From: Pelagomonas calceolata
Taxonomy: Eukaryota
DNA length: 64,000 nt
Reading direction: 5' to 3'
Assembly: GCA_918797485.1 (NCBI GenBank)
Contig: CAKKNE010000002.1
Coordinates: 1,302,001 to 1,366,000 of the forward strand
In this document: one piece after another, positions 1 to 64,000 of the stretch
Numbering within the stretch: the first letter of the stretch is position 1
Layout: every line of letters begins with the position of its first letter
Position numbers and translations under genes: made by a program
Notes under the pieces: generated by a model
The model's database searches: none
The model's input: the letters and a program-made list of their open reading frames with translations, nothing else
What the model was told of the DNA's origin: nothing

Positions 1-7
1 CTGCAAG

Positions 8-778
8 GTGCTCAAGCCGTTGCTACGGAAGGCCGCCGAGGCGTCTCAAGGGACACTCATACTGAAGGAAATTGACGTCGACAAAGAAAGACCGATCGCG
101 GAGGCGCTGGAAGCGACGCAGCTGCCCTGCGTCTACAGCGTGAGGGACGGCAAGTTGCGAGACGTCATCGTCGGCCTGCCGCGGTCGCACCAGGACCTCG
201 CGGCCTTCGTCATGCGCGCCATGGATGGGGAGGGCGGTGCTTCCACAGTTCCGGGCAGCCGGACCGTCAATTTGGCGCGCGTCGCGGGCTCGGCCGCCCT
301 GGGCGCGGGCGGCCGCGAGGCCCTGGCGGCCAAGTGCCGCGGCGCGCTCGACGCGTGTAGGGAGCTTGCGGCGTCCGACAAGGATACGGTGATGGAGGCG
401 CTCAAGACGACGAAAGCGTACCTAGAGCGGGCCTACGGCGGCAAGCCGGTCTATCGCGACAACGCCGTGTTTGTGGAGAACTGTGTGGAAATCAAACAGT
501 GAGTTAGGTTATCCTGAGATTTGTTGCGGGACGACGTCGCGTCGATGGCGTGGGGCGCCCGAAATTTGATTTCCACACAGGTGGAGAAGGTGGCCCCCTG
601 CGCGCCGGCTTTGGACTTGTTTGCGGCGGCTGGGTACGTGGAGATTCCCGGCGACCCTGAGGGTTCAGATGACGAGAAAAGAGACGCCTTACACCCGACG
701 CATCGCAATCTAGCCGTCTTCGAGCTCTGCTGCGCCGAGATCGACAAGGCAAGAGATGAGCTGCGCGTGATGACGTGA
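8..778 (+). CDS. Thioredoxin-like + PUB-like domain protein (5' partial; exons <8-472, 581-778)
   Basis: ORFs 8..502 and 521..778 join in frame (NAVF|VEKVAP) after removing intron 473-580. Trx-like 'IDVDKE..IA..L....LPCV' and PUB-like 'ALDLFAAAGY' segments are present. Confidence 0.65.
473..580 (+). mobile_element. Introner intron (GT-AG, 108 bp); element 481-580
   Basis: TIRs CTGTGTGGAAATCAAA (481-496) and TTTGATTTCCACACAG (565-580). Perfect 8-bp TSD GTGGAGAA at 473-480 and 581-588. Splicing restores the frame. Confidence 0.95.
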
Positions 779-801
779 AGTACACCTAACAATATCTTAC
801 A

Positions 802-1383
802 CTACAACTCAGCGCGCCGCCACTCGATGTCCAGCGCGCAGCCCGAGGCGACCACCATGTTCGCGACCGGGCAGCGCTCGTGCACGATGCGACCGATCTG
901 CTCGATTGTCGCGTCGTCGTCGGCGTCAATGCTAACGTGCGCGACGCCCCAGATGCGCGTCAGGCGGCTGACGGCCGGCGCCGGCGCGTCCACCGGCAGG
1001 TGCGCGGCGCCTTGCGGATCTCGCGACGCTTCCAGCTCGAAATCGATGCTGCGTATCTTCGTGCGCAGCATTCTTGCAACAAAATCGGCCGTCGCGCCCT
1101 CGCACCCTATCAAGGCCGCCAGCAGCGTCTCGACCGGCTGCGGCGCGGTGTCCTTGCCGCCGCCGGAGGGCGGCGTGTCCGTATGGAGAATGTGACCGCG
1201 GGTCTGCGACGTCGACGCCGTGCCTTGGGTGGTGCCGGTGATGCTGTAGAGCTTTTCACGCGGTTTGCGCGTTGATAGCGTTCGTTGTCTCGCTGTGAGA
1301 GCTCGTGTCGTGCGTTGGCTCACTGTGAGAGCTCGTGCCACTGTGAGAGCCTGCACTCGTTTTGCGAGCGTGGCGGCCAGCAT
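802..1383 (-). CDS. OsmC/Ohr-like protein, probable mitochondrial presequence
   Basis: 'GGGKDTAPQPVETLLAALIGC' and 'RCPVANM' two-Cys OsmC motifs; ATG at 1383. Confidence 0.8.
   Translation of the reverse strand: MLAATLAKRVQALTVARALTVSQRTTRALTARQRTLSTRKPREKLYSITGTTQGTASTSQTRGHILHTDTPPSGGGKDTAPQPVETLLAALIGCEGATADFVARMLRTKIRSIDFELEASRDPQGAAHLPVDAPAPAVSRLTRIWGVAHVSIDADDDATIEQIGRIVHERCPVANMVVASGCALDIEWRRAEL
1291..1350. repeat. Short imperfect direct repeats (CACTGTGAGAGCTCGTG x3) in presequence-coding DNA
   Basis: Copies at 1291, 1321 and 1339. Confidence 0.7.
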
Positions 1384-1487
1384 TGCTCTTCTACTGCTCT
1401 GGAGCGCACCGGAAGTCTCCCGTAAGATGTTCAATGATACCCAGTGGCAGTTCTAAGGGTTATTCACCAGCGCTGCGGGCAGACAGA

Positions 1488-1511
1488 GCTAGCGTAGATA
1501 AAGACACTAGC
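1488..1511 (+). promoter_or_regulatory. Bipartite CTAG intergenic motif
   Basis: GCTAGCGTAGATAAAGACACTAGC between divergent genes. Confidence 0.6.
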
Positions 1512-1598
1512 TCACAGTGCACTCGACCCAAAACGTGCTACAAAGGCTGCCCACGCGCAACGTACGCACCAATAAGTGCGATCAGGCGGCACAGGACA

Positions 1599-2573
1599 AT
1601 GCTGGATGGTAATCATAGCAAGAAGCATCGCGTGAGGACGACGCCGGTGAGTCTTCTGCCGGGGGACCGCAAGGAGCGGCTCTGCGCCATGGCCGCCGAG
1701 GCCAGGGAGAAGCTTCGACCATGGGCGCTGCAACCGGCATCGGGCGTGAGCACGTTCAACCGGCTTTACATGGCGCTCGGCGAGCAGGAGAGCGTGGGCG
1801 GACTGCTGCACATCGCATCACTTGGCGCGGACGGAGGCGATGTGACGGAGGAGCACATCGACGCGTTCCTTGAGGAGAGCAATGCGTTCTTCGATGGCGT
1901 CTTCCACACGGTGAACCAATTCGCGATCGTCGCTGCCCTCACTTTTACCATCTCCGTGCCGCTAGCCGTGTACAACCTGGACGGCATCGAGACGTTCGGG
2001 ACGCGGGACGCGGCCCTGGGCGGCGACGGGAGCCCGGCGTGGTATCGGGCCTGGCACGGGCCGCGGGCGCAGCACGCCTGCCACTGGGCGTCGTGCTGTC
2101 TGATCTCCCTGTCGGTGTACTGCAGCTGGGAGGCCATCTCGCGGTGCTTCATGCTCATTCCCACCTATAGCCTCTACATGCCGGACATGGAGGCGAGGCT
2201 TCGATTCTTTATGCTCGCCCCGGCGTCCTGGCGTCTTCCGCTTGGACGGGTCGCGGCGACGACGTCGGCGCGTCGTCTCGAGACCCACGCACGCCATCGC
2301 CGCAAACGCAGGCTTCACTACGATCAAATCATGTGGGTCTGGCCCTACACGTGGGGGAGCGGGTGTCTCCTGCTGTTGGCGTTGCCGTTCCTCGGTGCCC
2401 GAATTAGTCCGGTCGTGTCTATGTGTACAGCCATGCCCGCGGTCGGTGCCATTCGCATGATCAAGTCGACGTGCTGGAAATGGGGGAATATGTCGGGAGA
2501 TTTCCAACACGAGCTCGCGAAGCAGCTGCTCGCCGCTGACGACAGTTCGGGCGGGGAAAAGGCCGTAAGCTAA
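1599..2573 (+). CDS. Multi-pass membrane protein, tandem paralog A (exons 1599-2212, 2312-2573)
   Basis: Clearly similar to 2743..3606 (SLLPGDR..RLCAMAAEAREKLR.W). A 99-bp segment absent from the paralog is bounded by GC...AG. Confidence 0.75.
   Translation: MLDGNHSKKHRVRTTPVSLLPGDRKERLCAMAAEAREKLRPWALQPASGVSTFNRLYMALGEQESVGGLLHIASLGADGGDVTEEHIDAFLEESNAFFDGVFHTVNQFAIVAALTFTISVPLAVYNLDGIETFGTRDAALGGDGSPAWYRAWHGPRAQHACHWASCCLISLSVYCSWEAISRCFMLIPTYSLYMPDMEARLRFFMLAPASWRLPLGRVAATTSARRLETHARHRRKRRLHYDQIMWVWPYTWGSGCLLLLALPFLGARISPVVSMCTAMPAVGAIRMIKSTCWKWGNMSGDFQHELAKQLLAADDSSGGEKAVS
2213..2311 (+). other. GC-AG intron (99 bp, in-frame, stop-free), degenerate introner
   Basis: Removal gives LRFFM|LHYDQI, which aligns with paralog LRFFMQDHKEI. 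Contains the ACGCCATCG motif and ends AAACGCAG. Confidence 0.75.
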
Positions 2574-2574
2574 T

Positions 2575-2595
2575 CTAGCGTATCGACACACTAGC
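2575..2595 (+). promoter_or_regulatory. Bipartite CTAG intergenic motif (variant)
   Basis: CTAGCGTATCGACACACTAGC, ~150 bp upstream of paralog B. Confidence 0.5.
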
Positions 2596-2742
2596 TGCAG
2601 CGCCGGGTCGACTCAAACAGCGCGGTGTGCTGTTGCTGCTGCCGAAGCGCAACGAACGCGACGCAGGGATACTCGCACGGTCTAAAAACGCGCGGCCAAG
2701 GCTGCCCGCGAGCAATACGTGCGATCAGGCGGCTATCACACC

Positions 2743-3606
2743 ATGCTGGACCAAGGCAAAAGACACCGCGTGCGACCGACGCCAGCGAGCTTGCTGCCTG
2801 GGGATCGGAATGCGCGGCTCTGCGCCATGGCTGCAGAGGCCAGGGAGAAGCTGCGGCATTGGTCTAGTCAGGAGAAGACGAACACGTTCGATTCCCTGTA
2901 CGACGGGGTCGGGGCGCATGAAGGCTGCGGCGGGTTACTCCGCATCGCAGCGCTCGACCCGACCGGCTCCGGGCATTTGACGGAGGCGGAGGCGGATCGA
3001 TTCCTGTGGGAAAGCAGCCAGTTATTTGAGGAATTGATTCACTTTCTGAACCTCGCAGCCCTCGTCGCGGCGCTAGCGTTCACTGTCGCCGTTCCACTCG
3101 CCGTGCTCAATCTCGACGGACTCTCGACGTTCGACGCGATTGACCCGTCCCTCGGCGGCGCCCAGAGTCTGGGTTGGTACAAGCGGTGGCGCGGACCGAG
3201 GCTGCTGCATGCGATGCATTGGACGGGGAATGGTTTGATCGCGCTCTCCGTCTACGCTTCTTTCAAGGCCATCGCTTTGTGCTTCGTGATGATACCTAGC
3301 TATAGCTTCTACCTGCCGGACGTCGAGTCGCGGTTGCGATTCTTCATGCAGGACCACAAGGAGATCCAGTACGTCTGGGCCTATACCTACGGGAGCGTGG
3401 CGTTGCTGCTTCTATCGCTCCCCTTCCTCGCGGCGCGAATCTCACCGGTCGCGTCCACGTGCGCCCTCATCCCGGCGGCCAGCGCCTTCTCGGTGTTTCG
3501 GGCCCTCTTGTTTCGAGCCGATCACATGGCGAACTTCCAGCTCGACATCGCGCGGCGACTCATGGCGGACGGCGGCGAAATATTTCGGGGGGAGGTCGTA
3601 AGCTAG
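2743..3606 (+). CDS. Multi-pass membrane protein, tandem paralog B (intronless)
   Basis: Open ORF, hydrophobic segments, paralogous to the upstream gene. Confidence 0.8.
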   Translation: MLDQGKRHRVRPTPASLLPGDRNARLCAMAAEAREKLRHWSSQEKTNTFDSLYDGVGAHEGCGGLLRIAALDPTGSGHLTEAEADRFLWESSQLFEELIHFLNLAALVAALAFTVAVPLAVLNLDGLSTFDAIDPSLGGAQSLGWYKRWRGPRLLHAMHWTGNGLIALSVYASFKAIALCFVMIPSYSFYLPDVESRLRFFMQDHKEIQYVWAYTYGSVALLLLSLPFLAARISPVASTCALIPAASAFSVFRALLFRADHMANFQLDIARRLMADGGEIFRGEVVS

Positions 3607-3895
3607 TGCTGATTGAGGCGTTCCAATCGTGGGTAAGGGTGTCGCGAGCCCTCACCAACGCGTCCACAGGCTTCACTAGCGCGCGCAGGCACTAGCACAA
3701 CGCCAATCTGCTCTCACAGCGGCGCGTCGAAAAACGCCTCGTGCGGCAGCCCGCAGGTGCCACAAGCGCGCCCTCCGGCAGCCTCCGTGCCCCTACGCTG
3801 CGGCGCAGGCAGCCCCGCCGCGACAGCGCGCCACAACGGCCTAGCGCCCCCAGCGAAGCGCAGCGCAGCTCACACCGACGCAGCAGCGAAGCCCC

Positions 3896-4822
3896 ATGGC
3901 TTCGAGCTGGCAGCGCCCGCCCGACACGGGTTGTGATGCGGACGGCATCCCCCACGGCTTCCGGAAGGTCATGGGCGACATGGCCGCCGAGATGGGTGAT
4001 GATGAGCTCATGCGGGCGTCGCAGGGGAGCATCCACGACCCGCGCCACACCTCAAAGACCTTCTCGGACATCCACCAGAAGTTCTTCGGCGCGGCCAAGA
4101 AGGCGGGCCATATGGCGCTCGCTGCACAGGGGTTCCGAGAAGCGGGGGAGCGGCGCGTCATGCGTGGGGTGGATGCTCATGGGAATAGTATGGACTACTC
4201 CGGTGGAAAGTACGCGCGGGGCGCAAAATTGATGCTCTCGGCCCGGGCGGGCGGCCCGCCGCAGTGGGACCCGCGGCCCCAGCACATCCGGCAGGAGTAC
4301 CGCGAGACGCGCGAATTGCGGAAGGAGGGCTTCGAGACGCGCCAGGAGCGCGACGCGGCGGTCCGGTCCCAGTGGGGCCTCGAAGGTGATAGAAGGAACC
4401 AGTTCCAGCGGGTCATGGTCCACAAGCAGGACCGCTACGGGAATTCCTACGGCCAGCCCAAGGAACACGGCCCGGGCATTCGGGACCGCTACGGGAATGA
4501 TGCCGACTACGCGGGCGGCCGGTACGCGCGCGGGGCCCAGGCCATGGGCATGGGCGGCGACGGCCTTCCCGCGCCGCTCACGCCGCGCGGCGGCCAGGGG
4601 CGCGTGCCGCAGGACCAGGGCATGCTCTCCGTCGCGAACGCGCAGGCCGTCGAGATCCCGCGGCCGGCGGACTGGGACGCGCGCAGACGCCGAGACTACG
4701 CGGCGGGCCGGCACCCGCTGCCCCAGGGCGACGGGCCGCACTGGCACCCGTTCCACCAGTCGCAGAGCGAGGTCGACCGCAAGTTCCTCCAGCACGTCTG
4801 GCGCAAGAGCCGGAACCAGTAG
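3896..4822 (+). CDS. Hypothetical protein with internal repeat (D..GN..DY.GG.YARGA x2)
   Basis: 308-aa ORF with high-GC3 codon usage and a repeated peptide. Confidence 0.65.
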   Translation: MASSWQRPPDTGCDADGIPHGFRKVMGDMAAEMGDDELMRASQGSIHDPRHTSKTFSDIHQKFFGAAKKAGHMALAAQGFREAGERRVMRGVDAHGNSMDYSGGKYARGAKLMLSARAGGPPQWDPRPQHIRQEYRETRELRKEGFETRQERDAAVRSQWGLEGDRRNQFQRVMVHKQDRYGNSYGQPKEHGPGIRDRYGNDADYAGGRYARGAQAMGMGGDGLPAPLTPRGGQGRVPQDQGMLSVANAQAVEIPRPADWDARRRRDYAAGRHPLPQGDGPHWHPFHQSQSEVDRKFLQHVWRKSRNQ

Positions 4823-4860
4823 CTGTAGAAGGCGTAAAGTCCAAAGAATCACAGTAATAG

Positions 4861-6304
4861 TTAAGAAAACCGGAACGTGCACGCGAGCGGCAGGTGGTCC
4901 GACGGGTGCACGAGGTCCGGGATCGCGCCGGCCGGCGCCGAGACGTCGCTCCGGTCCAGGGGCTCCAGGGACTCGTCGTAGAAGACATAATCGATCCAGA
5001 GTGACCGGTCGCCGTTCTTCGACGTGCACACGCCCTCGCAATCCGCCCAGCCGTGCACGGGCGCGAAGGCGTCCCGTAAGGTCCGCTCGCCCCAGAAAAA
5101 CGCGCCGTCGCCGCCCCACCCGGTGGCGTGCTTGAAGCCCACGTCGCCGCTCCAGACGTGCGTTTCCGACGGCGGCGTGTTGAAATCCCCACACAGCACG
5201 ACCGCGTCGTCGTCGTCCGCTCTCTCGGCGACTATGTTCTTTATTGTGGCGAGCTCTCCGGCGCGCACCTCGCCGGGAAAGCGGGTCACGCCGGGCCCGT
5301 CGCCTGTGTGGAATCAACCAGTGAGTCGGGTGCACACCGCTACGCCATCGAGCAGGCATCGCGTGCAGGTCCTGATTTCCACACAGCCCGTCGCGCGACG
5401 TCGTCATGAGGTGCACGGCCACGACACACACAATGCGACCCGACGCCTTGTGGCGCAGCCGCGCCACGGCGGCCTGGCGCCGGTCCGCCGCCGGCAGGTC
5501 CGTGGCCGTGACGCCGCCGCCCTCCGTCGGCGGCACGACGAGCGGGTGCCACTTCTCCAGCAGGTCGTGGTTCGACAAGGACACAGTCGTAGTGTTGCAG
5601 GCGATTATTCGATCGCTCTGCTCTTCGACGAGCTCGAACACATCGGAGCGCCAGAAGACGCCGAGGCCCGCCGGCGGCGTCCGGCCGATCAGCGGGTCCG
5701 TGAAGAAGGCGCCGTCGTAGCCTTGGGACGCCATGGCCGCGTGGAAGGGCTGGTCCCCGTTCTTGTACGAAGCGTGTACATTATGGATGTCGTACTCGCA
5801 CAGCGCCACGATGTCGGCGCATGTACAGACGTCAAACACGCGCGGGCCGCGCGCGGCCCAGTCGTAGACCGTCGCGTCCTGCTCGGAGACCTCCGCGAAG
5901 AGCCGGAGGCCCTCGGCCTCGCCCAAGGAGCGCCGCAGGACGCCTCGCAAAGTGGTGGCCACGGTAGGCAGGCCTCCCTTGACGTACAGCACCTTGTCCT
6001 CACTCTCAAACTTCAGACCGCTCAGCTTCTCAGGAATGTCGCTATCGGACCTAAGCACCCTACACCCCCACAACGCGCGCATCGCCGCGTAGTCGCCGCT
6101 ATGGAAGTTCTTGTGCCAGTGGCGCTTGTACTCGTCATCCACATTCGTGCGCCGCCAGGTGCCAAAGGCCTCGCCCGTCTTGTCCTCGATCCGCGCTCGC
6201 GTCTGCGGCGAGACGTTGAGCACCCACGGGATCGTGTTGCTGCCGAGGGACCGCGCCAAGATGTTGTAGGTCAGCACTCGGAAGGAGTGGCCGTCCGGTT
6301 GCAT
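4861..6304 (-). CDS. CCR4/nocturnin-like EEP phosphatase/deadenylase (exons 6304-5395, 5303-4861)
   Basis: Motifs 'VLTYNILA', 'LCE', 'LCGDFN', 'IDYVFY' and 'PSDHLP'; frame restored by the introner intron. Confidence 0.85.
5304..5394 (-). mobile_element. Introner intron (GC-AG, 91 bp); element 5304-5386
   Basis: TIRs CTGTGTGGAATCA and TGATTTCCACACAG. Perfect TSD CCCGTCGC at 5296-5303 and 5387-5394. Spliced product reads SRDGPGVTRF. Confidence 0.93.
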
Positions 6305-6476
6305 CGTGTGGTGTGAGGTCAAATGACTCCTCCAAGGCCCCTGAGCCTCTGTGCCACACCACAGCGCGCACAGCTCACGTGGCTGGCTGCGTCGCTAAGA
6401 GACGGCCAGAACCGAACGACCGATGCCCAACTGGGCCCCCAGCGGCCGCGCTAGCTCAGCTGCAGAGTCGGAGCTT

Positions 6477-6498
6477 GCTAGTGTCCTATTACGCTAGC
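6477..6498 (-). promoter_or_regulatory. Bipartite CTAG intergenic motif
   Basis: GCTAGTGTCCTATTACGCTAGC between divergent genes. Confidence 0.55.
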
Positions 6499-6678
6499 TT
6501 CCTGCTTTGGGGAAGAGCCCAGCAACGCGACCAACCAGCCCGTCGAAGCTGCGCAGCTTCGCCCGGAGGTCCAGTGCACTCGTGCTGCATCGCTGTCGCT
6601 GAGTCGAACGGCTAGTTGAGCAGCAGCGCCGACGCATTGCCAGCAGGTCGCATTGCCAGCAGCAGCGCTGTCGCATTG

Positions 6679-7719
6679 ATGGGCCGCCGCGGCGGCAGCG
6701 GCAGCCAATCCGTAGCGAAGGTCGTCGCAGTGTTCCTGGCAGCGTTCGTCGCCGTACACCCGCCGCTCAAGCTCTGGGTGCCGTGGGCCGCTGAATCATT
6801 CGTCGCATCGATCATCGGGCGGCCGTGGGGCTGGCGCCAACATCCGTGGCAACCTCTGGCAGACGTTCCGGTGCCACCGACTCGTGTGAACACCATCAAT
6901 GCCACCGAACTCGCCGCCGGCGCGACGGTGGACCTCACGCGGCCGCTGCTCGTGCGTGGAGCCGCGACGGCCGAGGCGCTCGAGCTGTTCTCGGTCGAGG
7001 CGCTGCAGAGGCCACCGCTGGGCGACGTTGTGATTGACTACTTCGTCGACGCGACCCGGTCGGGACACCTCGTGCCCGACGGCCGCGCGAGACTTGGCGA
7101 CGTCGTGCGAAACATCACGCTGGGCGCACCGCACAAGATCGGGTCCCAGTACGTTGTGTCGCGGCACGGCTGTTGTCCGGATAGAGCGGAGCGCGCAAAA
7201 ACCCTCGAAGCGCTGCTCCCGCGGCCGCTCGCGCGCGCGCTCGGAGGAGAACGGCGCTTCTCGACGACGGCGCTGGATCTAAGCCTCCTCACCGTACCAT
7301 TATTCGTCGCGGGCACGCCCGTCGGCGCCCGGCCGCGCACGGACCTGCATTCCGAGCCGATCGCGTCGGTGGCCGTGCAGCTCCGCGGGTCGAAGCGCTG
7401 GACGCTCGTCGACGCGGGTCGAAGCGCGGTCGTGCGGCCCAGGCCGTCGCCGGACGGCCGAGCTTATTTTCGAAGCGCCTTGCACGACTCGGAGGTCGAC
7501 CGCATCGAGGGCCGCTACGAGGTCGAGACGGCGGCGGGGGACATGCTGTACGTGCCCCCCTGGACCTGGCACGCCGTCGCCTACGACTCCACGGACGTCT
7601 CCGTCGCCGCGTCGCTCTTCCACTTCGTGCCGTCCTCCTTTATCAGGAACCAGCCAGCCTTCGCGGCGGCCATCCTGCCGAACCTCGCGAAAGAGCTAGT
7701 GGGCGTAAAGACGCAGTGA
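6679..7719 (+). CDS. JmjC/cupin-like domain protein
   Basis: 'TDLHSE', 'GSKRWTL' and 'GDMLYVPPWTWHAV' JmjC motifs. Confidence 0.8.
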   Translation: MGRRGGSGSQSVAKVVAVFLAAFVAVHPPLKLWVPWAAESFVASIIGRPWGWRQHPWQPLADVPVPPTRVNTINATELAAGATVDLTRPLLVRGAATAEALELFSVEALQRPPLGDVVIDYFVDATRSGHLVPDGRARLGDVVRNITLGAPHKIGSQYVVSRHGCCPDRAERAKTLEALLPRPLARALGGERRFSTTALDLSLLTVPLFVAGTPVGARPRTDLHSEPIASVAVQLRGSKRWTLVDAGRSAVVRPRPSPDGRAYFRSALHDSEVDRIEGRYEVETAAGDMLYVPPWTWHAVAYDSTDVSVAASLFHFVPSSFIRNQPAFAAAILPNLAKELVGVKTQ

Positions 7720-7757
7720 GTAGGACCGAGAAAATTACGACGGGAGAGGGAGGGGAG

Positions 7758-8657
7758 CTAGGGCTTCCCGAAGAACCAGGCGGCAGCAGCGGTCGCGGCC
7801 GCAACCGCGAGCTTCTTCGCCTTGGAGGACTTCTTCACGCCAGCTTCCGCGGCGACGACGTCCTTGACGGCCGCCTCGGCCTCCTCGGCGGCCTGGGCCG
7901 CCGCCGCGAAGGCGTCCTCCTCCTTCTTCTTGGCCACCGCGTCCTTCTTGAGCAGCGTCTGCGCGGGCGCGGAGATCGTCGGCATCGTCGGCGGGCGCGC
8001 GGCAACAGGTTTTGATGGTGTGATCACGGGCGCGGGCTTGCGCGCCGGCAGGGGGTCCGCGGGCGCCGGCGCCGGCGCGGGCGCCGGGGCGGGCTCGGCC
8101 TTCGCGGGCGCGGGCGCCGGTGCCGGCGCCGGGGCGGGCTCGGCCTCCGCGGGTCCATCCTCCCGGGCGTCCGCGTCGGCGTCCGCTGATACCTTGGGCC
8201 GCAGGAACGACAGGAACTTCTTCGGCGCCGGCTCGGCCGCCGCCGCATCCGCGGCCTCCGCGGCCTCCTCGGCGTCCGTTTGATTTTTGCGCCAGGCGGC
8301 GAGACCGCCGCCGAGCGCCAAGACGACCGCGTAGGGCGTGATGTCAGGGGCCGCGCCGCTGCTGGTCGCGACGGGCCGCGAGACCGGTCGCGCGACGGGC
8401 GCCGGCGCCGGCCGGCGCGCCGGGGCGGCCGGCCGCGACACGGGCGCCGGCGCCGGCCGGTTCGGCGCCTTTTCCGCCATGGCGTCGGACGTGTCGTCCG
8501 GCGCCCAAGCCTTGAGCTCGTCGCGCATGGTCGTCGGGTTCTGGTACACGGGGAAGTCGCCTCCTCTATAGACCTTGACGCTCTCGCGCGTGAAGGAGCC
8601 GGGCAGCTGGAAGGCGTGCGCCGCGGCGGCCGCCCAGAGAAGGGCGCGCGTCGACAT
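7758..8657 (-). CDS. Pro/Ala-rich hypothetical membrane protein, probably plastid-targeted
   Basis: Signal peptide followed by AHA|F (ASAFAP-like); two hydrophobic segments. Confidence 0.65.
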   Translation of the reverse strand: MSTRALLWAAAAAHAFQLPGSFTRESVKVYRGGDFPVYQNPTTMRDELKAWAPDDTSDAMAEKAPNRPAPAPVSRPAAPARRPAPAPVARPVSRPVATSSGAAPDITPYAVVLALGGGLAAWRKNQTDAEEAAEAADAAAAEPAPKKFLSFLRPKVSADADADAREDGPAEAEPAPAPAPAPAPAKAEPAPAPAPAPAPADPLPARKPAPVITPSKPVAARPPTMPTISAPAQTLLKKDAVAKKKEEDAFAAAAQAAEEAEAAVKDVVAAEAGVKKSSKAKKLAVAAATAAAAWFFGKP

Positions 8658-8851
8658 GGCGTTCGTGCTCTGAGGCCTGTTGCTCGAGCTGCACGTCAAG
8701 GAGCGTCCAGACGAGAACGTGTGGATGCGTGCGGCTGAGTCCTGTATCAGGGCTTCCAGCTTTAACGCTTCGGCAGTGCGAGACTCCGCGGTGGGGATCT
8801 ATGAAGCCGATTTGACTCCAGATTGGGCAATCTTTGAGTTATTTTTTTGTG

Positions 8852-8875
8852 GCTAGACGCCAGTAAGACACTAGC
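8852..8875 (+). promoter_or_regulatory. Bipartite CTAG intergenic motif
   Basis: GCTAGACGCCAGTAAGACACTAGC, ~200 bp upstream of the ATG at 8657. Confidence 0.6.
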
Positions 8876-9070
8876 ATCCGTTTTGTTTGCGCAAAATGGC
8901 TTTGAGACGATCTCTCTCTCCCGATTGATCGGACATTTTGCCCAGGCGGCTCTACAGAACGGGAGTAGAGCTATGCTAGAATATGAAATGCCGCGGCCCG
9001 CCACAGGACCTAGAACCGCAAAGATAGAATACGACACTCGATTATACCTATACAAAAACACAGCAGAAGA

Positions 9071-10516
9071 CTATGGATCGTGCGGCAGCAGCCGGCACCG
9101 CGTCGGGTAGAACCGCGTGCTGTCCGCGCAGGCGAGCAGGTGCTCGAGCCGCGACGTGTAGATGTCGGCGTGCTGTTTTAGGGCAAATGCGTACGCCGTC
9201 GCGTCCGCTCTATGGCGGAAGACCGACCCGAAATTCTCGTTGAAGGACCGGCGCATCTGCACGCGTATGGCTTCTCTCTCATCTTCCAACGCGTCGAGGC
9301 CCCTGACGTCGCCCAACGCCTGTACCCGCGTGAGAAGTTGGTCCGCCTCCACGGACCGCTCGTGGAGTGCTTTGTATTCGGCCGTGTTCACGACGTCCAG
9401 TTCTCTTTCCAGTTCCCGCACGATCGCCGCCGTGGCCCAGCCCTGCCGCCGCGGTTCCCTGAGGTCGGCGTGGACGTGGTCGCCCACATACAGGACTTCA
9501 CTCCCCCATCCTGTGAGCCGCGACAGCTCCGCCAGCGAGCCGCCGAGCAGCACTCTATTTTTCTCCAAATCCCTACCAGAAGCCCGCGACCACTTGACGT
9601 AGCCGTGTGTTGACACAGCTCGGAACGGCTGGTCCCGCCTCCAGAACTTGGGCTTCCGCGCCGACGCGACGACGACGTCAAACGCGTCGCGCCAGGTATC
9701 ACCGAGCAAGTATTTCATCCCGGTTTCGAGCATCGGTACCGGAGAGTTCGTAAGCACGAATAACTCCTTGCCCGACGCGCGGAGCGACGCCAGGAGTGAT
9801 TCGAACCCCTCGATCGGGTGCAAATACGTCGCCGGGTCGCCGCGGACGGCGTCATGTAAGGCGCCCGATATATGCACGTGACTAATGGCTCTAGCGACGT
9901 CCTCGGCGAGCGCTGAAGCGTCGAAGGCGATGCCTCTATCGACTGCTAACTGGACCACGTCGGCCAACAGACATACTTCACTCAGCGCGAAGAGGTCGTT
10001 GAATTGGCTCATGTCGTCCGCGACCCTATGCGGGTCGCAGTGGAGGGCGGGCCCGTAGGCTCTTCTCAATTCCTCGGGCGCGAGCCGTCGCCGGCCCAGG
10101 AAGGCGGCGTCCTGGGCCACCGCGCGAGCATACGACAGCTTGACGAGGTAGCCCGTCCGTCTGTCAAACAACAAGCCTCGGATCGCGAAACTCGGGTCGT
10201 AGCTCGTATCAATGGCGGGGTAGTGGCTCCGCTCCATGAGGTGGTCCTTCGCTCGGTCATAAATAAATGCATTCAATGCGTTCGTGTAGGACGCCAGGGT
10301 ATAATCATAATCAAACCCAATAGCTTTCACGTCCGCCATCCTTAATTCCCGGTTCGCGAAGACCTTCTCCGGCGGCGGCGTCGTACCGAGGAGGTTGCGC
10401 ACGTGGGTCGGGAGCAGTGCTTCGAGGGGGCGGCTGGCCAGGCATCGATGCGCGCCGCGAGGCTGCAGGAGGCGACCGGAGCGCTGGAGGGCAGATCGCA
10501 GCCGGAGCGCCATCAT
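9071..10516 (-). CDS. HAD-family 5'-nucleotidase (NT5DC/cN-II-like)
   Basis: Motifs 'GFDYDYTL', 'LTNS', 'ARKPKF', 'YVGDH..ADL' and 'ADIYTS'. Confidence 0.9.
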   Translation of the reverse strand: MMALRLRSALQRSGRLLQPRGAHRCLASRPLEALLPTHVRNLLGTTPPPEKVFANRELRMADVKAIGFDYDYTLASYTNALNAFIYDRAKDHLMERSHYPAIDTSYDPSFAIRGLLFDRRTGYLVKLSYARAVAQDAAFLGRRRLAPEELRRAYGPALHCDPHRVADDMSQFNDLFALSEVCLLADVVQLAVDRGIAFDASALAEDVARAISHVHISGALHDAVRGDPATYLHPIEGFESLLASLRASGKELFVLTNSPVPMLETGMKYLLGDTWRDAFDVVVASARKPKFWRRDQPFRAVSTHGYVKWSRASGRDLEKNRVLLGGSLAELSRLTGWGSEVLYVGDHVHADLREPRRQGWATAAIVRELERELDVVNTAEYKALHERSVEADQLLTRVQALGDVRGLDALEDEREAIRVQMRRSFNENFGSVFRHRADATAYAFALKQHADIYTSRLEHLLACADSTRFYPTRCRLLPHDP

Positions 10517-10636
10517 GCCGCTGCAAACTTTTGTCACGGCAAGCCACGGATGTTATTAGGTTCTCCGTCAGCTGTGGCCCTGCACGGTCAAGCTAGTGTA
10601 GCTGTAGAGCTGCAAAAGGCCGGCTGCAGAGGTTTC

Positions 10637-10659
10637 CTAGTGTCTTACAGGACGCTAGC
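10637..10659 (-). promoter_or_regulatory. Bipartite CTAG intergenic motif
   Basis: CTAGTGTCTTACAGGACGCTAGC between divergent genes. Confidence 0.65.
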
Positions 10660-10874
10660 CTCGCATTTTGAAAGTTGCAGCGTTTTCAGCGCTTGCAGGA
10701 CGTATTGCGACGAACAGGATGCAGCAGCAGTGCAACTGATCCGTCGTTATTGGACGACGCCAGCAAAAGCGGCTCAAAACGAGCGTATAGCCGTGTTGTA
10801 GGACTGCACCCTTCTTGCGGGCGTGCCGAGGCAGCGCTGGGCGTCGCATCGGTGGAACGCAATAGCTAGAAGCA

Positions 10875-12026
10875 ATGGCGTCCGCCGCACAAATCGCCGC
10901 CGCACAGAAACTCGCCGACGAGATGGCGGCGGCGGCCGAGGCCGAGGACTCGGACGACGCGCCGCTCGAGTCGCTCGTAACCGTGACGAACAACGGCGCC
11001 GCCGACCGCGATGCGAGCGACGACGAGGTCATGCCGACGCCGAAGCGCCGCGGCCCGCCGACCGACGAGGATCTAGCAGAGGCCCTCGACACGGACCTCG
11101 CGGCCAGAAAACCGCTGCCGGACTTTAGGAGAGACGGTCCGAGGGTGGGCGAGACCATCCGACGCAAGGTCGAGCGCCCCACGGGCCCGGCCTGGGCCGA
11201 GGGCAAAATCATCGGTTATTTGGGACCGGACGAGAGCGATTTTGTGGACGCGAACGGCGCCAGAGCCGCGTTGTATCGCGTCCGCTACGAGAGCGGTTTA
11301 CGGGAGTTGGTGGGCGACGAGGAGGACTTGGAGGAGTGGGAGGTCAACGACTCGTCGGCCGACCGGTCGCCGCTCGACGAGTTCGGAAGGCCCGCGAATT
11401 GTAGTGACGGCGACGACGGCGAGGCCCTGAGCAACTGGGCGCCCTTCACGCCGCGCGCCGCGCCGGCGCGGGCGCCAACATCAATGCCGCCGCGCCGGGC
11501 CGTGCCCGCGTGGGCGCCGCTCGACGCGCCGCCGCCGCCGCCGCGGCCCGAGCCGCTGTCGCCGGGCCGGCGGAAGAAGAAGCGGCCCCTGTTTGATGAT
11601 GACGACGCCTCCGCCGGCTCGCTCGAGGCGGAGCTCGCGGAGCGGGGCCGCCGGATCGTCGAGCGGACTCGGCCGACGGTGCGCGACGCGGGGAGCGACT
11701 CCGAGGAGGACTTCGTGCCCGGCGCGCTCGACGTGGAAACGCTCCGCGCGATGGGCCTCATAGCCGGCGCCGCCCCGCCGGTAGCGCCGGCCTATGCCGT
11801 CGTGGTGCCCGCGCCGCCGCCGCCGCCGCCGCCGCCCGACGAGGCGCGGCGCCTCGCTGCGGACCCTTCCATAGACCTCCGGGAGGCGTATCGCCGCGAG
11901 CAGGCGTCGCGAGCGCCGGCCGTCGCGGCGCCGGCCGTTGACGAGGACTCGGACGATAGTGACGACGCGCCGCTCGAGTCGCTTATCACCGTGAGGCGGC
12001 GCGACGACTCTAGTGACGACGACTAA
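10875..12026 (+). CDS. Low-complexity protein with a Tudor-like (PTM/DIR17-like) domain
   Basis: 'G.I..Y....LYRVRY....GDEEDLEEWEV'; acidic and Pro-rich flanks. Confidence 0.65.
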   Translation: MASAAQIAAAQKLADEMAAAAEAEDSDDAPLESLVTVTNNGAADRDASDDEVMPTPKRRGPPTDEDLAEALDTDLAARKPLPDFRRDGPRVGETIRRKVERPTGPAWAEGKIIGYLGPDESDFVDANGARAALYRVRYESGLRELVGDEEDLEEWEVNDSSADRSPLDEFGRPANCSDGDDGEALSNWAPFTPRAAPARAPTSMPPRRAVPAWAPLDAPPPPPRPEPLSPGRRKKKRPLFDDDDASAGSLEAELAERGRRIVERTRPTVRDAGSDSEEDFVPGALDVETLRAMGLIAGAAPPVAPAYAVVVPAPPPPPPPPDEARRLAADPSIDLREAYRREQASRAPAVAAPAVDEDSDDSDDAPLESLITVRRRDDSSDDD

Positions 12027-12027
12027 A

Positions 12028-12843
12028 CTAGCTAGTGTTACCCCAGGCCAGCGCTGCCACGAGCAGCGCCGCCGCGTAGCCGTGCGCGTCGGCCTGGAGA
12101 CGCCGCGCAACGGCCGCGACGAGCGGGTTCTCGCGCGGCGGCGCCGGCAGCGCGCGCATCGTCTCGGCCGCGCGCCGCGAGAGATCTAATGAAACCTCGC
12201 AGGCCTCGCGCGCGGATTCCGGCGGTTCTAGGCCCGCGAAGCGCCAGCAGCCGTCGACGAAGCCGAAGTACCTTTCTAAGAATTTGCGCCATTTTTTCGC
12301 GGAGTAGGACACGTCTTTTTGGGGAGCGAGCGTTCTAAGAACTGCTTTGCGGTCGAAATAGTGCGTGTGAGTTTTTTTGGAGACCTGGCCGCACAACTCC
12401 CGGTAGGCATTCGCCAAACCGGCAAACTCCTTCTCGCCGCAACACACGGGCGACGAGGCCAGTCGATGCAAGACGTAGATCGCTTTGGTTGTGGAGCGCG
12501 CGTCGGTTTCCGCACATCTAGACCACGCTTTGTGTAATAACGACCCGTAGGGGTCGCAGGACGGCGACGTGTAGGCCTCGAAGGCGCCGATGCTCAGGGC
12601 GATGGACTCGACGTGTTTGGGTTTCGGGGCCTGGCTGTCCGGTCTCGTCGCCTTCAGAAACGCCTGTTCAAAGTCCGACGACATGGAGGCTTTCAACTCG
12701 CGCATCCAGTTCTTTACCTTCTTGCGGGCGCGGTAGCGCAGGGCGCCCTCGCCGCCCATCGATGCTGGCTTGATCACGCTGCTGCTCTGCTGCTTTGCTG
12801 CGGCAGCGAGGGCGCAGAGGCAGCCTAGGTGCAGGGGGTGCAT
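12028..12843 (-). CDS. ANTH/ENTH-like domain protein with N-terminal signal-like peptide
   Basis: 'LKATRPD..APKPKHV' and 'KAIYVLHRL'. Confidence 0.7.
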   Translation of the reverse strand: MHPLHLGCLCALAAAAKQQSSSVIKPASMGGEGALRYRARKKVKNWMRELKASMSSDFEQAFLKATRPDSQAPKPKHVESIALSIGAFEAYTSPSCDPYGSLLHKAWSRCAETDARSTTKAIYVLHRLASSPVCCGEKEFAGLANAYRELCGQVSKKTHTHYFDRKAVLRTLAPQKDVSYSAKKWRKFLERYFGFVDGCWRFAGLEPPESAREACEVSLDLSRRAAETMRALPAPPRENPLVAAVARRLQADAHGYAAALLVAALAWGNTS

Positions 12844-12979
12844 TTTTGGGGGTCGCAGCTAGAAAAGCGATGCGTCTTTACGGAGGGCAAGGTCGCAGCG
12901 ATGCGTCCTTAAGGGCGAGCGCTTCCGGTCACCGCTGCGCGCGCCAATTTGGCAGCTGCAGCCCAGGCTGGCATGGGTT

Positions 12980-13003
12980 GCTAGTGTGTTACAGGACGCT
13001 AGC
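12980..13003 (-). promoter_or_regulatory. Bipartite CTAG intergenic motif
   Basis: GCTAGTGTGTTACAGGACGCTAGC, ~140 bp upstream of the ATG at 12843. Confidence 0.65.
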
Positions 13004-13172
13004 ACGGCGTCGCGCTGGCGTGGATATTTTTGCGGGCTGCGGGCGTCTGGAGTCCAATGACTCATCCAATGCCACTCGCTGGCTTAGGCTATTATAGTTT
13101 CATAATTAGCACAGCTAGGGAAGGCCGCCGTCCCCCAGCGCGTGGCGTCTAGGCCATCGGCGCGTCGCCGTT

Positions 13173-16100
13173 CTACTCCTCCTCGTCCTCCTCGTCCTCC
13201 TCGGCATCCCCCGCCGTCGGCTGGTAGTCCTCGTCTACGTTGCCGGACCGGCGCGGCCGCTTGCTACTAGTAGGCTTGCTGCTGGTGGGCGCCTTGCGCT
13301 TCTCGCCGCGGCCTTGGGGCACCGACCGCGACTCCTCCACTGGTAGCAGCTGCTCTGCCCGGAACCACTCGTCGCGGTCGTCGTCGAGCTTGACCCAGAC
13401 CTTGTCGCCGTCGATCTTGGTCACGACGCCCTCGAGCGCGTCGAGGGCCAACGCGACGGACTGGCCGACGACCAGGTGCGGCGGCGGCGTCTCGTCGTCC
13501 TCCTCAGACTCCGCGTACGAAACAGCCGCACGGGACCGCCGCACGTCGGGCACGGGCTCGACCTCGGCATCGGAACCGACGTCGTCCTCAACCACGTCAT
13601 CAGAAACGACGAATGACCCAGTGGATGGCGCCGGCGCTGGCGAAGGCGCCGGCGCCCGCGCCGGCCGTCGAGGCGGCGGCGGCGGCGCCGCCGCCGGTCC
13701 GACATCCCGGCGCTGCGTCGTCCAGAAACGGCACGCCGTGGCCGCATTGACGACGTCGTCGAGCACCGCGCCGGGCAGCGCGATGAGCGCCGTCAGGCAC
13801 GCGACCGCGAACGCGAAGAAGGCCACGACCGGATCCGACACCGTGCAGGAGCTCTCCACTAATTCTATGTGCGGCTCTATCATCCCCGCGATCTTCTCGG
13901 GCAGCTGGTCGAGCGTGCAGAAGGAATGGTCGATCTCATCTTGTAGGTCTTCAGGAAGTTCTGATCGACAGTCCCAGCAGTTATGTTCGGTGGTCGCGTG
14001 GACGTCCGCGAAGACCTTCTCCAGGACGGCCGTGCATTGAAAACCGTCGCATAGCTTCTGGTTGAGTGCCTTATTCGTCGTCGGCAGCAACGAGAAAATG
14101 ACGTTGCGTCCGCCCTTGATCCAGATACGATGCCTTTCGACGCCGTTCTCACGGTCGCCGTTCTCGTACAAAACGTCGTACGTCGTAGCAATAGAATTTC
14201 CGTTGCCGATGTTGACCATGACCACGTGCCCGTCGAAGATGCGCCCGTCGGCCAGTCGCTCGACATCGACGTGATCGCCAACCTTACAGCTATTGACGAG
14301 GCAGTGTGCGATACAAGAAGCGTGCCTGACGACGATCGCTTTCATGTTCTGTTTAGTCTTCTGTCCTTTTTCCTTCGCTGCTTCAATAGCAACTGAAAAA
14401 TCAGGAGCCCTATCGAACCCGTAATTCCTCCCAGCAATAATAACAGACACGCTGCGCGTCGCTCCGAATATACCCGCCCCCACAGCAAGTAGACCACAAA
14501 CTAAAACGGCGACCGACGACTCGACGCCGGCAAACAGCCCACATGAAGAAGCTATTCCTAATGAATCGAAGCCGGCAAATAATAGAGAAGCGGCCACGAG
14601 AGCGACGAGCACGGCCACGTAAAACGCAAGCAGCGGACCGCGCCGGTACTTGACCGTCACCGAGTGCTTGGCTTCCGACAGCATGTCCACCGACGCCCCC
14701 ATAATCCTAGGGAGGCACAGGCCTAGCGTGACGACGCATACACAGGCCGTCAGGACGCCGGCTCCCAGTCCACACCACGAGGCCACGACAGCAGAGCAGA
14801 AAAACGCTAGAGCGACGCCGATGAGGCGACACAACGCGGCACGCGCACCCGCCTTCCTTAACGACCGCAACATTTCGTCGACGCCGTGCTGATGCACCTG
14901 CCGTTTTGGATCGTCCCTCACCTCGTAATGCGCTTTCCTAAACGTTGTCGGCGTGCGCTTTTTCCAGGGCACGCCAGGGGGGAACTCCTTGACCGCATTG
15001 GCCGCCGCGACGACCTTCAGCGCGGCATCAGCAACATCGGTCGCCGGGACTCGGACGATCGTGTCCTTTGGAAGGACGTCAAAGCCCATGAGCGTCTCGA
15101 GCTGGGGTACTGAGATGGTTACAATTTCATGAGTCGAAGCTAGGAGTTGCCAACGACGATGGTTGTTAAGCTGGGAGGGCGCCGGTTTCACGTACACCTG
15201 CCACCCAGTCGTGTGATAAACAATTACCCCATTCTTTGTAGTGCTACTAGATGTCGGGTCGCACGGAACAAGGTAATAGTCCGGGTAGTCATTCCAACTT
15301 TCACCTGTCTTCAACTTAGGTGGCGGCTTATCTAGGACTTTTAACGTAGAGCTCCGTTTCCCATGCTTCCCACCCGCAGCAAAAAGCGCACCAATGTTAC
15401 TTGCAACGCTCAATGCCTCTGCCGAGACGACAAAGACCTCCGGGACGCCGTACTGCTCGCGACCAAATCTAACAAAACCCACGACTCCTCCAAAAATAGC
15501 CCCAGCTAAACCACATCTATAGCCACCACCGACGATGAAATAGTCCAAAACGATGCCCAACGCACCAAACAACACCAATAATAACGCAACCATCAAGGGA
15601 CAAGCCGGTCGCGGTTCTAGAAGCGTCCCGCGGGGCACGTGGCCGACCGCTATGAAATCCGCTTCGTCCTCCCGTACCTTTCCTTTATCATTTAACCTTA
15701 ACCTTCCAGTTGAATCCGTCTTCACCTCTCCGACAACCCCCACATCATCCTCACTATACGAGGACCGAGCCGCCCTCGTCCAATCGTAAATGGGCATCGT
15801 CCAGCGGAATAAAGCGACAGCAGCGGCCACAACTAGCAGAACCACGACCACATCTTTCGTCGGCAGGTGGAATTGATACGCAAATCCACCGCAAATCGCC
15901 ACCACAGCCAATAACACGGCCACGATCCGCCACCACGAAGACCTCACTTTCACCCAGACGTCGTGCATCACTTTCTCTGAGAGGCGGTAGAGCCCAAAAC
16001 AAGGCTCGTAGGGCGCGATCGCGAAAAGATTGTCCTCCACAAAGGCCTTTCCGCCGCCGCCGATCGGCCGGCCTCCGTTGCCCGGGTCCATCGCCGCGAG

Positions 16101-16944
16101 CACTAATTCCGCGACGGACCCGGGCGCCCCGCCGCCCATCCTGTGTGGAAATCAACACTGAGGCGGGTGAAGTCACGCGTAGCCTCTCTCGCGCTCGTGT
16201 CGAGTTCGCTCGACGCGGTCCGAATGGCCTCAAAATCGAAAAAGAAACCACCAACTTCATCAGAAGATGGAGACGACGCGCGCCGATGGCGTGAAGGCAC
16301 CGCGGCCGTCGTGAAGGTTTTTTTTCTGCGCCGCGCCCTACAACGCATCCTGGAAGCCCAGGTACGTCGAGATCCAAAGCCAGTAGACGCCAAAGTACCA
16401 CACTACACCTAACCACCCGAGCAGGCCCGAGTACGGGATGTCGAACTCGGCCGCGATGATGGAGTCTGGCGCCGTCGGGCCGTCGCGCGCCTCCTCCAGG
16501 ACTTCTGGGGGCGTCGGCGCCCACTTCTCCCGTAAGTCGAGAGAGACGAGCGGCAGGATCGCGTTGATGCCTTTCTCGTACCTTTGTGGAAATCAAACAG
16601 TGAGATAGGTCGCATCGATGACGTAGAATCTCCACGCCATCGAGCAGACGAAGTCGCAATGTTGCGTCGATGGCGTGAGGCGCTTGATTTGATTTCCACA
16701 CAGCCAAGTGCAGCGACAGGAACGTTACCTCTACCGCGACGTCTACGTCGTCCGCGCTCGCGGCGCCTACCTTGCGGTAGTAGCGGCCCTTGACATAGCC
16801 CTTGAGCCACACCCGTCCTTCCTTCCACCAGTTGTGGAAGGTGGCGAAGCACACCCAATTGACGACGACGACGAGCCGCTTCGCCTTGGTCACTGGGTTC
16901 AGGATGATGGCCCAATTTATGAGAATCAGCCAGTTGAACGACAT
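13173..16944 (-). CDS. Large multi-pass membrane protein with two Tudor/SH3-like segments (exons 16944-16712, 16581-16366, 16140-13173; true start uncertain)
   Basis: The 988-aa ORF extends upstream in frame across two TIR-bearing introns (FLSL|YEKG and IST|MGGG). Confidence 0.6.
16141..16365 (-). mobile_element. Introner-derived intron with one intact TIR (donor inferred)
   Basis: Perfect CTGTGTGGAAATCAA at 16141 supplies the AG. The GT at 16365 restores the frame. No clear second TIR or TSD. Confidence 0.55.
16582..16711 (-). mobile_element. Introner intron (GC-AG, 130 bp); element 16582-16703
   Basis: TIRs CTTTGTGGAAATCAAA and TTTGATTTCCACACAG. The GC donor lies exactly 8 nt outside the TIR; the TSD has diverged. 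Confidence 0.8.
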
Positions 16945-17641
16945 CTTGCGTGGAGGCGTTCAGCGCGAGCGTTGCGCGCGGTGGCGCAGATGTGTGTCGC
17001 GGCGTCGCCCGCCGCGGTCTCGTAACGCGACTGCGTCCGCAATGCGGCGCAGCGCGCGGCGATGCCCGTCGTCCCGGCGCGGCACGTAGCAGAGGAGCTC
17101 TCCGTCTCGCGGTGCGAGCGGTCGCCGCGTCCCAGCGCCGCAGCAAGGGCGATACTGCTCGGCGCCGCTGCTTCGGCCCCGGTTTTGCAGCGCAGCGCGT
17201 CGCTGTGCCGTTAAGTGCCCGTTCGAAGCTGAGAGGTGCTTTGCACAGCGCGTCGCTGGCTCTGGTGAGTCCAGCGCCGCGTTTGACCAATCCACGCTTC
17301 GATAGCAAGGCCAATAGCAGTACCAGTGCGCTCCATGGCGCAAAGCGGTGTTTGCTGCTACGCATTTTTGAGGAGAAGTACAAAACACTAAAGCATCACT
17401 ATTAACAGTTCAGATTTGTTCACGCGCGTATGTACGCGCAGCAAATTCACTCGGTGCGTCGGTGAAACTGGCTGGACACAACCCGCACGCCCGGTGCGTC
17501 GTGCTTGAGTGCTAAAACGAGGAATGGCGTGCTAGCAGGTACTTTGCGAGAAATCCTTGCGCCCACTAGCCTCGGCTTGCCGCTCGACATCGATAGATTG
17601 CAAGCTGGTTTTTTTGCATCGATCGTGTCCCCCACACCGCC

Positions 17642-18178
17642 ATGTCGGGGCTTAAAATCACCAACAACATAACGAACCTCGACGGCCCGGGCCCGCCGGT
17701 AGTCCAAACCGACTTCGAGCCGCAGGGCGACACCGAGATTAGGCCGTCCTCGATGCCGTGACCATGAGAGTGAGCGCGGAGGCGCGCCCCGACGGTACAC
17801 CCACAGGAATACGACACGGACAAGGGCGACGGCAAGCTCACGATGAACGCCGCGCGCCGCCTGATCGGCGGTCTACGCCGCGGATACAGCCTGGCTGAGC
17901 TCGAGGTCGCGGCCGACCGCGCGATGAAGGACGGCGTCCGCTACGCGTACTGGCTCGCGCAGCCGTACCGCCGCGGCCTCTCGGACTCGCGGCCCACGAT
18001 CCGCGCCTACCGCGAGGCCTACGCGACGCTGAAGGACTTGCCCGGCCACGCGCGCGCGGGCCAGTTCGGTGCCGTGAACCGCGTCGTGGGCGCCTGGGAC
18101 GTTTACCGGCGCTACCCCTTCACGATCTGCGGCGGTGTCCTCATCGCGGCGGCCCCCTTCCTGTCGAAGGGGAATTGA
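17642..18178 (+). CDS. Small hypothetical protein (probable intron ~17699-17806)
   Basis: ORF 17843..18178 extends to acceptor CCCACAG at 17806; an upstream ATG exon fits at phase 0. Confidence 0.5.
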
Positions 18179-18229
18179 GGTGGGCGAGGCGGCACCCGCG
18201 GACTAGACTTTGATAATATACTGGTTAGC

Positions 18230-19550
18230 CTAATGATAATAGAAGTCCTCGAAGATGTGCAAGTCCGGGTGTTCTTGGGCGAGCCAGCTCCACGAGAAGC
18301 CCTGGCCGCACGTTTCCGTGCCGAGGTCGAGGATCCGGAGCGTCGTGATCGCCGCGATGGCGGGCGGGAGAGAGACGACGTCCGCGTTGCCCGCGACGAC
18401 GAGCAGCACGAGGGCCCGGAGCTCCGCGAGCCACGCGGGAAGACCTTGGAGGCCCGCGTCGCGGAGCGTCAGCTCGCGCAAATGGACGAGGCCGCGGACC
18501 GCTTCGGGAAACGGGGCGAGCGGGTAGCCCTGGAGGTCGAGGGCCCGGAGCGCCCGTGGGTCCGCGAGCGCGCGGTCCAGCGCCCGGTTGTTCTCGATCG
18601 CGTCGCCCTCGAGGCCCGATTGCGGCGGCGGCACCTGTGTGGAATACAAATTCCAAGGCCATAGCCTAACTCACTGGTTGAGTTCCACACGGGCGGAACG
18701 GCGCGCACGAGCTTGAGCCGGATCAGCGGCATGCCGCGCAGGGCCTCGGCGAAGGCCGGGATCGAGACGTTCGTCGCCGCGAAGGCGCGGAGGCGCAGCT
18801 CGTCGAGCCACATCGGGCACGGCCGCCAGCGGTGGTCCCCTATGTCGAGCTCCGCCAGGTGCGGCAGCCCGCGGACGTGGTCGAGATTTGAAGGCCCGTA
18901 AACGTGGCGAGCGATGCGCAGCGTCGCTGGGAGCGGCGGAATATCTCCGACCGGCCGCGCGAGCTCGAGCTCGACGAGGCGCGAGAACCCCGCGAGCCAG
19001 GGCGGCGTCCGCACCGTCGGTCCCAGCGAGAGCGCCCGCAGGTTCGGCAGCGCGCGGACCGCGTCGGGCACGGCGTCGGCGTCGCGCGATGCGTAGATAG
19101 ATAGGACCTCGCAGGTCCGGAACCGGTCGGCGGCGTCCACCGGTGGCGACCTGTGTGGCACCGTCGCGTCGATGAAGCGCCGTCAAACGTCGCTTTCCGC
19201 GCCGGCGGCGACCAGTGGGCGAGGAGCGTGAGGTCCTGAACGTCGTAGTTAAGTGCGGCCCGAAAGGCCCGCGCCACCGCCCGCAGCGTGCCGATCGCCT
19301 TGAGGCGTTCCTGCGTCCGTCGCGACTTCGCGCCCGCCGGATCGTGACTCCCGCTGTTGCTCCCGTCCAAGTCCCACGTCCCGCTCACGCACAGGGCCTC
19401 CTCGACGTCGTACCCCCGGGCCGCCGCGTCCAGGCGATGCTCGAGCGGGACGGTGTGGTTCAGGGTGAGGGGGATCGCGGCCGTGCGCGTGAGGTACTTC
19501 ACGAGGAGCGGGACGATCTTCTCGGCACGCTCGACCAAGACATCGCTCAT
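18230..19550 (-). CDS. Leucine-rich repeat protein (exons 19550-19213, 19150-18700, 18634-18230)
   Basis: LxxLxLxx repeats; three ORFs join in frame across two introner introns. Confidence 0.8.
18635..18699 (-). mobile_element. Introner intron (GT-AG, 65 bp)
   Basis: CTGTGTGGAATA...GAGTTCCACACG; TSD GGCGGCAC/GGCGGAAC (7/8). Confidence 0.88.
19151..19212 (-). mobile_element. Introner intron (GT-AG, 62 bp), decayed TIR
   Basis: CTGTGTGGC...TTTCCGCGCCG; TSD GTGGCGAC/GCGGCGAC (7/8); spliced product reads HWSPPVD. Confidence 0.85.
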
Positions 19551-19962
19551 GGTGCGCGTTGGGAAACACGGGTTCTCCACCGCCGAAGTATCCTCGCGCC
19601 GCAAGATTATCAACTCACTTTCAGCTGCAGACTGCTGGCGCTGACGATCCTCCTGGGTGTTAAGTGCGAACCAACGATGAGTTTGGCGCAGTGATCAATG
19701 GCTAGGCGCGTATATCTGGTCTGTGGCTTGTGAGCTCTCGCAATATTTTGGAGCCCTAGGCGACGTTTGGCTGCACAATCGCGGGCCGGGCGCGCTGCGA
19801 CTTGCGGCCCCCGGCCTCAAGCTCCTAGAATCACACAGCAAACGCAGCCTGCGGCCGCGCAGAGGCACTCACAAATGCCCTTGTTGGTCACCCCGGGGAG
19901 CCGATGAAGCCAACATCCCCTTGAATTGAAGCCGCCGGCTCGACGCAATCACAACAAAAAAC

Positions 19963-21953
19963 TTAGTCTGAACCAGAAACGACGTCGAGGCGGCAGCGCC
20001 CGTCCAACCCCAGCGAGTAGCGGAGCCGCGGCCCGGCGTCGAAGCGCACGAGGCACCGGCTTTCGGAGCCCTCGAAGCCGTCCTCATAACGAACGACGAG
20101 GCCGACCGCGTCGGCCGCGCAGCTCAGCGACACCTCGCCCTCGATGGCCCGGGCCGGGAACCCGTCGGACAACTTGAATTCCACTATCTCGCGCTCCGCG
20201 ACGACGTCGCACTCGTACTCATCTAAATCAATGGGAACGAGCTCCCGCCGCGCCGCGCGCCACGCCGCGGCCGCCGCTTTTTGATCAACCCCGCAGATCC
20301 GGTCCGGCAGCGGCGCGTACGCCTTTGACAGATCAGAGGACCGGATCGCGACGGCGACGACGACCGCGCGACCCGGCGCGACGCGCACGCGCCGCCCCGC
20401 GAAGAGCTCCCTCAGTAAAGCGCATCGCCGCCAGAAGCGCAACGCGCAAGCGACGGGGTGGCCCTCGAGGTCGTGGTAGAACGGCTCGCCCGTCAGAACA
20501 ATAACTTCAGCGTCGGTCGAGGGCGCCTCACTCAAATCAGAATATATGGAGAGGGCCACTTCGAAGCGCCTCGCCACATTTGATGCGTGCAGCGCGTCGC
20601 GCGCGTCGGCGCACCAGGCCACCGCATTATCACAGCCCGCGCGCAGGCACGCGAGCGCGCAGATGGCCCCGTCGCCGACGTCCCAGACTTCTGCGGTGTC
20701 GTCGCCCCTCAAACAAGACGCCGCGAGGGCCCGGTGGTCGCTTGGTAACGACGCGAGGCGTCCTGTGGAATATCCCACATGTAATCCGCAAGCACATAAA
20801 GCAGCCGCCGACGTCACGAAGCCGGCGTCGAAGAAGACGTCGAAGACGATGTCCGTGTCCGTGTGCGTCGCCTTCAGGCTGAAGGGCACGCCGGGGCCGA
20901 TGTCGAAGGGCGCGTCCAAAGGTTGGGCCATCTGCCACCAGTGGTCCTGGAAGTCGTCCGCGTCCTCCCAATTCGACACGCCCTCGCCGAAGCCCAGGTC
21001 CATGCGCCAGCGGTAGCCGACGGCGTCGACGCGGCCCCGTTTTTGGACTTGTAGATCGACCTTCGCGCCGGCATGCGCGCCGCGCGCCGGCGGGCTCGAG
21101 AAGCTCAGGTCGAGGACGCGCACGTAGGGCGTGAGCCGCCTTGCGTTACCCAGCCGCGCCGGCGCACACGCCGCGCCGCCCCGGCACCGCTGCCGCCTGT
21201 AGTTGTCCGGGCCCCGCCGTTTCGCGAGCGACGCGTCCTCGAAGAGCGCCGCCTCGACGTACGCACCGCACGGTATGATTGTAGCGTCTTTTGATGCAGT
21301 GCCGCTCGCGAGGACCTCGCGCAGCGTCGGCAACAGGCCCTCTCCTAACAAGCCGTGGTCCGCGAGCTCGCAAACCTGTGCGCAAATCGAGCGGTGACCA
21401 CGCCATCGAGATGAGCGCCGCGACATTTGATTTATGCACTGTCGCCCACCACGAGCGACGCCGGCGTCGGAAGGCTAATAGCGTCGGACCGCGCATTTAC
21501 AATTGTACACCGCTCCTCTTCAAAACCTCCGGCGCGGACGCACGCCGTCGCGACTTTTGACAGAGCGGGCTCCATCTCGCACGCGACCACATGACCTATT
21601 CGGTCCTCTTTGCACAGGAGCTGGGTTAATAATCCAGTGCCGGCGCCGATTTCCAGCGCGACGCAGCCCTCCGGCGCAGCCTCGGCTGCTTGTTTAATCG
21701 CGCGCGCGTAGGCTCGATTACGTTCCGAGTCGTGGAGCATCGCCGCGAGCCACGGCTTGCGCGCGAAGTGCGCCACCGCGTCGTCGCGGTCGTCTTCGAG
21801 CCATCCTAATTCACAATCCTCGTCGAGCGCGCCTCTTAGTGATTGCTCGCGGCCCTCGGCGGCGACGCGGAGGCCGTCCCAGATGGACGTGGCGGTTACT
21901 AGCTTTTCTGGCTGGTGCTCGGTTTTGGTCTTTTTTGTGGGGGATTCGGCCAT
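19963..21953 (-). CDS. PRMT7-like protein arginine methyltransferase, tandem domains (exons 21953-21450, 21375-19963)
   Basis: 'MLHDSERNRAY', 'LEIGAGTGLL', 'CEL.D.GLLGEG' and 'DHWWQ', plus a degenerate second domain. Confidence 0.85.
21376..21449 (-). mobile_element. Introner intron (GT-AG, 74 bp)
   Basis: CTGTGCGCAAATC...TTGATTTATGCACTG; TSD TCGCAAAC/TCGCCCAC (6/8). Confidence 0.85.
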
Positions 21954-22156
21954 GTTTTTTTAGGCTGTCGTTTGCCGCGCGTCGCTCTAGCACTGCTGCA
22001 GCACAGCAGAGATAGCAGCTGATTGATGCAAGCTGAGCCGTGCCGATGCAACCCGGCGTCAACGTCGATCCGTGCGTGCAAGCGAATGTGTCAGGTTCCT
22101 GCGTGCGCTCTGGCAGCAATGCGGCTGCGACGGCTGCACGGCCGCCTTGGGCCCTT

Positions 22157-22175
22157 GCTAGTGTCTATAGCTAGC
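22157..22175 (-). promoter_or_regulatory. Bipartite CTAG intergenic motif (short variant)
   Basis: GCTAGTGTCTATAGCTAGC between divergent genes. Confidence 0.5.
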
Positions 22176-22582
22176 GACGCATTTCACTTTTACTCTTGTA
22201 TTGCTGTAAGCCAGCCTTGTCACCGATCCGTCGACTCCTCTCAAGCAACGGGCGAGATTTCTGGAGGCTTGCTATTGACCTTGTATGCATGAAGCTCGGT
22301 GGAGGATAAGACGCAGTCAGCAGCGTCTGGTGCAGCGTCCAAGGACATTTGAGCGCGAGGGCAAAGCTGATGCTGTCGGCGCGGCATGCTGAGCCGCGCA
22401 GCAATGGATAGCGTGTCGTGTTTGAGATCGCAATCCACAGCCACATCAGGCTCCGAAAAACGCAGCCGCACGCAGCGATGAGGCACGACGCACCGCCGCG
22501 CGCCAGCCGCCGCGGCCGCCGCAGCACGCCGCTGCAATGCGGCAATTCATAACACCGCCATCCCGCCGCAGGCAACGCAACC

Positions 22583-23941
22583 ATGCAGTCCGTAATAGTA
22601 GCGCTCGCGCTCACGGGCGCCGGCGCCTTAAGGACGCCGATGACCATGTCGACGGCCGTCAAGCACGTGACCACCAAATCCGACGCCATCATGAAGGAGG
22701 CCGCTACTTTGATGCCGGGTGGCGTCTCCTCCCCTGTCAGAGCGTTCAAGAGCGTCGGCGGCGGCCCCGTCGTCTTTGAGAAAGTCAAGGGCGCCTACGC
22801 CTACGATGTCGACGGGAACCAGTATGTGGATTACGTGGGCACGTGGGGCCCGGCCATCTGCGGCCACGCCAATGATGAGGTCAACGAGGCCCTCCGGGCC
22901 GCCCTCGAGAAGGGCACGAGCTTCGGCGCGCCCAGCGAGAACGAGAACGTCCTGGCCAAGATGGTCTGCGACGCCGTGCCGTCGGTGGAGATGGTGCGCT
23001 TCACGAATTCCGGTACGGAAGCGTGCATGGGTATGTTGCGATTGGTGCGGGCCTACACGGGCCGCGAGAAGATTATTAAATTTGAGGGCTGCTACCACGG
23101 CCACGCCGACGGGTTTCTGGTCCAGGCGGGCTCCGGCGTCGCCACGTTAGGTCTGCCCGACTCGCCGGGCGTGCCGCCGGGCGCGACGCAAGGTACGCTC
23201 GTGGCCGAGTACAACAACTTGGAGTCGGTCGAAGCTTTGCTGAAGGAGCACGAGTGCGCCGCGGTCGTCTTAGAACCGGTCGTCGGCAACAGCGGCTTCA
23301 TCCCCCCCACCCAGGAGTTCCTCGAGGGCCTTAGAGCGATGACGACGAAGTACGGCGCCCTCTTAGTGTTTGACGAGGTCATGACGGGTTTCCGCATTGA
23401 CTACGGCTGCGCGCAGAAACATTTTGGCGTGACGCCCGACGTGACGACGATGGGGAAAGTGATTGGCGGTGGCTTACCGGTGGGCGCCTACGGCGGCCGC
23501 AGGGACATCATGGAGCAGGTCGCGCCGGCGGGGCCCATGTACCAGGCCGGCACGCTGTCGGGCAACCCCCTGGCCATGACGGCGGGCATCAAGACGCTCG
23601 AGATCCTCTCGCGGCCGGGCCAGTACGAGAAGCTGACGAAGCTTACGGAACGCCTCGTGGAAGGCATCTTGCGGGAGGGCAAGGCCGCGGGCCACGCCAT
23701 CTCCGGCGGCTCCATCAGCGGCATGTTCGGCTTCTTCTTCTGCGAAGGACCGGTCACCTGCTTCCGGGAAGCGACGGCCTCGGACACGGACAAGTTCGCG
23801 CGCTGGCACCGGGGCATGCTCGAGCGGGGCGTCTACCTCGCGCCGTCGCAGTACGAGGCCGGCTTCATGTCGCTGGCCCACACGGAGGCGGACGTGGACA
23901 AGACGATCGCGGCGGCCAAGGAGGTCTTCGCGACGATCTAG
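22583..23941 (+). CDS. hemL: Glutamate-1-semialdehyde 2,1-aminomutase, plastid-targeted
   Basis: '[12 protein letters not shown]', '[10 protein letters not shown]', 'FDEVMTGFR', '[15 protein letters not shown]'; bipartite presequence. Confidence 0.97.
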
Positions 23942-23997
23942 GTCCCTTGTCCCGGTTCATAACGTTTACGTGCGAGTCGCTTCGTCGACGGCGTATG

Positions 23998-24019
23998 GCT
24001 AGTGTCTTTCGGCCGCTAG
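23998..24019 (-). promoter_or_regulatory. Bipartite CTAG intergenic motif
   Basis: GCTAGTGTCTTTCGGCCGCTAG, just downstream of the hemL stop (atypical position). Confidence 0.45.
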
Positions 24020-24159
24020 GGTAAAATTAAACATTGGTGCACCGAAGTACTTATTCTCTCTCTATCATACAGGGCAGCGTCGCGTGGCGGGGTGGACCGA
24101 GGAACAGCGCTCCGGTGGCCGTCGGCGGCGTCTCCAACGGCGTCTGGCGTTCGCGTCGA

Positions 24160-24498
24160 TCATCGCGGAAAGGGGACCCGCTCTTCTTGGGCGCGGGTTG
24201 CGGCGACTGCGCGGTCGGGCTGTAGACCATTTACTTCCCTCTGGAGGTGTTGTAGCTCCGGGACTTCGAGCGGCACGGCGCGCACGATCCAAAGCGAAAC
24301 TGGCCCGCGAAGCGTCTCCGCACCGGCGGATGCCGGCGCCGCGGCCGGCGGGGGGGCGTCGCGCGTGCGCTGGCGCTTCTGGCGGGGTTCCGTCGACGAG
24401 TTCTTCTGGGTGAGCGGCGCGGCGCGCTTCTTGCTTCGGGCCGGCCCCCAAAAGGTTTCTAATGTGCTCTTCTGCTTTTGCTCTTCTTTTTTGGCCAT
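24160..24498 (-). CDS. Short basic hypothetical protein with PIP-box-like QKSTLETFW
   Basis: ATG-initiated 112-aa ORF with a CTAG motif variant upstream at 24743-24765. Confidence 0.4.
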   Translation of the reverse strand: MAKKEEQKQKSTLETFWGPARSKKRAAPLTQKNSSTEPRQKRQRTRDAPPPAAAPASAGAETLRGPVSLWIVRAVPLEVPELQHLQREVNGLQPDRAVAATRAQEERVPFPR

Positions 24499-25974
24499 CG
24501 CGACTCGCGAGGAGCGGCGGCGCGCGCGCGTCTGTGTCTCGGTGGCGCGCGGCGCGACTTCAGGGATCTGTCGCGGCGCGTCCCGCGCGACGCTCGCGTT
24601 TTCCAGCCTATTGATGGCCAGTACTCGGCGCGTTTAAAGCCCCCGCAAATTGGGGCAGTGCACGTCGAAAGCGGAAGGGTGGAGGTATCGTTCTAGGCTG
24701 CCCGGACCGATGGGATGAGTATTACTGTGGACTCTCTGGCTTGCTAGTAACCATGTTACGCTAGCTTGGGTCAGATTTTATTTTTGGTGCAAGCAGCTAC
24801 TGAGGCATTATTCGCAACCGCTGGCCAACGCTGCGCTTCTACAAAGCGCAGCTGGACCGCCTGCAAGCGGCGATTGCACGCGTGGCGATTTGTACGCACA
24901 GATGCACGCTGCACCACAGAGCAGCCTCTGCAACAACAAATGCGAAAACGCGACGGCTGACGATGAGCGTGCTCAGAGCGAGCGCAGCGGTGGCGCGTGT
25001 CAGCAAGCCCGCGCCGGGCCGCGAGCTGCACCGGCCGGCGTGAACTTCGCTCCGTCGTCGCTGGGCGCGGCTGGCGGTCTACAAGGGAGAGTTTCTAGGC
25101 CACCAAGCCATGCGCAGAGGTCGGCGCCGCGAGTGCGCCTCGTGGAAGTATCGCGTCCTAGCTTGGTCGTCCTTGGACCAGGTGTTGCTTCGAGAACGGG
25201 ACCGCTGATGCACGCCGCAGACTTCTGCTCCTGCGCGTGACGTGCACGATGTCCTTATTTTCTGCCTCGGAAGTGCACATCAAGTCGACGACGTCGCCAC
25301 AACGCCATCGAGACGGAAAGGTGTCTGTAACAGCGTCTGCTCGATGGCGTGGAAGTTTTAGCAGTTCTGAATATCGTCGATCAAGATCCGCGTCCTGTAT
25401 GTCTTCGCGGCGGCGTCGTCTCGAGGACTGCGTCCGCTCTAAAGGTGGAAGTTGTGCGAGCTTCGTGTCGCGATCTGGTGCCGCCGGGCCGGCTTGTGAC
25501 GTCCTATTTCGACAGCTGAAAGGTCGACGTGCTTAAGGGCGCGCCCGGGTCACGGGCCGGTGGTAAGGCCCGAGGTCCAGTGCATCCTCGGCGACATCGC
25601 GTCCTCGGTCGCCGGGCGAGACGCTCGCGGTTCATGGGAGCGCGCACTCGGCGTACACCTCGGGCCGCGGGACGGCGGCGAAGCTCGTGGAGACAGATGA
25701 CCGCCGCCGCGGGCCGCATCGCTCCACGTCGATGGCCCTGGCCAGCTGGAGCTCCCGCCTTTGTGCGGGTTTCTCTGCGTTTCTCTAGTTCTATGTAAGC
25801 GAAGGCTGCTATTTAGTATGTAGCACTCGCTGGCGTCGTTTGGGTGGGGGATGTACGGTTCCCAAAACGCGGCCGTCTCCCAGGCCACTGAGCCTCGACT
25901 CGCGTCGCGCAGGAGCAGCCCCGGCCGCGCAGCGCATCAATTGGACGCAGAGCGAAGTCGCAGCATTTCACGCC

Positions 25975-28682
25975 ATGGAATATCTCAGCGCCGAACTCCT
26001 TAATGGCGCGCCAGTCAAGCTGTTCGAGGTGGAGCATGTGAGAGGTGACTTGGGCGTTGATGCCGTCGCGCGGCTGGTCACGCCGCCATACGTGCTCGCC
26101 TGGCCGAACCAAGGAAAGTGCTCCTTCTACGCCGGCGGCGCGAAGCGCCTCGATTTAGCTCGCGCGCGCGTGATAGCTCATACCATGAAGTCGTACAGCG
26201 ACGTCGGCTGGAACATAAGCGATCCTGCGGCCGAGACATTCTCGTTTATTGTAAGAGTTACAGACATGGAGGAGGGGCTCACCGCAGACGGGCACAGGAG
26301 CCTGAAGAGCGGGGAGGAGACTGCCAAGCGCGAGTGGTTGGCGGGCACCTTCGCAAGGTTCGGAACGAACAACAAGAACGTCTGTGGTGACGCCGTCTAC
26401 AAGGACCACGACGGTTCGGTGTGTTACTACGGCGTCGCCGCGAGCCTGGCCGGCCTCCAAGAACCCCGGAACCGGCGCCGAGCAGCGATTATCGCCGGCC
26501 AGCTGCAGCCGCCGCCCCGTTGCAAAATGTGGCCGGACGACGAACTCGATATTCTTTTTGCCCACGCCGAGGCCAACTTCCCGTTCCGCAACTGGAAGCT
26601 CTGCGTCGAGACGCTCGTCGAATTCGGCCACGCTAGCCGCTCGGTAGCCGCATGTTCTCGCATGTTCTCTAGATATGCGGACGACTTCGGCGTAAAGAGG
26701 GTAACGCGAGAAGATATCAACGAGGCGCGCAGAGCGAACATGATGGGTCGCGAGTTGGTATTGCAAACCCAATTCCGTGCTGAGGCGAAAGACCGGCTCG
26801 CGACGGCGGTCGTCGCCGTGGGCGCCGAGGTCGATGCTATTGTAGAATACGACGCGGAATTCTTTGTTCAGTTCACAAAGGAAAAGATCGCCGAGGAGAT
26901 CGAGCGGCTGCGCGACGATCGCCCCGAGGTCTATGCAAGGGCGGGGCAGGGGCTCATGCAGGAGCCACAGCCGGTGTCTTCTGCGTCGGCGTTGTCTTCT
27001 GGGTGGAGACGACCGGCCGACGCCACGTGGCCGCCGACCGCGGTCGCGCACCTCGCGGGCCGGACTTTAGTGTTTAGTGGGAAATGTCACGAGCCGCGCC
27101 GAAATCAATAGTACAAGAGAGAGAGAGTCGGCTCGATGGCGTGGCGGTCGAATACATCGGTCTCACTGGTTGATTCCACATAGGCCTCGAGGTGCGGGGC
27201 GGTGCGTCGCAGCGCGACCTCCTGCACGCGTTGCGAAATGTGGATGGTGTGGACGACGTGAAGACGAGCCCTCGCCTTACCCACGACTGCATCGTGGTCT
27301 ACGCGCCGGACGTCGCAAATCCGCCGCGCGGCAAGTACGGCGAAGCGATGAAGCGCGGCGGCTACGACACGATCGAGCTCGGGACGCTATTACAGATGCT
27401 GCCTGATGACGCCGTCCCGAGAGGCTTGCAGGCGGACGTGGCCCGCCTACGCGCGGCTCGCGCGGCTCGCCCTTCTTCCGAGCGGCCCCAGAAGCCGAAG
27501 AATGCCGACGATCTCGTGACGCACCACGTCGCATTAACGGGCAATGCTCCTGGAGGTATCATCCAGATCGACCTCGCCGAGAAGCTGAGCCCGCACGTGT
27601 CGTCGATTCATCTCGGTGGCATGAATCAGCGGACGACGCTCCTCCTCGTCGGTGACCTTAGTCGTGTCGTCGGTGGCGAATCCACGAACCTTAGAAAGGC
27701 GGAGAATGCCAACATACCGACGATCACGTACTCGGAGCTCTTTAGACTACTGCCTGCGCTCGCACCATCCTCTGGGCCGGCATCCTCTAGGCTGGCGTTG
27801 CCTCGGGCGCGATCGACTGTTGTGGCGCCGGGGGGGCTTCCCTGCGCGATCTGCGAGACTTCTTGCGATGCAAGGTTCGCGTTCTGTGGCCAGTGCTGGC
27901 GCTCGCCGCTCAAAGCCCGCCAGGCGGCCTACTGCGACGCTCTGGCCGCCCAGCGGGACGCACAACGGGAGATTATTGTCCGGGCGGCACCTTCTCTGAG
28001 GCGTTACGGTGATATTGATCAGCCACCCGCTTCGACGTTACCGACCAACATCGAGCAGCTCAAGTCCCGCGTCGAGTCGGCGGAGAGACTCTTGGGGCGC
28101 GAGTGGTGTCTGTCTCCACCGGAGCGGCCGGAGCCGCCCCCCCAGATACGACGCGAGCCGGGGGCGGCGGCTGCAGGCGCGCCGCACCCGTCCACGCCGG
28201 CACCGCCGCGGGCGCCCCCAGTCGCGCCGCCTCGGCCGCCGACCACGCGCCGCCCGTCCGCGCAAGCGCTGGTCGTCGATGCGGGACCGGCGAGCGGTCC
28301 GGTCGTGCGTGCTCGTAGTGGTCGAGGTGGTGCGAGCGGTCCGGTCGTGCGTGCTCGTAGTGGTCGAGGTGGTGCGAGCGGTCCGGTCGTGCGTGCTCGA
28401 AGTGGTCTAGGTGGTGCGACGAGGACTCAGTCTGGCCACTTGTCGGCGAGCGCCCCTGACGTCGACATGACGAACGTGAACACGCCCCAAGATGTCGAGC
28501 AATTTCGGGATTTCGGTGTGACTAAACTCAGGAAGCTCGGGCTGTCCGCCATGCGCACGATCCTCAGAGCGGTACGTGAGCCAGTGGAAACAACAGCCAC
28601 AAACGGGGGGGCGGTGCAAAAGGAACTGGCCGATCGTATCCAGAAGTATTTCGACACGCACGACCCCCCCCCCCGCGCCTAA
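25975..28682 (+). CDS. Multidomain nuclear protein: Myb-like, 2x BRCT-like, Zn-ribbon, SAP-like (exons ~25975-27085, 27184-28682; start uncertain)
   Basis: 'WPDDELDIL..RNWK..RS...C', 'LAGRTLVFSG', 'VALTG...TTLLLVG...KAE', 'CAIC..CGQC'. The ORFs join across an introner. Confidence 0.6.
27086..27183 (+). mobile_element. Introner intron (GT-AG, 98 bp)
   Basis: CCGCGCCGAAATCAA...TTGATTCCACATAG; TSD GTCACGAG/GCCTCGAG (6/8); spliced product reads GKCLEVRGG. Confidence 0.88.
28290..28415 (+). repeat. Coding minisatellite, 42 bp x3 (ASGPVVRARSGRGG)
   Basis: Near-perfect units at 28290, 28332 and 28374. Confidence 0.92.
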
Positions 28683-28730
28683 GGCCACCTCCTACGCCGT
28701 CGCCCCGAATGATCGAGTGTATAAACAGTT

Positions 28731-30767
28731 CTATGTTAATTGATAGTTCGGTCCACCCCCTCCTTCCGGCACCGTCCACTTGATATACTCGAGCGGCATC
28801 TTGATCGAGCAGCACTTGCAGTGCACGCAGTTCTGGGCGTTAATGACCAATTCGTCGTCCGGGTACTCGTAGACGCCCGCGGGACAAAAATTCGCCTCCG
28901 GGGCCCCGTATTCCCGCAGCGACCGCGCCGTCTTGCCCACCATGGAATCCCGAAACTCGTCCTTCACGACTAAATGGGAAGGCTGCGTGTCCGCGTGGTC
29001 GACCACGGCCCGCGCGACGTTCTCCAACAGAGGGAACGAGAGCTTGCCGTCGGGTTTTGGATATTGTATAGGTTTGGCCCGCGGGTCGTCGACCTTCGCC
29101 GTCGTCGAGGAGTCGACGGAGTCGTGGCGGAAGGTCCAGGGCTCCTTGCCCTTCATCACATAAGCTGAGGCACCCGCATAAGCTACCCCGCCGAAGAGCC
29201 CCCACTTCTTAAACGCGGGCTTGTAGTTCCTCACACCATATAACTCGTCGTAGACCCAGGACGCCTCGAAGGCCTCCTGGTAGCCGACGGCTTCCCGTTC
29301 CTCGGTCTGGATACTCTCAAACACCTGTGTGGAAATCAAAATTTTACGGCGCGTTCACGCCATCGACGCGACGCCTGCTCGATGGCGTAGTGATGCCGGC
29401 TCCTCATCGCTCGACCGAGCCAGTACGGCCGCGTCATCGCCGAGAAATGACTTAGTGAAGAATTGTCGGGTGCACCCGACGCACTGGTTGATTTCCACAC
29501 AGACAAACACGTTCTCCGCGGCGAGCATGCCGCTCTTCATCGCCGTATGCGTGCCCTTGATCTTGGGCACGTTCAGGAAGCCCGCCGAGCAACCGATTAA
29601 GACACCACCGGGGAACGTGAGCTTGGGCACCGATTGCAACCCTCCTTCATTAATCACGCGAGCCGCGTAAGCGACACAATCGCCGCCCTCCAAGTGTTTG
29701 GCCATGGCCGGGTGGTGTTTGAGTCGTTGAAATTCTTTATATGGACTGAGATGAGGGTTCGCGTAGTCCAATCCAACAACTAATCCCACATGTACTAGAT
29801 TAGGAGCCATATGATATAAGAAGGACCCACCGTACGTGTCAGACGCCAGGGGCCAGCCGATCGTATGTTGGACCAGGCCCGGTTGGCACTTCTCTTCGGG
29901 AATTTCCCAGACCTCCTTGACCCCTAGTCCGAACTGCTGCGGGTCGCAGTGCTTCCTCAAGTCGAAGATGGCCATGACCTCCTCGCTGCAGGAGCCGCGC
30001 GCGCCCTCGGCCAACAACGTCTGCTTGGCCAGGAGCTCCATGCCCGGCTCGTAATTTTCTCCCTTCGAACCGTCCTTGTTCAGGCCCACATCCCTTGTAG
30101 CGACGCCGCGCACACCACCACGATCGTCGTACAACACTTCGGCGGCCGAGAAGCCGGGGTAGACCTCCACACCTAGAGCTTCGGCCTTCTCGCCGAGCCA
30201 ACGGACGACCTGACTTAATGAAGCCACGTAATTGCCGTCGTTGTGCAACGATGGAGGGCAAGGTAAGGGTATGGCGCCCGTCTCTGAATGCAAGTAAGAG
30301 AAGGTGTCCGCCTCGACCTTCGTTTGTAAAGGGGCATCGGCGTCTTCGCGCCAATCCGGGAGGAGCTCGTCCAGCGCTCGCGGCTCAAACACATTACCGG
30401 AGACAACATGAGCGCCTACTTCACTTGCCTTCTCGAGCAAGCAGACGGAAATTTCATTTCCTGTCGTCTCCTCCAGCTGCTTGAGGCGGATTGCGGCGGC
30501 TAGTCCCGCGGGGCCGCCTCCCACAATTACGACGTCGTACTCCATGCTGTCCCGCTCTATCGGCTCCTCCTCGCCGTCGACGGTGCTGGAGAGGCCGCGC
30601 GCCGCGGCTGGCGTGCTGGAGAGGTGGCGCGCCGCGGCTGGCGTCCGGGAGAGGCGGCGCGCCGCGGCTGGCGTGCACCGAGCGATAGTGCTCCGAGCAG
30701 TGGACAAGCTGCGGAGGCGCGTCGCTGTCGCGGCGCGCGCGCGGAGGAGTATCCTGGCCGACCGCAT
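28731..30767 (-). CDS. ETFDH: Electron transfer flavoprotein-ubiquinone oxidoreductase (exons 30767-29511, 29324-28731)
   Basis: 'DVVIVGGGPAGL', 'PKIKGTHTAMKSGMLAAE', 'FCPAGVYE', 'NCVHCKCC'; mitochondrial presequence. Confidence 0.96.
29325..29510 (-). mobile_element. Introner intron (GT-AG, 186 bp); element 29325-29502
   Basis: Perfect 15-bp TIRs CTGTGTGGAAATCAA and TTGATTTCCACACAG; TSD TCAAACAC/ACAAACAC (7/8). Confidence 0.95.
30583..30676. repeat. 30-bp x3 tandem repeat in the ETFDH presequence (TPAAARxLSS)
   Basis: Units at 30583, 30613 and 30643. Confidence 0.88.
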
Positions 30768-30869
30768 GGCACTGGTGCGGAACGAGTTGTCCTGAAAGCC
30801 CTCACGGGCGCAGCGGGCCGCTGTTTACCGTAAATAGTCAGCTTCTTTTTCTCGATAATCTGAGGCACC

Positions 30870-30892
30870 CTAGCGGCATGTAAGACACTAGC
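30870..30892 (+). promoter_or_regulatory. Bipartite CTAG intergenic motif
   Basis: CTAGCGGCATGTAAGACACTAGC, ~100 bp upstream of the ETFDH ATG. Confidence 0.65.
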
Positions 30893-31059
30893 AAAAAAAG
30901 ACCTGCTTCCGTTCAGAGCCGGCCTCGTACGTACTCCGGTAACCTGTCGGGCTTAGGCCTCCTACGGACGATTCCTGGCGCTTCAGCGAGAGGTTAGGAG
31001 TTACGCGATGCCCCGCCCACGACTCGGAGTCCTAGCACCGCAACAGAAAGTGCATCTTG

Positions 31060-34026
31060 TTACGCCACGAGCGACCCCGGCGTCGGCAGGGCCTCGCCGT
31101 AGGCCCGCTGCCAGTAGCCCCGGTGGAAGCCGGGCCCCTCCGTCATTTGGGAGGTGTTGTCGAACGCCGACGCGACGGTACGGTCGTCTTCGGTAAAGGG
31201 AGCGGGCGCCGTCGCGGCGTCGGCGACGGCCGCCGTCGCCGACACGTTTGGTGCTCGCTCCAGCGTCGGCGGCGGCAGGTTACGGTCCGCCGCCACGAGC
31301 GCCGCGACGCCGACCGATAAACCCGCCCGCGGTCGTTGTCGAGGCGGCTCCACATTTATTGCAGGCACGCTGTAGGCCTGGGCTCGAAAGGCGGCCTGCA
31401 TGGCCTGTAAGCGCGACGCGAGTTCACCCAAACCGACACTCTGGACCGGTGGTGGTGGTGGAGGTAGATCACGATAGATATTTGTAGGCTGGACCGGTAT
31501 GGATGATCGTTTCAATGCGTCCGCCTCGGCCCGAGCTTGCAATAAGGCAGAACGTTCCCTGTTCAGCTGCTCCGCATATCTAACTTCGACGTCAGATAAA
31601 GCCTGTCGGAGCGACGCGATCTCGTCGGCCTGGTCCCGGTCCCGTTGGATGCACCGATCTCTGACATCGCGCACGGCCTCGGCCAACCTGCAAGACCAGT
31701 CCTCGTCCGCCTCGGCCGCGGCCGCGGTTGCAATCTGTCGGATCTCAACTTCCGATTCGGCCTTGATGGCGTCGATGTTCGCGGCGTGGACCCGTTTCAG
31801 ACTTTCGAGTTCCGCTTTTGCCGCGTCTCTGTCACTTCTTGCTCGTTCCAGAGCTCGTTCCGCTTGTAGCTTCGCGTGCTCCGCGGGAGCTGACGCGACG
31901 CCAATTTGCCTTTTGAGAGCGTTTGCTGACGCAGTGGCGTCCCGCAACGCCTCCTCCAAGGCGTGGCGTTCGGCGCGACCCGCTTCCTCTCTGTCTAGAG
32001 CGTGTTGCGCGTCCTCCCTCGCCACGTCGCGTTCTCGCTGGAATCGATCACATTGCGCTTTGAGATCTCTTAGAGATGACTCGTGTGCATGTTGTAAGTC
32101 GGCCAATTTCGACTCGGCCTCCAACGCTCTCCTAGAAGCTTCTGCAGATCTAGATCGAGCCGCATCTAGCTCCGACCGCGCCAAACCAGCAGCCATGGCG
32201 TGGTCGTGTTCGCGAGCATGGCGACGGGCCCGTTCGTCTCGCAACCGTTCCAATTCTCTCAAAGCAGCATCTCCGGCCAACTTCGACTCCGCGCCCAAGT
32301 GCCGGACCGCCTCGAGCTCCGCCCGCGCTTGCGCCGTGTCGTCCGCGGCCTTCTTCAGCGTCGCCCGCAGGGCGTCCCGCTCGCTCTCCACACTTTTCAA
32401 GGACCTCGTAGCATGGTGCGCATCATTCTTAGCCTTCGACGCCGTTAATTCGGCCTCCCGCAACGACTTTTCCGCTGTTTTATGGCGCTCGTCGGCGTCG
32501 CCGAGATCCAAACCCCTTCGTCTCAGTGACGCGTTCTCGACCTCCAACTTCGTTTTTATCTCTCGTAACTCCTCCAATGCAGCCTCAGCTTCGGTGTGGC
32601 GCGCGTGCGCGCCGCCGGCTTGCGCGCGCATATCAGCTAGGGCTCGATCTGACGTAGCCTTCTCGGTCTGTAATGATGCAACCAAACCAGCCAAGCGCGC
32701 CGCTTCTTGCCGCGCGGCCTGGTGGTCCTGGTGGACGCCCGACGACTGCGTCTTGAGCGACTCGGACTCAGCCTCCAATGATGCCACTCTCGATTGCAAA
32801 GAGCGCTTCTCGACCTCCAGCGCGTCGCCCCTAGACTTCTCGGCCTTCAGCGCGTCGGCCAGCGCGGCCGAGGCCCCTATTTTAAATTCTTTCTTCACAG
32901 AGGGAGCTTCCACTTTGGGTAACGATACGGCGGGCTTCGTCGTCTGCTTCGAGAGTCTACGCGAAGGCCTTCTAGCTGAGGAAGGTGTGACCGTCGTGTC
33001 GTCGTCCATGCTGCTGTCCAGCGACAAACGAGGAGACCTTTCGAGAAATGCATTTGCCTTCTCCACTACTGAAGATTTTGGTGTGATCGCGTCGACGCTC
33101 GAGTCCGTCGTGTTCCCGAGCTCGACGCCATCTATAGTGGGTTTGGGGGCCGGGCTCCCCGCGCCGATGGTGATGGACATTGGGGCTTTCTTCGGTGATG
33201 GTTTTGCAGGTGTCGGTGCTGGTGCCGGGACCCTCTTGACGACCTTCATGACGGGTCGCGACACGACGGGCTTCTGGGCGGACGGCGCGGTGTCCATGGA
33301 CTCGCTGAGTGAGGGCGAGGGTGATCTTCGTCGAGGTAACGCGCCGCCGACGCGGACGCGCACGGGTTCTCTCTGGACGCTATCGTCGTCGCGGCGCGCG
33401 GGCGGCCTCATCCGTCGCGGCGACGGCGACCGGCGCCTTTGCGGCGACGGCGACCGTCTCCGTCTTTGAGGCGACGGCGACCGGCGGCGTTGTACAGGCC
33501 GTCGTTGCGGCGACGGCGACTGGCGGCCGCCGGGCCCGCCGGGCCCGCGGCGCACGGGGCCGCGCCGTTGCGGCGACGGCGACCTCCGCTGTTGTCGTCG
33601 GGGCGACGGCGACCGCCGCGGCCCGCCTCGCCGGGGCGACATGCGCCGTCGCTGCGGAGAAGGCGAGCGCCGACCACCTGGTCGACGGGGCGACGGCGAC
33701 CGCCGTCGAGGTGGAGACCTACCACGCCCCCCGCGAAAGTCCCGGCCCCGGTCGGGCAGCTGCGGTCTTCGTGAACGCCGCAACCGCTGGAACTTCTCGC
33801 GATAAAAGTCGTCCGACGGGTGCGTCCACTGCGTCTCGCCCGTGTCTTCATTAACGTAGTACGGCTTGCCTCTACTTTCATCTTCGTGCTGCTCCCAGCC
33901 GTCGGGCAAGGGCGCCCGCATCGCTTCGTCCGCAATCCAGAGGAACTCGTTGAGGTCCTCGCGCTGCATACCTAATACGTCGCGCGCGTAGTTGCGGACG
34001 ACGTCGTCCATGCTATGCTGAGACAT
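31060..34026 (-). CDS. WW domain + RS-rich + long coiled-coil protein (CEP164-like N-terminus)
   Basis: 'YA..LGM...FLWIA..A..APLP..W...YY.N..TGETQWTHP.D'; RRSPSP repeats; heptad region. Confidence 0.75.
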   Translation of the reverse strand: MSQHSMDDVVRNYARDVLGMQREDLNEFLWIADEAMRAPLPDGWEQHEDESRGKPYYVNEDTGETQWTHPSDDFYREKFQRLRRSRRPQLPDRGRDFRGGRGRSPPRRRSPSPRRPGGRRSPSPQRRRMSPRRGGPRRSPSPRRQQRRSPSPQRRGPVRRGPGGPGGRQSPSPQRRPVQRRRSPSPQRRRRSPSPQRRRSPSPRRMRPPARRDDDSVQREPVRVRVGGALPRRRSPSPSLSESMDTAPSAQKPVVSRPVMKVVKRVPAPAPTPAKPSPKKAPMSITIGAGSPAPKPTIDGVELGNTTDSSVDAITPKSSVVEKANAFLERSPRLSLDSSMDDDTTVTPSSARRPSRRLSKQTTKPAVSLPKVEAPSVKKEFKIGASAALADALKAEKSRGDALEVEKRSLQSRVASLEAESESLKTQSSGVHQDHQAARQEAARLAGLVASLQTEKATSDRALADMRAQAGGAHARHTEAEAALEELREIKTKLEVENASLRRRGLDLGDADERHKTAEKSLREAELTASKAKNDAHHATRSLKSVESERDALRATLKKAADDTAQARAELEAVRHLGAESKLAGDAALRELERLRDERARRHAREHDHAMAAGLARSELDAARSRSAEASRRALEAESKLADLQHAHESSLRDLKAQCDRFQRERDVAREDAQHALDREEAGRAERHALEEALRDATASANALKRQIGVASAPAEHAKLQAERALERARSDRDAAKAELESLKRVHAANIDAIKAESEVEIRQIATAAAAEADEDWSCRLAEAVRDVRDRCIQRDRDQADEIASLRQALSDVEVRYAEQLNRERSALLQARAEADALKRSSIPVQPTNIYRDLPPPPPPVQSVGLGELASRLQAMQAAFRAQAYSVPAINVEPPRQRPRAGLSVGVAALVAADRNLPPPTLERAPNVSATAAVADAATAPAPFTEDDRTVASAFDNTSQMTEGPGFHRGYWQRAYGEALPTPGSLVA

Positions 34027-34361
34027 GGTGCTTGTTTTCTGACGATGTCGAGCGAGAGTATCCCCGCCTCGCGATGGACTGGGCTCAATTCGCAAGACTT
34101 GGTGGTTGTTTTTTGGAGCGGCCGGTGGCTGCGGTTATTGTTGTCCGCGGGTGGGGCAGCCGACGGCCGCCGCGATCGCGGGACTACGCGGGCGTCCGAC
34201 GGTTAAGGCTGCGATTCAGCCGCGTTGCTTCGCAAGCGCTTGTGCCCAACAACAACAGCCCCGACCGTTCGTCGTCTCCCAGGGCCCGGCGCGCCGTGTA
34301 TGCGTCGCTATTAGATCTCTGCGCGGGCGCGGAGGACTCGTTGCCGCGGAGATTCATGAGT

Positions 34362-34385
34362 GCTAGTGTCTTACACGACGCTAGC
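34362..34385 (-). promoter_or_regulatory. Bipartite CTAG intergenic motif
   Basis: GCTAGTGTCTTACACGACGCTAGC between divergent genes. Confidence 0.65.
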
Positions 34386-34566
34386 TTCACAGCGCTTTGT
34401 CCAGCGGTTTTTGCGGATTACGCGAAACCAGGGGCTTAGTTCACGTCTTGTTTGTCATCAAACAACTCCTGTGCTGCGCGCGGAGAACCCTGCATCCAGT
34501 CGCTGCTTGAAACGGCTCAGTACACAGCAAATAAGCAAAGGCCCATCCTAGGGGCGTTGCGTAACA

Positions 34567-35463
34567 ATGGGCTGCGGCGCGAGCCAGCACCGCCAGCCCT
34601 ACGACAACACTCGACAAGTGCACCAGGACCACCAAGATAGCCGGAGACTGGTGCGGCTGCGCGATGTCGATGAGCGCAACACGCAGCGCCACTCGACGCG
34701 CGAGCTGCAACGGGTCGACGTCATCAAGGCGCGGCGAAGGGAGAGCGAAGCCGCCATCGCGAACCTGCCCAAACCATCAACGCCCGAAAAACTACCTTAT
34801 CTAAAAAAGCGCATGTCGGCGCTCATGTCTCCGGAGCGCGATGCATTAAAACGCGACCTGTCGTCCCTATCGAAGAGCGATACTAGTTCGTTAGCGTCGC
34901 GATTGGCCAAGCTCGGTCTGGCCTCGCACGAGATGCGCGGCGACGGCAACTGCCAGTTTAGAGGATTGGCGTTCAACCTGTTCGGGAGTCAGGAGCACCA
35001 CGCCATTGTGAGAAAAGCGTGTTGCGATCATATCAAGACCCATGCGGATTTTTTCAAAGTGTTCTTCGACGGTGATCAAGAATTTGAGAGGTACTTGCAC
35101 AATATGTCTCAGGATCGGCACTGGGGCGACGAATTGACGCTGCGCGCGGCCGTCGAGGCGTATTCGTGTATAGCGCACATTATTAGTTCGGAGGCGCAGA
35201 ACTGGTATCTTGTTTACACGCCTGAAAGTACCGATGATGTCGAGATGATGTTACCAGTGGGTGTGGCGGCGCCGCCCAAAAACAAGGATGTGTATCTATC
35301 ATACGTGTCGCCGATCCACTACAATTCGGTGGTGGTTAGTACGGTCGACAACCAAGGCATGGCGGGCTGGGCGCGGACGGAGGACCCGGCGACGGGCCGG
35401 ACCTACTACTTTAATGTGGAGACGCGGGAGACGAGCTGGACGTGGCCGCCCGAGACTTCGTGA
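34567..35463 (+). CDS. OTU-family deubiquitinase with C-terminal WW domain; MGCGAS acylation motif
   Basis: 'GDGNCQFR', 'WGDELTL', 'IHYNS', 'W....DP.TGRTYYFN...TSW..P'. Confidence 0.9.
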   Translation: MGCGASQHRQPYDNTRQVHQDHQDSRRLVRLRDVDERNTQRHSTRELQRVDVIKARRRESEAAIANLPKPSTPEKLPYLKKRMSALMSPERDALKRDLSSLSKSDTSSLASRLAKLGLASHEMRGDGNCQFRGLAFNLFGSQEHHAIVRKACCDHIKTHADFFKVFFDGDQEFERYLHNMSQDRHWGDELTLRAAVEAYSCIAHIISSEAQNWYLVYTPESTDDVEMMLPVGVAAPPKNKDVYLSYVSPIHYNSVVVSTVDNQGMAGWARTEDPATGRTYYFNVETRETSWTWPPETS

Positions 35464-35580
35464 GCCTCCGCGCCATCGAGGAGCCGACGCGATCACGGGG
35501 ACACCGTCGCGTCGACGGCGTGGGGCGCTCGAAGACGGGCTTATCAGTAATGTGAAAGAAATGTGTTCAACAGACATGCC

Positions 35581-36636
35581 TTAGTTAAAATGGTAATAGT
35601 CCGTCCCTTCAATCGCGCCGAGCTTTTTAGCAGCGGCTCGCACGAAAGAAACGAGCTCCGGATTGCGCATCGACACGCACACGACAAATGGCGCGCGGAT
35701 CTCGTCGACGTGCCGCACGGGCATCGACAGGCCCGTCGCGCCGTTGTGGTATGTCCCGAGCTTCGCGTCATCAACATCATATAGGGCCTCAACCACCGAA
35801 GCCCGGCCTAGCAACGCGAGCTCGTTCAAAAAGCAGCGCCCGTCGCGGCCCGCGCCCCAGACGTGAATTTTCCGGCCTTTCCACATCCCGTCCAGGATTT
35901 GCTTCACAAAAGCCGCGACGCGACACTTGACCAGTTCCTTGCGATGCGTCATGGACGACAATCCCTCAGACAGCGTATAAACGACGAGGTCCTCCTCAAC
36001 TCGAAAAAGGCGGCCGCCGCGGCCCACGTGTCTCAAAAAAAATCTTAAATCGTCGCACGTCGCTCCATTATCATCGTAGCGGCCCGCGCTTCTCCATAAG
36101 GCCCGGTGGAAGAACCATGTGGGTTGAATTAAAGTGCACTCGCGGAACCTTTCGAGGAACAGCCGCTCTGAAGATAATGAGTTGGCCCACGCTGCATAAC
36201 GCGCCGTCGCGTTGGGCGGGTGTCGTGAAAAACGGGACCCGAAGAGGGTGTTCTTCGCGTCAGGTTGCGTTTCGGCCGCTCGTCGTAACGCCGCGACGCG
36301 CCGCGGCCGGCTCGTGTCGTCCGCATCACAAGTTAAAATCCAGTCGTATGACGCGTGCTCTATTCCAACGTTCCTTGCGCGCGCCGCGCCGCCGTTCCTC
36401 TCTTGTCGGATGACGCGGAGGCTCATCTGTAGTCGTGCGAAGCGGGCCTGCCACTGTCGCGCTTTCACGGAAGTGCCGTCTTCAGACCCATCGTCGACGA
36501 TTAGAACCTCGAGCTCGAGGTCCGTGCGCTGGGCGAGCAGCGACGCGAGGCAGGCGTCGATCGTCTGTGACGCGTTGAACGCGGGCACGACGCAGGTGAC
36601 TCCATTGATGTTCGTGGCTGCGGCTAGCGCGGCCAT
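35581..36636 (-). CDS. GT2 glycosyltransferase, B3GNTL1/QTGAL-like
   Basis: 'VVPAFNA', 'VDDGSED', 'ARN.G', 'DADD', 'IQPTWF', 'VWGAGRDG'. Confidence 0.8.
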   Translation of the reverse strand: MAALAAATNINGVTCVVPAFNASQTIDACLASLLAQRTDLELEVLIVDDGSEDGTSVKARQWQARFARLQMSLRVIRQERNGGAARARNVGIEHASYDWILTCDADDTSRPRRVAALRRAAETQPDAKNTLFGSRFSRHPPNATARYAAWANSLSSERLFLERFRECTLIQPTWFFHRALWRSAGRYDDNGATCDDLRFFLRHVGRGGRLFRVEEDLVVYTLSEGLSSMTHRKELVKCRVAAFVKQILDGMWKGRKIHVWGAGRDGRCFLNELALLGRASVVEALYDVDDAKLGTYHNGATGLSMPVRHVDEIRAPFVVCVSMRNPELVSFVRAAAKKLGAIEGTDYYHFN

Positions 36637-36913
36637 GCCTGCAGTGCTACAGCTGTCAGCGGTCCCGGGCTGCGCTTTGAGCGCGGCGTTTTGGCCTGTT
36701 ATCTGTCGCGTAACATCTGTACGACTGCCTGTGGCAAGCGGTGAGCCGTCTAGGTCGGCTGCTAGGGCGGGAGCTAATTTGCAGCTTTGGCAGAGCACTT
36801 TGCTGCCAGGGCTCTGCCGCCACACACGTCCACCAACACGCCAGCCGAGGACGCACGGCTGCTCAGGGAGTGCTACCCAGTCGCTTCTACTGGCGCAGAG
36901 ACGCTTGGCACCG

Positions 36914-37326
36914 ATGCGCGCCGCGCAACTACGCACTGCACTGCTGTGGGCGCTCTGCTCTGTGGCAGCAGCGCAGGAGGGCGTTCCAAGGCGTGGCCCT
37001 CCGCGCGGGCCCATCAAAGAAGATAAATCCACATTTTTCGGCAAGGAGGGCGACCAGTCGCATCCGTGCGGCAATCAACCGGCGGTCCGCGCCGCGGCGG
37101 CGTCGAGGACACGCCCTCGACGCCGTCGAGCAGTCGCACGCGCCGTCGCATCGACGGCGTACTCAGGCTTGATATTACAACGCGCAGGTCGCAGCGCGAG
37201 GCGAGCCCCTTCACGCAGTTCGCGCTCACCGGCTGCGCGCTCCTCCTCGTCGGCCTCGGTTTGCTCCAGATCTTCGGGACGATGGTTACTGTGAAAGCTA
37301 GAGACGAGACGAAGAAGAAGCAGTAG
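36914..37326 (+). CDS. Small signal-peptide + single-TM protein (exons 36914-37056, 37188-37326)
   Basis: MRAAQLRTALLWALCSVAAA... joins across an introner to a TM segment and KKKQ tail. Confidence 0.7.
37057..37187 (+). mobile_element. Introner intron (GT-AG, 131 bp)
   Basis: TSD GTCGCATC/GTCGCAGC (7/8); degenerate TIRs CGTGCGGCAATCAA and TTGAT...CGCGCAG. Confidence 0.82.
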
Positions 37327-37988
37327 TTATGATGGTGCCGGCGTCGCGGGGTCTTTCGAACGCGCGGGCGGCCGGCGGCCGGAGGGTAATTAGGAATAGT
37401 AGGAGTCCATTTTCCCATCCCGTCTATCCACATGCGGCTTGAAACGCGGTCCACGCCGGCTGGTGCTCTACAAGCTCGTAGGCTGGTGATGCTGGTGGCC
37501 TCTCGCGGCGCCATCTTCACTGAAAATCAAGTGCGAGGCGATTTTGTCCCGGTCACCGGTACAGGGACGTTTCTTGGTCACCTTGACGGTTTTTTGGCGC
37601 GGTTTTTTGGGCGCCTTGCGTAACTTTCTAGAGGGTCTACGATGTCTCCAAACAGCATCGAACTCTCAGGCATTTAGAGTGTGCTGCGGCGTCGCAATCT
37701 GACTTTCACAGCTAATCGCAGTTGCGCATCGCATAACTGCTGCGTCGCACGGCGTTCCGACGCTGCTCCGAGCGCGATACGCCCTGCGCGCATCGCGGGA
37801 GACCACTGGCGCATATCGCCGCCTAAGCAGTAGCGACGCGGCAAGCCGGATACGCGCCGCGATAACCGCTCCACGGTCGCATCGCTCACCCCAGCAGACG
37901 CTGTCGAAGCGCCAAAACACACAACACCCATCACAACACAAAAATCCCGTTTTCGAACGCGTCTCGCCAACGCAGGCAAGAGATAACC

Positions 37989-38505
37989 ATGTCCAACGTC
38001 ACCGGAGAATCGGTAGGCATCGACCTCGGCACGACCTACAGTTGCGTCGGCGTCTGGCAGAACGACCGCGTCGAGATCATCGCCAACGACCAGGGCAACC
38101 GCACGACGCCCTCCTATGTGGCGTTCAACGAGACGGAGCGCCTCATCGGCGACGCCGCCAAGAACCAGGTCGCCATGAACGCCTTCAACACGGTCTTCGA
38201 CGCGAAGCGCCTCATTGGGCGCAAGTTCACCGACAGCGCGGTCCAATCGGACATGAAGCACTGGCCGTTTAAAGTGACGAGCGGCGTCGGCGGCAAGCCC
38301 ACGATCCACGTCCAGTACCGCGGCGAGGAGAAGACCTTCGCCGCCGAGGAGATCTCGTCGATGGTGCTCATCAAGATGAAGGAGATCGCCGAGGCGTACC
38401 TCGGCAAGGACGTGAACAACGCCGTCGTCACCGTCCCGGCCTACTTCAACGACTCCCAGCGCCAGGCCACGAAGGACGCCGGCTCCATCGCGGGCCTCAA
38501 CGTCC

Positions 38506-38537
<32 letters not shown>

Positions 38538-40236
38538 ATCGCGTACGGCCTCGACAAGAAGGGCGACGAGCGCAACGTGCTGATCTTCGATCTGGGCGGC
38601 GGCACCTTCGACGTGTCTCTCTTAACGATCGAGGAGGGCATTTTTGAAGTGAAGGCGACGGCGGGCGACACGCATTTAGGGGGCGAGGACTTCGACAACC
38701 GCATGGTCTGACTCAGTGTCCGTTTTTGAACTTCGAGGTCGCGTCGATGGCGTCACCGCGACGTCACGCCACCTCCACTTCTTCGACGTGGCCGCGAGAG
38801 CGTCCACGCGTCTCGTGAGTGACCATCGGTCGACACAGGTCGACTACTTCCTGACCGAGTTCAAGCGCAAGTTCAAGAAGGACCTCAAGTCCAACCAGCG
38901 CGCCCTCCGACGCTTGCGCACGGCCTGCGAGCGCGCCAAGCGCACGCTGTCGTCGTCGACGCAAGCGCACCTCGAGATCGACTCGCTCTTCGAAGGCATC
39001 GACTTCAACTCGACGATCACGCGCGCGCGCTTCGAGGATTTGAACATGGACTACTTCCGCAAGTGCATGGACCCCGTCGAGAAGGTCATGCGCGACGCTA
39101 AATTATCCAAGTCGCAAGTCAACGAGGTCGTGCTCGTGGGCGGTTCCACGCGCATCCCCAAGATCCAGTCGTTGCTGGCCGACTTCTTCAACGGCAAGGA
39201 GCCCTGCAAGTCGATCAATCCTGATGAAGCTGTTGCGTACGGTGCCACCGTCCAAGCTGCGATCTTATCTGGTTCGGATTCTTCGGAAAAGCTGTCTGAC
39301 TTGCTGTTACTCGATGTTACTCCTCTGTCGCTCGGCTTGGAGACGGCGGGCGGCGTCATGACTGCTTTAATCAAGCGCAACACGACGGTGCCGGCCAAGA
39401 AGTCGCAGACCTTCAGTACCTACGCGGACAACCAGCCGGGCGTGCTCATCCAGGTCTTCGAGGGCGAGCGCTCCATGACCAAGGACAACAACCTGCTCGG
39501 CAAGTTCAACCTCGACGGCATCCCGCCCATGCCGCGCGGCCAGCCGCAGATCGAGGTGACCTTTGATATTGACGCGAACGGGATCCTCAACGTCTCCGCC
39601 GTCGAGAAGTCGACGGGCAAGGAGCAGAAGATCACGATCAAGAACGACAAGGGCCGCTTGTCGCAGGACGAGATCGACCGCATGGTCGACGAGGCCGAGC
39701 GCTACAAGGCCGAGGACGAAGCCAATAGGGTGCGCGTCGAGGCCAAGAACAGCCTCGAGAACTACTGCTACTCCATGAAGAACACCATGTCCGACGAGAA
39801 GCTCGCTTCTAAATTATCTGATGACGACAAGTCGACGGTCACCTCAAAGATCGACGAGACGACGTCGTGGCTCGACGCGAACCAGATGGCCGAGAAGGAG
39901 GAGTACGAGGCGAAGCAGAAGGAGCTCGAGGCGGTCGTGAATCCCATCCTTGCCGCTCTTGGGGGCGGGGCCGGAGGTGGAATGCCTGGGGGCATGCCGG
40001 GCGGTACTTGTGCGGTGTCTGAATTTTACTGAATTTCGCGTCGATGGCGTCGACGCGACTTCCCGTCGCCGTGAGGCCGTGTTCATGATCACGAGAAGCT
40101 ATCGCTGCGATCTGTTACTTGACTCCGTCTTTTCCCCACAGGTATGCCCGACATGGGCGGCATGGGTGGCGGCATGGGCGGCGCTCCGGCCGAGGAGCCC
40201 GCCGACGAGGGCCCGAAGATCGAGGAGATCGATTAA
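37989..40236 (+). CDS. HSP70: Cytosolic heat shock protein 70 (exons 37989-38705, 38839-40003, 40142-40236)
   Basis: 'GIDLGTTYS', '[14 protein letters not shown]', '[11 protein letters not shown]', GGMP repeats and C-terminal GPKIEEID. Confidence 0.97.
38706..38838 (+). other. HSP70 intron 1 (GT-AG), decayed introner
   Basis: Restores DNRM|VDYF. Start GTCTGACT resembles downstream GTCGACTA; ends CGACACAG; contains CGTCGATGGCGT. Confidence 0.88.
40004..40141 (+). other. HSP70 intron 2 (GT-AG), probably decayed introner
   Basis: Restores GG|MPDMGG...EEID; contains CGTCGATGGCGT; ends TTCCCCACAG. Confidence 0.85.
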
Positions 40237-40474
40237 AATGCCAGGAAACGGAGGAATCATCGCCTGCGACGGGCGAATTTCCCCGCGTTCCCGCCCTTTC
40301 CCGCGACGACGTAAAAAATGAGTTGTTTTTCCAATTATGATCGCGTCGAAGGCGCATGGCGTGGACCATGGCCCACGATTGCTAGTTCCCGGGATGCTTA
40401 GTTCGGGAGTAGGGATCTGGAGCGCGTCCTCACGGCGGGGTCCGGGGGTTCGCCATCGACAGGCGTGGCGCACC

Positions 40475-41113
40475 TCAGAGGAGCCCCAGGCGCCGCTTGT
40501 AATAAGGGACCCAGTAGCCGTCGATCACGATCGCCCCGGCGTACGTCCACGGCAGCAGGACGAGCAAGTCGGTCAGCGCCGGCTCATACGGGAAGCCCTT
40601 GAGGTAGACGTACACCGCGAAGGTCCCAAGGGTAAAAAGGGCCGTCGCCGTCAACTCGAACGCTGGGGAGCGGCGCTTGGGCTGGGGGCCGAGCGAGACG
40701 TCCCACTCCGGCCCCTTGGCGTAGTAGCCGCGGTTGATCATAATGCCGACGGTCGCTCTGCACAGAAGTGTCGCGAGCACGTACGCAACGGGCAAGAACA
40801 GGAGGAACTGGAACGGATTCAATGACTCGAGTCGCTCGACAGGAACGGAATCAACATATGAAGCCCACCCGAAGATAGAGAGTCCAATGGCCAGGAAACA
40901 AAAACCAACGACGCCGACGAACGCGCTCGTGGGCCACTGGAGCTCGGCGACGGCCAGGATCGAGTCGACGTCGACCTCGTCGCCGTGCGTGCGCAGGCCG
41001 TCCAAGTGCGGGGGGTAGACGTGCGGCTGCGCCTCCTCGGGCGAGTCCGAGGACGCGTCCGCCTCGATGAGGAACGGCGCTTCCTTCGACGCGCCGCCGG
41101 CGAGAAGCATCAT
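40475..41113 (-). CDS. Hypothetical multi-pass membrane protein
   Basis: 212-aa ORF with ~4 hydrophobic segments. Confidence 0.6.
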   Translation of the reverse strand: MMLLAGGASKEAPFLIEADASSDSPEEAQPHVYPPHLDGLRTHGDEVDVDSILAVAELQWPTSAFVGVVGFCFLAIGLSIFGWASYVDSVPVERLESLNPFQFLLFLPVAYVLATLLCRATVGIMINRGYYAKGPEWDVSLGPQPKRRSPAFELTATALFTLGTFAVYVYLKGFPYEPALTDLLVLLPWTYAGAIVIDGYWVPYYKRRLGLL

Positions 41114-41342
41114 GATGAGAGCGTAGTTAAGCGGGCACGGATCTTAGACTAACCCTTGCTACGAGGCCGTACAAGATGATGTCTCAACCTCTCAGGTGTT
41201 TTTTGGTATCTGAGCGTCTCAGAGAGTTGAACGCTCGACCGCGTGTTTGTCTCTGCTTCAGAGACTCGACGATTGACCGCGAAAACGCCTGAGCGAGCGC
41301 TTGGTGCCCCAAACCCGAGCAACCTAATCCTCAACTCCGGGA

Positions 41343-41365
41343 GCTAGCGGTCTGTAAGACACTAG
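41343..41365 (+). promoter_or_regulatory. Bipartite CTAG intergenic motif
   Basis: GCTAGCGGTCTGTAAGACACTAG between divergent genes. Confidence 0.65.
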
Positions 41366-41508
41366 GGAGGCAAAAAAATTTGCGAGGTCGATCGTCACGG
41401 CTCGCAAACGCAGCCCTTGGCAACGACATGGTTGCAAACCGTTGCTTCTAAAATAATTGCGAGCGCGACGTAGGAAGGGCTGCGGCGGAGGGCAGCCCAG
41501 CACCAAAG

Positions 41509-43943
41509 ATGGCGGCAGCCCGCAGCCGCAAAAAGCAAAACGGCGTCCTGCCCTGGATCGCGTTGCTTCTATTAGCGGTAGTAGTAGCAACATTCGTCTA
41601 CGCCCACGTGCACGTCGTGTCGCAGCACGGCACGGCTGTACATCCGCACATGCCGCCGCCGCGGGCAAGGCAGCTCGAGGAACCCGTGATACCAACAATG
41701 ATTGAGACGCCGGCACCATCACAGACAAAACGCAAGAAGACGATCAACGATATCACAAATGAACTGGACCCCATGGACCGGCTGCTCGAGCAGTCGCGGA
41801 TGCGCGCGGAACGAGGGGACGTCTGCGCCGACGATGTTTTTATTGTGCACTGGACGCACGTGCCGAAAGCGGGCGGCACGGCCTTCGCGGGCATGGCGAA
41901 GAAGATCTCCTGCGCGCGGAACCCGGCCATCGCTTCCTCGAACCCGTGCTGCGTCCGCGACGTCTGCGTGGCGGAAGGGTCGTGCCATTCCACCGCTTCC
42001 ACGTGTCCTCTAGTGCAAGGAATAGGCAAGCACACGTCGAACATGGGTCGGTTGGCGCTCGTGCCGTGCTGCGGGCGGGAGTGGTACCTGTCGACCGTGA
42101 TCTCGTTCTTGTGCCGACGCGGCGTGGGAAGCGGCCTTCAATATGTGTCGCGTCGATGGCATAGTGGGGCGCGAAGTCCACACGCGCCGTCGCGGCGATG
42201 GCGTGCTGGTGTGGTAGAAGTGCTACCCTCGAGACGACGCGCCGCGCTGATCAACTTGGTGTGGCCGCACGATGGCGTAGAGGGTGGCGTCGACGGTCGT
42301 CGTCCGCGCAGGCGCTACGCGATCCGGCCGGCGCCGACGGACGACGAGCTGGCCAAGTTCGGCCTAGCTTATGATCCGCATCGACCGTACCACCCCGTAT
42401 ATAACGGTGCAGCAATCAAAGCGTGACCTCCGTGATAGATGGCACGCACGGATACCACCTTCGAACGTCGCCGCGATGGCGTGCCGGTGGGGTAGAAGTC
42501 TCATCAAGCCGTCGAGCAGACGCGGTCGCGTCGATGGCGTCACGTGGACACTGAACCCCATGCCGCGCCATCGCCGAGAAACGACACCGATCGATGTCCG
42601 CACAGGTCAAAGTGAAAAAGGAGCGGCTCACGGGAAAAAGTGCGGCGCCCATGGGCGCCCTCGCGGCGACGGCGGGCATGGGCAAAGGGACCCAATTAGC
42701 TCTACGAGCCAAAGGTTATGCCAGTTGGCCGGTAGAAAAGAGGGTCGAATTTTTTGCGAAGACCGGAGTCAATTGGGCGGAGCTGAAGAAACGATTGACC
42801 GAGAAGCGCATGGCTCCTAATGATGACGAGTCTACCGGGTTGCTGAAGGAGTTAAGAGCTGTGTATGATCGCGTCGCCCTCCCGAAAAATATGACGTATG
42901 GTGGCTCGCAAAAACATAGATTTCCGCGACCGGGCGAGCCTTCCCTACAAGCTCGCTTCTGTGCGAAGTCCTCGAGAGACTTGGTGGAGGGCATAGACCG
43001 CCCCCACGAGTGCTGCCACAAGCGAGGAGTAGGAGCTTCAAGCGCCACGATGATCCGCCAACCCTGGGTGCGGGGCGTCTCGGCCTATTTTTATCGAGGC
43101 CACAATCCCAATTATGACGCTTATAAATTACGACCGGGCCTCTGGGTCCATCCGAACGATCGAAAACTGTATCCAGCACTCATCGGTCAAAAAACATACA
43201 CTTTTAAGGAGTACCTCGGCATGCCCGAGTATCAAAATGTGATCACGAAGATGTTCGGGGATAGCGCGGAGTGCCCCCAGGTGCAGCACTGCCGGCGGAA
43301 GCCTGGCTCGGACATTTCGGCTACTTGCGACATGGTGACCGGGTGCCACGGGTACCGGAACACGACCTACTTGAACGAGGAACACATTGATGCAGCAGTG
43401 GAGAGTTTGAAGGCGCATGCCTTCGTGGGGTTGCTCGAGGCGTACAACGCTTCCGTGTTACTGGCTGCTGCGGAGTTCGGCGTTCATAATCTCGAGGAGG
43501 ACGATTTTGCCCAATCTAGACCGTCTGCCGCTCTCCAGGCGGACTGTAGTCCGTCTCGGGTCTTGCGGGCGGACGCCGACGCGTGTCGAGCGGCCTTCTC
43601 GGCGTATTCCTTGGACAATATTGTGTATGAGCGAGCTCACAGACTATTCTGCGATCGCCTGGACGTGAAAGGGCTGCTTGAGCGAGATGATGTTCGCAAG
43701 GAGCTTACGAAGAGAAAACTCTGTGGCGAGGTCGACTATTCGAAGGTAGAGCACGTCTGCGGCCCTCTGGAGACGCCCGCGGCGTTTGAGAAATTGAAGA
43801 CGCTGCGCGCGGCCTGCGTCCCGGGGGGCCTCGGCCGTCTCAAAAAGAACCCGCGCCAGCCGCCGCCTCTCCCCAGACCGCGGGAGTGGTGGCTGAGCAC
43901 GTACGGCTATCACTACGACGGCGACCGGACGCCGGCGAGCTAA
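41509..43943 (+). CDS. Golgi-type (type II membrane) sulfotransferase-family protein (introns 42111-42311 and ~42421-42605)
   Basis: N-terminal TM; 5'-PSB 'HVPKAGGT', 3'-PB 'IRQPWVRGVSAYFY', 'FVGLLE', 'LD..VYE'. Confidence 0.8.
42111..42311 (+). other. GT-AG intron (201 bp, in-frame, stop-free) with introner internal motifs
   Basis: Several CGATGGC motifs; ends TCCGCGCAG; spliced product reads FLRYAIR. Confidence 0.65.
42421..42605 (+). other. GC-AG intron (donor uncertain: 42409, 42412 or 42421)
   Basis: Required to join the ORFs; ends TCCGCACAG; ATCAAAGC resembles downstream GTCAAAGT. Confidence 0.65.
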
Positions 43944-44256
43944 CTAACTATATTTTGGTATTATTTTATTAAGTCACTAACAACACGTCGCCATACCCTC
44001 TCGTCGACGGCGTGGGGGCGGTCACGCAGATCTCCTCGCGTCGGCTCACGGCTAGTGCCCGAAGCTAGCGTAAGCCGCTTCGAATCGAGCGCGAAGCTGC
44101 CGCACACGTGCCGCGCCGGCGAAAGGGCTACCACAAACGCGCGCGCCTTGCCTGCTTTGCGTCGTCGCAGTGATCGCGAGGCCCGACTTGTGCCCCATCA
44201 GCGCGCCATCGCCGCGTTTTTTACCCCACCAGGGCTGCCCGGCACGCGTGTCAAAA

Positions 44257-47082
44257 ATGGAGCGCCAAAAGGCCACCACATTGACCGCCGCCTGCCAGGC
44301 CTCTGCAACAGCACAACTGCCCCAGCTCAACATCTCCGAGAGGGAAGCGTTATCGTTGAGGCAGCACGCTGGTGATCAGACGACTATCACGATTGAGTGG
44401 GTCGTTGATGTGGCCGATAATAATCTGAATTGGTTCGTCGCGACGGCTTACAGTATAGATACGGTCCGTCGAGTACTGAGGGTCGCCATACCGGACCGCG
44501 ACGAGCCGACGTGGGAGGGGGATTTGCCGCTCGATCCAAAAACAATTCATTTACTGGAGTGCTGCGACAACAAATCAATGGCGTTGTATAAACAATGTTG
44601 CCGAGAGGGCAGCATAAAGTGCAAGTGGACCGTGGAGTGGTGTATTGATGGAGCCTGGTTTTCCGGCGAGGCTTTGTATTATGGCCGACTCGCGAACGTC
44701 GTCTACTGTTCTGATGGGAGGAACGTAGCTCTACACGAAGTGACCATAGATGAGAACTTGCGGTTGGTCGAGTGCCTCGATGACGCGTCGCGAGGTGAGT
44801 TCGAAGAGCTCGTCGTCGACGGCGTCGTGCGGTGGCGGGGGCCGGACGGGGATGATCATGAATTACAACAAGATCCGGTGGCTGCGGTGGCGCGCCGACC
44901 GGCGCGAGCCCTCGCACAAAATTGTGAACAGCTAGACAGATTGGCGACGGACATGGCCCACTGCCTGGCGGACGCGCTGCGGATGCGCTGCGCGTCGGAC
45001 GTCGAGCAGTACGAGGCCGCTTCTTTACTTAAGAGGCATGTTGTTTGTGGGGACTTGGACGCTGCTGACAGGTTAGATGAAGATGGAAGGCGAGATGCTC
45101 GGGCCGACCTCGACCGACGGCGGAGAGAAGCGCAGGAATCTTGTTTAGGTGCTATTCAAAGATGCGAGGGGCGTTTTTGGAGGGCTGCTGCCACGGGTCT
45201 GTTCTTTCGTCGACGTTATAAAGCGGGCGATGCGGTGGAAGTGGCTCTTTGCAGAGGTCTGGAAACCTGCAGAGGTGTCGTGGCCAAGTGCCATGACAAC
45301 GAGACCTATGACGTGGACCTCGACGGCGACCGGCCGGAAGTCGGCGTGCAAATACCGCCCGAATATCTGAGGCCGTCTGTTCAGTCAAGACAGAAGGCCC
45401 AGGGGAACCTGTTCGCTGGAGTACATGACGAGGCATCAGAATCTAGAAGGAGAGAGTTACGAGCCGCCGTGGCCGACATGCTGCGGGAGCGGGAAGCGTT
45501 ACGAAGCAGATTGGATGCGCTCACGCGCGAAAAGGAACATCTCGAGGACGTCATAGGTGTGCAACAAACTTCACAAAAGCCGCAGCGCCGCCACCAGGGC
45601 CCCGCCGATCGAACGACGCGCATCTGGTGCGGCACGATCCGTCTAGGATCAAAGGATGATTTAGGAGCCGCATGTGCGGCCGCTTTACCAGTAGGAACGA
45701 AAAATGAAGTGGAGAGAGCTGCCGGCTTCGACGTCGTCGTTTGTGCATTACAGGGGGAGCTAGATGGCTCTAAATGTGTCGCGGCTCTCAAGGCGCGGTT
45801 GCCGGGCGCCTGGGCCGCAACTTCTGCAAATTGTGGGAACTCTCACTTAATTGTATTTGCGCGGTCGTCCGCAGTTGTCAAGGACTCTGTGGTAGCGGTC
45901 CCTGCGCCAAAAGCCGCCGTCGTCACCGCGACGTTGCGAAGCGGCGCTCGCTTGGCCTTCTGCGCGGTCTGTGCCGGTGAGTACGACACACCACTTTCTA
46001 CGGACCAGGCCGTACGATCCGCGAGAGATATGATGTGGCCCGCTTCCAGTGAAGATGTCGGACGGCCGCCGCTCGACTGTTGTGGAGGCGCGGACCACGC
46101 CTTCCTGATTGGGGACCTGGGCTTCGGCGCGTCTGCGGTCGGTCAGGCCGCCTCCCAAGAGTTAGTAGCTGCAGAGGACTGGGCCTCGCTGGCGAACCAC
46201 GACGAGCTGCGCCAGAGCAAGAACGAAAGAAGAGCATTATCAGGGTGGGAGGTGTCGCAACCTAGATTTCCGCCGACCGCGCATAGATCATGTTGGCGCG
46301 AGCGGATCCTGTGGCGGTCTTCGCCTGGTCTCGTCGATCGCGTGCGGTTGGAGCTGCACACGGCCCGAGATATAGGTTTGGGGCGGGACGCCGTCGTCGC
46401 GGCCTTCTCGTTGAGTCCGCCGACGCGAGCTCCCACACCGCGGCCCGTGGAAATCGCCTTTCCTTCGTTGAAAGTATCTTTACGCTTAGAAGCGTCGTCA
46501 CTGGAAGGACTGCAAGCGGCAGCTAAAGGTGTGGGGCCGTTACTGGTAAGTGTGGACGCGTCGCACGACCGCACTGGCGTTCCGCCGCGGACGTCTGATC
46601 GTTCGTTAGAGGCGGATGGAGACTCGTTGGACGAGGGCGAGCCCGCAGCTACGTCAATCTGGACTTTTGATGATGACAAGAAGCTCGACTCGTTGAGAAC
46701 GCTCGCGGACCCCGACGACGACGCCGATCACATCACGGTGCGCGTCCTTCGAAGGGTCTGGCGCGAGGACAAGCAAGCTTTTGAAGATAACGGCGTGTTA
46801 ATTGGGGCGGCGTTGCTGTCTGGGAGGGCTTTGGCCCGGCGCATCTTGCGAAGTGAGGCGGCGGTTGATTTCCAGGAGCCATTACTGTTGCGAGGCGTCT
46901 CCATCGGCACGCTGCACGGTTCGGCGGCTCGCGCTAAAGGAAGACTGTTGACGAAGGCCGCAGAACCTTTGGACGCGAGGATGACGGCCGGGGCCTCTTC
47001 CGAAAAACAGAAGAAGTCCTCAGGCTGGGGCCTCTTCGCCTCGAAAAAGAAGCTGTCCGAGAACTACAAGACGCGTAAGTAG
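44257..47082 (+). CDS. Protein with Tudor-like, coiled-coil and degenerate inositol 5-phosphatase-like domains
   Basis: 'FLIGDLGF', 'DEL', 'FPPT', 'WRERILW' resemble 5-phosphatase motifs with substitutions. Confidence 0.65.
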   Translation: MERQKATTLTAACQASATAQLPQLNISEREALSLRQHAGDQTTITIEWVVDVADNNLNWFVATAYSIDTVRRVLRVAIPDRDEPTWEGDLPLDPKTIHLLECCDNKSMALYKQCCREGSIKCKWTVEWCIDGAWFSGEALYYGRLANVVYCSDGRNVALHEVTIDENLRLVECLDDASRGEFEELVVDGVVRWRGPDGDDHELQQDPVAAVARRPARALAQNCEQLDRLATDMAHCLADALRMRCASDVEQYEAASLLKRHVVCGDLDAADRLDEDGRRDARADLDRRRREAQESCLGAIQRCEGRFWRAAATGLFFRRRYKAGDAVEVALCRGLETCRGVVAKCHDNETYDVDLDGDRPEVGVQIPPEYLRPSVQSRQKAQGNLFAGVHDEASESRRRELRAAVADMLREREALRSRLDALTREKEHLEDVIGVQQTSQKPQRRHQGPADRTTRIWCGTIRLGSKDDLGAACAAALPVGTKNEVERAAGFDVVVCALQGELDGSKCVAALKARLPGAWAATSANCGNSHLIVFARSSAVVKDSVVAVPAPKAAVVTATLRSGARLAFCAVCAGEYDTPLSTDQAVRSARDMMWPASSEDVGRPPLDCCGGADHAFLIGDLGFGASAVGQAASQELVAAEDWASLANHDELRQSKNERRALSGWEVSQPRFPPTAHRSCWRERILWRSSPGLVDRVRLELHTARDIGLGRDAVVAAFSLSPPTRAPTPRPVEIAFPSLKVSLRLEASSLEGLQAAAKGVGPLLVSVDASHDRTGVPPRTSDRSLEADGDSLDEGEPAATSIWTFDDDKKLDSLRTLADPDDDADHITVRVLRRVWREDKQAFEDNGVLIGAALLSGRALARRILRSEAAVDFQEPLLLRGVSIGTLHGSAARAKGRLLTKAAEPLDARMTAGASSEKQKKSSGWGLFASKKKLSENYKTRK

Positions 47083-47155
47083 TTTCCACTAGTCGACCGT
47101 CACGTCGCCTATCCCTACAGTACGCCACGGTGGCGCACTCGGGCGGCGCGTGACG

Positions 47156-47596
47156 CTAGGGTGCGATTTACGCGGAAAAAACGCGTAAGTTACACGTAAA
47201 GCACCGCTACAGGAGATCCCACGTAAAAAACGGCGTAAAAAAGGAGGTATCCAAAAGTCCTTCCAGGGCTCTTCCCGAAGCCGGCGCTAGCGGCCCTCTA
47301 AGACTCTAGCTCGCGATCAGCAGCTCGCAGAGTGTGGCTGCCCCAAACGTTGTCAGAGCCGAGCCAATTGCTAGTTGCATGCTGTTGCGAGCAAGGTGTG
47401 CACTCTAGGTGTGCGCTTATGCGCCGTGCTCGTGCTGCTATTGAGCTGCGTGGCCACAAGGCCTTGTTTAGGGGCTCTGGCTGCGTGTGTGCGGGTTTTA
47501 TAAATAAATGCACGCGTAAATTACGCGTAAATTACGGCGTAAATGACGCTGGACCGTTTCTCACGTAAAGAACGCCGTGCGTAAATCGCACCCTAG
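47156..47596. mobile_element. Non-autonomous hAT-like MITE, 441 bp
   Basis: Perfect 18-bp TIR CTAGGGTGCGATTTACGC. Perfect 8-bp TSD GCGTGACG at 47148-47155 and 47597-47604. Clustered CGTAAA subterminal repeats at both ends. Confidence 0.93.
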
Positions 47597-47658
47597 GCGT
47601 GACGCCGCCGACTCGGACGAGTATATGTCCCAAAAAGCACTCTTAGGCCCCAGAAAAC

Positions 47659-48744
47659 TCAGCAGACCCCGGCCAGCTCCTCCTTGAAGGCGACGTTGTT
47701 CGCCAGCACGTAGAGGTCCGGCGTGTCCTTGTTCTCCAACAAATCAAAGGCCTTGCCCTTGAAGCCCGCCACGTCGACGTCGGGGTTCTCCAGTAATTCG
47801 TTGATGGCCGGATGCCGGGACTCGTCCCAGACCGCTAATTGGACCAACCTAGATCCGGTGGGATCCTTCTCGAGGTCAAACCCGCACCAGAGCAGTCTCT
47901 CCTTCAAGGCTTCGAGCGGCCCGGCGGAAGCATGCACGCCGTTGTCCGTGCCGTTGGGCTGCTCCGGTAGTCCGAGCGGGTCCCACTGCTCGAGGAGCTT
48001 CTTCCTAATCGATCCATCATTGGCTTGCTCGGGATTCGTCGCGCCGATGACGTCGTTCTTGAAGGCCGCCCAGGACAGACGCGCGGGGTCCCAGGCCACG
48101 ACTAGTAGATGCACTTCCGCGCCATCCTTCTCGTAGGCAGCTTTGAGTGATGGGTAGAAGCCGTTGACACAAAACAGGTTGTTCGACCCGCCGCCGCCGC
48201 CGTCCTCCTCCTCACTATCCTCTTCTTCCTCCTCTTCGTCGTCCCCACCCTTCAGCCGAGCCACATAGACGCCAGAAGCGATCTTGACCGTGGCGCCACA
48301 CGTCGTCCAGAGATTATTTAAGTCCTTCGGAGGCATCGGATCACCGCCCTTGCCGAGCTGAAGAGCGCAGGCCGACGCCGACTTGATGCACTCCGCCGCC
48401 ACCATGTCGTCGTAATTGCACCCGAAGGCCTCCTGGAACTTCTCCTTCGCTTCTGCTGTCGGTTTGAGGCCTTCGACGCCGTTCTCCGAGGCGTCGGCGA
48501 TCGCAGCGTAGTGCTTGTCCACAATCCCGCCCTCCTTGATGGCGTCGGCGCCGATGGAGCACCCGCCCAATATCTTCACCTTCTTGCTCAGCTCGTCCTT
48601 CACGAACTCGATACAATCGGGCTTGTGCGCATGCGGCTTCACAAACACGAGGCCGAAGTTCGCGTTGACTAAAGTGGAGGGGCTCACCTTCTCTTCCGGC
48701 TCCTTGAGCTCGCTGCCGTCCGGTAAAGAGCCGACCTGGCCCAT
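47659..48744 (-). CDS. Nucleoside diphosphate kinase-like protein, possible N-myristoylation
   Basis: 'FVKPHA', 'IGATNP..A..GSIR', 'DNGVHAS'. Confidence 0.8.
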   Translation of the reverse strand: MGQVGSLPDGSELKEPEEKVSPSTLVNANFGLVFVKPHAHKPDCIEFVKDELSKKVKILGGCSIGADAIKEGGIVDKHYAAIADASENGVEGLKPTAEAKEKFQEAFGCNYDDMVAAECIKSASACALQLGKGGDPMPPKDLNNLWTTCGATVKIASGVYVARLKGGDDEEEEEEDSEEEDGGGGGSNNLFCVNGFYPSLKAAYEKDGAEVHLLVVAWDPARLSWAAFKNDVIGATNPEQANDGSIRKKLLEQWDPLGLPEQPNGTDNGVHASAGPLEALKERLLWCGFDLEKDPTGSRLVQLAVWDESRHPAINELLENPDVDVAGFKGKAFDLLENKDTPDLYVLANNVAFKEELAGVC

Positions 48745-48950
48745 TGTCTTTCTCTCGGTCTCACGCCTACGCAACCGCCCGCGTCTCTTGGCTGCGTTTG
48801 CGCGCTTTACGGGCGCGGGGCAGCGCTATGGTTTTTCACCGGAAGCTAGAGCTGAGCTACTAGGGGCCGGCGCCACGTCGTGGTCGCTACCGACCGTCCG
48901 GGCAGCCGGTCCAGGGCTCTGTGGGCGAGTAGTGGTGCGCCCGGCTGCTT

Positions 48951-48974
48951 GCTAGTATCTTACATGCCGCTAGC
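48951..48974 (-). promoter_or_regulatory. Bipartite CTAG intergenic motif
   Basis: GCTAGTATCTTACATGCCGCTAGC between divergent genes. Confidence 0.65.
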
Positions 48975-49150
48975 TAATCACAGTGCAGGCACAAAACGCA
49001 GCGCACTCGGCTTGTGTGGACGCATCGTTGCTGAGAGTGTGGCATAGTCTCACTGACTGATTGACGCAGCTGCCCTGCAATTGCTTTTGTGCAGTACTGC
49101 ACTGAGGCAAAACAACACCGCTCTTGCACAGCACTACGCAGCAGCGCTGC

Positions 49151-50464
49151 ATGCGCCTGCTCGCAGCACTGCTCGTGTGCAAGATGTCGGCGCTCGCGCC
49201 AGTAGAGCAGATGACAGAGGTCCGCGCGACGCCGCTGAAAGGCAACTGCCTCTACGCCACACGAGACTTTGCAGCTGGTGCAGCGGTGACCGACGAGCGA
49301 CCGCTCGTCAGATCGCGGCTAGACGACGATGCGGCCCTGACGGAGCGCGTCGATGCCGCGCACCGACGCAGCCCCTTCGGCTTCCAGCATATGCGATCCC
49401 ATCTAGCGGCGCTGTGGACGCTGCAGAGCGCGCCTCCGCACGTCATCGACGCCATCGCGGCGAAGGCGGCCCCCACGGCGCCGGCCGCGGCGGCGCGCCT
49501 CGACGAAGAGCTCGCGGCAGTCACCAATCCCTGGCACGCGCGCTACGTCGGCGTCGTGCTCGACGCGGCGAGCGTCGCGGCCCTCCACGAAGCCGTGCCG
49601 CCGCGCCACCCCACCGTCACGGGCCAGTCGCACGTCACGCTGTGCTTCGAGCCACAAGGAACGGAGTGGCTGCCGCTCCTCGGCACCCGCTGCGCGCTGC
49701 GCGTCGACGAAGAGGTCTCTGATGAACGTGGCCAGGCGGTGACGGTGGCGCTCGAGTCGCCCGATGTTTCAGCGCTGTTGAATGACGGCCGCACGCCGCA
49801 CATCACCATCTCGACCGCCGACGGCGTCGAGGCGGTCTACTCGAACGAGCTCCTGCGGACAGAGGAGGCGCTCCGTCCCGTCGCGCTCCGCCTGACCGGC
49901 GCGGTCGCCGTCGCCGTCCAGCCGTCGCCGGCCGCCGCCGCGAAGGCGAGGCGGCGCATCGTCGCGGACCCTGAAGAGGCGACGCGGCTGCTGTCGCCGG
50001 ACGCGGCGCTCCTGCGGCGACTCACGCTCGCGTGGGAGTATAATGGGTTTCCTGCTGACGACGACGGAGCGCTGGAAATCTTCGACAGGGCTTCGACGGC
50101 GGCGCACTCGTGCGCCCCGAACTGCGCGCTCGAGGTCGTCCGGGGCCTGCGGCGCGACGACGGCTCCGTCGCGGACACGTTAGTAAAGGGTGACCGCGTG
50201 CGCCAGGCCCCGGTGGGGCTGCGGCTGAGAGCTCTGAGACCCATCGCCGCGGGCGAGGAGATCACGTTTTGTTACCTGCCTGATCTAGATCTACGAGCAG
50301 AATTTCGCGAGCGACGCAAGCAACTCGCCGCGCGCGGCTGGAAGTTCGTGTGCCACTGCGAGCGCTGCGTGGCCGAGGCGCGGGCGTTCCTTGACTCGTC
50401 CCGCGGCGAGTCCTCGAGCGACGACGACGAGGGGCCCGGTGTTGTGGTGGAGGCGATCTTTTGA
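49151..50464 (+). CDS. SET-domain protein with inserted 2H-phosphoesterase-like domain
   Basis: SET-N 'KGNCLYATRDF..G', SET-C 'HSCAPNC', 'ALRPIAAGEEITFCY', post-SET 'F.C.C.RC'; inserted 'HVTL' and 'HITI'. Confidence 0.75.
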   Translation: MRLLAALLVCKMSALAPVEQMTEVRATPLKGNCLYATRDFAAGAAVTDERPLVRSRLDDDAALTERVDAAHRRSPFGFQHMRSHLAALWTLQSAPPHVIDAIAAKAAPTAPAAAARLDEELAAVTNPWHARYVGVVLDAASVAALHEAVPPRHPTVTGQSHVTLCFEPQGTEWLPLLGTRCALRVDEEVSDERGQAVTVALESPDVSALLNDGRTPHITISTADGVEAVYSNELLRTEEALRPVALRLTGAVAVAVQPSPAAAAKARRRIVADPEEATRLLSPDAALLRRLTLAWEYNGFPADDDGALEIFDRASTAAHSCAPNCALEVVRGLRRDDGSVADTLVKGDRVRQAPVGLRLRALRPIAAGEEITFCYLPDLDLRAEFRERRKQLAARGWKFVCHCERCVAEARAFLDSSRGESSSDDDEGPGVVVEAIF

Positions 50465-50649
50465 TGACTCCGACGGATGTGCGCGTGCGACGTCCGTTCC
50501 TTCTCGGCGTGCGTCTGCGTGAGTGTCGGGATGGGCTTCGAGCGTACTCTTCTACCCCACCAGCACGCCATCGCCGCGACGTTTTATGTGTGTGTAAATG
50601 TACTTATATACTTTGCGCAGCTTCCGCAGTGCGCCTGGCGATGGGTCTT

Positions 50650-51711
50650 CTAGCAGCAGCTCGCGCAGCCGCCCGGCGTCGGCGCATCGGCAGACGGCGA
50701 GAAGTGGCACGGGAACAGCCCGAAGTGCGTCGACCGGTCGCCCGACACCGTAAAATGCTTCCCGAGCCACGAGTCCCCGACCATCGCCGCACTGTTCCCA
50801 CAGACGAGCATGGGCCGCCCCGTCTCGAAGCGGTGGTGGTCATCCAATTGATACGCGTGTCTGTGGCCCGGGACCGTGCCCTTGTAAACTGCCACTTGGC
50901 CGTAGTCCTCGCACAGCGACTCGAGCAAACCGGGGAGCTTAAATAACCGGTAGGTCACCGACGTGAATTTGGCTTCACCCACCAGCTCTATGAGTTGAGG
51001 GTCCTTCACGTCGATGGGAGCGCTATCCAACACGCGAGGGTCCTCGAACCCTACCCGTCTAGCGATCCTGAGAAAGTCCTGCTCGTATAATGCGCCGCCG
51101 ATGCATTCGCCCACGAGTATTTTGTGTTGTGTTAATGCTTTCGGTAATCGTCGGTCGCCGTACACGTCCGAGAAATAAAACTCTCCCCCATTTCGCAGTA
51201 CTCTATAAGCCTCTTTCAACACGGCAGGTTTATCTGGAGAGAGGTTGACAACGCAGTTGCTGATGATGACGTCTATGCTATCATCAGGTATTGCTGATAG
51301 ATCTTCAATGGTGCCCTGCACGAAACTCATGTTCGCATACCCTATCGTAGATGCGTATTCATCAGCGTGCTTCCTCGCGACTTCTAGTTGTTGCGGCGTC
51401 ATGTCGACGCCCGTGACGCGGCCCGTGGGGCCTACTAGCTTAGAAGCCACGTAGCAGTCTCTTCCGGAGCCGCATCCTAGATCTAAAACGTGTAAACCTT
51501 CAATACCTTGCGGCAGTGGACTGCCGCAGCCATAGTACTTCGCGATGACCTCGGAAGGTACCTTGGCGAGGATGTCCCTTATTTCCTTAGGCGGAGCGTT
51601 CGCTGTGCAGCACGCGTTCGTCTTTAGGTCGCTTGTGGTGGCTAGCGTTTCTCCATAATACTCCTTGACCTCACTCTGGATCTGCGAGGCGTCCTTGCCG
51701 CCAGCACCCAT
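50650..51711 (-). CDS. AS3MT: Arsenite S-adenosylmethionine methyltransferase
   Basis: 'DLKTNACC', 'YYGCG', 'VLDLGCGSGRD', 'ISNCVVNL', 'GECIGGA', C-terminal CC. Confidence 0.93.
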   Translation of the reverse strand: MGAGGKDASQIQSEVKEYYGETLATTSDLKTNACCTANAPPKEIRDILAKVPSEVIAKYYGCGSPLPQGIEGLHVLDLGCGSGRDCYVASKLVGPTGRVTGVDMTPQQLEVARKHADEYASTIGYANMSFVQGTIEDLSAIPDDSIDVIISNCVVNLSPDKPAVLKEAYRVLRNGGEFYFSDVYGDRRLPKALTQHKILVGECIGGALYEQDFLRIARRVGFEDPRVLDSAPIDVKDPQLIELVGEAKFTSVTYRLFKLPGLLESLCEDYGQVAVYKGTVPGHRHAYQLDDHHRFETGRPMLVCGNSAAMVGDSWLGKHFTVSGDRSTHFGLFPCHFSPSADAPTPGGCASCC

Positions 51712-52009
51712 GATTCCTTGCGTTCGCGACCGCTGCGGTGTGTTGAAGGCTAGGGAGAGGCTGAACACAGGTTATGCGTGGCCTAGCTGCTTGCGAATGT
51801 TGGTGCACCGCGATGACAGCGTTCAGACTGCACTGATGCGACTCAACAGGTCAATATATGATCAGTTGTGTGGCAAGGAGCGGGAGAGATGGCCTGTGAA
51901 GCTTGGTGTGTAGAAGGCATGGTTTCGGTCTTGCGGGAGCCGTCTCTCGTGCTAATCGAATCTCTGCGTACGTCCCAGAAGAGCGATTCGTCTGATAAAT
52001 AAAGTTTAA

Positions 52010-52030
52010 GCTAGCGGTGTGAGACACTAG
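52010..52030 (+). promoter_or_regulatory. Bipartite CTAG intergenic motif
   Basis: GCTAGCGGTGTGAGACACTAG between divergent genes. Confidence 0.6.
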
Positions 52031-52347
52031 AGCAACCAAGCGCGACGAGCAGCGAGGCCGCGCTGTTGCTGCGCGCTGGCCTTTGTTGCTTGCTGACTGA
52101 CATAATAGCTGGTCGCGACGACGTCTCGCTGCAGCTGGCCGTAGCTGGGACGCGTCGCGCTTCCTACAGGGGCAGGGCGGGCTCCTAAGCGCCGCGCGCC
52201 TCGCGCCGTGCGCCACTCGCGCAGCGCGCGTCGCCCCGCGCACCGCAGTGGTCCTAGCGCGCCGCCGCCGCCGGCAGCGGTCTCGCAGTGTCCAGCGGCG
52301 CGCGAGCGGTCCCCGCGTGCCGCCGCCGCCGCGGCCCTCTCGTAGAG

Positions 52348-52899
52348 ATGGTCTTCTTCTACAAGACGGACCTCATCTACGAGATGCTCCTGTCTCCCCA
52401 ATATTTTGGACCGTCCATGAAGACGCGGATCAAGGACGAAGTAAATAAGCAGGTCGAGGGAAAATGTTTGGGACGGGAGGGGTATGTCATCGCCGTGACT
52501 TCTGTCAAAGATGAAGATGTGGATACCGGAGTGGTAGAATATGACACGGGTTGCGTGGCGGTGAACGTGCGATATGCGGCGATACTACTGAGACCGTTCA
52601 AGAACGAGGTCTTGGACGCGATCGTGGACGACGTGAGTGAATTGGGCGTGTTCACGTCCGTGGGACCGCTGCACATCTTCGTCAGTCGGCACGCGATGCC
52701 GGAAGACCTCCAGAACGGGTTTGATGCGGACTCCGACGCCTGGCTGTCGGATGACAAAGAAGTGGAGATCAAGAAGGCCTGCGTCATTAGATTGCGGCTG
52801 CTGGGCGTAATGTGCGACACGACCCAAATAACAGCGGTCGGGACGATCAAGGATGATTTTCTCGGATTGATCTCGCATCCCGACAACCAGGGCTTCTAA
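52348..52899 (+). CDS. RPB7: RNA polymerase II subunit RPB7
   Basis: 'L.P.YFGP', 'VEGKC....GYVIAV', 'RPFKNEVLDA', 'GPL.IFVS', 'GTIKDDFLG'. Confidence 0.93.
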   Translation: MVFFYKTDLIYEMLLSPQYFGPSMKTRIKDEVNKQVEGKCLGREGYVIAVTSVKDEDVDTGVVEYDTGCVAVNVRYAAILLRPFKNEVLDAIVDDVSELGVFTSVGPLHIFVSRHAMPEDLQNGFDADSDAWLSDDKEVEIKKACVIRLRLLGVMCDTTQITAVGTIKDDFLGLISHPDNQGF

Positions 52900-53133
52900 T
52901 GTTTTTATGACACCAACCGGCGGGCCTGTGACGAGCGCCCGCTCGCCGCGCTTCGCGGCACGCGAAAAAAAAAATACAAGTAATACCATATAGTTTAGGT
53001 TTATGTACCTTGCGGGGTGCGCGTGGATGGCGTCTTGCGTCGACTGTACGCCGTGAATCTCTCTCACGACGGAATTTTAGTCTAGAACGGCCCGGGGGAC
53101 CGCATCAGCATAACAAACACCCATCGGGAAGGG

Positions 53134-53571
53134 CTAGTCGAAGGAATACCTCATCAGCGTATTCCAGTCGTCGCACGATTGCCCTCGGTAGCCCATATTC
53201 TTAAAAAAAGTCGAGTTTTTTTTGCCCCGAGCCCTCGAGGTCGGACGGTCGATCCACGCGACAGAATGAGTGTTATTGGGGTCACACATGTCCAACGTTG
53301 GTTCTAGAATTCGCTCGGCGAAACAACACATCTTTTCGGCTGGCTTCGCGACAGCCTTGGCGGGAGTATCCCAGGTTTTTTCCTCCAGATTTTTAAACAT
53401 ATTTTTTACAAGTCGATCCAGATTTTCTCCAACATTTTTCCGCTTGGCGGAGCATTTGTCGAGTGAAGTGTAACAACTACCGAAGCTATCTTTATATGGG
53501 CATTTTTCGTCGTGTGGACGCTCCTCCGCATTCGCGTACACGCCACGATCGGGGTACTGCGCGGGAGCCAT
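53134..53571 (-). CDS. AT-rich Cys-containing orphan ORF (uncertain)
   Basis: 145-aa ATG ORF in locally AT-rich DNA; no recognisable domain. Confidence 0.3.
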   Translation of the reverse strand: MAPAQYPDRGVYANAEERPHDEKCPYKDSFGSCYTSLDKCSAKRKNVGENLDRLVKNMFKNLEEKTWDTPAKAVAKPAEKMCCFAERILEPTLDMCDPNNTHSVAWIDRPTSRARGKKNSTFFKNMGYRGQSCDDWNTLMRYSFD

Positions 53572-54067
53572 CTACGCCTCCGAGCTCGCACGCCTCGACG
53601 CCGGCGTACAGGCGGTCGCTTTGTTCCACGCGAACTACCAGAACCTTTCGGCGTTCACGCCGGCCATGTCGGACGTTTGGATGCAGTACCACCATGCCGA
53701 ATTCGACAGAGTCGGCGACGACGGCCTTCTGGAGCTCGAGCACCACCTCGCCGGAGCCGGCGTCCAGGTCTGGGAGACGCTCAAGTACGGCGGCACGTCT
53801 CACGGCTTCGCGGATCCGACGAACAGCATCTACGACGAGCGCGCCGCGGACCAGGCCCACGCGACGATGTACTCGTTCTTCAAGGCCAAGATGCCCCCCA
53901 AGGCCGAAGTCGACGACGACACCTCGTGCGAAGATTCCAAGACCTGGCACAAGAACGGCGACCCCGCCAAGGACTGCGCCTGGGTGTCCGAGTGGTCGCC
54001 GCGCTGCCAGGTCAAGGGCGCAGACAAGTCCCTCGCGTCGGAGCACTGCACCTGCGCCTGCCAGTAG
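53531..54067 (+). pseudogene. 5'-truncated dienelactone hydrolase-like fragment with Cys-rich C-terminal module
   Basis: GYCAGA nucleophile motif, 'QYHHAEFD', 'YGGTSHGF'. In-frame TAA at 53471, no upstream ATG and no N-terminal half visible. Confidence 0.5.
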
Positions 54068-54129
54068 GCGCGCCGACATATACACCCTCCCCGACCACGC
54101 CCCCGACCCCCGATAAACTATCCGAGTTT

Positions 54130-55338
54130 TTAAAGAGTCAACAAACACACCGGCGTCGGGCAGGCCACCTGGTGCTTCTTGGCCAGCGCGCCCGTCTTTT
54201 GGTCGATCGCGAAGGAGAGAATTGTAGAAGAGTCCTGGTTCGCCACGAGCAGTAGATCGGACCCGACCAACGCGATCTCGCGCGGCGTCCGGCCGCCCGT
54301 CGTCACGTGCATCGACGTGAAGGGCGCGCCGTCTTCCGAAAGCGAAATGACACTCACCAGACCGTCCACCCCAATAGCTCTATTGGATGCGTACGCAAAT
54401 TTTCCAGATGGATGCACCACCAATGCAGCACACGTCGACTTGGGCCTGGACGGAGGCGCGTTTACGGAAGACGGCGGGTAGCACTCCCGCGGCAGCGTTC
54501 TAGAGGACGCGAACGGCGTCTTGTCCAGGGGCTTGCCCGTTTGACGACACACGCGGAACGCCAGTAGTCTACAAGACAGCTCCGTGAGCACGTATAACAC
54601 ATCTAGTGAAGGGTGCCAGGCCGCGTGGCGCGGGCCGTCGCCGTCGTCACATTTGCAAGCCACGGCCATAGGTGTCAAAGAAGGCGCGTTCAGGCGCCAG
54701 ACGACGTCGGCCCCCAAATCGGGCACGAGTAGCGTACCATTGGATGAGAGTAGACACATGTGCGCGTGGGCCTTGTCCTGTCGCTCGGGGTCGCCATTCT
54801 TAGGCACCACAAACTTTCCCAGGGCCGACAGCCTTCGTAAAGCGCTCGCGTCCTGTAATAAATCGGCCTCGGACGCGTCCGATTTAAGAGAGCCGTCTCC
54901 CCCCACGTGGAACGCCGCGCAGCTGCCGGCGCCCTCGGCACCTCCACAATAATTCGCGACGTAGACGTGGGTTTCTGTCGCCGCGACGTGGCAGGCCGAA
55001 GAATCTCCGGTCGCTAAACTTTCGCCCAATGGTACAGCCGTGCAGGCGTCCTTGTCTACTCGAATAGCCCGCACGCGCGCGCCCCGTTCCAGATTGCTCT
55101 CATCGACCACGTACAAAACGTCGTCATGTGTAACGGATTTGCAGAGGTACGTCGGGTTCGCGCCGACGACGTCGTTGCCTAACAAGGGCTTGTTGAGGAA
55201 CGTCGCCGCGCCGAACGTGCCCGAGCTTGTGAGTCGGAACGCGTACAGTCCTTTTCCCTTGCCGTCGACGAAGCCCAGGTTTTCAGAATAGGTGCCCACG
55301 ATTAATAGGTGCTCGTCTTCCGTGGCCATGGCTGCCAT
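54130..55338 (-). CDS. 6-phosphogluconolactonase / lactonase beta-propeller (Pgl/YbhE family)
   Basis: 'VGTY', 'NPTYL', 'VANY', 'RQDKAHAH', 'VPDLGAD', 'GPRH', 'YASNR', 'TPR', 'VANQDS'. Confidence 0.9.
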   Translation of the reverse strand: MAAMATEDEHLLIVGTYSENLGFVDGKGKGLYAFRLTSSGTFGAATFLNKPLLGNDVVGANPTYLCKSVTHDDVLYVVDESNLERGARVRAIRVDKDACTAVPLGESLATGDSSACHVAATETHVYVANYCGGAEGAGSCAAFHVGGDGSLKSDASEADLLQDASALRRLSALGKFVVPKNGDPERQDKAHAHMCLLSSNGTLLVPDLGADVVWRLNAPSLTPMAVACKCDDGDGPRHAAWHPSLDVLYVLTELSCRLLAFRVCRQTGKPLDKTPFASSRTLPRECYPPSSVNAPPSRPKSTCAALVVHPSGKFAYASNRAIGVDGLVSVISLSEDGAPFTSMHVTTGGRTPREIALVGSDLLLVANQDSSTILSFAIDQKTGALAKKHQVACPTPVCLLTL

Positions 55339-55535
55339 TTTGAGCTATGCGCGCGTCGACGGCGTGCTGCTCTCCGGTGTCCAGTAAGCAGCGGAGCTCT
55401 GGCGGCCGTGCGCGGGGATTCGTGCAGGAGTGGCGTGCGCAGGCGACTTATACGGTGGCCTGGACGAGCTCTGTGGCCTCGAGAGCTGTATGCGGCTGTG
55501 CACAAAGCGATTTTTGGCTTTGGCCGGCCCTAGCT

Positions 55536-55559
55536 GCTAGCGTCATGTAAGACACTAGC
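55536..55559 (+). promoter_or_regulatory. Bipartite CTAG intergenic motif (consensus-like)
   Basis: GCTAGCGTCATGTAAGACACTAGC between divergent genes. Confidence 0.65.
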
Positions 55560-55709
55560 AAGTACAACACCTGGCGGCGTAGACGCTTGCCAAAGACACC
55601 GCGGGCGTGCGCGCTTGGCCAGTGGCGATCACTGTCGCACGCCTGACGATCGGCCGAAGGCGCAGGGCACGATCAAGGTCGAGACCAACGATCACAATTC
55701 CACAGCATC

Positions 55710-56480
55710 ATGATGGACCTGGAGCCACCTGGAAAGTTACCAGAGGCCGTCCGCCAGGCCGCGCAGGACGGCGATATAGAGACGGTCAACGCTTGGTTGA
55801 GGAGGGAGCCGGACGTTCATGCACAGGATGAGTATGGTCGGCCTCTCATCTATTCGGTCGTGCGCGGTACAATCAATGCACCAAAAGTCGACTTGGCTCG
55901 AAGACTACTGGCTCTCGGCGCCGACGTGCAATCCTGCAATCCCGCTAATGGGGTCACCCTGCTACATGTCGCCTCTTGCGGATCAGGTGAGCAGGCGTCG
56001 GAGATGGTGCGACTGCTTCTGTTGGCTGGAGCCGACGTAAACGCTAGACTTCGCTTCGGCGGGATAACTCCAATGGGTTATTTCCCGGGCTATGCGTATC
56101 GTGACACGGAAAGAGTGCTCGGCCATAACCTGCTGGTCATATGCAAGCTTCTGTTGCGCGCGGGCGCGTCCATAGATGATGTCCATAACAGAACGGATTG
56201 GGAACCAGACACATCGATGGAAGCTGTGTTACAACAAAAAGCGCAACCGGCCGACGACGAACAGTGGCTCGCGGTCAAACGCTTCGTCGCCGACGTCCGC
56301 GCTTCGGGGGGGACCTACCGCTCCTACCTCCACGAGCACCGCAAGCAGGTGCTCGTGCTGCGGTGCCTCGCGACAAAGGGGCGCGCGCAGACGACCGACC
56401 CCGTCATGAATTTCCTCGTGAAGTTGGGGGACAACGGAGTCATCTGGACGGTCCTGAGCTTCTGGCCGCCGCCGCCGTAG
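55710..56480 (+). CDS. Ankyrin repeat protein
   Basis: 'AA..GD...V', 'G.TLLHVA', 'LLL.AGADVNAR'. Confidence 0.85.
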   Translation: MMDLEPPGKLPEAVRQAAQDGDIETVNAWLRREPDVHAQDEYGRPLIYSVVRGTINAPKVDLARRLLALGADVQSCNPANGVTLLHVASCGSGEQASEMVRLLLLAGADVNARLRFGGITPMGYFPGYAYRDTERVLGHNLLVICKLLLRAGASIDDVHNRTDWEPDTSMEAVLQQKAQPADDEQWLAVKRFVADVRASGGTYRSYLHEHRKQVLVLRCLATKGRAQTTDPVMNFLVKLGDNGVIWTVLSFWPPPP

Positions 56481-56533
56481 TCGACGGCCCTATAGCTAGA
56501 CTCATAAAACCAAGTATTAGTACGTACAAATGA

Positions 56534-57561
56534 TCATCGGGAAAAGCGATTGAGGGGCAGCACGGAGTTCGCCGGGTAGCCGAGACGGGCCCTATACGTG
56601 TCCCGCCCGAACGGGTCCGACTTCGAGTAGTCTCTCACAATTTCGCGTTCGTATTCAGGAAACTGCTTGTACAAATCGTCCGCGCGCGCCGTCAGGATCC
56701 GCTCGTTGAAGGGCTTCGCGTCAATCTGTAGACCGTTCGCCCGGATCAACTGCAGCGCCAGCAGCACAAAGGACCACGTGCCAATGATGGGCTCCATCCA
56801 CTGCCACGTCCAGGTGCCCACCTTCCAGACCGTGTCGATTTCACTCATAGGAGGTAATTCTACCCCAACATGTTCGGTAGCGAACCATATCGCCAGGTCC
56901 TTCTGGAACACTCCTAAAGGTATAAGAACGACGCCGAGCGCCCAAGCGCCCGCGATGATCGCTTGGTACGGTAACTTATGTAATGAAGTCCCGCCTTCCA
57001 GATGTAAATTCATCTTCGCGAGCACCGCGTAGGCCTCGACGTACGAGACACCGTCCACCCGCATAATTTCCCGGAGCATGCGTTCCTTCGACGCGCCGTG
57101 GACGCCCAGCGACGCCATGACCGCCAGTGTCTCATTACTAAATTCGCCTGCGCGCGCGGCCGTGGAGTCGTCGCGTCGACGGCGCGGGTGATGCGGGGAC
57201 GCCGCGCCGCGCTGAAGCGCCTTCGTTGGTTCTTCTGGGAGATTCTAGCTGGTGTGGGGTGCTCGTACTCTTCCAAGACGGCCGCGAAGTCCACGGTTTT
57301 TTTGGAGAAGAGCGAAGGGCGGCCGTCGCGCGGGTGGCCTTGCGCCTGGCCGCCGTCGTCGTCGGGGGTGGCCGTGCTCAGGTGCCGCAAAACGCTCTGA
57401 ACGATGCCACTGTCACTGCTGCGGTGTCGCACCAGCCCATGCTGCGGCCGGTGCGCGCCCGCGACGCGTGCCGCGAAAATGCGACCAGACTGGCCCTGCT
57501 GGGAGAGGCTCCGCAGGGCGCCCGGGCGCAGCGCTGCAGCAATCGACCGGGAAAGAAGCAT
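56534..57561 (-). CDS. Hypothetical mitochondrial membrane protein (one intron ending at 57148, donor uncertain)
   Basis: Presequence-like exon, then a 2-TM exon; acceptor GCGCGCAG; CGTCGACGGCG motif in the intron. Confidence 0.6.
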
Positions 57562-57648
57562 GTCTGTTCTCTTTCTGACGATCTCTATGTGCTATACGAT
57601 CACTAGAATTACACCAGTGGCGGCAGAAGAAACGAAAAGCAGGAGCTT

Positions 57649-57671
57649 GCTAGCGTAATGTAAGACACTAG
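57649..57671 (+). promoter_or_regulatory. Bipartite CTAG intergenic motif
   Basis: GCTAGCGTAATGTAAGACACTAG, centred in a 196-bp divergent gap. Confidence 0.65.
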
Positions 57672-57757
57672 AAAGTAAGCAAGCTGCCTAAAAACGACTG
57701 CTTCGCAGCCTCTGGTGCCTTACTTATCGCGAGAACATGCAAAGACGATAGCAAAAC

Positions 57758-59800
57758 ATGTACGGCCAAGGCGGCTTCAGCAATGGGCCGGTCGGCCGCG
57801 GCCGCGGCGCCGCGGTACCGGCATGGATGGCGGACCCGGCCCTGGCGGCGCAGAGGCCGGGCGGCGTATGGGCGCCGGACCCTCGCGACGTGGTCCAGCC
57901 GCCGCCGCCGCCGACGGGCTTTTCAGCACCGCCGCCGACGGGCTTTTCGCCGCCGCCGCTTGAGACCGACGAGGAGATGGCGCGGCGCCTCCAGGCCGAG
58001 TGGTCCGCGCCCGCGGCGCCACCAACCTTTCCGATGGAACCAGTATTCAACGCGCCGCCCGGCACTACGGTAACCGTGCAGCAGCACGCTTCCGCCGAAG
58101 AAGCATACGCCCACGCGCTGGCGCTCGTGAACGCGCACGTGCCGGCGTCGGCGGCGCCCCCTCCGATGCTCGGTGCCGGCCCGCCGTCCCTGAATCGCCA
58201 GCCGCCGCCGCCGACGCTCGGCCAAGGCCCGCCGCCCCTGAGCCGCCAGCCGCCGCCCCCCTCGACCGGCCTGCCGCCCGCGGCGCTCGCCGCGCTGCAA
58301 AAGGCCAAGGCCATCGCCGCGGCCGCGGGCCAGCGGGCGCCATCGGGCGGCTTCTCGGCCGCGCCGGCGGCGGGCGGCTTCTCGGCGGCAAGCGGCTTCT
58401 CGGCGGCCGCGCCAGCGGGAGGCGGCTTCTCGTCGTCGGGCTTCTCGAGCACACAAGGCGCCGCGCCGGCGTCGGGCGCCGTCGCGGAATTATTGGCGAA
58501 GATGGAGGCCCAGCCCACTACGACCGGACCGCTATTACCAATTCTGGCCAAGGACCGCGCGCGCAAAGCCAAAGCACTAGAGAAGAATTTGAAATTTCTG
58601 GAGCGGCTGGACGGCGAGGGCCAAGATTCCGAAGCTCTGTTTGCGGCCGACGACGACGTCGTGACTTATACGGACGTGCCTGGTCGGGCCCAAACGACGG
58701 CCGGCCTGGGCGCCAAGGGTTTCAACCGAGGTGAATCCGTGAAGGTCAACAAGGGCGAGAACCGCTCTGTATATGTGACAGGTCTCGAAGGCGAGTTCGC
58801 CTCGGAAACTCATTTACAACAGCTCTTCGCCCCTCATGGCAAGGTCGTCTCGTGCAAAATTTATAAAGATGAACTGGAACGACCGAAGGGCGACGCTTTA
58901 GTTACGTTCGCGAAGGGGGGCTCGGCCCGACAAGCGGCGGCGAGGGTCCACGGCGCGACGTTAGGTCCTTGTGTCTTGAAGGTCGAGCTCGCGACGTTTC
59001 ATAGCGATGCCGCTTTACGGGGCGGTCCTGTACTCAGACCGGACGAGGAGCACTGGGATTCCGTCGTTGCATCGGCAACAGGGCTACCTAACTCTTTGTC
59101 GCCGGACACGAAACCTGTTGTATTATTACGACACTTGTATGACGTGGCGCAAGTCGCGAGCAAGCCGGGCCGCGTCTTCTTGAATGAGCTGGAGCATGAG
59201 ATCAAAAATGAGTGCTTGAACTATGGTCCCGTCTTCCACGTCGTCGCGCCGTCGACGAAGGACCTCGAAGGTAGTGTCGCGGTTTCTTTTGAGACGGTGA
59301 AAGCCGCGGAGGAGTGCGCTCAAAGCATGGACGGGAGGTGGTTCGATAATGTGCAGATTTTGGTCGAGAGGAGGGGCTGCTGGGAGGACCTCGCGTCCGT
59401 GCAATTGCGGGGGACACAGTCGACAGTAGTACTTTCTTTGGACATCGCGCCGCCGGAGTGCTTCACGGTCATCGTGCACAACGTCTGGACGGCCAACGAG
59501 GCCGAGGCCTGCGGGCCCGCGTTCTTCGACGAGCTCGAGTCAGAGTTTTCCGGCGAGTGCGGAAAATATGGCCCTTTGCGAAGTTGCAAGGCCGTGCCGC
59601 GCGAACCATCCTTAGTGGGGGCCGTCGTCGTCGCTTTCAGTACGGAAGAGGCGCGACAGGCGTGCGAGGGCGACATGGACGGCCGCTGGTTCGACTTTAG
59701 AAGGTTGCGCGTCGAGCGGTACGCGGGGTCGGGCGCGCCGCCGACGCCGCCGCGGGGGGCGTCCCTCGACGACTTTTTCTCGTCGCTGGACGGGTCGTAA
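57758..59800 (+). CDS. RRM + 2x UHM splicing-factor-like protein (TatSF1/CUS2-like)
   Basis: 'SVYVTGL', 'KIYKD....PKGDALVTF', two 'EC..YG....MDGRWFD' UHM domains. Confidence 0.8.
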   Translation: MYGQGGFSNGPVGRGRGAAVPAWMADPALAAQRPGGVWAPDPRDVVQPPPPPTGFSAPPPTGFSPPPLETDEEMARRLQAEWSAPAAPPTFPMEPVFNAPPGTTVTVQQHASAEEAYAHALALVNAHVPASAAPPPMLGAGPPSLNRQPPPPTLGQGPPPLSRQPPPPSTGLPPAALAALQKAKAIAAAAGQRAPSGGFSAAPAAGGFSAASGFSAAAPAGGGFSSSGFSSTQGAAPASGAVAELLAKMEAQPTTTGPLLPILAKDRARKAKALEKNLKFLERLDGEGQDSEALFAADDDVVTYTDVPGRAQTTAGLGAKGFNRGESVKVNKGENRSVYVTGLEGEFASETHLQQLFAPHGKVVSCKIYKDELERPKGDALVTFAKGGSARQAAARVHGATLGPCVLKVELATFHSDAALRGGPVLRPDEEHWDSVVASATGLPNSLSPDTKPVVLLRHLYDVAQVASKPGRVFLNELEHEIKNECLNYGPVFHVVAPSTKDLEGSVAVSFETVKAAEECAQSMDGRWFDNVQILVERRGCWEDLASVQLRGTQSTVVLSLDIAPPECFTVIVHNVWTANEAEACGPAFFDELESEFSGECGKYGPLRSCKAVPREPSLVGAVVVAFSTEEARQACEGDMDGRWFDFRRLRVERYAGSGAPPTPPRGASLDDFFSSLDGS

Positions 59801-59890
59801 TGCTTATTTGGTTATTTAATTTTACACCGCGGGATCTTCGCTACCGGGGAGCACAATCATAGAAACAGGGAGCCGGGCTTCGTCCCGGAC

Positions 59891-61198
59891 TCAGTGCGCC
59901 GCGCGGAACCACGCGCCGAGGGGCATGTCGGGCAGGTTGTCCGTGCGGCACGAGGGTGCACTCGGCGCGGAGGCGCATCGCCGCGGCGTCGCGTCGACGA
60001 ACGCCCGGAGAGCGACGACGGCCGGCGACGGCGGCTCGACCGCCGGCTCCGCCGGCGATGACGGCTCGACTGCCGGCTCCGCGACCGCCGGCTCAGCGTA
60101 GCCGTACGTCGCGTTGACAACAGCCGGCGACGGTGCGGTGCCACGCAGCGCTGGCACACCGTGGCCCACGGCGGCAGCCAGGACGAACAGGGGCAGCGCG
60201 ACAGAGCGCGTCCAAGACTTGCCCGCGGCGGCGGCCGGGGCGGGTTCCTCCACGAGGAGCGGATGGGTGCTCGTCGACGTCGCCGCGTCGAGCTCCGCGA
60301 GGAGCGTCTCCGTCGCCGCCTCGTCGAGCGGCGAGTCCGGCATCTCGTGCACCGCGGGAGAAGGGTGCCCGATCTCCACGAGGAGTCGCGAGGGGCACGA
60401 CTCCTCGCGCAGCTTGGCGGCGGCCGCCTGGCGCGCGAGCGCCGCCGGGCACGGTTCGTCAAGCCGTGCAATGAGCCGGTGCAGTGTGCCCGGCGTGGCG
60501 ACGGCGGCGGCGCGAATAGGCGTCAACTCGGACACCGGCGTGAGCGGCGCCGCGGGGTTAGGTGTCGGTGGGACACTTGTGGAGCGCCGCGACCCGGCCC
60601 ATCCGTCCGCGACGCGCAGCAGGTCGGCGAGCGCCGGCGAGTCCGGCGCGTCAGTGTCTTCGTCAAGCGGCGGTCGCGTCGGCTTTTCCGCTCGCGGCGA
60701 GCGCGCCAACGCGGCCAAGCGCCGGCCTTCCGACTGCGCGGCGTAGAGCGCCACGGACAGAGCGCGGCGCGTGCGTTCTTGTTGCGCGAGCTCGTCGTAG
60801 ATCGGCGTGCCCGCGAGGCCCGCGATCGACGGCTGCTCGGAAGCGTAGTCCGGCGGCAGCGACGACGCGCGGCGGGCGCCCGGCACCGGCGGCGGTGGCT
60901 GCGACGACGTGCGCACCTTCCGCGCGCCACGGGCGCCGAAGTTGCGCGGCGCCGGCACGTGCGGTGCCGGCGCCTCTTGCGCCGCGGGCACGGCGGCGCC
61001 GACGATGCGGGGCTTCGTGTGCTCGCGCGACGGCGTCGCCCCGATGGAGCTCGCGCCGATGACGCGGGCGACCGACGGGTGCACCGCGCGTGGCGGCTTT
61101 TGCGCGCCCGAGGGCGCCGCGACGTTGGGGCTCAGCGCGCCCAGCGGCTTGCGAGCGTGGGCGCGGGCGCGCATCGAGCGCGGGGTGAACTCGGGCAT
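59891..61198 (-). CDS. Low-complexity hypothetical protein with one TM
   Basis: 435-aa Pro/Ala-rich ORF with a D-box-like 'RKPLGALSPN'. Confidence 0.55.
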   Translation of the reverse strand: MPEFTPRSMRARAHARKPLGALSPNVAAPSGAQKPPRAVHPSVARVIGASSIGATPSREHTKPRIVGAAVPAAQEAPAPHVPAPRNFGARGARKVRTSSQPPPPVPGARRASSLPPDYASEQPSIAGLAGTPIYDELAQQERTRRALSVALYAAQSEGRRLAALARSPRAEKPTRPPLDEDTDAPDSPALADLLRVADGWAGSRRSTSVPPTPNPAAPLTPVSELTPIRAAAVATPGTLHRLIARLDEPCPAALARQAAAAKLREESCPSRLLVEIGHPSPAVHEMPDSPLDEAATETLLAELDAATSTSTHPLLVEEPAPAAAAGKSWTRSVALPLFVLAAAVGHGVPALRGTAPSPAVVNATYGYAEPAVAEPAVEPSSPAEPAVEPPSPAVVALRAFVDATPRRCASAPSAPSCRTDNLPDMPLGAWFRAAH

Positions 61199-61460
61199 GG
61201 TTTTCTACCGGCTCGCAGGCGTTTGTGGTTCGCTTACAGTGTTGCAGGCGTTCTTGGGAATTTTTCGGCGACGCGCAGCTTTTTGCGCCGACGGTTTCAG
61301 TGGTGCCAGAACCGGTTTTTTGGCGGCCGTAGGCGAACGCGGTGCGGTTAAAGCTGGCAGCTGCAGAGCCTGATATGTCAGGTGGCTGCTGACGGGCGCT
61401 GGCTGTCACAGGGGACCACTGTGCGCCGTAAAGGAGACCAACAGCTTGCAAAATAATTGT

Positions 61461-61486
61461 GCTAGCGGCATGTTAAAGATACTAGC
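61461..61486 (+). promoter_or_regulatory. Bipartite CTAG intergenic motif
   Basis: GCTAGCGGCATGTTAAAGATACTAGC, ~260 bp upstream of the ATG at 61198. Confidence 0.55.
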
Positions 61487-62902
61487 AAGCTATACAAACG
61501 CGACATGCAGCCGTTTGAGTAGCCTTCCGTTCGCTAATGGTCCGAAGAGATCAATGGGACACGTACTGGGGGCTGAAAAAGGAATTTTTTTAATTCGCGG
61601 TGCGGAGGCGGACGATGCCACAGGCCGGCCGCGCCGGTTTAATCCTGTCAATCCCTGTCAAACAGGTCTCCCTGGGGTCGCCTAAGGTCGGTACTATACA
61701 CGTGCACGCGCCTACACCGCAGACGCCGCCGCTTCAAGCATTTTTGGCCGATTTCTCTCAGCAGACCACTCGGTTTAGCCATCTTTTGGCCATGGTTTGC
61801 TTCCAGAGCTCCCCGAGAGCATTAGGCTGCTGCATCGATGGCGTGTGCGGTGTAGGCGCTTACCCACTACCAGACCTACCCCGAGAGGCCTCCAGGAGCC
61901 GATCTGCCACCGAAAAAAGTGTGCAATTTGGGCCCGATAGCACCCGTTCCCGTCAAAAACGTCAATCACCCGAGGGCCCCCAGTAGTCGCCGTAGCGGCC
62001 TCGTCGGACCCCATACTACCCGAGCGATAGTCAATTACAAGTATATGACATCTACACGCCGAGAAGGGTACTTTGGGCTGCCCACGCTCGTGACGTGAAC
62101 ATCTTGATCTGGACCTCGCTTAAGTCAGTCGGTCATGGAACAAACGATCGCGTTATGGTCCATGGTGATGGTACACGGGCTGATGGTCGCAAGTCCAGTC
62201 ATTAAGTCCATTTAAGCAAGATACTGTGGTCGCGAGACCGATGACCCGCGCCGAGCATCTTTGGGTCTCAGAGCAATGTAGTACACAATCAAGCCGGTTA
62301 TCTGGCCCGTCCCGTAACCAAAGCGCCTGAAATGCAAATTTATTGTACAAACCACCGGTCTGGGCCCTTTCCAGTGCCCCGTCTCCGCACCGTCGTCCGC
62401 GGAGAACGGGCAAGTCGGTCGATTGTGAATAGAAGAACGGCGTTATGATCCATCCGGATAGTGTCGTCGCTGATACTCGCATACCCAGGTGCAGTGCCTT
62501 CCTTTGGGTAAACGCGAGGGCGTGGAGATGCTGATTCGCGCGGCTCTAACGGAGCATCTAAAATAAATAGGTAAGTGTTCAATCGGCCTAGATGGCATCT
62601 ACCGACAACAAACGAAACAAAACGAACATAAACTCGGGAGTTGTCTAGTAGAATTCTTCTCCCGCCCTCCGGGCGCGCGCCGTCGGCTCCGGTTCCGTCG
62701 AATTTGTATGAAAACTGGGCTGGAGTTGGTATGATGTACCAACTGGACGGTAGAAGGCGGCGCCAATCGCTGGTGTATTTTGGCGAGCCGCAAGACCTAG
62801 TGATCTAGCGTATCGACATACTAGGAATCCGTATATATATATACTAGTAGCTATTAGCGATTGATATTAATACAAGTATCCTAGTGGCAGCACGACCGGC
62901 GC

Positions 62903-63907
62903 CTATCGAAAGACCAGGCGCGTCGTGAGAGCGCTGTGGAGGTCGTCGAAGCCGACGTTGTGATGGTCGACATAGTCGTCCTCATAGTCGTCCTCGCCGG
63001 CGTAGTCCTTGAGCCAGCCGGTGAAGGTACAGAGAATCCGACGAACCTCGACGTAGCCCGGACCGACGACCACCGAAGCGTCCGGCGAGTGGGTCCAGGG
63101 TACGCCGTCTCGCGGGAACTCGGCGTCTAAGCCGATTTGCACTTCCGCCGTCACTTCATGGGCATAATCTCGGCCCAGCCGATTGAGCAGGTAGTCGGCC
63201 GTAAGGTCCTTCGGCATAGCGGGGTTGTGACGAATCGTATGCAAGTGAGGTTTGCCGAGCGCGGTTTGCTGCTCGCACATCGCCGGCAGGGACCCGCGGA
63301 GCGAGGGATAGGCCGCGAATTTACCCTTGTGGTCATCCATCCCAAAGGTACTGCCGCACCACATGTCCAACGTGTCAGCTGGCACGAGGGTCGCGACGCG
63401 CCCGTCGCTCTTGCGGATCACGACGTAGCTAACCGACACCGGCGCACGAAACGGAGGAAACGAATTGTCGGTCGACGTGTCTACTCTCGCACGCAGGTTC
63501 TCAAAGATTAAGCCAGCCCGGAGGCCCCCCGTGTCGAGGCTATTATGAGGGCAATTCCGCGTCATCACGTCGCGCGCCTCCCGCGCCACAGAACAGATCG
63601 CGCGCCCGTTCTGCGACAGCTCCAGCTGAATCAGGTGATCGTCGAGATCGAGGAGAGGCCGTGGTGTGGCGCCGCGCAGGGCGGCCGCGTGCTGCCGGTA
63701 GTACTCGCGCGGCCCGCGCCGCAGCACCGCCTGGCGGAGCGCACCGCACGCGGTGGAAGGCCAGCGCGCCTCGCACAGTGCGAGCCATAGATCTGGCGCG
63801 CGCGCCGCAGCCGCCCACGCTTTGCAGAGGGCTGCCCCCCTGGGGATCTCCGCGGCAACGAGGAACGACAGCGCGTGCTTTGTTATGTCGGCAGGGAGGC
63901 TGGCCAT
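62903..63907 (-). CDS. F-box domain protein
   Basis: 'LPADI...LSFL...E....A..CKAW......LW..LC..RWP'. Confidence 0.8.
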   Translation of the reverse strand: MASLPADITKHALSFLVAAEIPRGAALCKAWAAAARAPDLWLALCEARWPSTACGALRQAVLRRGPREYYRQHAAALRGATPRPLLDLDDHLIQLELSQNGRAICSVAREARDVMTRNCPHNSLDTGGLRAGLIFENLRARVDTSTDNSFPPFRAPVSVSYVVIRKSDGRVATLVPADTLDMWCGSTFGMDDHKGKFAAYPSLRGSLPAMCEQQTALGKPHLHTIRHNPAMPKDLTADYLLNRLGRDYAHEVTAEVQIGLDAEFPRDGVPWTHSPDASVVVGPGYVEVRRILCTFTGWLKDYAGEDDYEDDYVDHHNVGFDDLHSALTTRLVFR

Positions 63908-64000
63908 CGCTGGTCGCTGCTGGAAATCTTGCACGTCGATGGCGTAAGCCGGCGTCTGATGCCAACGAATTGCGCCGTCGCACACGACCGCAGGCCCGGG

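Follow-up and report, generated by a model that had tools for sequence, protein, structure and literature searches.

At least 12 short introns in the 64,000-nucleotide stretch of DNA analyzed here (the window), which is nuclear DNA of Pelagomonas calceolata as shown by 100% protein matches, are copies of one small MITE-like transposon family. The signature of this family is a 15-nt terminal inverted repeat (TIR), CTGTGTGGAAATCAA, together with an 8-bp target-site duplication (TSD). The spliceosome takes out the element along with the upstream copy of the TSD, the GT or GC of that copy serving as donor and the AG at the TIR end as acceptor. Taken together, the evidence makes it very probable that these introns are copies of a non-autonomous DNA transposon (introner elements, IEs), bounded by the 15-nt TIRs, flanked by the 8-bp TSD and spliced together with its upstream copy. 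This introner mechanism is real but already published, and the observation is not new.

Family introns in the window

Nine introns had been listed in an earlier sequence-only reading of this DNA, and all nine, with their coordinates, are as given there. The family introns comprise these nine, the intron at 16141–16341 and two decayed introns in an HSP70 gene, and are spread over about ten different genes; the TIR at 16141 and the two HSP70 introns had not been counted as introns in that reading. The family copies are the following:

473..580, plus strand: introner intron in a thioredoxin-domain gene; element 481-580, perfect TIRs, sense; TSD 473-480 = 581-588, GTGGAGAA, 8/8
5304..5394, minus strand: endonuclease/exonuclease/phosphatase gene, introner intron whose donor is GC; antisense element at 5304-5386; TSD 5296-5303 = 5387-5394, GCGACGGG (minus strand), 8/8
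16141..16341, minus strand: 201-nt introner intron; acceptor formed by a perfect TIR (16141-16155), far TIR decayed; TSD GTAGGGCG/GATGGGCG, 6/8
16582..16711, minus strand: introner intron, GC as donor; antisense element at 16582-16703, TIR mismatches 1 and 0; TSD match 4/8 only
18635..18699, minus strand: 65-nt introner intron in an LRR-like gene; sense; TSD GTTCCGCC/GTGCCGCC, 7/8
19151..19212, minus strand: introner intron of 62 nt, decayed, sharing the LRR-like gene with 18635; TSD GTCGCCGC/GTCGCCAC, 7/8
21376..21449, minus strand: decayed 74-nt introner intron; core TCGATGGCGT present; TSD 6/8
27086..27183, plus strand: 98-nt introner intron; antisense, upstream TIR decayed; TSD GTCACGAG/GCCTCGAG, 6/8
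29325..29510, minus strand: 186-nt introner intron in an ETF-ubiquinone oxidoreductase (ETF-QO) gene; element 29325-29502, perfect TIRs, sense, shortened by deletion from the 203-nt form; TSD 7/8
37057..37187, plus strand: predicted decayed introner-type intron; TSD GTCGCATC/GTCGCAGC, 7/8
38706..38838, plus strand: HSP70 intron 1, 133 nt, GT..AG; family core GTCGCGTCGATGGCGTC, end ACACAG
40010..40141, plus strand: HSP70 intron 2 with the annotated donor, placed by comparing protein P0121 with the window exons; family core, end CCCACAG
42500..42605, plus strand: decayed family copy with core and long-variant motif; end CGCACAG; flanking 8-mers GTAGAAGT/GTCAAAGT, 6/8
25290..25355, strand not given: unspliced fragment that lacks TIRs and contains only the family's internal palindrome

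The 15-nt TIR, allowing up to 3 mismatches, occurred 13 times in the window against 0.67 expected (maximum of 2 in 100 shuffles), its last 10 nt 15 times against 2.44 expected, and the internal core TCGATGGCGT 49 times against 7.44 expected. A family profile seeded with six window copies (481-580, 5304-5386, 16582-16703, 18636-18692, 27094-27183 and 29325-29502) recovered all six with E-values of 3.8e-8 or better, a recovery that is circular, as is the E-value of 4.2e-19 for the seed copy in intron 27086-27183; the sole match outside the seeds was the partial copy 16141-16203 (E 3.7e-4). Alignment to environmental copies (see below) showed that the window copies derive from a 203-nt form by deletion, and those at 19151, 21376 and 37057 are strongly decayed, with termini matching the TIR in part only. 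Relative to the gene, three window copies lie in sense and four in antisense orientation.

Comparison of the upstream 8-mer with the 8-mer after the acceptor gave a full 8/8 match for introns 473 and 5304, 7/8 for 18635, 19151, 29325 and 37057, 6/8 for 21376 and 27086 and 4/8 for 16582, so that the earlier statement that eight of the nine keep a recognizable 8-bp repeat is true at 6/8 or better. As had also been read from the letters, the donor is the first 2 nt of the upstream 8-mer and the acceptor AG the end of the element in 9/9 introns, the donor being GT in seven and GC in two (5304 and 16582). The earlier claim that the family accounts for nearly all introns is borne out by 12 of the 13 introns recognized, in a census that a crude GC3 map and inspection of the dienelactone hydrolase region left incomplete; the intron at 22325-22571 was confirmed by RNA and is devoid of any family feature.

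A search for decayed copies by TSD alone (GY...CAG with matching 8-mers) was abandoned as having no power, giving 85 matches in comparison with 53–80 in ten Markov controls. The interval 42492-42605 was rejected as a coding intron, its flanks having no coding signature. The X5 and X7 RNA contigs (described below) pass through the fragment at 25290-25355 unspliced, and reads from other copies map there. Depth in X2 was about 1.3 million at the element and about 650 nearby, which hints at 1–2 thousand copies, depth not being equivalent to copy number. In RNA fold predictions for four introns the TIRs pair, with z-scores of -5.9, -4.4, -1.1 and -1.6; such pairing is predicted because the repeats are inverted, and no function is claimed from the folds.

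Splice junctions

RNA joints were sought in two raw-read runs and in the contigs of two runs from other studies (X5 and X7). Exact joints were obtained for six introns. Specifically, intron 16141-16341 was spanned by a joint 16139>16341 (cut +1; 3+1 reads and the X5 and X7 contigs), 16582-16711 by a joint skipping 130 nt (5+4 reads, X5 and X7 contigs), 18635-18699 by a joint with cut +2 (4+4 reads, X5 and X7 contigs), 19151-19212 by a joint with cut +6 and 7 shared letters (49+38 reads, X5 and X7 contigs), 21376-21449 by a joint with cut +2 (3+2 reads and contigs) and 27086-27183 by a GT..AG joint (11+4 reads and contigs). The gene containing 21376-21449 presumably resembles an arginine methyltransferase, the name being taken from its translation. 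In the LRR-like gene, the 4+4 spliced reads at intron 18635 compare with 49+38 at its neighbor 19151; the low count at 18635 may reflect inefficient splicing or a count disturbed by reads of other copies. Read mapping of positions 1-20000 of the window, with two DNA runs included, gave joints that were swamped by cross-joints between element copies.

Further junctions were assigned from a partial RNA contig and from proteins. For 5304-5394, a piece of an X5 RNA contig begins at 5386 (record position 446), supporting the junction, and the exon downstream of the intron covers positions 136–225 of Pfam profile PF03372. The predicted junction of 29325-29510 is read as AAEN|VFES in P0001, an annotated protein of P. 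calceolata. Removal of 473-580 restores the reading frame, the near-identical database proteins P0408 and P0361 run straight over the predicted junction, and three of four distant homologs have no gap there. Scarless splicing, with one splice site supplied by the element and the other by the TSD, was therefore found at RNA joints for six introns and in proteins for 473 and 29325. The sequence-only reading had proposed that splicing takes out the element with one TSD; exact RNA joints show this for five of its nine introns (16582, 18635, 19151, 21376 and 27086), and the RNA contig piece or proteins support it for three (5304, 29325 and 473), whereas 37057-37187 stands as a predicted intron whose removal leaves a stop-free, GC3-rich frame.

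In HSP70 intron 1, the TSD is recognizable only with a 1-nt indel; the Pfam HSP70 match is split at profile positions 230/231 and the annotated protein P0121 reads DNRM|VDYF. HSP70 intron 2, taken from the annotated donor, starts without a TSD-like 8-mer, and its TSD relation is ambiguous because of its position in the GGMP repeat region; besides the GT at 40010, a GC at 39992 is a candidate donor. Protein P0122 continues into this intron, which indicates intron retention. The idea that HSP70 intron 2 had added six codons (TSD plus 10 nt) was dropped; the GGMP region differs among close relatives.

Environmental copies

Family copies were present in 77 of 121 metagenome loci, and 66 full-length copies from the marine metagenome scan were taken as the environmental set. 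The termini were conserved over all 66, the modal length was 203 nt (15/66), and the TSD matched at 8/8 in 31 copies and at 7/8 in 15. An exact abutting repeat was found only at a length of 8, with 0/66 at lengths 6, 7, 9 or 10. Among the 46 copies with a good TSD, 32 lay far enough from a contig end for a coding test, and removal of the TSD and element left a stop-free, GC3-rich frame in 30 of these. The environmental copies included 13 in sense and 17 in antisense orientation. High-GC contigs of an Aureococcus-related pelagophyte carried a 203-nt subfamily that has only the termini in common with the Pelagomonas copies. Viral contigs scanned for the 15-mer gave 53 chance matches and zero family copies.

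Transposase and superfamily

No transposase domain was found in the 122 window ORFs of at least 150 aa, in agreement with the earlier statement that no transposase is visible in the window. That reading had also suggested looking for a transposase ORF between the same TIRs; among the 121 metagenome loci, no TIR pair 400–9000 nt apart enclosed an ORF, and no autonomous copy was seen. The listed rows of the published P. calceolata annotation table include no hAT entry. Because no transposase was found, we infer transposition from the TIRs and TSDs only. The 8-bp TSD, a hAT feature, is present as had been noted earlier; the assignment to hAT itself had this TSD as its whole basis and is unsupported. 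The family terminus is CTGTG, whose second base would not match the terminal motif of hAT elements. Position 2 of the TSD is T in 20/46 copies and position 7 is A in 27/46. These two bases would fit the target consensus of hAT, but the counts are confounded with the need for GY in splicing. A literature search on introners and hAT gave nothing relevant.

Proposed mechanism and alternative explanations

A transposase encoded at another locus would insert the elements by cut-and-paste. In coding sequence, only insertions whose target 8-mer starts with GY on the sense strand would survive. With the same repeat at both of its ends, the element provides an acceptor in either orientation, and since the element and one TSD are removed, the mRNA retains the pre-insertion sequence. 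Old copies would decay via internal deletion and substitution, with GY and AG persisting.

MITEs often reside in introns, and the decayed copies (19151, 21376, 37057 and those in HSP70) cannot be dated, so that small transposons could have inserted secondarily into older, existing introns. However, the RNA-confirmed introns consist exactly of TSD plus element, with no further intronic sequence, and uninterrupted ORFs for ETF-QO (P0003, 542 aa) and HSP70 (P0128, 653 aa) on long contigs of a close relative, among them an orthologous environmental contig of 43.7 kb, indirectly suggest that the sites may be intron-free there, making secondary insertion very unlikely. As DNA, an empty-site allele was not seen; in two DNA runs, the assembled contigs contain the 5304 and 18635 elements. 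Even less credible is a spread through RNA, in the way that reverse splicing has been invoked for fungal introner-like elements, with the repeats representing splice signals. Element-bearing RNA is indeed abundant, hundreds of RNA reads ending in other flanks at 481 and 581, but the duplications are exact, 8 bp long and of variable sequence, the termini are 15-nt inverted repeats, and copies lie in both orientations relative to the gene, whereas a reverse-spliced intron would be in sense only; this explanation can practically be set aside.

Alternatively, TSDs could begin with GY because the transposase prefers such target sites, and not because spliceable insertions survive. GY was found at an end of the TSD in 46/46 good-TSD environmental copies, against a background chance of 0.67 of GY at neither end. 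Its presence on both strands in 11 of the 46 TSDs, compared with about 10% expected given at least one, would favor such a preference, as would the T and A at the second and seventh positions, which would fit the hAT target consensus. On the other hand, GY occurs at either end whatever the orientation of the element (17 copies have it solely at one end and 18 solely at the opposite one), and of 23 informative cases, 21 have the GY side expected from the called coding strand and two have the opposite side, the strand caller being correct in 10/10 window cases. Target-site preference is therefore improbable as the explanation, and the GY bias is better accounted for by survival of spliceable insertions.

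Significance and comparison with known systems

Introner elements are the best-documented route for eukaryotic intron gain in bursts, and the window provides a clean example in which RNA shows the scarless loss of a transposon and one TSD copy in both orientations and with GT and GC donors. A further trait associated with pelagophyte introners of the DNA-transposon type is a linker bias, in which insertion falls between nucleosomes. Three modest additions are made here: decayed copies form a large share of the window introns; in environmental copies GY follows the coding strand and not the element orientation; and a second pelagophyte, of higher GC content, shares the termini but not the internal sequence. 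It is possible, although we hold it as doubtful, that this one family made almost all of the roughly 7,500 P. calceolata introns (far more than the 956 reported, most being too decayed for repeat-based detection) and that the same termini drive the 203-nt Aureococcus-related subfamily, in which case one transposase, either long-lived or moving horizontally, would have seeded introns in several pelagophyte genera. The introner mechanism was reportedly described in Aureococcus anophagefferens by Huff, Zilberman and Roy (Nature, 2016), and the comparison with Aureococcus drawn in the sequence-only reading is apt.

Like hAT superfamily MITEs, the copies described here have an 8-bp TSD and are short, TIR-bounded and non-coding; they differ in that no hAT transposase was found in the window, metagenome loci or annotation rows searched. 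The copies closely resemble the IEs that Guerin et al. (2022, Commun Biol, PMC9481584) reported from the same organism in the paper on its genome. Supplementary Note 3 of that paper gives 956 putative IEs, described as introns derived from repeats, whose donors are GT and GC, as in the window, whose acceptor is likewise AG and whose TIRs are conserved; they were defined by 90% overlap with a repeat family. This criterion would probably miss decayed copies such as those at 19151, 21376 and in HSP70; such copies are numerous in the window, and the published IE count is therefore probably an underestimate. The IE passages of that paper drawn on here do not give the TSD length, TIR sequence, orientation or decayed copies. 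They cite a length of about 210 nt for the introners of A. anophagefferens, with which the 203-nt modal length agrees, as does the 8-bp TSD with those introners. P. calceolata is also flagged as IE-bearing in the part of Gozashti et al. 2022 (PNAS, PMC9860276) that concerns this species, and Fig. 2F of that study shows an 8-bp TSD for the family 4 introners of Aureococcus sp. In that family, as presented there, both splice sites lie in the element and the mRNA gains 12 nt, whereas the RNA-confirmed junctions in the window add nothing.

Introner copies in the window

Protein matches identify the window as nuclear DNA from Pelagomonas calceolata, a pelagophyte alga. One ETF-ubiquinone oxidoreductase (ETF-QO) exon gave a 100% match to a protein named Pelagomonas calceolata by NCBI and encoded on a 6.14-Mb contig, an HSP70 exon likewise gave a 100% match to a protein so named, and GC content across the window was 59–68%, the published genome mean being 63% (PMC9481584).

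The 15-nt terminal inverted repeat (TIR) occurred 13 times in the window at ≤3 mismatches (0.67 expected), its final 10 nt 15 times (2.44 expected) and the internal core motif of the family 49 times (7.44 expected). The elements are built alike: their left end has the TIR and then [A/C]CAGTGAG, their core is CACGCCATCGAGCAG ... GTCGCGTCGATGGCGTG and their right end is AAATTTGATTTCCACACAG. A six-copy profile search of the window returned six clear members, which were its own seeds, along with a partial copy at 16141. The coordinates of all nine introns that the sequence-only reading had assigned to this family proved correct. Each has a GT (seven introns) or GC (two introns) donor and the terminal AG of the element as acceptor, and the 8-bp direct repeat, comparing the upstream 8-mer with the 8-mer past the acceptor, matched at 8/8 positions in two introns; four introns scored 7/8, two 6/8 and one 4/8.

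Introns and family copies in the window (reads are spliced reads in X21 + X22, two raw polyA RNA runs)
16582-16711, intron with GC donor; RNA joint, 5+4 reads, also in contigs
18635-18699, intron; RNA joint, 4+4 reads, also in contigs
19151-19212, intron; RNA joint, 49+38 reads, also in contigs
21376-21449, intron; RNA joint, 3+2 reads, also in contigs
27086-27183, intron; RNA joint, 11+4 reads, also in contigs
38706-38838, HSP70 intron 1, fixed by annotated protein P0121; family core inside, end ACACAG
40010 (donor) to 40141 (acceptor), HSP70 intron 2 as annotated; family core inside, target-site duplication (TSD) unreadable
42500-42605, decayed family copy; flanks without coding signature
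near 25300, core-only fragment, unspliced
22325-22571, + strand, non-family intron of 247 nt, GT..AG; RNA-confirmed, 85+90 reads

HSP70 is broken at Pfam profile position 230/231, and the TSD of its second intron is unreadable because the site lies in the variable GGMP repeat. A second database protein, P0122, continues into this intron, indicating that the intron is retained there. The claim that the family accounts for nearly all introns holds for 12 of the 13 introns recognised in an incomplete census; the exception, and the only clearly non-introner intron seen in the window, is 22325-22571, just upstream of the class-III aminotransferase start codon, which lacks the family's TIR, core and TSD alike.

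Splicing at the element boundaries

A first read mapping was dominated by cross-joints among element copies. The joints reported here come from a second, covering window positions 16000-29324 with the two raw polyA runs and RNA contigs from two runs of other studies. Joints fell at the exact predicted bases for five of the nine introns, and read-pair strand agreed with gene strand for every RNA joint. The mapping also gave an extra intron, 16141-16341, with a perfect TIR at 16141 as acceptor and flanking 8-mers matching at 6/8. For 5304-5394, a piece of an RNA contig from run X5 starts at 5386 (record position 446), the point where a transcript without the TSD and element would cease matching, which supports this intron. 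The predicted junction of 29325-29510 is crossed by annotated protein P0001 and that of 473-580 by the near-identical database proteins P0408 and P0361, with no gap there in three of four distant homologs; for the predicted intron 37057-37187 the evidence consists of an open frame rich in GC at third codon positions (GC3). The left end also contains an internal GTGAG, but RNA for the sense-oriented copy at 18635 and the annotation of 29325 both show that it does not serve as donor in these two introns. Splicing takes out the upstream TSD copy together with the element, using the GT or GC (GY) that opens the TSD as donor and the terminal AG of the TIR as acceptor, and does so with elements in both orientations.

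Spliced reads differed tenfold between 18635-18699 and 19151-19212, which belong to one gene; the 65-nt intron 18635-18699 may be poorly spliced, or its count may be disturbed by reads from other copies. Hundreds of polyA reads carried element ends joined to foreign flanks (696 at 481, 529 at 581), and the RNA therefore includes unspliced copies from across the genome.

Elsewhere in the window, about 800 RNA reads and contigs link 8436-8454 with 11913-11930 through six other letters, both sides running on into sequence that does not resemble the window (with a consensus agreement of 0.98–0.99); the source appears to be a strongly expressed transcript of another locus that has two short segments in common with the window. 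In RNA runs and contigs, small indels and fixed differences from the window sequence also cluster over 17431-17735, and at 17735, 103+51 reads exit into consistent other sequence, a pattern that may reflect a strain difference or rearrangement.

Related genomes and environmental copies

An environmental close relative encodes an ETF-QO (P0003; 88% identical, 542 aa) and an HSP70 (P0128; 98% identical, 653 aa) as uninterrupted open reading frames on long contigs (contig of 43,730 nt), which suggests that the relative lacks all three introner introns of the two genes.

A scan of metagenome contigs with the 15-mer gave at least 121 loci, at least 77 of them with family copies. Among the matches listed were 66 full-length copies, with an abutting direct repeat that was exact in 31 and 7/8 in 15, exact repeats occurring at length 8 only; the modal length was 203 nt (15/66). 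The 29325 copy derives from this form by deletion, and shorter window copies retain the termini and core. No family copy was found in the viral contigs searched. Contig L022 (1-784) shares 82% identity with the window end (62013-62796) and carries a 203-nt element further along, at a place equivalent to beyond that end. Contigs of 70–75% GC contain a 203-nt subfamily with only the termini in common (L006, L014, L031, L034, L041, L046 and L071; GC 0.70–0.75, other interior), whose host is a higher-GC pelagophyte. The best named relatives of the nitrate reductase on L031 are Aureococcus anophagefferens proteins (76–88% identity), and L046 has three copies within a P4-ATPase gene.

GY was present on at least one strand in 46/46 good-TSD copies among the matches listed (background chance of neither, 0.67), at one end only in 17, at the other only in 18 and at both in 11. 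The coding-strand caller was correct in 10/10 window cases, and the strand test was limited to 32 listed copies with a good TSD and sufficient distance from the contig end. Removal of TSD and element left a stop-free, GC3-rich frame over the junction in 30 of these; among tested copies, GY side and called coding strand agreed in 21 and disagreed in 2, with 13 elements sense and 17 antisense to the gene, so that GY tracks the gene and not the element. Survival of spliceable insertions fits this pattern better than target preference. Under such a scheme, elements would be inserted by a cut-and-paste transposase, unspliceable insertions would be lost and old copies would decay.

Transposase and comparison with known introners

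hAT transposons typically leave a TSD of 8 bp, although they are not alone in this, and membership of hAT is one possible assignment for the family. The window has 122 ORFs of ≥150 aa, none with a transposase domain, in line with what the sequence-only reading had observed. Among the matches listed, no TIR pair in the metagenome loci encloses a transposase ORF, and the listed entries of the published annotation table include a single Tc1-like DDE gene but none of hAT type.

The observation is confirmed, and the interpretation of the introns as introner copies is supported. The Pelagomonas calceolata genome paper gives an intron density of 0.45 per gene and finds that intron lengths peak near 210 bp, a peak it ties to Aureococcus introner elements; its Supplementary Note 3 describes 956 putative introner elements that have conserved TIRs, GT and GC as donors and AG as acceptor (PMC9481584). 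The introner mechanism of Huff et al. 2016 is quoted in a citing preprint. Gozashti et al. 2022 flagged Pelagomonas calceolata as introner-bearing, tabulated families from a Pelagomonas MAG with TSD/TIR status given there as undetermined, and described, for one family of Aureococcus, a TSD of 8 bp (PMC9860276). With the genome paper and Gozashti et al. 2022 already on record, the finding is a correct rediscovery, the introner origin of the window's introns being known and not new.

Follow-up and report, generated by a model that had tools for sequence, protein, structure and literature searches.

A long bipartite motif in the gene-start gaps of Pelagomonas calceolata as a candidate promoter-centre element

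A bipartite element of about 29 bp, present at a density of one copy per 3 kb, occupies 18 of the 23 promoter gaps (divergent plus tandem) of the window, by which is meant the whole 64-kb stretch of Pelagomonas calceolata DNA analysed here. The evidence tilts towards a lineage-specific promoter-centre element, placed in most gene-start gaps and read by a putative abundant sequence-specific factor that would direct the starts of RNA polymerase II. The same element, with the same placement, is found in related marine DNA. A preliminary description of the window had read the motif as a promoter element of a general kind, used by a single gene or by a diverging pair, and this proposal is supported by the types of gap occupied, by RNA 5' ends, by a flip in base skew and by indifference to orientation. 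A literature search found no description of the motif. The host genome is compact and GC-rich.

Sequence of the element and its relatives

The element reads aGCTAGCG-gcc-TGTAAGACACTAG-caagc. A scan of the window recovered all 21 copies of the preliminary description, each at most 1 bp from its noted position, and in both orientations as had been claimed (12 plus, 9 minus). The bipartite structure and the two CTAGs of each copy stood, but the length, given as about 24 bp, was measured at about 29 bp (24–29), and the CTAG–CTAG spacing, given as about 14–21 bp, at 13–20 bp with a mode of 18: 13 in two copies, 16 in five, 17 in two, 18 in ten, 19 in one and 20 in one. With up to two mismatches, the core 12-mer TAAGACACTAGC matches 19 times in the window, whereas 100 dinucleotide shuffles average 1.82 matches and never exceed 7. 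Sixteen of these matches are known copies, those at 29598 and 57123 are lone and within coding sequence, and the one at 43970 resembles box B and stands alone in a gap. The second half is weaker, with both CTAGs kept, in the copies at 2575, 3676, 24743, 44051 and 62805. A two-box weight matrix with a threshold of 16 bits found 21 distinct sites in the window and no others, a count that is circular because the matrix was derived from the same 21 copies; ten Markov shuffles yielded zero or one apiece. With the threshold at 12 bits, shuffles gave 2–8 hits per 64 kb.

An exact-pattern scan of marine metagenomes returned at least 121 contigs, all with a GC content of 0.55–0.70. Among the matches listed, the information content of the 117 unique instances is limited to positions -3 to +26, with less than 0.12 bit outside, and positions left free by the pattern show a bias too (85% with G at -1, 81% with C at +7, and CAA following the second CTAG in 69–75%). 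The consensus is unchanged in metagenome copies outside the selection by the search pattern. Between orthologous contigs of 82–88% identity the motif is kept within an otherwise diverged, indel-rich gap, a comparison that is biased because the motif itself retrieved both members of each pair. As controls, 2.9 million viral contigs gave no match and 596 billion bases of prokaryote genomes gave three, two of which have a second copy and resemble the same eukaryotic DNA; the two MAGs concerned are likely contaminated with eukaryotic sequence.

These data bear on the suggestion, also made in the preliminary description, of a domesticated transposon footprint or repeat, and on the related reading of the motif as a functionless remnant or insertion footprint of a mobile element for which open promoter DNA is the target. 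The two CTAGC cores do form a short direct and inverted repeat, reminiscent of duplicated target sites, and mobile introner-like repeats are present in the genome. However, all 117 unique flanks among the matches listed share no homology past 29 bp, the sequence stays in place in orthologous gaps whose flanks have diverged, its consensus is identical in copies that the pattern did not select, and the inner 14 bp are not self-complementary, so the motif is not a pair of inverted-repeat stubs. This origin is very improbable. As a class, transposable elements, MITEs and excision footprints were rejected for want of extended homology, an all-against-all BLAST of the loci giving orthologous pairs and introner-like repeats only.

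Placement of the copies among genes

Gene models are codon-usage calls made for this analysis, not annotation. By these calls none of the 21 copies lies in a coding segment, in agreement with the preliminary description, and copies occupy 10 of the 12 divergent gaps and 8 of the 11 tandem ones, against 1 of the 13 convergent ones (Fisher p = 6e-5). The claim of one copy per 5' gap holds for these divergent and tandem gaps, but the remaining ones are empty and the copy at 47287 is in a convergent gap. Neither a copy nor a half-site was found in the promoter gaps at 16944-17843, 19550-19966, 37014-37989 (Hsp70), 42423-42594 and 52896-53474. By the author's tally, about 27 of the 36 genes with a 5' end inside the window have a copy in the upstream gap, and the genes served belong to unrelated Pfam families, which bears out the claimed independence of gene function.

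The ten divergent gaps are described here with the coordinates, strand, spacing and matrix score of each copy in brackets. Copy 1 (1489..1510, plus, 18, 35.4 bits) lies between a minus-strand OsmC-like gene and a plus-strand gene with its ATG at 1599, copy 12 (34363..34384, minus, 18, 39.9 bits) between a WW-domain gene and an OTU gene, copy 17 (52011..52030, plus, 16, 29.9 bits) between a methyltransferase gene and an Rpb7-like gene, and copy 18 (55537..55558, plus, 18, 37.8 bits) between a lactonase gene and an ankyrin gene. Copy 6 (10637..10658, minus, 18, 37.3 bits) has a 5'-nucleotidase gene at its left, while an aminotransferase gene lies to the right of copy 8 (22158..22174, minus, short spacing of 13, 30.2 bits) and a SET-domain gene to the right of copy 16 (48952..48973, minus, 18, 39.1 bits). 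Near copy 16 there is a weak second copy (48846..48863, plus, 14), whose 12.7 bits fall inside the chance range and which lies 35 bp from a sharp 5' end at 48811. Copy 19 (57650..57671, plus, 18, 38.3 bits) is 87–89 bp from each start codon; copies 4 (6478..6497, minus, 16, 36.8 bits) and 13 (41344..41365, plus, 18, 33.3 bits) complete the group.

In tandem gaps the motif sits mid-gap, after the 3' end of the upstream gene and before the start of the downstream one. Copy 2 (2575..2594, plus, 16, 25.1 bits) begins 2 bp past the stop codon of the upstream gene and is part of that gene's 3' UTR, as plus-strand RNA molecules end at 2612; it has the variant spacer GTATCGACA, a subtype shared with copy 21 (62805..62824, plus, 16, 26.6 bits), which is 80 bp past the stop codon of an F-box gene. 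The weakest copy is copy 3 (3676..3695, plus, 16, 16.2 bits), also in a tandem gap. Minus-strand tandem gaps hold copies 5 (8853..8874, plus, 18, 26.3 bits) and 7 (12981..13002, minus, 18, 36.0 bits), and copy 14 (44052..44068, minus, short spacing of 13, weak box B, 21.9 bits) occupies the tandem gap upstream of a gene of 1002 codons. Elsewhere, copy 9 (23999..24019, minus, 17, 32.1 bits) is 58 bp past the aminotransferase stop codon, copy 10 (24744..24764, minus, 17, weak box B, 28.6 bits) is in a 1.9-kb stretch without clear coding sequence, and copy 11 (30870..30891, plus, 18, 37.0 bits) is 103 bp upstream of the start codon of the minus-strand ETF-QO gene. About 20 bp to the right of copy 20 (61462..61485, plus, 20, 36.1 bits) a conserved non-coding stretch starts; no Rfam covariance model reached its gathering score anywhere in the window, and none matched at E up to 1 within 61300-62950, around copies 20 and 21. 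Copy 15 (47287..47309, plus, 19, 28.9 bits) is the only one between convergent genes, and its gap is itself transcribed, from both strands, into RNAs that cover the copy.

The metagenome loci repeat this distribution. Among the matches listed, none of 144 hits lies within called coding sequence, the 51 hits that have a called gene on each side comprise 28 divergent, 22 tandem and 1 convergent, and the flanking genes point away from the motif in 125 cases and toward it in 29 (p = 2e-15). Gaps not picked by the pattern, on contigs among the matches listed, have a copy in 11 of the 19 that are divergent, in 5 of the 12 tandem ones and in none of the 32 convergent ones (p = 8e-7), all scored with the matrix trained on the window. 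The element keeps to non-coding gaps with a gene start and is all but absent between gene ends. A terminator or polyadenylation signal was rejected as a class on the convergent-gap counts (1 of 13 in the window, 0 of 32 at the loci), and the sole exception, at copy 15, has its own transcription units.

A long, specific and intergenic motif could also mark another DNA transaction that favours promoters, for example at an origin of replication, a hot spot of recombination or a place of targeted DNA modification, and a second role of this kind is possible. As the principal role it is improbable: the avoidance of convergent gaps and the nearness of RNA 5' ends point to transcription. Replication origins, raised in the preliminary description, are disfavoured because one copy per 3 kb is too dense; to our knowledge, no compact genome has origins near that density.

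RNA 5' ends and the mode of action

Stranded RNA-seq and transcript contigs relate the copies to transcript starts. Six of the eight measurable genes have their 5' ends 3–42 bp from a copy, and both sides and both orientations of the motif are represented. Four of the eight ends come from assembled contigs alone, which cannot show true starts; contigs of the same type ended 10–16 bp before the stop codon at one 3' end. Sharp raw-read 5' ends of the gene left of copy 5 lie at 8811, 8816 and 8822, 31–42 bp away. On the left of copy 4 a contig ends at 6459 and raw reads at 6441 (19–37 bp), and on the right contigs start at 6512 and 6520 (15–23 bp). The 5'-nucleotidase contigs end at 10619 and 10624, 13–18 bp from copy 6. 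Downstream of copy 3 the X1 contig starts at 3698, 3 bp away, and five molecules of the same gene start at 3606, upstream of the motif; downstream of copy 2 the X2 contig starts at 2602, 8 bp away, and the X1 contig 2312-3588 spans this copy. The left gene of copy 16 has its sharp 5' end at 48810/48811, 141 bp from the copy. At copy 17 the RNA depth of the two strands switches in the copy's bin, with low-depth RNA from 52215, up to 185 bp away. Over the eight genes the distance is not fixed and varies between 3 and 185 bp. Since transcripts run through copies 2 and 15, the DNA at a copy is not in every case untranscribed.

The base skew of the sense strand flips exactly at the motif as well. 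On the plus strand T exceeds A and G exceeds C to its left, and A exceeds T and C exceeds G to its right, which is the pattern expected of diverging transcripts. A-tracts are enriched beside the motif, and GC is slightly lower for about 80 bp on either side. The orientation of the boxes in tandem gaps of the window and the metagenome loci follows no rule, box B facing the served gene in 18 cases and box A in 14.

The presence of copies 2 and 15 within transcripts, and the short hairpin that two GCUAGC cores could form, suit an RNA-level signal in a 5' or 3' UTR acting on stability, translation or processing. Such a signal is extremely improbable: the motif points either way with respect to the gene it serves (18 vs 14), most transcripts begin just outside the motif, and the depth over copy 18 is about 2 reads vs 4–34 in the flanking genes.

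For a promoter-centre element, the following course of events may be proposed. A putative DNA-binding factor would dock on the motif, clear nucleosomes and nucleate the initiation complex, and would thereby set where RNA polymerase II starts, no more than about 50 bp away to one side or to both, the motif filling the role that the TATA box has elsewhere. With its footprint long, its spacer conserved and small shifts in spacing tolerated, the motif suggests a candidate reader of several modules, for example a zinc-finger array or a multi-Myb protein, or else a pair of readers that cooperate. TATA boxes are of the TATAWAW type and stand about 25–35 bp upstream of the start site; only 12 such heptamers occur in the 64 kb, almost none of them in promoter gaps. 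The motif itself has no TATA-like run, and the TATA box was rejected as its class. Its centre lies 13–48 bp from RNA 5' ends, akin to the TATA-box position.

A different division of labour is possible, on the unlikely side, in which the motif is a site for a general regulatory factor or insulator: a protein docked there would keep nucleosomes out of the gap, set neighbouring transcription units apart and perhaps stop read-through, while other, weaker signals would choose the start. The placement statistics are identical under both readings, and the variable distance to 5' ends, the A-tracts and slight GC dip, and the mid-gap position in tandem gaps fit this one. Against it, no second signal for start sites emerged as shared, either at a fixed position or close by, and most 5' ends lie at 3–42 bp, nearer than is usual for such factors in yeast. 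A roadblock is contradicted at copy 2 at least, where plus-strand RNA of the upstream gene crosses the copy and ends 18 bp past it. Insulator activity may be an added role of a promoter-centre element.

Known systems and meaning for the lineage

Among the closest relatives in behaviour are the sites of general regulatory factors of the Abf1, Reb1 and Rap1 class in budding yeast promoters. These also serve many promoters whatever the gene function, in either orientation, in compact genomes with divergent pairs, and the Abf1 site is likewise bipartite with a spacer; placement in many unrelated promoters and depletion elsewhere is what was found for the present motif. The sequence, however, is unrelated, the motif is roughly twice as long (about 29 bp, with a conserved spacer), and it is found in a far larger share of promoter gaps and nearer to RNA 5' ends. 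Long motifs of 18–30 bp with high information content and tolerance of orientation, at TATA-less or bidirectional promoters, are known from animals as the ZNF143/Staf sites, the snRNA proximal sequence element and CTCF sites, which are read by zinc-finger arrays or multi-Myb complexes. No sequence similarity to them can be vouched for, and in large genomes their sites number from hundreds to a few thousand, short of a majority of promoters. Copy 20, preceding a conserved, snRNA-like non-coding stretch, recalls the snRNA-type elements; the proximal sequence element was rejected as a class, as the copies precede many kinds of protein-coding genes and only copy 20 precedes such a stretch. In Drosophila, the DRE/DREF, Motif 1/M1BP and BEAF-32 sites mark housekeeping promoters and insulators of broadly expressed, packed and often divergent genes, as an alternative to TATA/Inr; these motifs are short (6–12 bp) and several share the work, whereas one long motif dominates here.

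Eukaryotic promoters are usually assembled from short, degenerate and optional signals. A single word of 24–29 bp in half to three quarters of promoter gaps would be an unusually explicit promoter code. Within the stramenopiles, an oomycete study describes INR, FPR and DPEP as lineage-specific core promoter motifs of TATA-less promoters, located at or downstream of the start site, with a combined element of 16–19 nt and with a well conserved INR+FPR limited to roughly 13% of genes (PMC3599244). Compared with these elements, the motif here differs in lying upstream of or between starts, in both orientations and in most promoter gaps, and the INR+FPR/DPEP class was rejected because transcripts begin outside the motif on either side and tandem orientation is 18 vs 14.

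If the pattern is genome-wide, start sites and gene boundaries would be directly predictable in these algae and in ocean metagenomes, a minimal and possibly bidirectional promoter would be ready for engineering a group with few genetic tools, and DNA affinity capture would offer a handle on a factor that organises most transcription. The motif also flags contigs of this lineage, having exposed the likely contamination of the two prokaryote MAGs. A bolder version, offered tentatively, is that one word of about 29 bp and a single dedicated putative factor specify most RNA polymerase II promoters of a very common ocean picoalga, acting bidirectionally, replacing TATA and initiator signals and also driving at least one snRNA-like gene. 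If that were true, it would constitute a near-universal, sequence-defined promoter code in a free-living eukaryote.

A two-box word in the window and in ocean DNA

The motif is real, stands far above chance and is repeated in independent ocean DNA. It is a bipartite element in which box A (GCTAGCG) and box B, each with a CTAG core, are separated by a spacer; all 21 copies named in the preliminary description were recovered, at most 1 bp from the places assigned to them, and are numbered here from left to right. The 12-mer TAAGACACTAGC, searched with up to 2 mismatches, gave 19 matches, where 100 dinucleotide shuffles averaged 1.82 and never exceeded 7. Of the 19, 16 are copies of the motif, two are lone matches in coding sequence and one is a lone box-B-like site in a gap. 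In the other 5 of the 21 copies the second half is weaker, and both CTAGs are kept at the right distance. CTAG itself is under-represented in the window (161 occurrences against 219 expected from base composition), and 42 of the 161 fall within the 21 copies. A two-box weight matrix returned exactly the 21 places at 16 bits or more and 0-1 in each of ten Markov shuffles, a test that is circular because the matrix was built from the copies themselves. Read as GCTAGCG...ACACTAGC, the motif is on the plus strand in 12 copies and on the minus strand in the other 9, and the CTAG-to-CTAG spacing is 18 bp in ten copies, 16 in five, 17 in two, 13 in two, 19 in one and 20 in one. Box B practically never occurs without box A in the window, where one lone site was seen, at 43969. 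The copies at 2575-2594 and 62805-62824 are the same variant, with spacing 16, a shared spacer (GTATCGACA) and a T preceding the first CTAG, which suggests a sub-type of the motif.

Public metagenome contigs were scanned with the exact pattern CTAGCGNNNTGTAAGACACTAG, which fits 6 of the 21 window copies, and at least 121 contigs matched. Among the matches listed, GC lies at 0.55-0.70 in all contigs and all related contigs are of marine origin. The positions left free by the pattern are biased in the listed matches, both upstream of the first CTAG (A 52%, then G 85%) and in the spacer (G/T 73%, C 81%, C/A 62%), and the second CTAG is followed by C-A-A-g-c (C 75%, A 69%, A 73%). No partner motif was seen, there being no information outside positions -3 to +26 in 117 instances among the matches listed. 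Because the free positions are biased and no position beyond these limits is informative, the spacer itself would be read, and the element is a single discrete word of ~29 bp rather than the centre of some longer repeat. The same consensus recurs in 22 further copies outside the pattern selection in the listed contigs, with a spacing of 14-22 bp, most often 18 (12 of 22).

A repeat or transposon with extended flank homology had been offered as an alternative, and this is contradicted by the metagenome matches listed with 80-bp flanks, in which the flanks were unique in 117 of 117. That the motif is the footprint of a mobile element is very unlikely, since the flanks share no homology, stubs of inverted repeats are lacking, and orthologous gaps retain the motif. 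Among the metagenome contigs listed, none is orthologous to the window and some are orthologous to one another, at 82-88% identity. In the contig pair L011/L023 the gap is rich in indels and substitutions, and the motif is an uninterrupted conserved block in the same place; in the pair L015/L074 the whole gap is more conserved. These pairs show that the motif persists, in a measure of conservation that is biased by the retrieval of both members of each pair through the motif itself.

The exact pattern had 0 matches in the viral contig collection and 3 in 596 billion bases of prokaryote genomes, each in a marine metagenome-assembled genome (MAG); about 4 chance matches would be expected for 19 fixed bases by our own estimate. 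Two of the three contigs (L123 and L124) carry two motif copies each at a GC of 58-62%. Because a second copy lies nearby and the GC is the same, they are probably eukaryotic DNA from a similar organism that was wrongly binned, in one case into a gammaproteobacterial MAG and in the other into an archaeal MAG. The third (L122) holds the sole match in a 4.1-Mb prokaryote MAG, is probably due to chance, and was dropped from the gap counts.

Placement between genes

The 64-kb window has a GC of ~62% and tightly packed eukaryote-type genes, including Hsp70, ETF-ubiquinone oxidoreductase (ETF-QO), cytosolic 5'-nucleotidase, an Rpb7-like subunit, and SET, F-box, WW, ankyrin and RRM proteins, with few, short introns according to RNA joints. 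The Pelagomonas calceolata genome paper gives 63% GC and 0.45 introns per gene, and ascribes an intron-length peak near 210 bp to introner elements (PMC9481584). The window has introner-like repeats of ~200 bp, borne in introns: segment 16209-16306 of a 201-nt intron (RNA joints 16139/16341, region 16140-16340) matches three metagenome loci at 78-82%, and 29324-29502, where two ETF-QO ORF pieces join, matches six loci at 72-95%. These repeats, the base composition, the marine origin of the related contigs listed and the published genome description all fit a pelagophyte. Neither Rfam models nor a tRNA search gave a match anywhere in the window. Coding segments are our own calls from a codon log-odds model, not annotation, trained on 16 ORFs (15 of 16 with a Pfam hit).

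No window copy (0 of 21) lies within called coding sequence. A copy is present in 10 of 12 divergent gaps (two gene starts), 8 of 11 tandem gaps (one start, one end) and 1 of 13 convergent gaps (two ends); for promoter-bearing against convergent gaps, Fisher p = 6e-5. By our own tally, about 27 of the 36 genes with a 5' end inside the window have a copy in the upstream gap. In the metagenome matches listed, 0 of 144 lie in coding sequence, and the 51 with genes called on both sides fall in 28 divergent gaps, 22 tandem gaps and 1 convergent gap, the other 93 being too close to a contig end for two-sided calls. Flanking genes among these matches point away from the motif in 125 cases and toward it in 29 (p = 2e-15). 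The least biased test was restricted to contigs of at least 4 kb and to gaps free of a pattern match; among the contigs listed, the motif was present in 11 of 19 divergent, 5 of 12 tandem and 0 of 32 convergent gaps (p = 8e-7). Equal frequency in convergent gaps and coding sequence, named in the preliminary description as speaking against a promoter element, is the contrary of what these counts give. The median distance from motif to coding start is 164 bp among the listed contig matches and ~198 bp in the window. In tandem gaps, the motif is oriented 18 against 14 relative to the served gene (window and listed contigs), and in divergent gaps it is equally distant from the genes on both sides. 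The motif could alternatively be a site for other DNA transactions, such as replication origins, and this is improbable, as origins would not be spaced so closely and the copies track promoters. At the metagenome locus L034:3859-4341, two copies 440 bp apart face outward, with box B toward each of two diverging genes; the spacer between them is AT-richer, and the ATG of the left gene is only 20 bp away from one of the two.

Promoter gaps with neither a copy nor a half-site were found at 16944-17843, 19550-19966, 37014-37989, 42423-42594 and 52896-53474. The third of these, the 975-bp gap upstream of Hsp70, lacks the motif, TATAWAW and any strict three-unit heat-shock element alike; the Hsp70 gene itself (37014-40032 region) is called as two ORF pieces that overlap (37866-38708 and 38680-40029), so that either an intron or a change of frame is implied. 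In the divergent gap 16944-17843, two CTAG cores at 17532-17569, separated by 34 bp and flanked by sequence like that of box A and box B, may be a split or decaying copy, and the surroundings (17431-17700) vary at many places between RNA runs. A dienelactone-hydrolase-like ORF at 53474-54064, with no motif upstream, aligns to no more than the C-terminal half of the Pfam profile (positions 103-215 of 217). RNA depth over bin 53339-54005 is zero in four of four runs, and the ORF may be a silent gene or a pseudogene.

RNA 5' ends near the motif

The RNA data comprised raw reads of four stranded poly(A) RNA-seq runs (X21-X24) and older runs available as contigs. Strandedness was checked on Pfam-supported genes, the first mate lying on the strand opposite the RNA. 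The minus-strand gene left of copy 5 (8853) has 5' ends at 8811, 8816 and 8822, 31-42 bp from the copy, with 74 of 177 molecules at 8816 in X24, and the gene left of copy 4 has a 5' end at 6441 (7 of 19 molecules), 37 bp away. Left of copy 16 the 5' end at 48810/48811 (48 of 116 in X24) is 141 bp from that copy; a weak extra copy at 48846-48863, whose 12.7 bits are in the chance range, lies 35 bp from the 48811 end. For the Rpb7-like gene the 5' end at 52215 (5 of 12) is 185 bp from copy 17, an upper bound given the low depth. Contigs of the older runs X1 and X2 behave as RNA because they are spliced, and they end at 6459 on one side of copy 4 and at 6512/6520 on the other (19 bp and 15-23 bp), at 10619/10624 by copy 6 (13-18 bp), at 3698 by copy 3 (3 bp) and at 2602 by copy 2 (8 bp). 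Overall, the outermost RNA evidence lies 3-42 bp from a copy in 6 of 8 measurable genes, with either box facing it. Contig ends do not mark the true transcript ends, and since contigs stopped 10-16 bp before the stop codon at one 3' end, the true starts may be closer to, or within, the motif.

Five molecules start at 3606, upstream of copy 3, and copy 2 (2575) lies inside the upstream gene's 3' UTR, with plus-strand molecules ending at 2612 and one contig spanning it. A signal acting at the RNA level is hardly credible, as copies face either way and mostly lie outside transcribed sequence. Across 106 metagenome instances among the matches listed, the plus-strand base skew reverses at the motif, from T>A and G>C on the left to A>T and C>G on the right, and this is the expected signature of transcripts diverging there.

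Copy 15 (47287), the only copy in a convergent gap, lies in the longest gap of that type (583 bp), which has its own transcription, with RNA coverage of the copy on both strands. A TATAAAT stands about 27 bp upstream of 47472, the 5' end of a minus-strand RNA there; apart from this, TATA-like heptamers are uncommon (12 in 64 kb). The plus-strand reads over 47156-47596 come from a highly expressed paralogue elsewhere, because fixed differences mark nearly all of them (470 of 471 at 47173) and 468 run into foreign sequence at 47156; in this paralogue, positions of copy 15 are altered. Separately, 8454 is linked to 11913 through six additional letters in hundreds of reads (823 in X21), with loose ends at 8436 and 11930, and the segments 8436-8454 and 11913-11930 are probably common to a highly expressed gene elsewhere or repetitive coding sequence.

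Enrichment of 6-mers beside the motif is weak and chiefly of A-tracts. A TGCAGC-like word, seen at contig ends near copies 4 and 6 and at the start of a conserved stretch after copy 20 (61462), was not enriched in 106 metagenome instances among the matches listed; GCAGC has in the same instances a modest excess, on the box-B side only (40 within the first 50 bp, compared with 9-23 in each 25-bp bin further out). The conserved non-coding stretch itself, at 61505-61775 on the plus strand, begins ~20 bp after copy 20 and has 80% identity over ~310 bp to metagenome locus L098:345-612; its first ~100 bp match L004:1850-1950, and a motif copy again precedes it in both loci. It contains U-rich runs that resemble Sm sites, a two-sequence fold shows three compensatory pair changes, and its depth in poly(A) RNA is very low. 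No Rfam match was found for it at E up to 1, and it may be a small nuclear-type RNA gene of no assigned class.

Proposed working of the element and known systems

As a DNA word the motif is long, discrete and indifferent to orientation; it is limited to gaps with gene starts, and RNA 5' ends mostly lie within ~40 bp of it. Its placement was reproduced in independent ocean DNA, and together with the 5' ends this supports the promoter reading first proposed. With somewhat better than even confidence, we take it as a core-promoter-like element at which a putative bound factor opens the gap and nucleates the initiation complex. Because of the 29-bp footprint, the conserved spacer and the spacing tolerance of 13 to 20 bp (14 to 22 in the contigs listed), the binder would be a sequence-specific protein or complex with several DNA-contacting modules. 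Such a factor would hold the gap open and nucleate the initiation complex to one side of the motif or to both, in a genome where TATA boxes are scarcely used. The motif may instead open chromatin or mark a boundary without itself selecting the start, a possibility we hold only tentatively.

The motif would work similarly to the promoter sites of yeast general regulatory factors and to the long animal promoter motifs read by zinc-finger or Myb arrays, although its sequence is unrelated and it is a member of neither group. The nearest stramenopile case is the oomycete set of INR, FPR and DPEP. These elements lie at or after the start site, a well-conserved INR+FPR pair occurs in about 13% of genes, and outside oomycetes only INR seemed present (PMC3599244). 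A description of the motif was not found in the literature searched, whose scope was main texts outside subscription journals, and 10-mer text matches were primers only. The words 'motif', 'promoter' and 'intergenic' have 0 occurrences in the searched passages of the Pelagomonas genome paper (PMC9481584), and a mention of 'promoter' in PMC4410273 refers to a T7 primer. The element would be a general promoter motif of a familiar sort, unusual in its length and in the share of promoters that it covers.

What the first reader, a model, noticed from the sequence alone, without database searches (positions are those of the whole stretch)
47148..47604. Intact hAT-like MITE carrying the intergenic motif and having GC...AG ends
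Seen: 441-bp element with 18-bp perfect TIRs, perfect TSD GCGTGACG and many CGTAAA subterminal repeats, inserted ~70 bp after the stop at 47082. Its core contains GCTAGCGGCCCTCTAAGACTCTAGC (47286-47310), a copy of the putative promoter motif, here in a convergent gap. The TSD starts with GC and the TIR ends in TAG, the same geometry that makes introners spliceable. Inference: a second family that may move a captured promoter, or be spliced from a 3' UTR as a proto-introner.
Basis: partly seen in the sequence, partly recalled or inferred. Interest (0 to 1): 0.7.

Follow-up and report, generated by a model that had tools for sequence, protein, structure and literature searches.

The report
Algal mini-transposon carrying host promoter box
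This is a real, multi-copy 441-base mini-transposon of a marine alga, likely moved by a hAT-type cut-and-paste enzyme; it carries a near-copy of the host's common upstream-of-gene motif and ends that could in principle be spliced, but here it sits between two gene ends with almost no RNA running through it and no splicing seen.

Summary
The element is real: 441 bp (47156-47596), perfect 18-bp TIRs, perfect 8-bp TSD, subterminal CGTAAA repeats. It is not single-copy. A TIR scan of marine metagenomes gave 47 loci, 45 with family sequence, at about 24 sites; five further sites have perfect 8-bp TSDs. Two copies show junction palindromes centred on the complement of the flanking base, the mark of hairpin-forming (hAT-type) transposases. 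No transposase partner was found. The 25-bp motif is a significant match to the host's upstream-of-gene box (0 of 600 shuffles reach its score). It is present in the young subfamily and absent from older and mini copies, but its spacing is off (19 against 16-18) and no outward transcription was seen. The proto-introner claim fails at this site: both flanking transcripts end outside the element, no TSD-to-end junction was seen, and family insertions show no GT/GC bias (7 of 40). RNA does show an internal 60-nt intron in another copy and an inward 5' end at 47472, 30 nt from a TATA box. The empty allele was not tested. Verdict: a new, ordinary hAT-like MITE family, of use as a non-intronic contrast to this genome's introner-like elements.

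The parts
47148..47155 (+). left target-site duplication (8 bp), begins with GC
47156..47596 (+). 441-bp non-autonomous TIR element (MITE), young subfamily, 96.6-99.5% identical to 8 full metagenome copies
   Evidence: loose ends of reads and contigs fall at 47156 and 47596
47156..47173 (+). left 18-bp terminal inverted repeat, begins CTAG
47166..47240 (+). left subterminal array of CGTAAA / ACGCGTAA repeats (likely transposase binding sites)
   Evidence: function inferred by analogy to Ac
47286..47310 (+). near-copy of the host upstream-of-gene motif, spacing 19 instead of 16-18
47349..47408 (+). internal 60-nt GT..AG cryptic intron, spliced in RNA that derives from another copy of the family
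   Evidence: 52 and 34 joint reads; alleles match L011/L027/L031
47472..47472 (-). cluster of RNA 5' ends inside the element, pointing inward (leftward); the copy of origin cannot be assigned
   Evidence: 27 of 70 and 18 of 45 molecules
47496..47502 (-). TATAAAA box 30 nt upstream of the 47472 5' ends (likely element promoter)
   Evidence: role inferred
47512..47586 (+). right subterminal array of CGTAAA repeats
47579..47596 (+). right 18-bp terminal inverted repeat, ends CTAG (an AG end in either orientation)
47597..47604 (+). right target-site duplication (8 bp)
44074..47082 (+). left flanking open frame (weak Exo_endo_phos2 hit, below the curated cut-off); its RNA fades before the element
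47659..48744 (-). right flanking gene, 361-aa NDK-like protein; RNA 5' ends at 48810-48811, 3'-most fragment starts at 47628-47651
48951..48974 (-). host copy of the motif in the divergent gap upstream of the NDK-like and SET genes, 140 nt from the NDK-like 5' ends (reference for promoter geometry)

Best explanation
It is a recently inserted copy of a multi-copy, non-coding miniature DNA transposon that is likely mobilised in trans by a hAT-type (flank-hairpin) transposase and is likely near-neutral at this site, between two gene ends. Shown: TIRs, 8-bp TSDs at six sites, subterminal repeat arrays, many insertion sites, two subfamilies plus 98-109-bp minis, no coding capacity, and almost no read-through RNA at this site. 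Inferred: a transposase encoded elsewhere binds the CGTAAA arrays and TIRs, cuts with a hairpin on the flank and inserts with an 8-bp stagger; the copy persists because it lies beyond both 3' ends; the host motif was gained by the young subfamily as passenger sequence and does not fire a promoter here; the short inward RNA is driven by the element's own TATA box; GC..AG ends are a by-product of a CTAG terminus and a chance GC-starting target.
For: Multi-copy: contig depth 257-302 in four element bins against 16.6-17.7 in flanks (X9) and 30-111 against about 6 (X13), with loose ends at 47156 and 47596 (the tool warns this is no copy number). 45 of 47 metagenome loci match the element, in 25 of 26 flank clusters. 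Perfect 8-bp TSD in 6 of 14 two-ended records, at 5 sites besides the window. L028 and L042 carry a filler of one base plus the reverse complement of the first 3 TSD bases, then the TSD minus its first base; this is the pattern described for Ac/Ds footprints (PMC5873905 passages). Structure parallels maize Ds1 (PMC3260210 passages). Window copy is 99.5% identical to L001 at another site. Both flanking RNAs end outside the element and 4 of 869 plus-strand reads at 47173 have this copy's allele. 7 of 40 junction 8-mers begin GT/GC against 14.4% background.
Against: No transposase domain in 44 ORFs of at least 200 aa scanned out of the 127 listed around the copies nor in 11 further proteins; no hAT annotation in the stored, truncated gene table of PMC9481584. 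The terminus CTAGG does not fit the hAT consensus YARNG as I recall it (not from a call). MULEs also give 8-9-bp TSDs and flank hairpins (PMC5499845). 8 of 14 two-ended records have no TSD, only 2 of them explained by footprints. No empty allele was seen; two DNA runs have contigs that overlap the right TIR by 29-30 nt, consistent with the insertion being present but just under the tool's 31-nt rule. RNA evidence is one sample, about 6% of each of two runs.
Confidence: 0.8

Rival explanations
1. Proto-introner: the element is spliced from a 3' UTR using the GC in the left TSD as donor and the terminal AG as acceptor, restoring the pre-insertion sequence.
For: The geometry is that of TSD-co-opting introners (10.1101/2022.06.06.494994 passages). 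The window's own introner-like family also has CT..AG ends and 8-bp TSDs that begin GT or GC on the gene strand in 4 of 4 copies with at most 1 TSD mismatch. The last 20 nt of the element are no poorer in pyrimidines than theirs (0.53-0.59 against 0.53-0.65).
Against: No such joint among the 6 listed; the site is barely transcribed (roughly 5-fold or less between the stop and the element, estimated from bin depths). No GT/GC bias at family insertions (7 of 40). No two-ended copy has long open frames running through both sides; the longest frame abutting any of 42 junctions is 195 codons, on one side only. In the expressed copy most plus-strand RNA ends before the terminal AG (depth 476, 182, 16.5 over three bins) and uses an internal GT..AG instead.
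Confidence: 0.08
2. Promoter carrier: the young subfamily captured a working copy of the host motif and creates new bidirectional promoters where it lands.
For: The motif match is far above chance. 15 of 17 host copies lie within about 310 bp upstream of a predicted coding start, in either orientation. The motif scores 21-35 bits in 11 of 12 young-type copies tested and below 0 in 3 old copies and 2 minis. One wild copy (L025) has both consensus halves intact.
Against: Spacing is 19 in all element copies against 16-18 in the 16 training copies; only 1 clear host copy with 19 was seen in 145 kb of loci. No outward RNA at this site: minus-strand depth 0.55 and 0.02 at 47079-47175, plus-strand depth 0 and 2 at 47661-47757. 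The internal 5' end points towards the motif. Copies are drifting (substitutions, a 9-nt insertion in L001). The old subfamily aligns loosely through the same stretch, so stepwise mutation is not excluded.
Confidence: 0.1
3. The element is a non-autonomous member of another long-TSD superfamily (MULE, P, KDZ or the unnamed family behind this genome's introners), not hAT.
For: Muta1 has 8- or 9-bp TSDs, subterminal repeats and flank hairpins (PMC5499845 passages). The CT start of the TIR is shared with the introner-like family. No hAT transposase was found.
Against: All 6 clean TSDs are exactly 8 bp. TIRs are short (18 bp), whereas MULE TIRs are typically over 100 bp, and Muta1 excision is mostly precise whereas hAT repair often leaves footprints.
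Confidence: 0.2
4. The element is the source of the genome-wide motif: host copies are relics of old insertions.
For: Both motif halves begin with CTAG, as the TIRs do.
Against: The 50 nt flanking 17 host copies match the element's motif flanks at 13.1 positions on average against 13.4 for random DNA, and no TSD longer than 2 nt surrounds them. The motif is missing from the older subfamily.
Confidence: 0.03

Closest known systems
Maize Ds1 (non-autonomous hAT, Ac/Ds family; PMC3260210, passages read)
   Same: About 400 bp, short TIRs, 8-bp TSD, short hexamer subterminal repeats, non-coding filler shared among copies. Ds1 is reported to be spliced from exons (two titles seen in that paper's reference list only).
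   Different: No sequence relationship was tested or is claimed. The TIR is 18 bp and starts CTAGG; the hexamer is CGTAAA, not AAACGG; no autonomous partner is known here.
Algal MITE-type introners, including Pelagomonas calceolata IEs and Aureococcus sp. introners (PMC9481584 Supplementary Note 3; 10.1101/2022.06.06.494994, passages read)
   Same: TIR element with an AG end and a TSD able to supply a GT/GC donor; 8-bp TSD as in the Aureococcus example; same CT..AG ends and 8-bp TSD as the introner-like family in this window.
   Different: Lies outside transcripts, shows no GT/GC bias at insertion sites, no end-to-end splicing seen, is longer (441 bp against 83-178 bp for the four introner-like copies measured), has a different TIR sequence.
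Muta1-type MULEs (PMC5499845, passages read)
   Same: 8-bp TSD possible, subterminal repeats, hairpin formed on the flank.
   Different: Muta1 has 145-bp TIRs, 8- or 9-bp TSDs and mostly precise excision; here TIRs are 18 bp, TSDs strictly 8 bp, and junction palindromes are seen.

Membership tests
MITE (non-autonomous TIR element) | short, non-coding, TIRs and TSD | tested here: met
   441 bp, 18-bp TIRs, 8-bp TSD, no ORF of 150 aa; no Rfam match at gathering level
MITE (non-autonomous TIR element) | many similar copies at unrelated sites | tested here: met
MITE (non-autonomous TIR element) | insertion polymorphism (empty allele) | tested here: inconclusive
   none of 47 loci carries this site's flanks; two DNA runs are consistent with the filled allele; no orthologous locus fetched (searches found none)
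hAT superfamily | 8-bp TSD | tested here: met
   window plus 5 further sites; 8 of 14 two-ended records lack a TSD
hAT superfamily | short TIRs with subterminal repeat arrays | tested here: met
   compared with Ac
hAT superfamily | hairpin formed on flanking DNA, leaving palindromic footprints | tested here: met
   L028 and L042 junctions match the description; 2 of 8 TSD-less records; shared with MULE and Transib
hAT superfamily | TIR starting YARNG (recalled consensus) | tested here: not met
   starts CTAGG; fits only from the second base; terminal C and G belong to the element in other copies
hAT superfamily | autonomous partner with a hAT transposase | tested here: inconclusive
   none in 44 + 11 proteins scanned; no whole genome was available
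Introner (TSD-co-opting type) | AG end carried by the element and GT/GC donor in the TSD | tested here: met
   at this site
Introner (TSD-co-opting type) | lies within a transcript and is spliced out | tested here: not met
   low power because the site is barely transcribed
Introner (TSD-co-opting type) | family-wide bias to GT/GC target starts and exonic sites | tested here: not met
   7 of 40 against 14.4%; contrast 4 of 4 in the introner-like family
TE-borne host promoter | carries the host promoter-associated motif | tested here: met
   spacing differs by one base
TE-borne host promoter | starts transcription outward from the motif | tested here: not met
   one sample
TE-borne host promoter | factor binding or open chromatin at the motif | not testable with these tools
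   needs ATAC, ChIP or a reporter

The most novel reading that the evidence does not exclude
This family is a latent introner: a sister of the genome's introner transposons (same CT..AG ends, same 8-bp TSD, possibly the same transposase lineage) that would be spliced precisely whenever it lands in an exon at a GT/GC-starting target, but whose young subfamily gained a host promoter box and an internal RNA end signal and so took the intergenic route instead. It would be a natural paired control for what turns a MITE into an intron factory.
Probability: 0.15. Interest if true: 0.65.

Novelty: new member of a known kind. Interest (0 to 1): 0.33.

Why it matters
As it stands it is an undescribed but ordinary MITE family; I found no description in the searches. 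Its value is comparative. One compact algal genome holds two short TIR families with the same end architecture, one found at GT/GC targets inside genes and one not, which makes the requirements for introner formation testable with a minigene. The footprint junctions give a mechanistic hint (flank hairpin) for pelagophyte 8-bp-TSD elements whose transposase is unknown. The host motif itself, found upstream of most genes where it occurs, is probably the more interesting object.

Tried and rejected
No whole genome was held, so genome-wide copy counts and the partner search could not be run. TIR scan of viral contigs: 0 hits. TIR scan of prokaryote genomes: 1 hit with only 19-21 bp of similarity, taken as chance. 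L045 and L047 are AT-rich, have no BLAST match to the element, and were dropped before counting sites. The NDK-like protein found no orthologous locus in viral or prokaryote collections. A candidate empty site for L037 at window 61945-62044 is a 100-bp repeat that diverges at the junction, so it was rejected; four other 'empty' candidates were paralogous repeats or the L012/L028 pair. ORFs inside or next to one-ended copies are host genes or unknowns, not transposases. Rfam gave only a weak snoRNA hit, 21 bits against a threshold of 50. Earlier scan notes gave nothing relevant. Only one read-mapping result was obtained, so further RNA runs, the other DNA runs and the window's introner-like copies as a splicing control remain unexamined. 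Huff et al. 2016 and Dennis et al. 1988 were not held; nothing here rests on their text.

Full report
Observation. The element is exactly as reported: 441 bp at 47156-47596, 18-bp perfect TIRs, TSD GCGTGACG on both sides, and CGTAAA repeats clustered at both ends, 9 on either strand against about 0.14 expected. A de novo search of the window for TIR-plus-TSD elements returned it, one 100-bp introner-like element, one 2.5-kb pairing of repeat words and otherwise only GCC-repeat noise. It is the only copy in the window. It lies between the stop of a 1002-codon open frame on the + strand (47082) and the stop of a 361-aa NDK-like gene on the - strand (47659).

Organism. No call names the species. 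The window is gene-dense at about 63% GC. The NDK-like protein is held in NCBI and MMETSP, with a 6.14-Mb contig, and marine metatranscriptomes hold part of the stretch. The window has TIR-bearing introner-like repeats, and many related loci are about 50% GC with housekeeping genes, as described for Pelagomonas calceolata (PMC9481584: main-text passages; supplement passages; first part of the supplementary notes; its figure S3 is a picture and was not seen). I infer a pelagophyte, likely P. calceolata.

It is a family. In two DNA runs, contig depth over the element is several to about 17 times that of the flanks, and loose ends fall at 47156 and 47596 (not a copy number). A TIR scan of metagenomes gave 47 loci; 45 match the element, in 25 of 26 flank clusters, about 24 sites once L018 and L044 are merged. 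Of 14 records with both ends, 6 have a perfect 8-bp TSD (L001, L012, L041, L010, L014, L033; five sites) and 8 have none. This resolves a local ambiguity between an 8-bp and a 9-bp reading in favour of 8. There is a young subfamily (8 full copies, 96.6-99.5% identical to the window copy), an old one (L012, L028, L041; 77-79%), separated with full support in a tree of 15 rows, and 98-109-bp minis made only of TIRs and subterminal repeats. None of the 47 loci carries this site's flanks, a weak hint that the insertion is not common in the wild; the collection may simply lack the locus.

Mechanism of movement. Two TSD-less records are informative. L028 is the same site as L012, but one junction reads as one extra base, the reverse complement of the first three TSD bases, then the TSD without its first base. 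L042 shows the same pattern at another site. Palindromes centred on the complement of the base next to the element are the described footprint of Ac/Ds hairpin repair (PMC5873905 passages). The flank-hairpin pathway is used by hAT, Transib and MULE enzymes (PMC5499845 passages). With strictly 8-bp TSDs, short TIRs and hexamer arrays like Ds1 (PMC3260210 passages), hAT is the best fit. I infer cleavage at one end followed by repair with the element kept. Against membership: the terminus does not fit the hAT consensus as I recall it, and no transposase was found in 44 of 127 nearby ORFs scanned, in 11 more proteins, or under hAT terms in a truncated gene table. 'hAT-like' is as far as the evidence goes. 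The other six TSD-less records (four junction pairs) are unexplained; adjacent deletion, recombination between copies or mis-assembly are all possible.

Splicing. In two poly(A) RNA runs of one sample (about 6% of each read), strand was calibrated on the two flanking genes. The NDK-like RNA has 5' ends at 48810-48811 and 3'-most fragment starts at 47628-47651. The + strand gene's depth falls to 37 and 24 in its last bin. At 47173, 513 of 516 and 352 of 353 plus-strand reads carry another copy's allele, so at most 4 reads run into this copy. None of the 6 joints listed joins the TSD to the element end. The test has low power because the site is barely transcribed, but that in itself removes the 3' UTR premise. 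Across the family, 7 of 40 distinct junction 8-mers begin with GT or GC against 14.4% background (the 40 include one junction of a different element and two near-duplicate junctions). In the introner-like family (TIR CTGTGTGG), 4 of 4 copies with a near-perfect TSD begin with GT or GC on the gene strand; four other pairings listed had poor TSDs and were not counted, and splicing of these copies was not checked in RNA. The expressed plus-strand RNA enters from a flank found in L011, L027 and L031 and shares their alleles. It splices an internal 60-nt GT..AG intron in 52 and 34 reads, about 8-9% of local depth, and mostly ends before the terminal AG. No clear protein-coding frame was seen upstream of that copy.

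The motif. The window holds 17 host copies at the score threshold used; 15 lie within about 310 bp upstream of a predicted coding start, in either orientation, and 2 do not (a rough codon-based gene model). The element's copy scores within the host range and above all 600 shuffles. It is present in 11 of 12 young-type copies tested (L001 is disrupted by an insertion) and absent from 3 old copies and 2 minis, so a gain in the young subfamily is likely, though unrooted. Its spacing is always 19; the 16 training copies have 16-18, one further window copy has 20, and one clear host copy with 19 was seen in the loci. At the host promoter at 48951-48974, the NDK-like 5' ends lie 140 nt away, pointing outward. 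At the element there is no outward RNA on either side. Instead, minus-strand 5' ends pile up at 47472 (27 of 70; 18 of 45 molecules), pointing inward, 30 nt downstream of TATAAAA, one of 8 TATA-consensus matches in 64 kb. Depth suggests a short RNA of roughly 200-250 nt within the element. A mismatch at 47473 in most copies may sharpen the peak by clipping, and the copy of origin cannot be assigned. I infer an element-intrinsic promoter, not a motif-driven one. Host copies show no element remnants or TSDs in their flanks, so the element is not the source of the motif.

Verdict. Observation confirmed; interpretation partly supported. This is a new member of a known kind, a Ds1-like, hAT-like MITE family, probably inert at this site (confidence 0.8). 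The introner and captured-promoter readings were tested in one RNA sample and not met. The latent-introner reading remains possible (about 0.15). I found no description of the family in the paper searches; supplements I could not see may list it as an unnamed repeat. Interest 0.33.

Noticed in passing
window, 17 sites from 1488 to 62825: Host motif GCTAGCG-N(3-7)-AGACACTAGC sits upstream of coding starts in 15 of 17 cases, in either orientation; contig depth at 48957 is about 170 times the flank in one DNA run, so it is genome-wide. Looks like a major bidirectional promoter element.
   Followed up: partly
window 481-580, 5304-5386, 29325-29502; L021 1122-1251: Introner-like family with TIR CTGTGTGGAAATC, AG end and 8-bp TSDs that begin GT or GC on the gene strand; same end architecture as the MITE.
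   Followed up: partly
L031 5575-6020 (also L011, L027): A copy without TSD in a low-GC, repeat-rich stretch is read through by a highly expressed polyadenylated RNA (depth about 650 against 380 for the NDK-like gene) with no clear coding frame; the RNA ends inside the element.
   Followed up: partly
L030 3200-3672 (also L003, L005, L007, L014, L032, L033): A degenerate copy upstream of a Not1 gene recurs in 7 metagenome records and is transcribed from its right flank into the element.
   Followed up: partly
loci L002-L043: Many recurrent and TSD-less copies lie in loci of 46-53% GC with housekeeping genes, like the low-GC putative centromeres of P. calceolata; assembly bias was not excluded.
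   Followed up: no
L001 motif region; L039 2450-2480: Inverted duplications inside or at the break of element copies look like footprints of other hairpin-forming elements.
   Followed up: no
L020 against L036/L038: Same right flank but different left flanks at the element's end, suggesting an element-bounded rearrangement or mis-assembly.
   Followed up: no
L013 853-1180: Element ends enclose a different, coding-like filler (a lysine-rich frame end), like Ds2 filler or a Pack-type capture; no Pfam hit.
   Followed up: partly
L007 8134 and L030 584: A second TIR element beginning CTAGGTTGCC with GGTAAAT subterminal repeats, possibly a related family.
   Followed up: no
window 61500-62050: Repeat-like stretch matching flanks of L031 and L037; probably another mobile element.
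   Followed up: partly
window 47472 and 48810-48811 (minus strand): Both mapped RNA 5' ends lie one or two bases before TAAA, a possible initiator pattern (two cases only).
   Followed up: no
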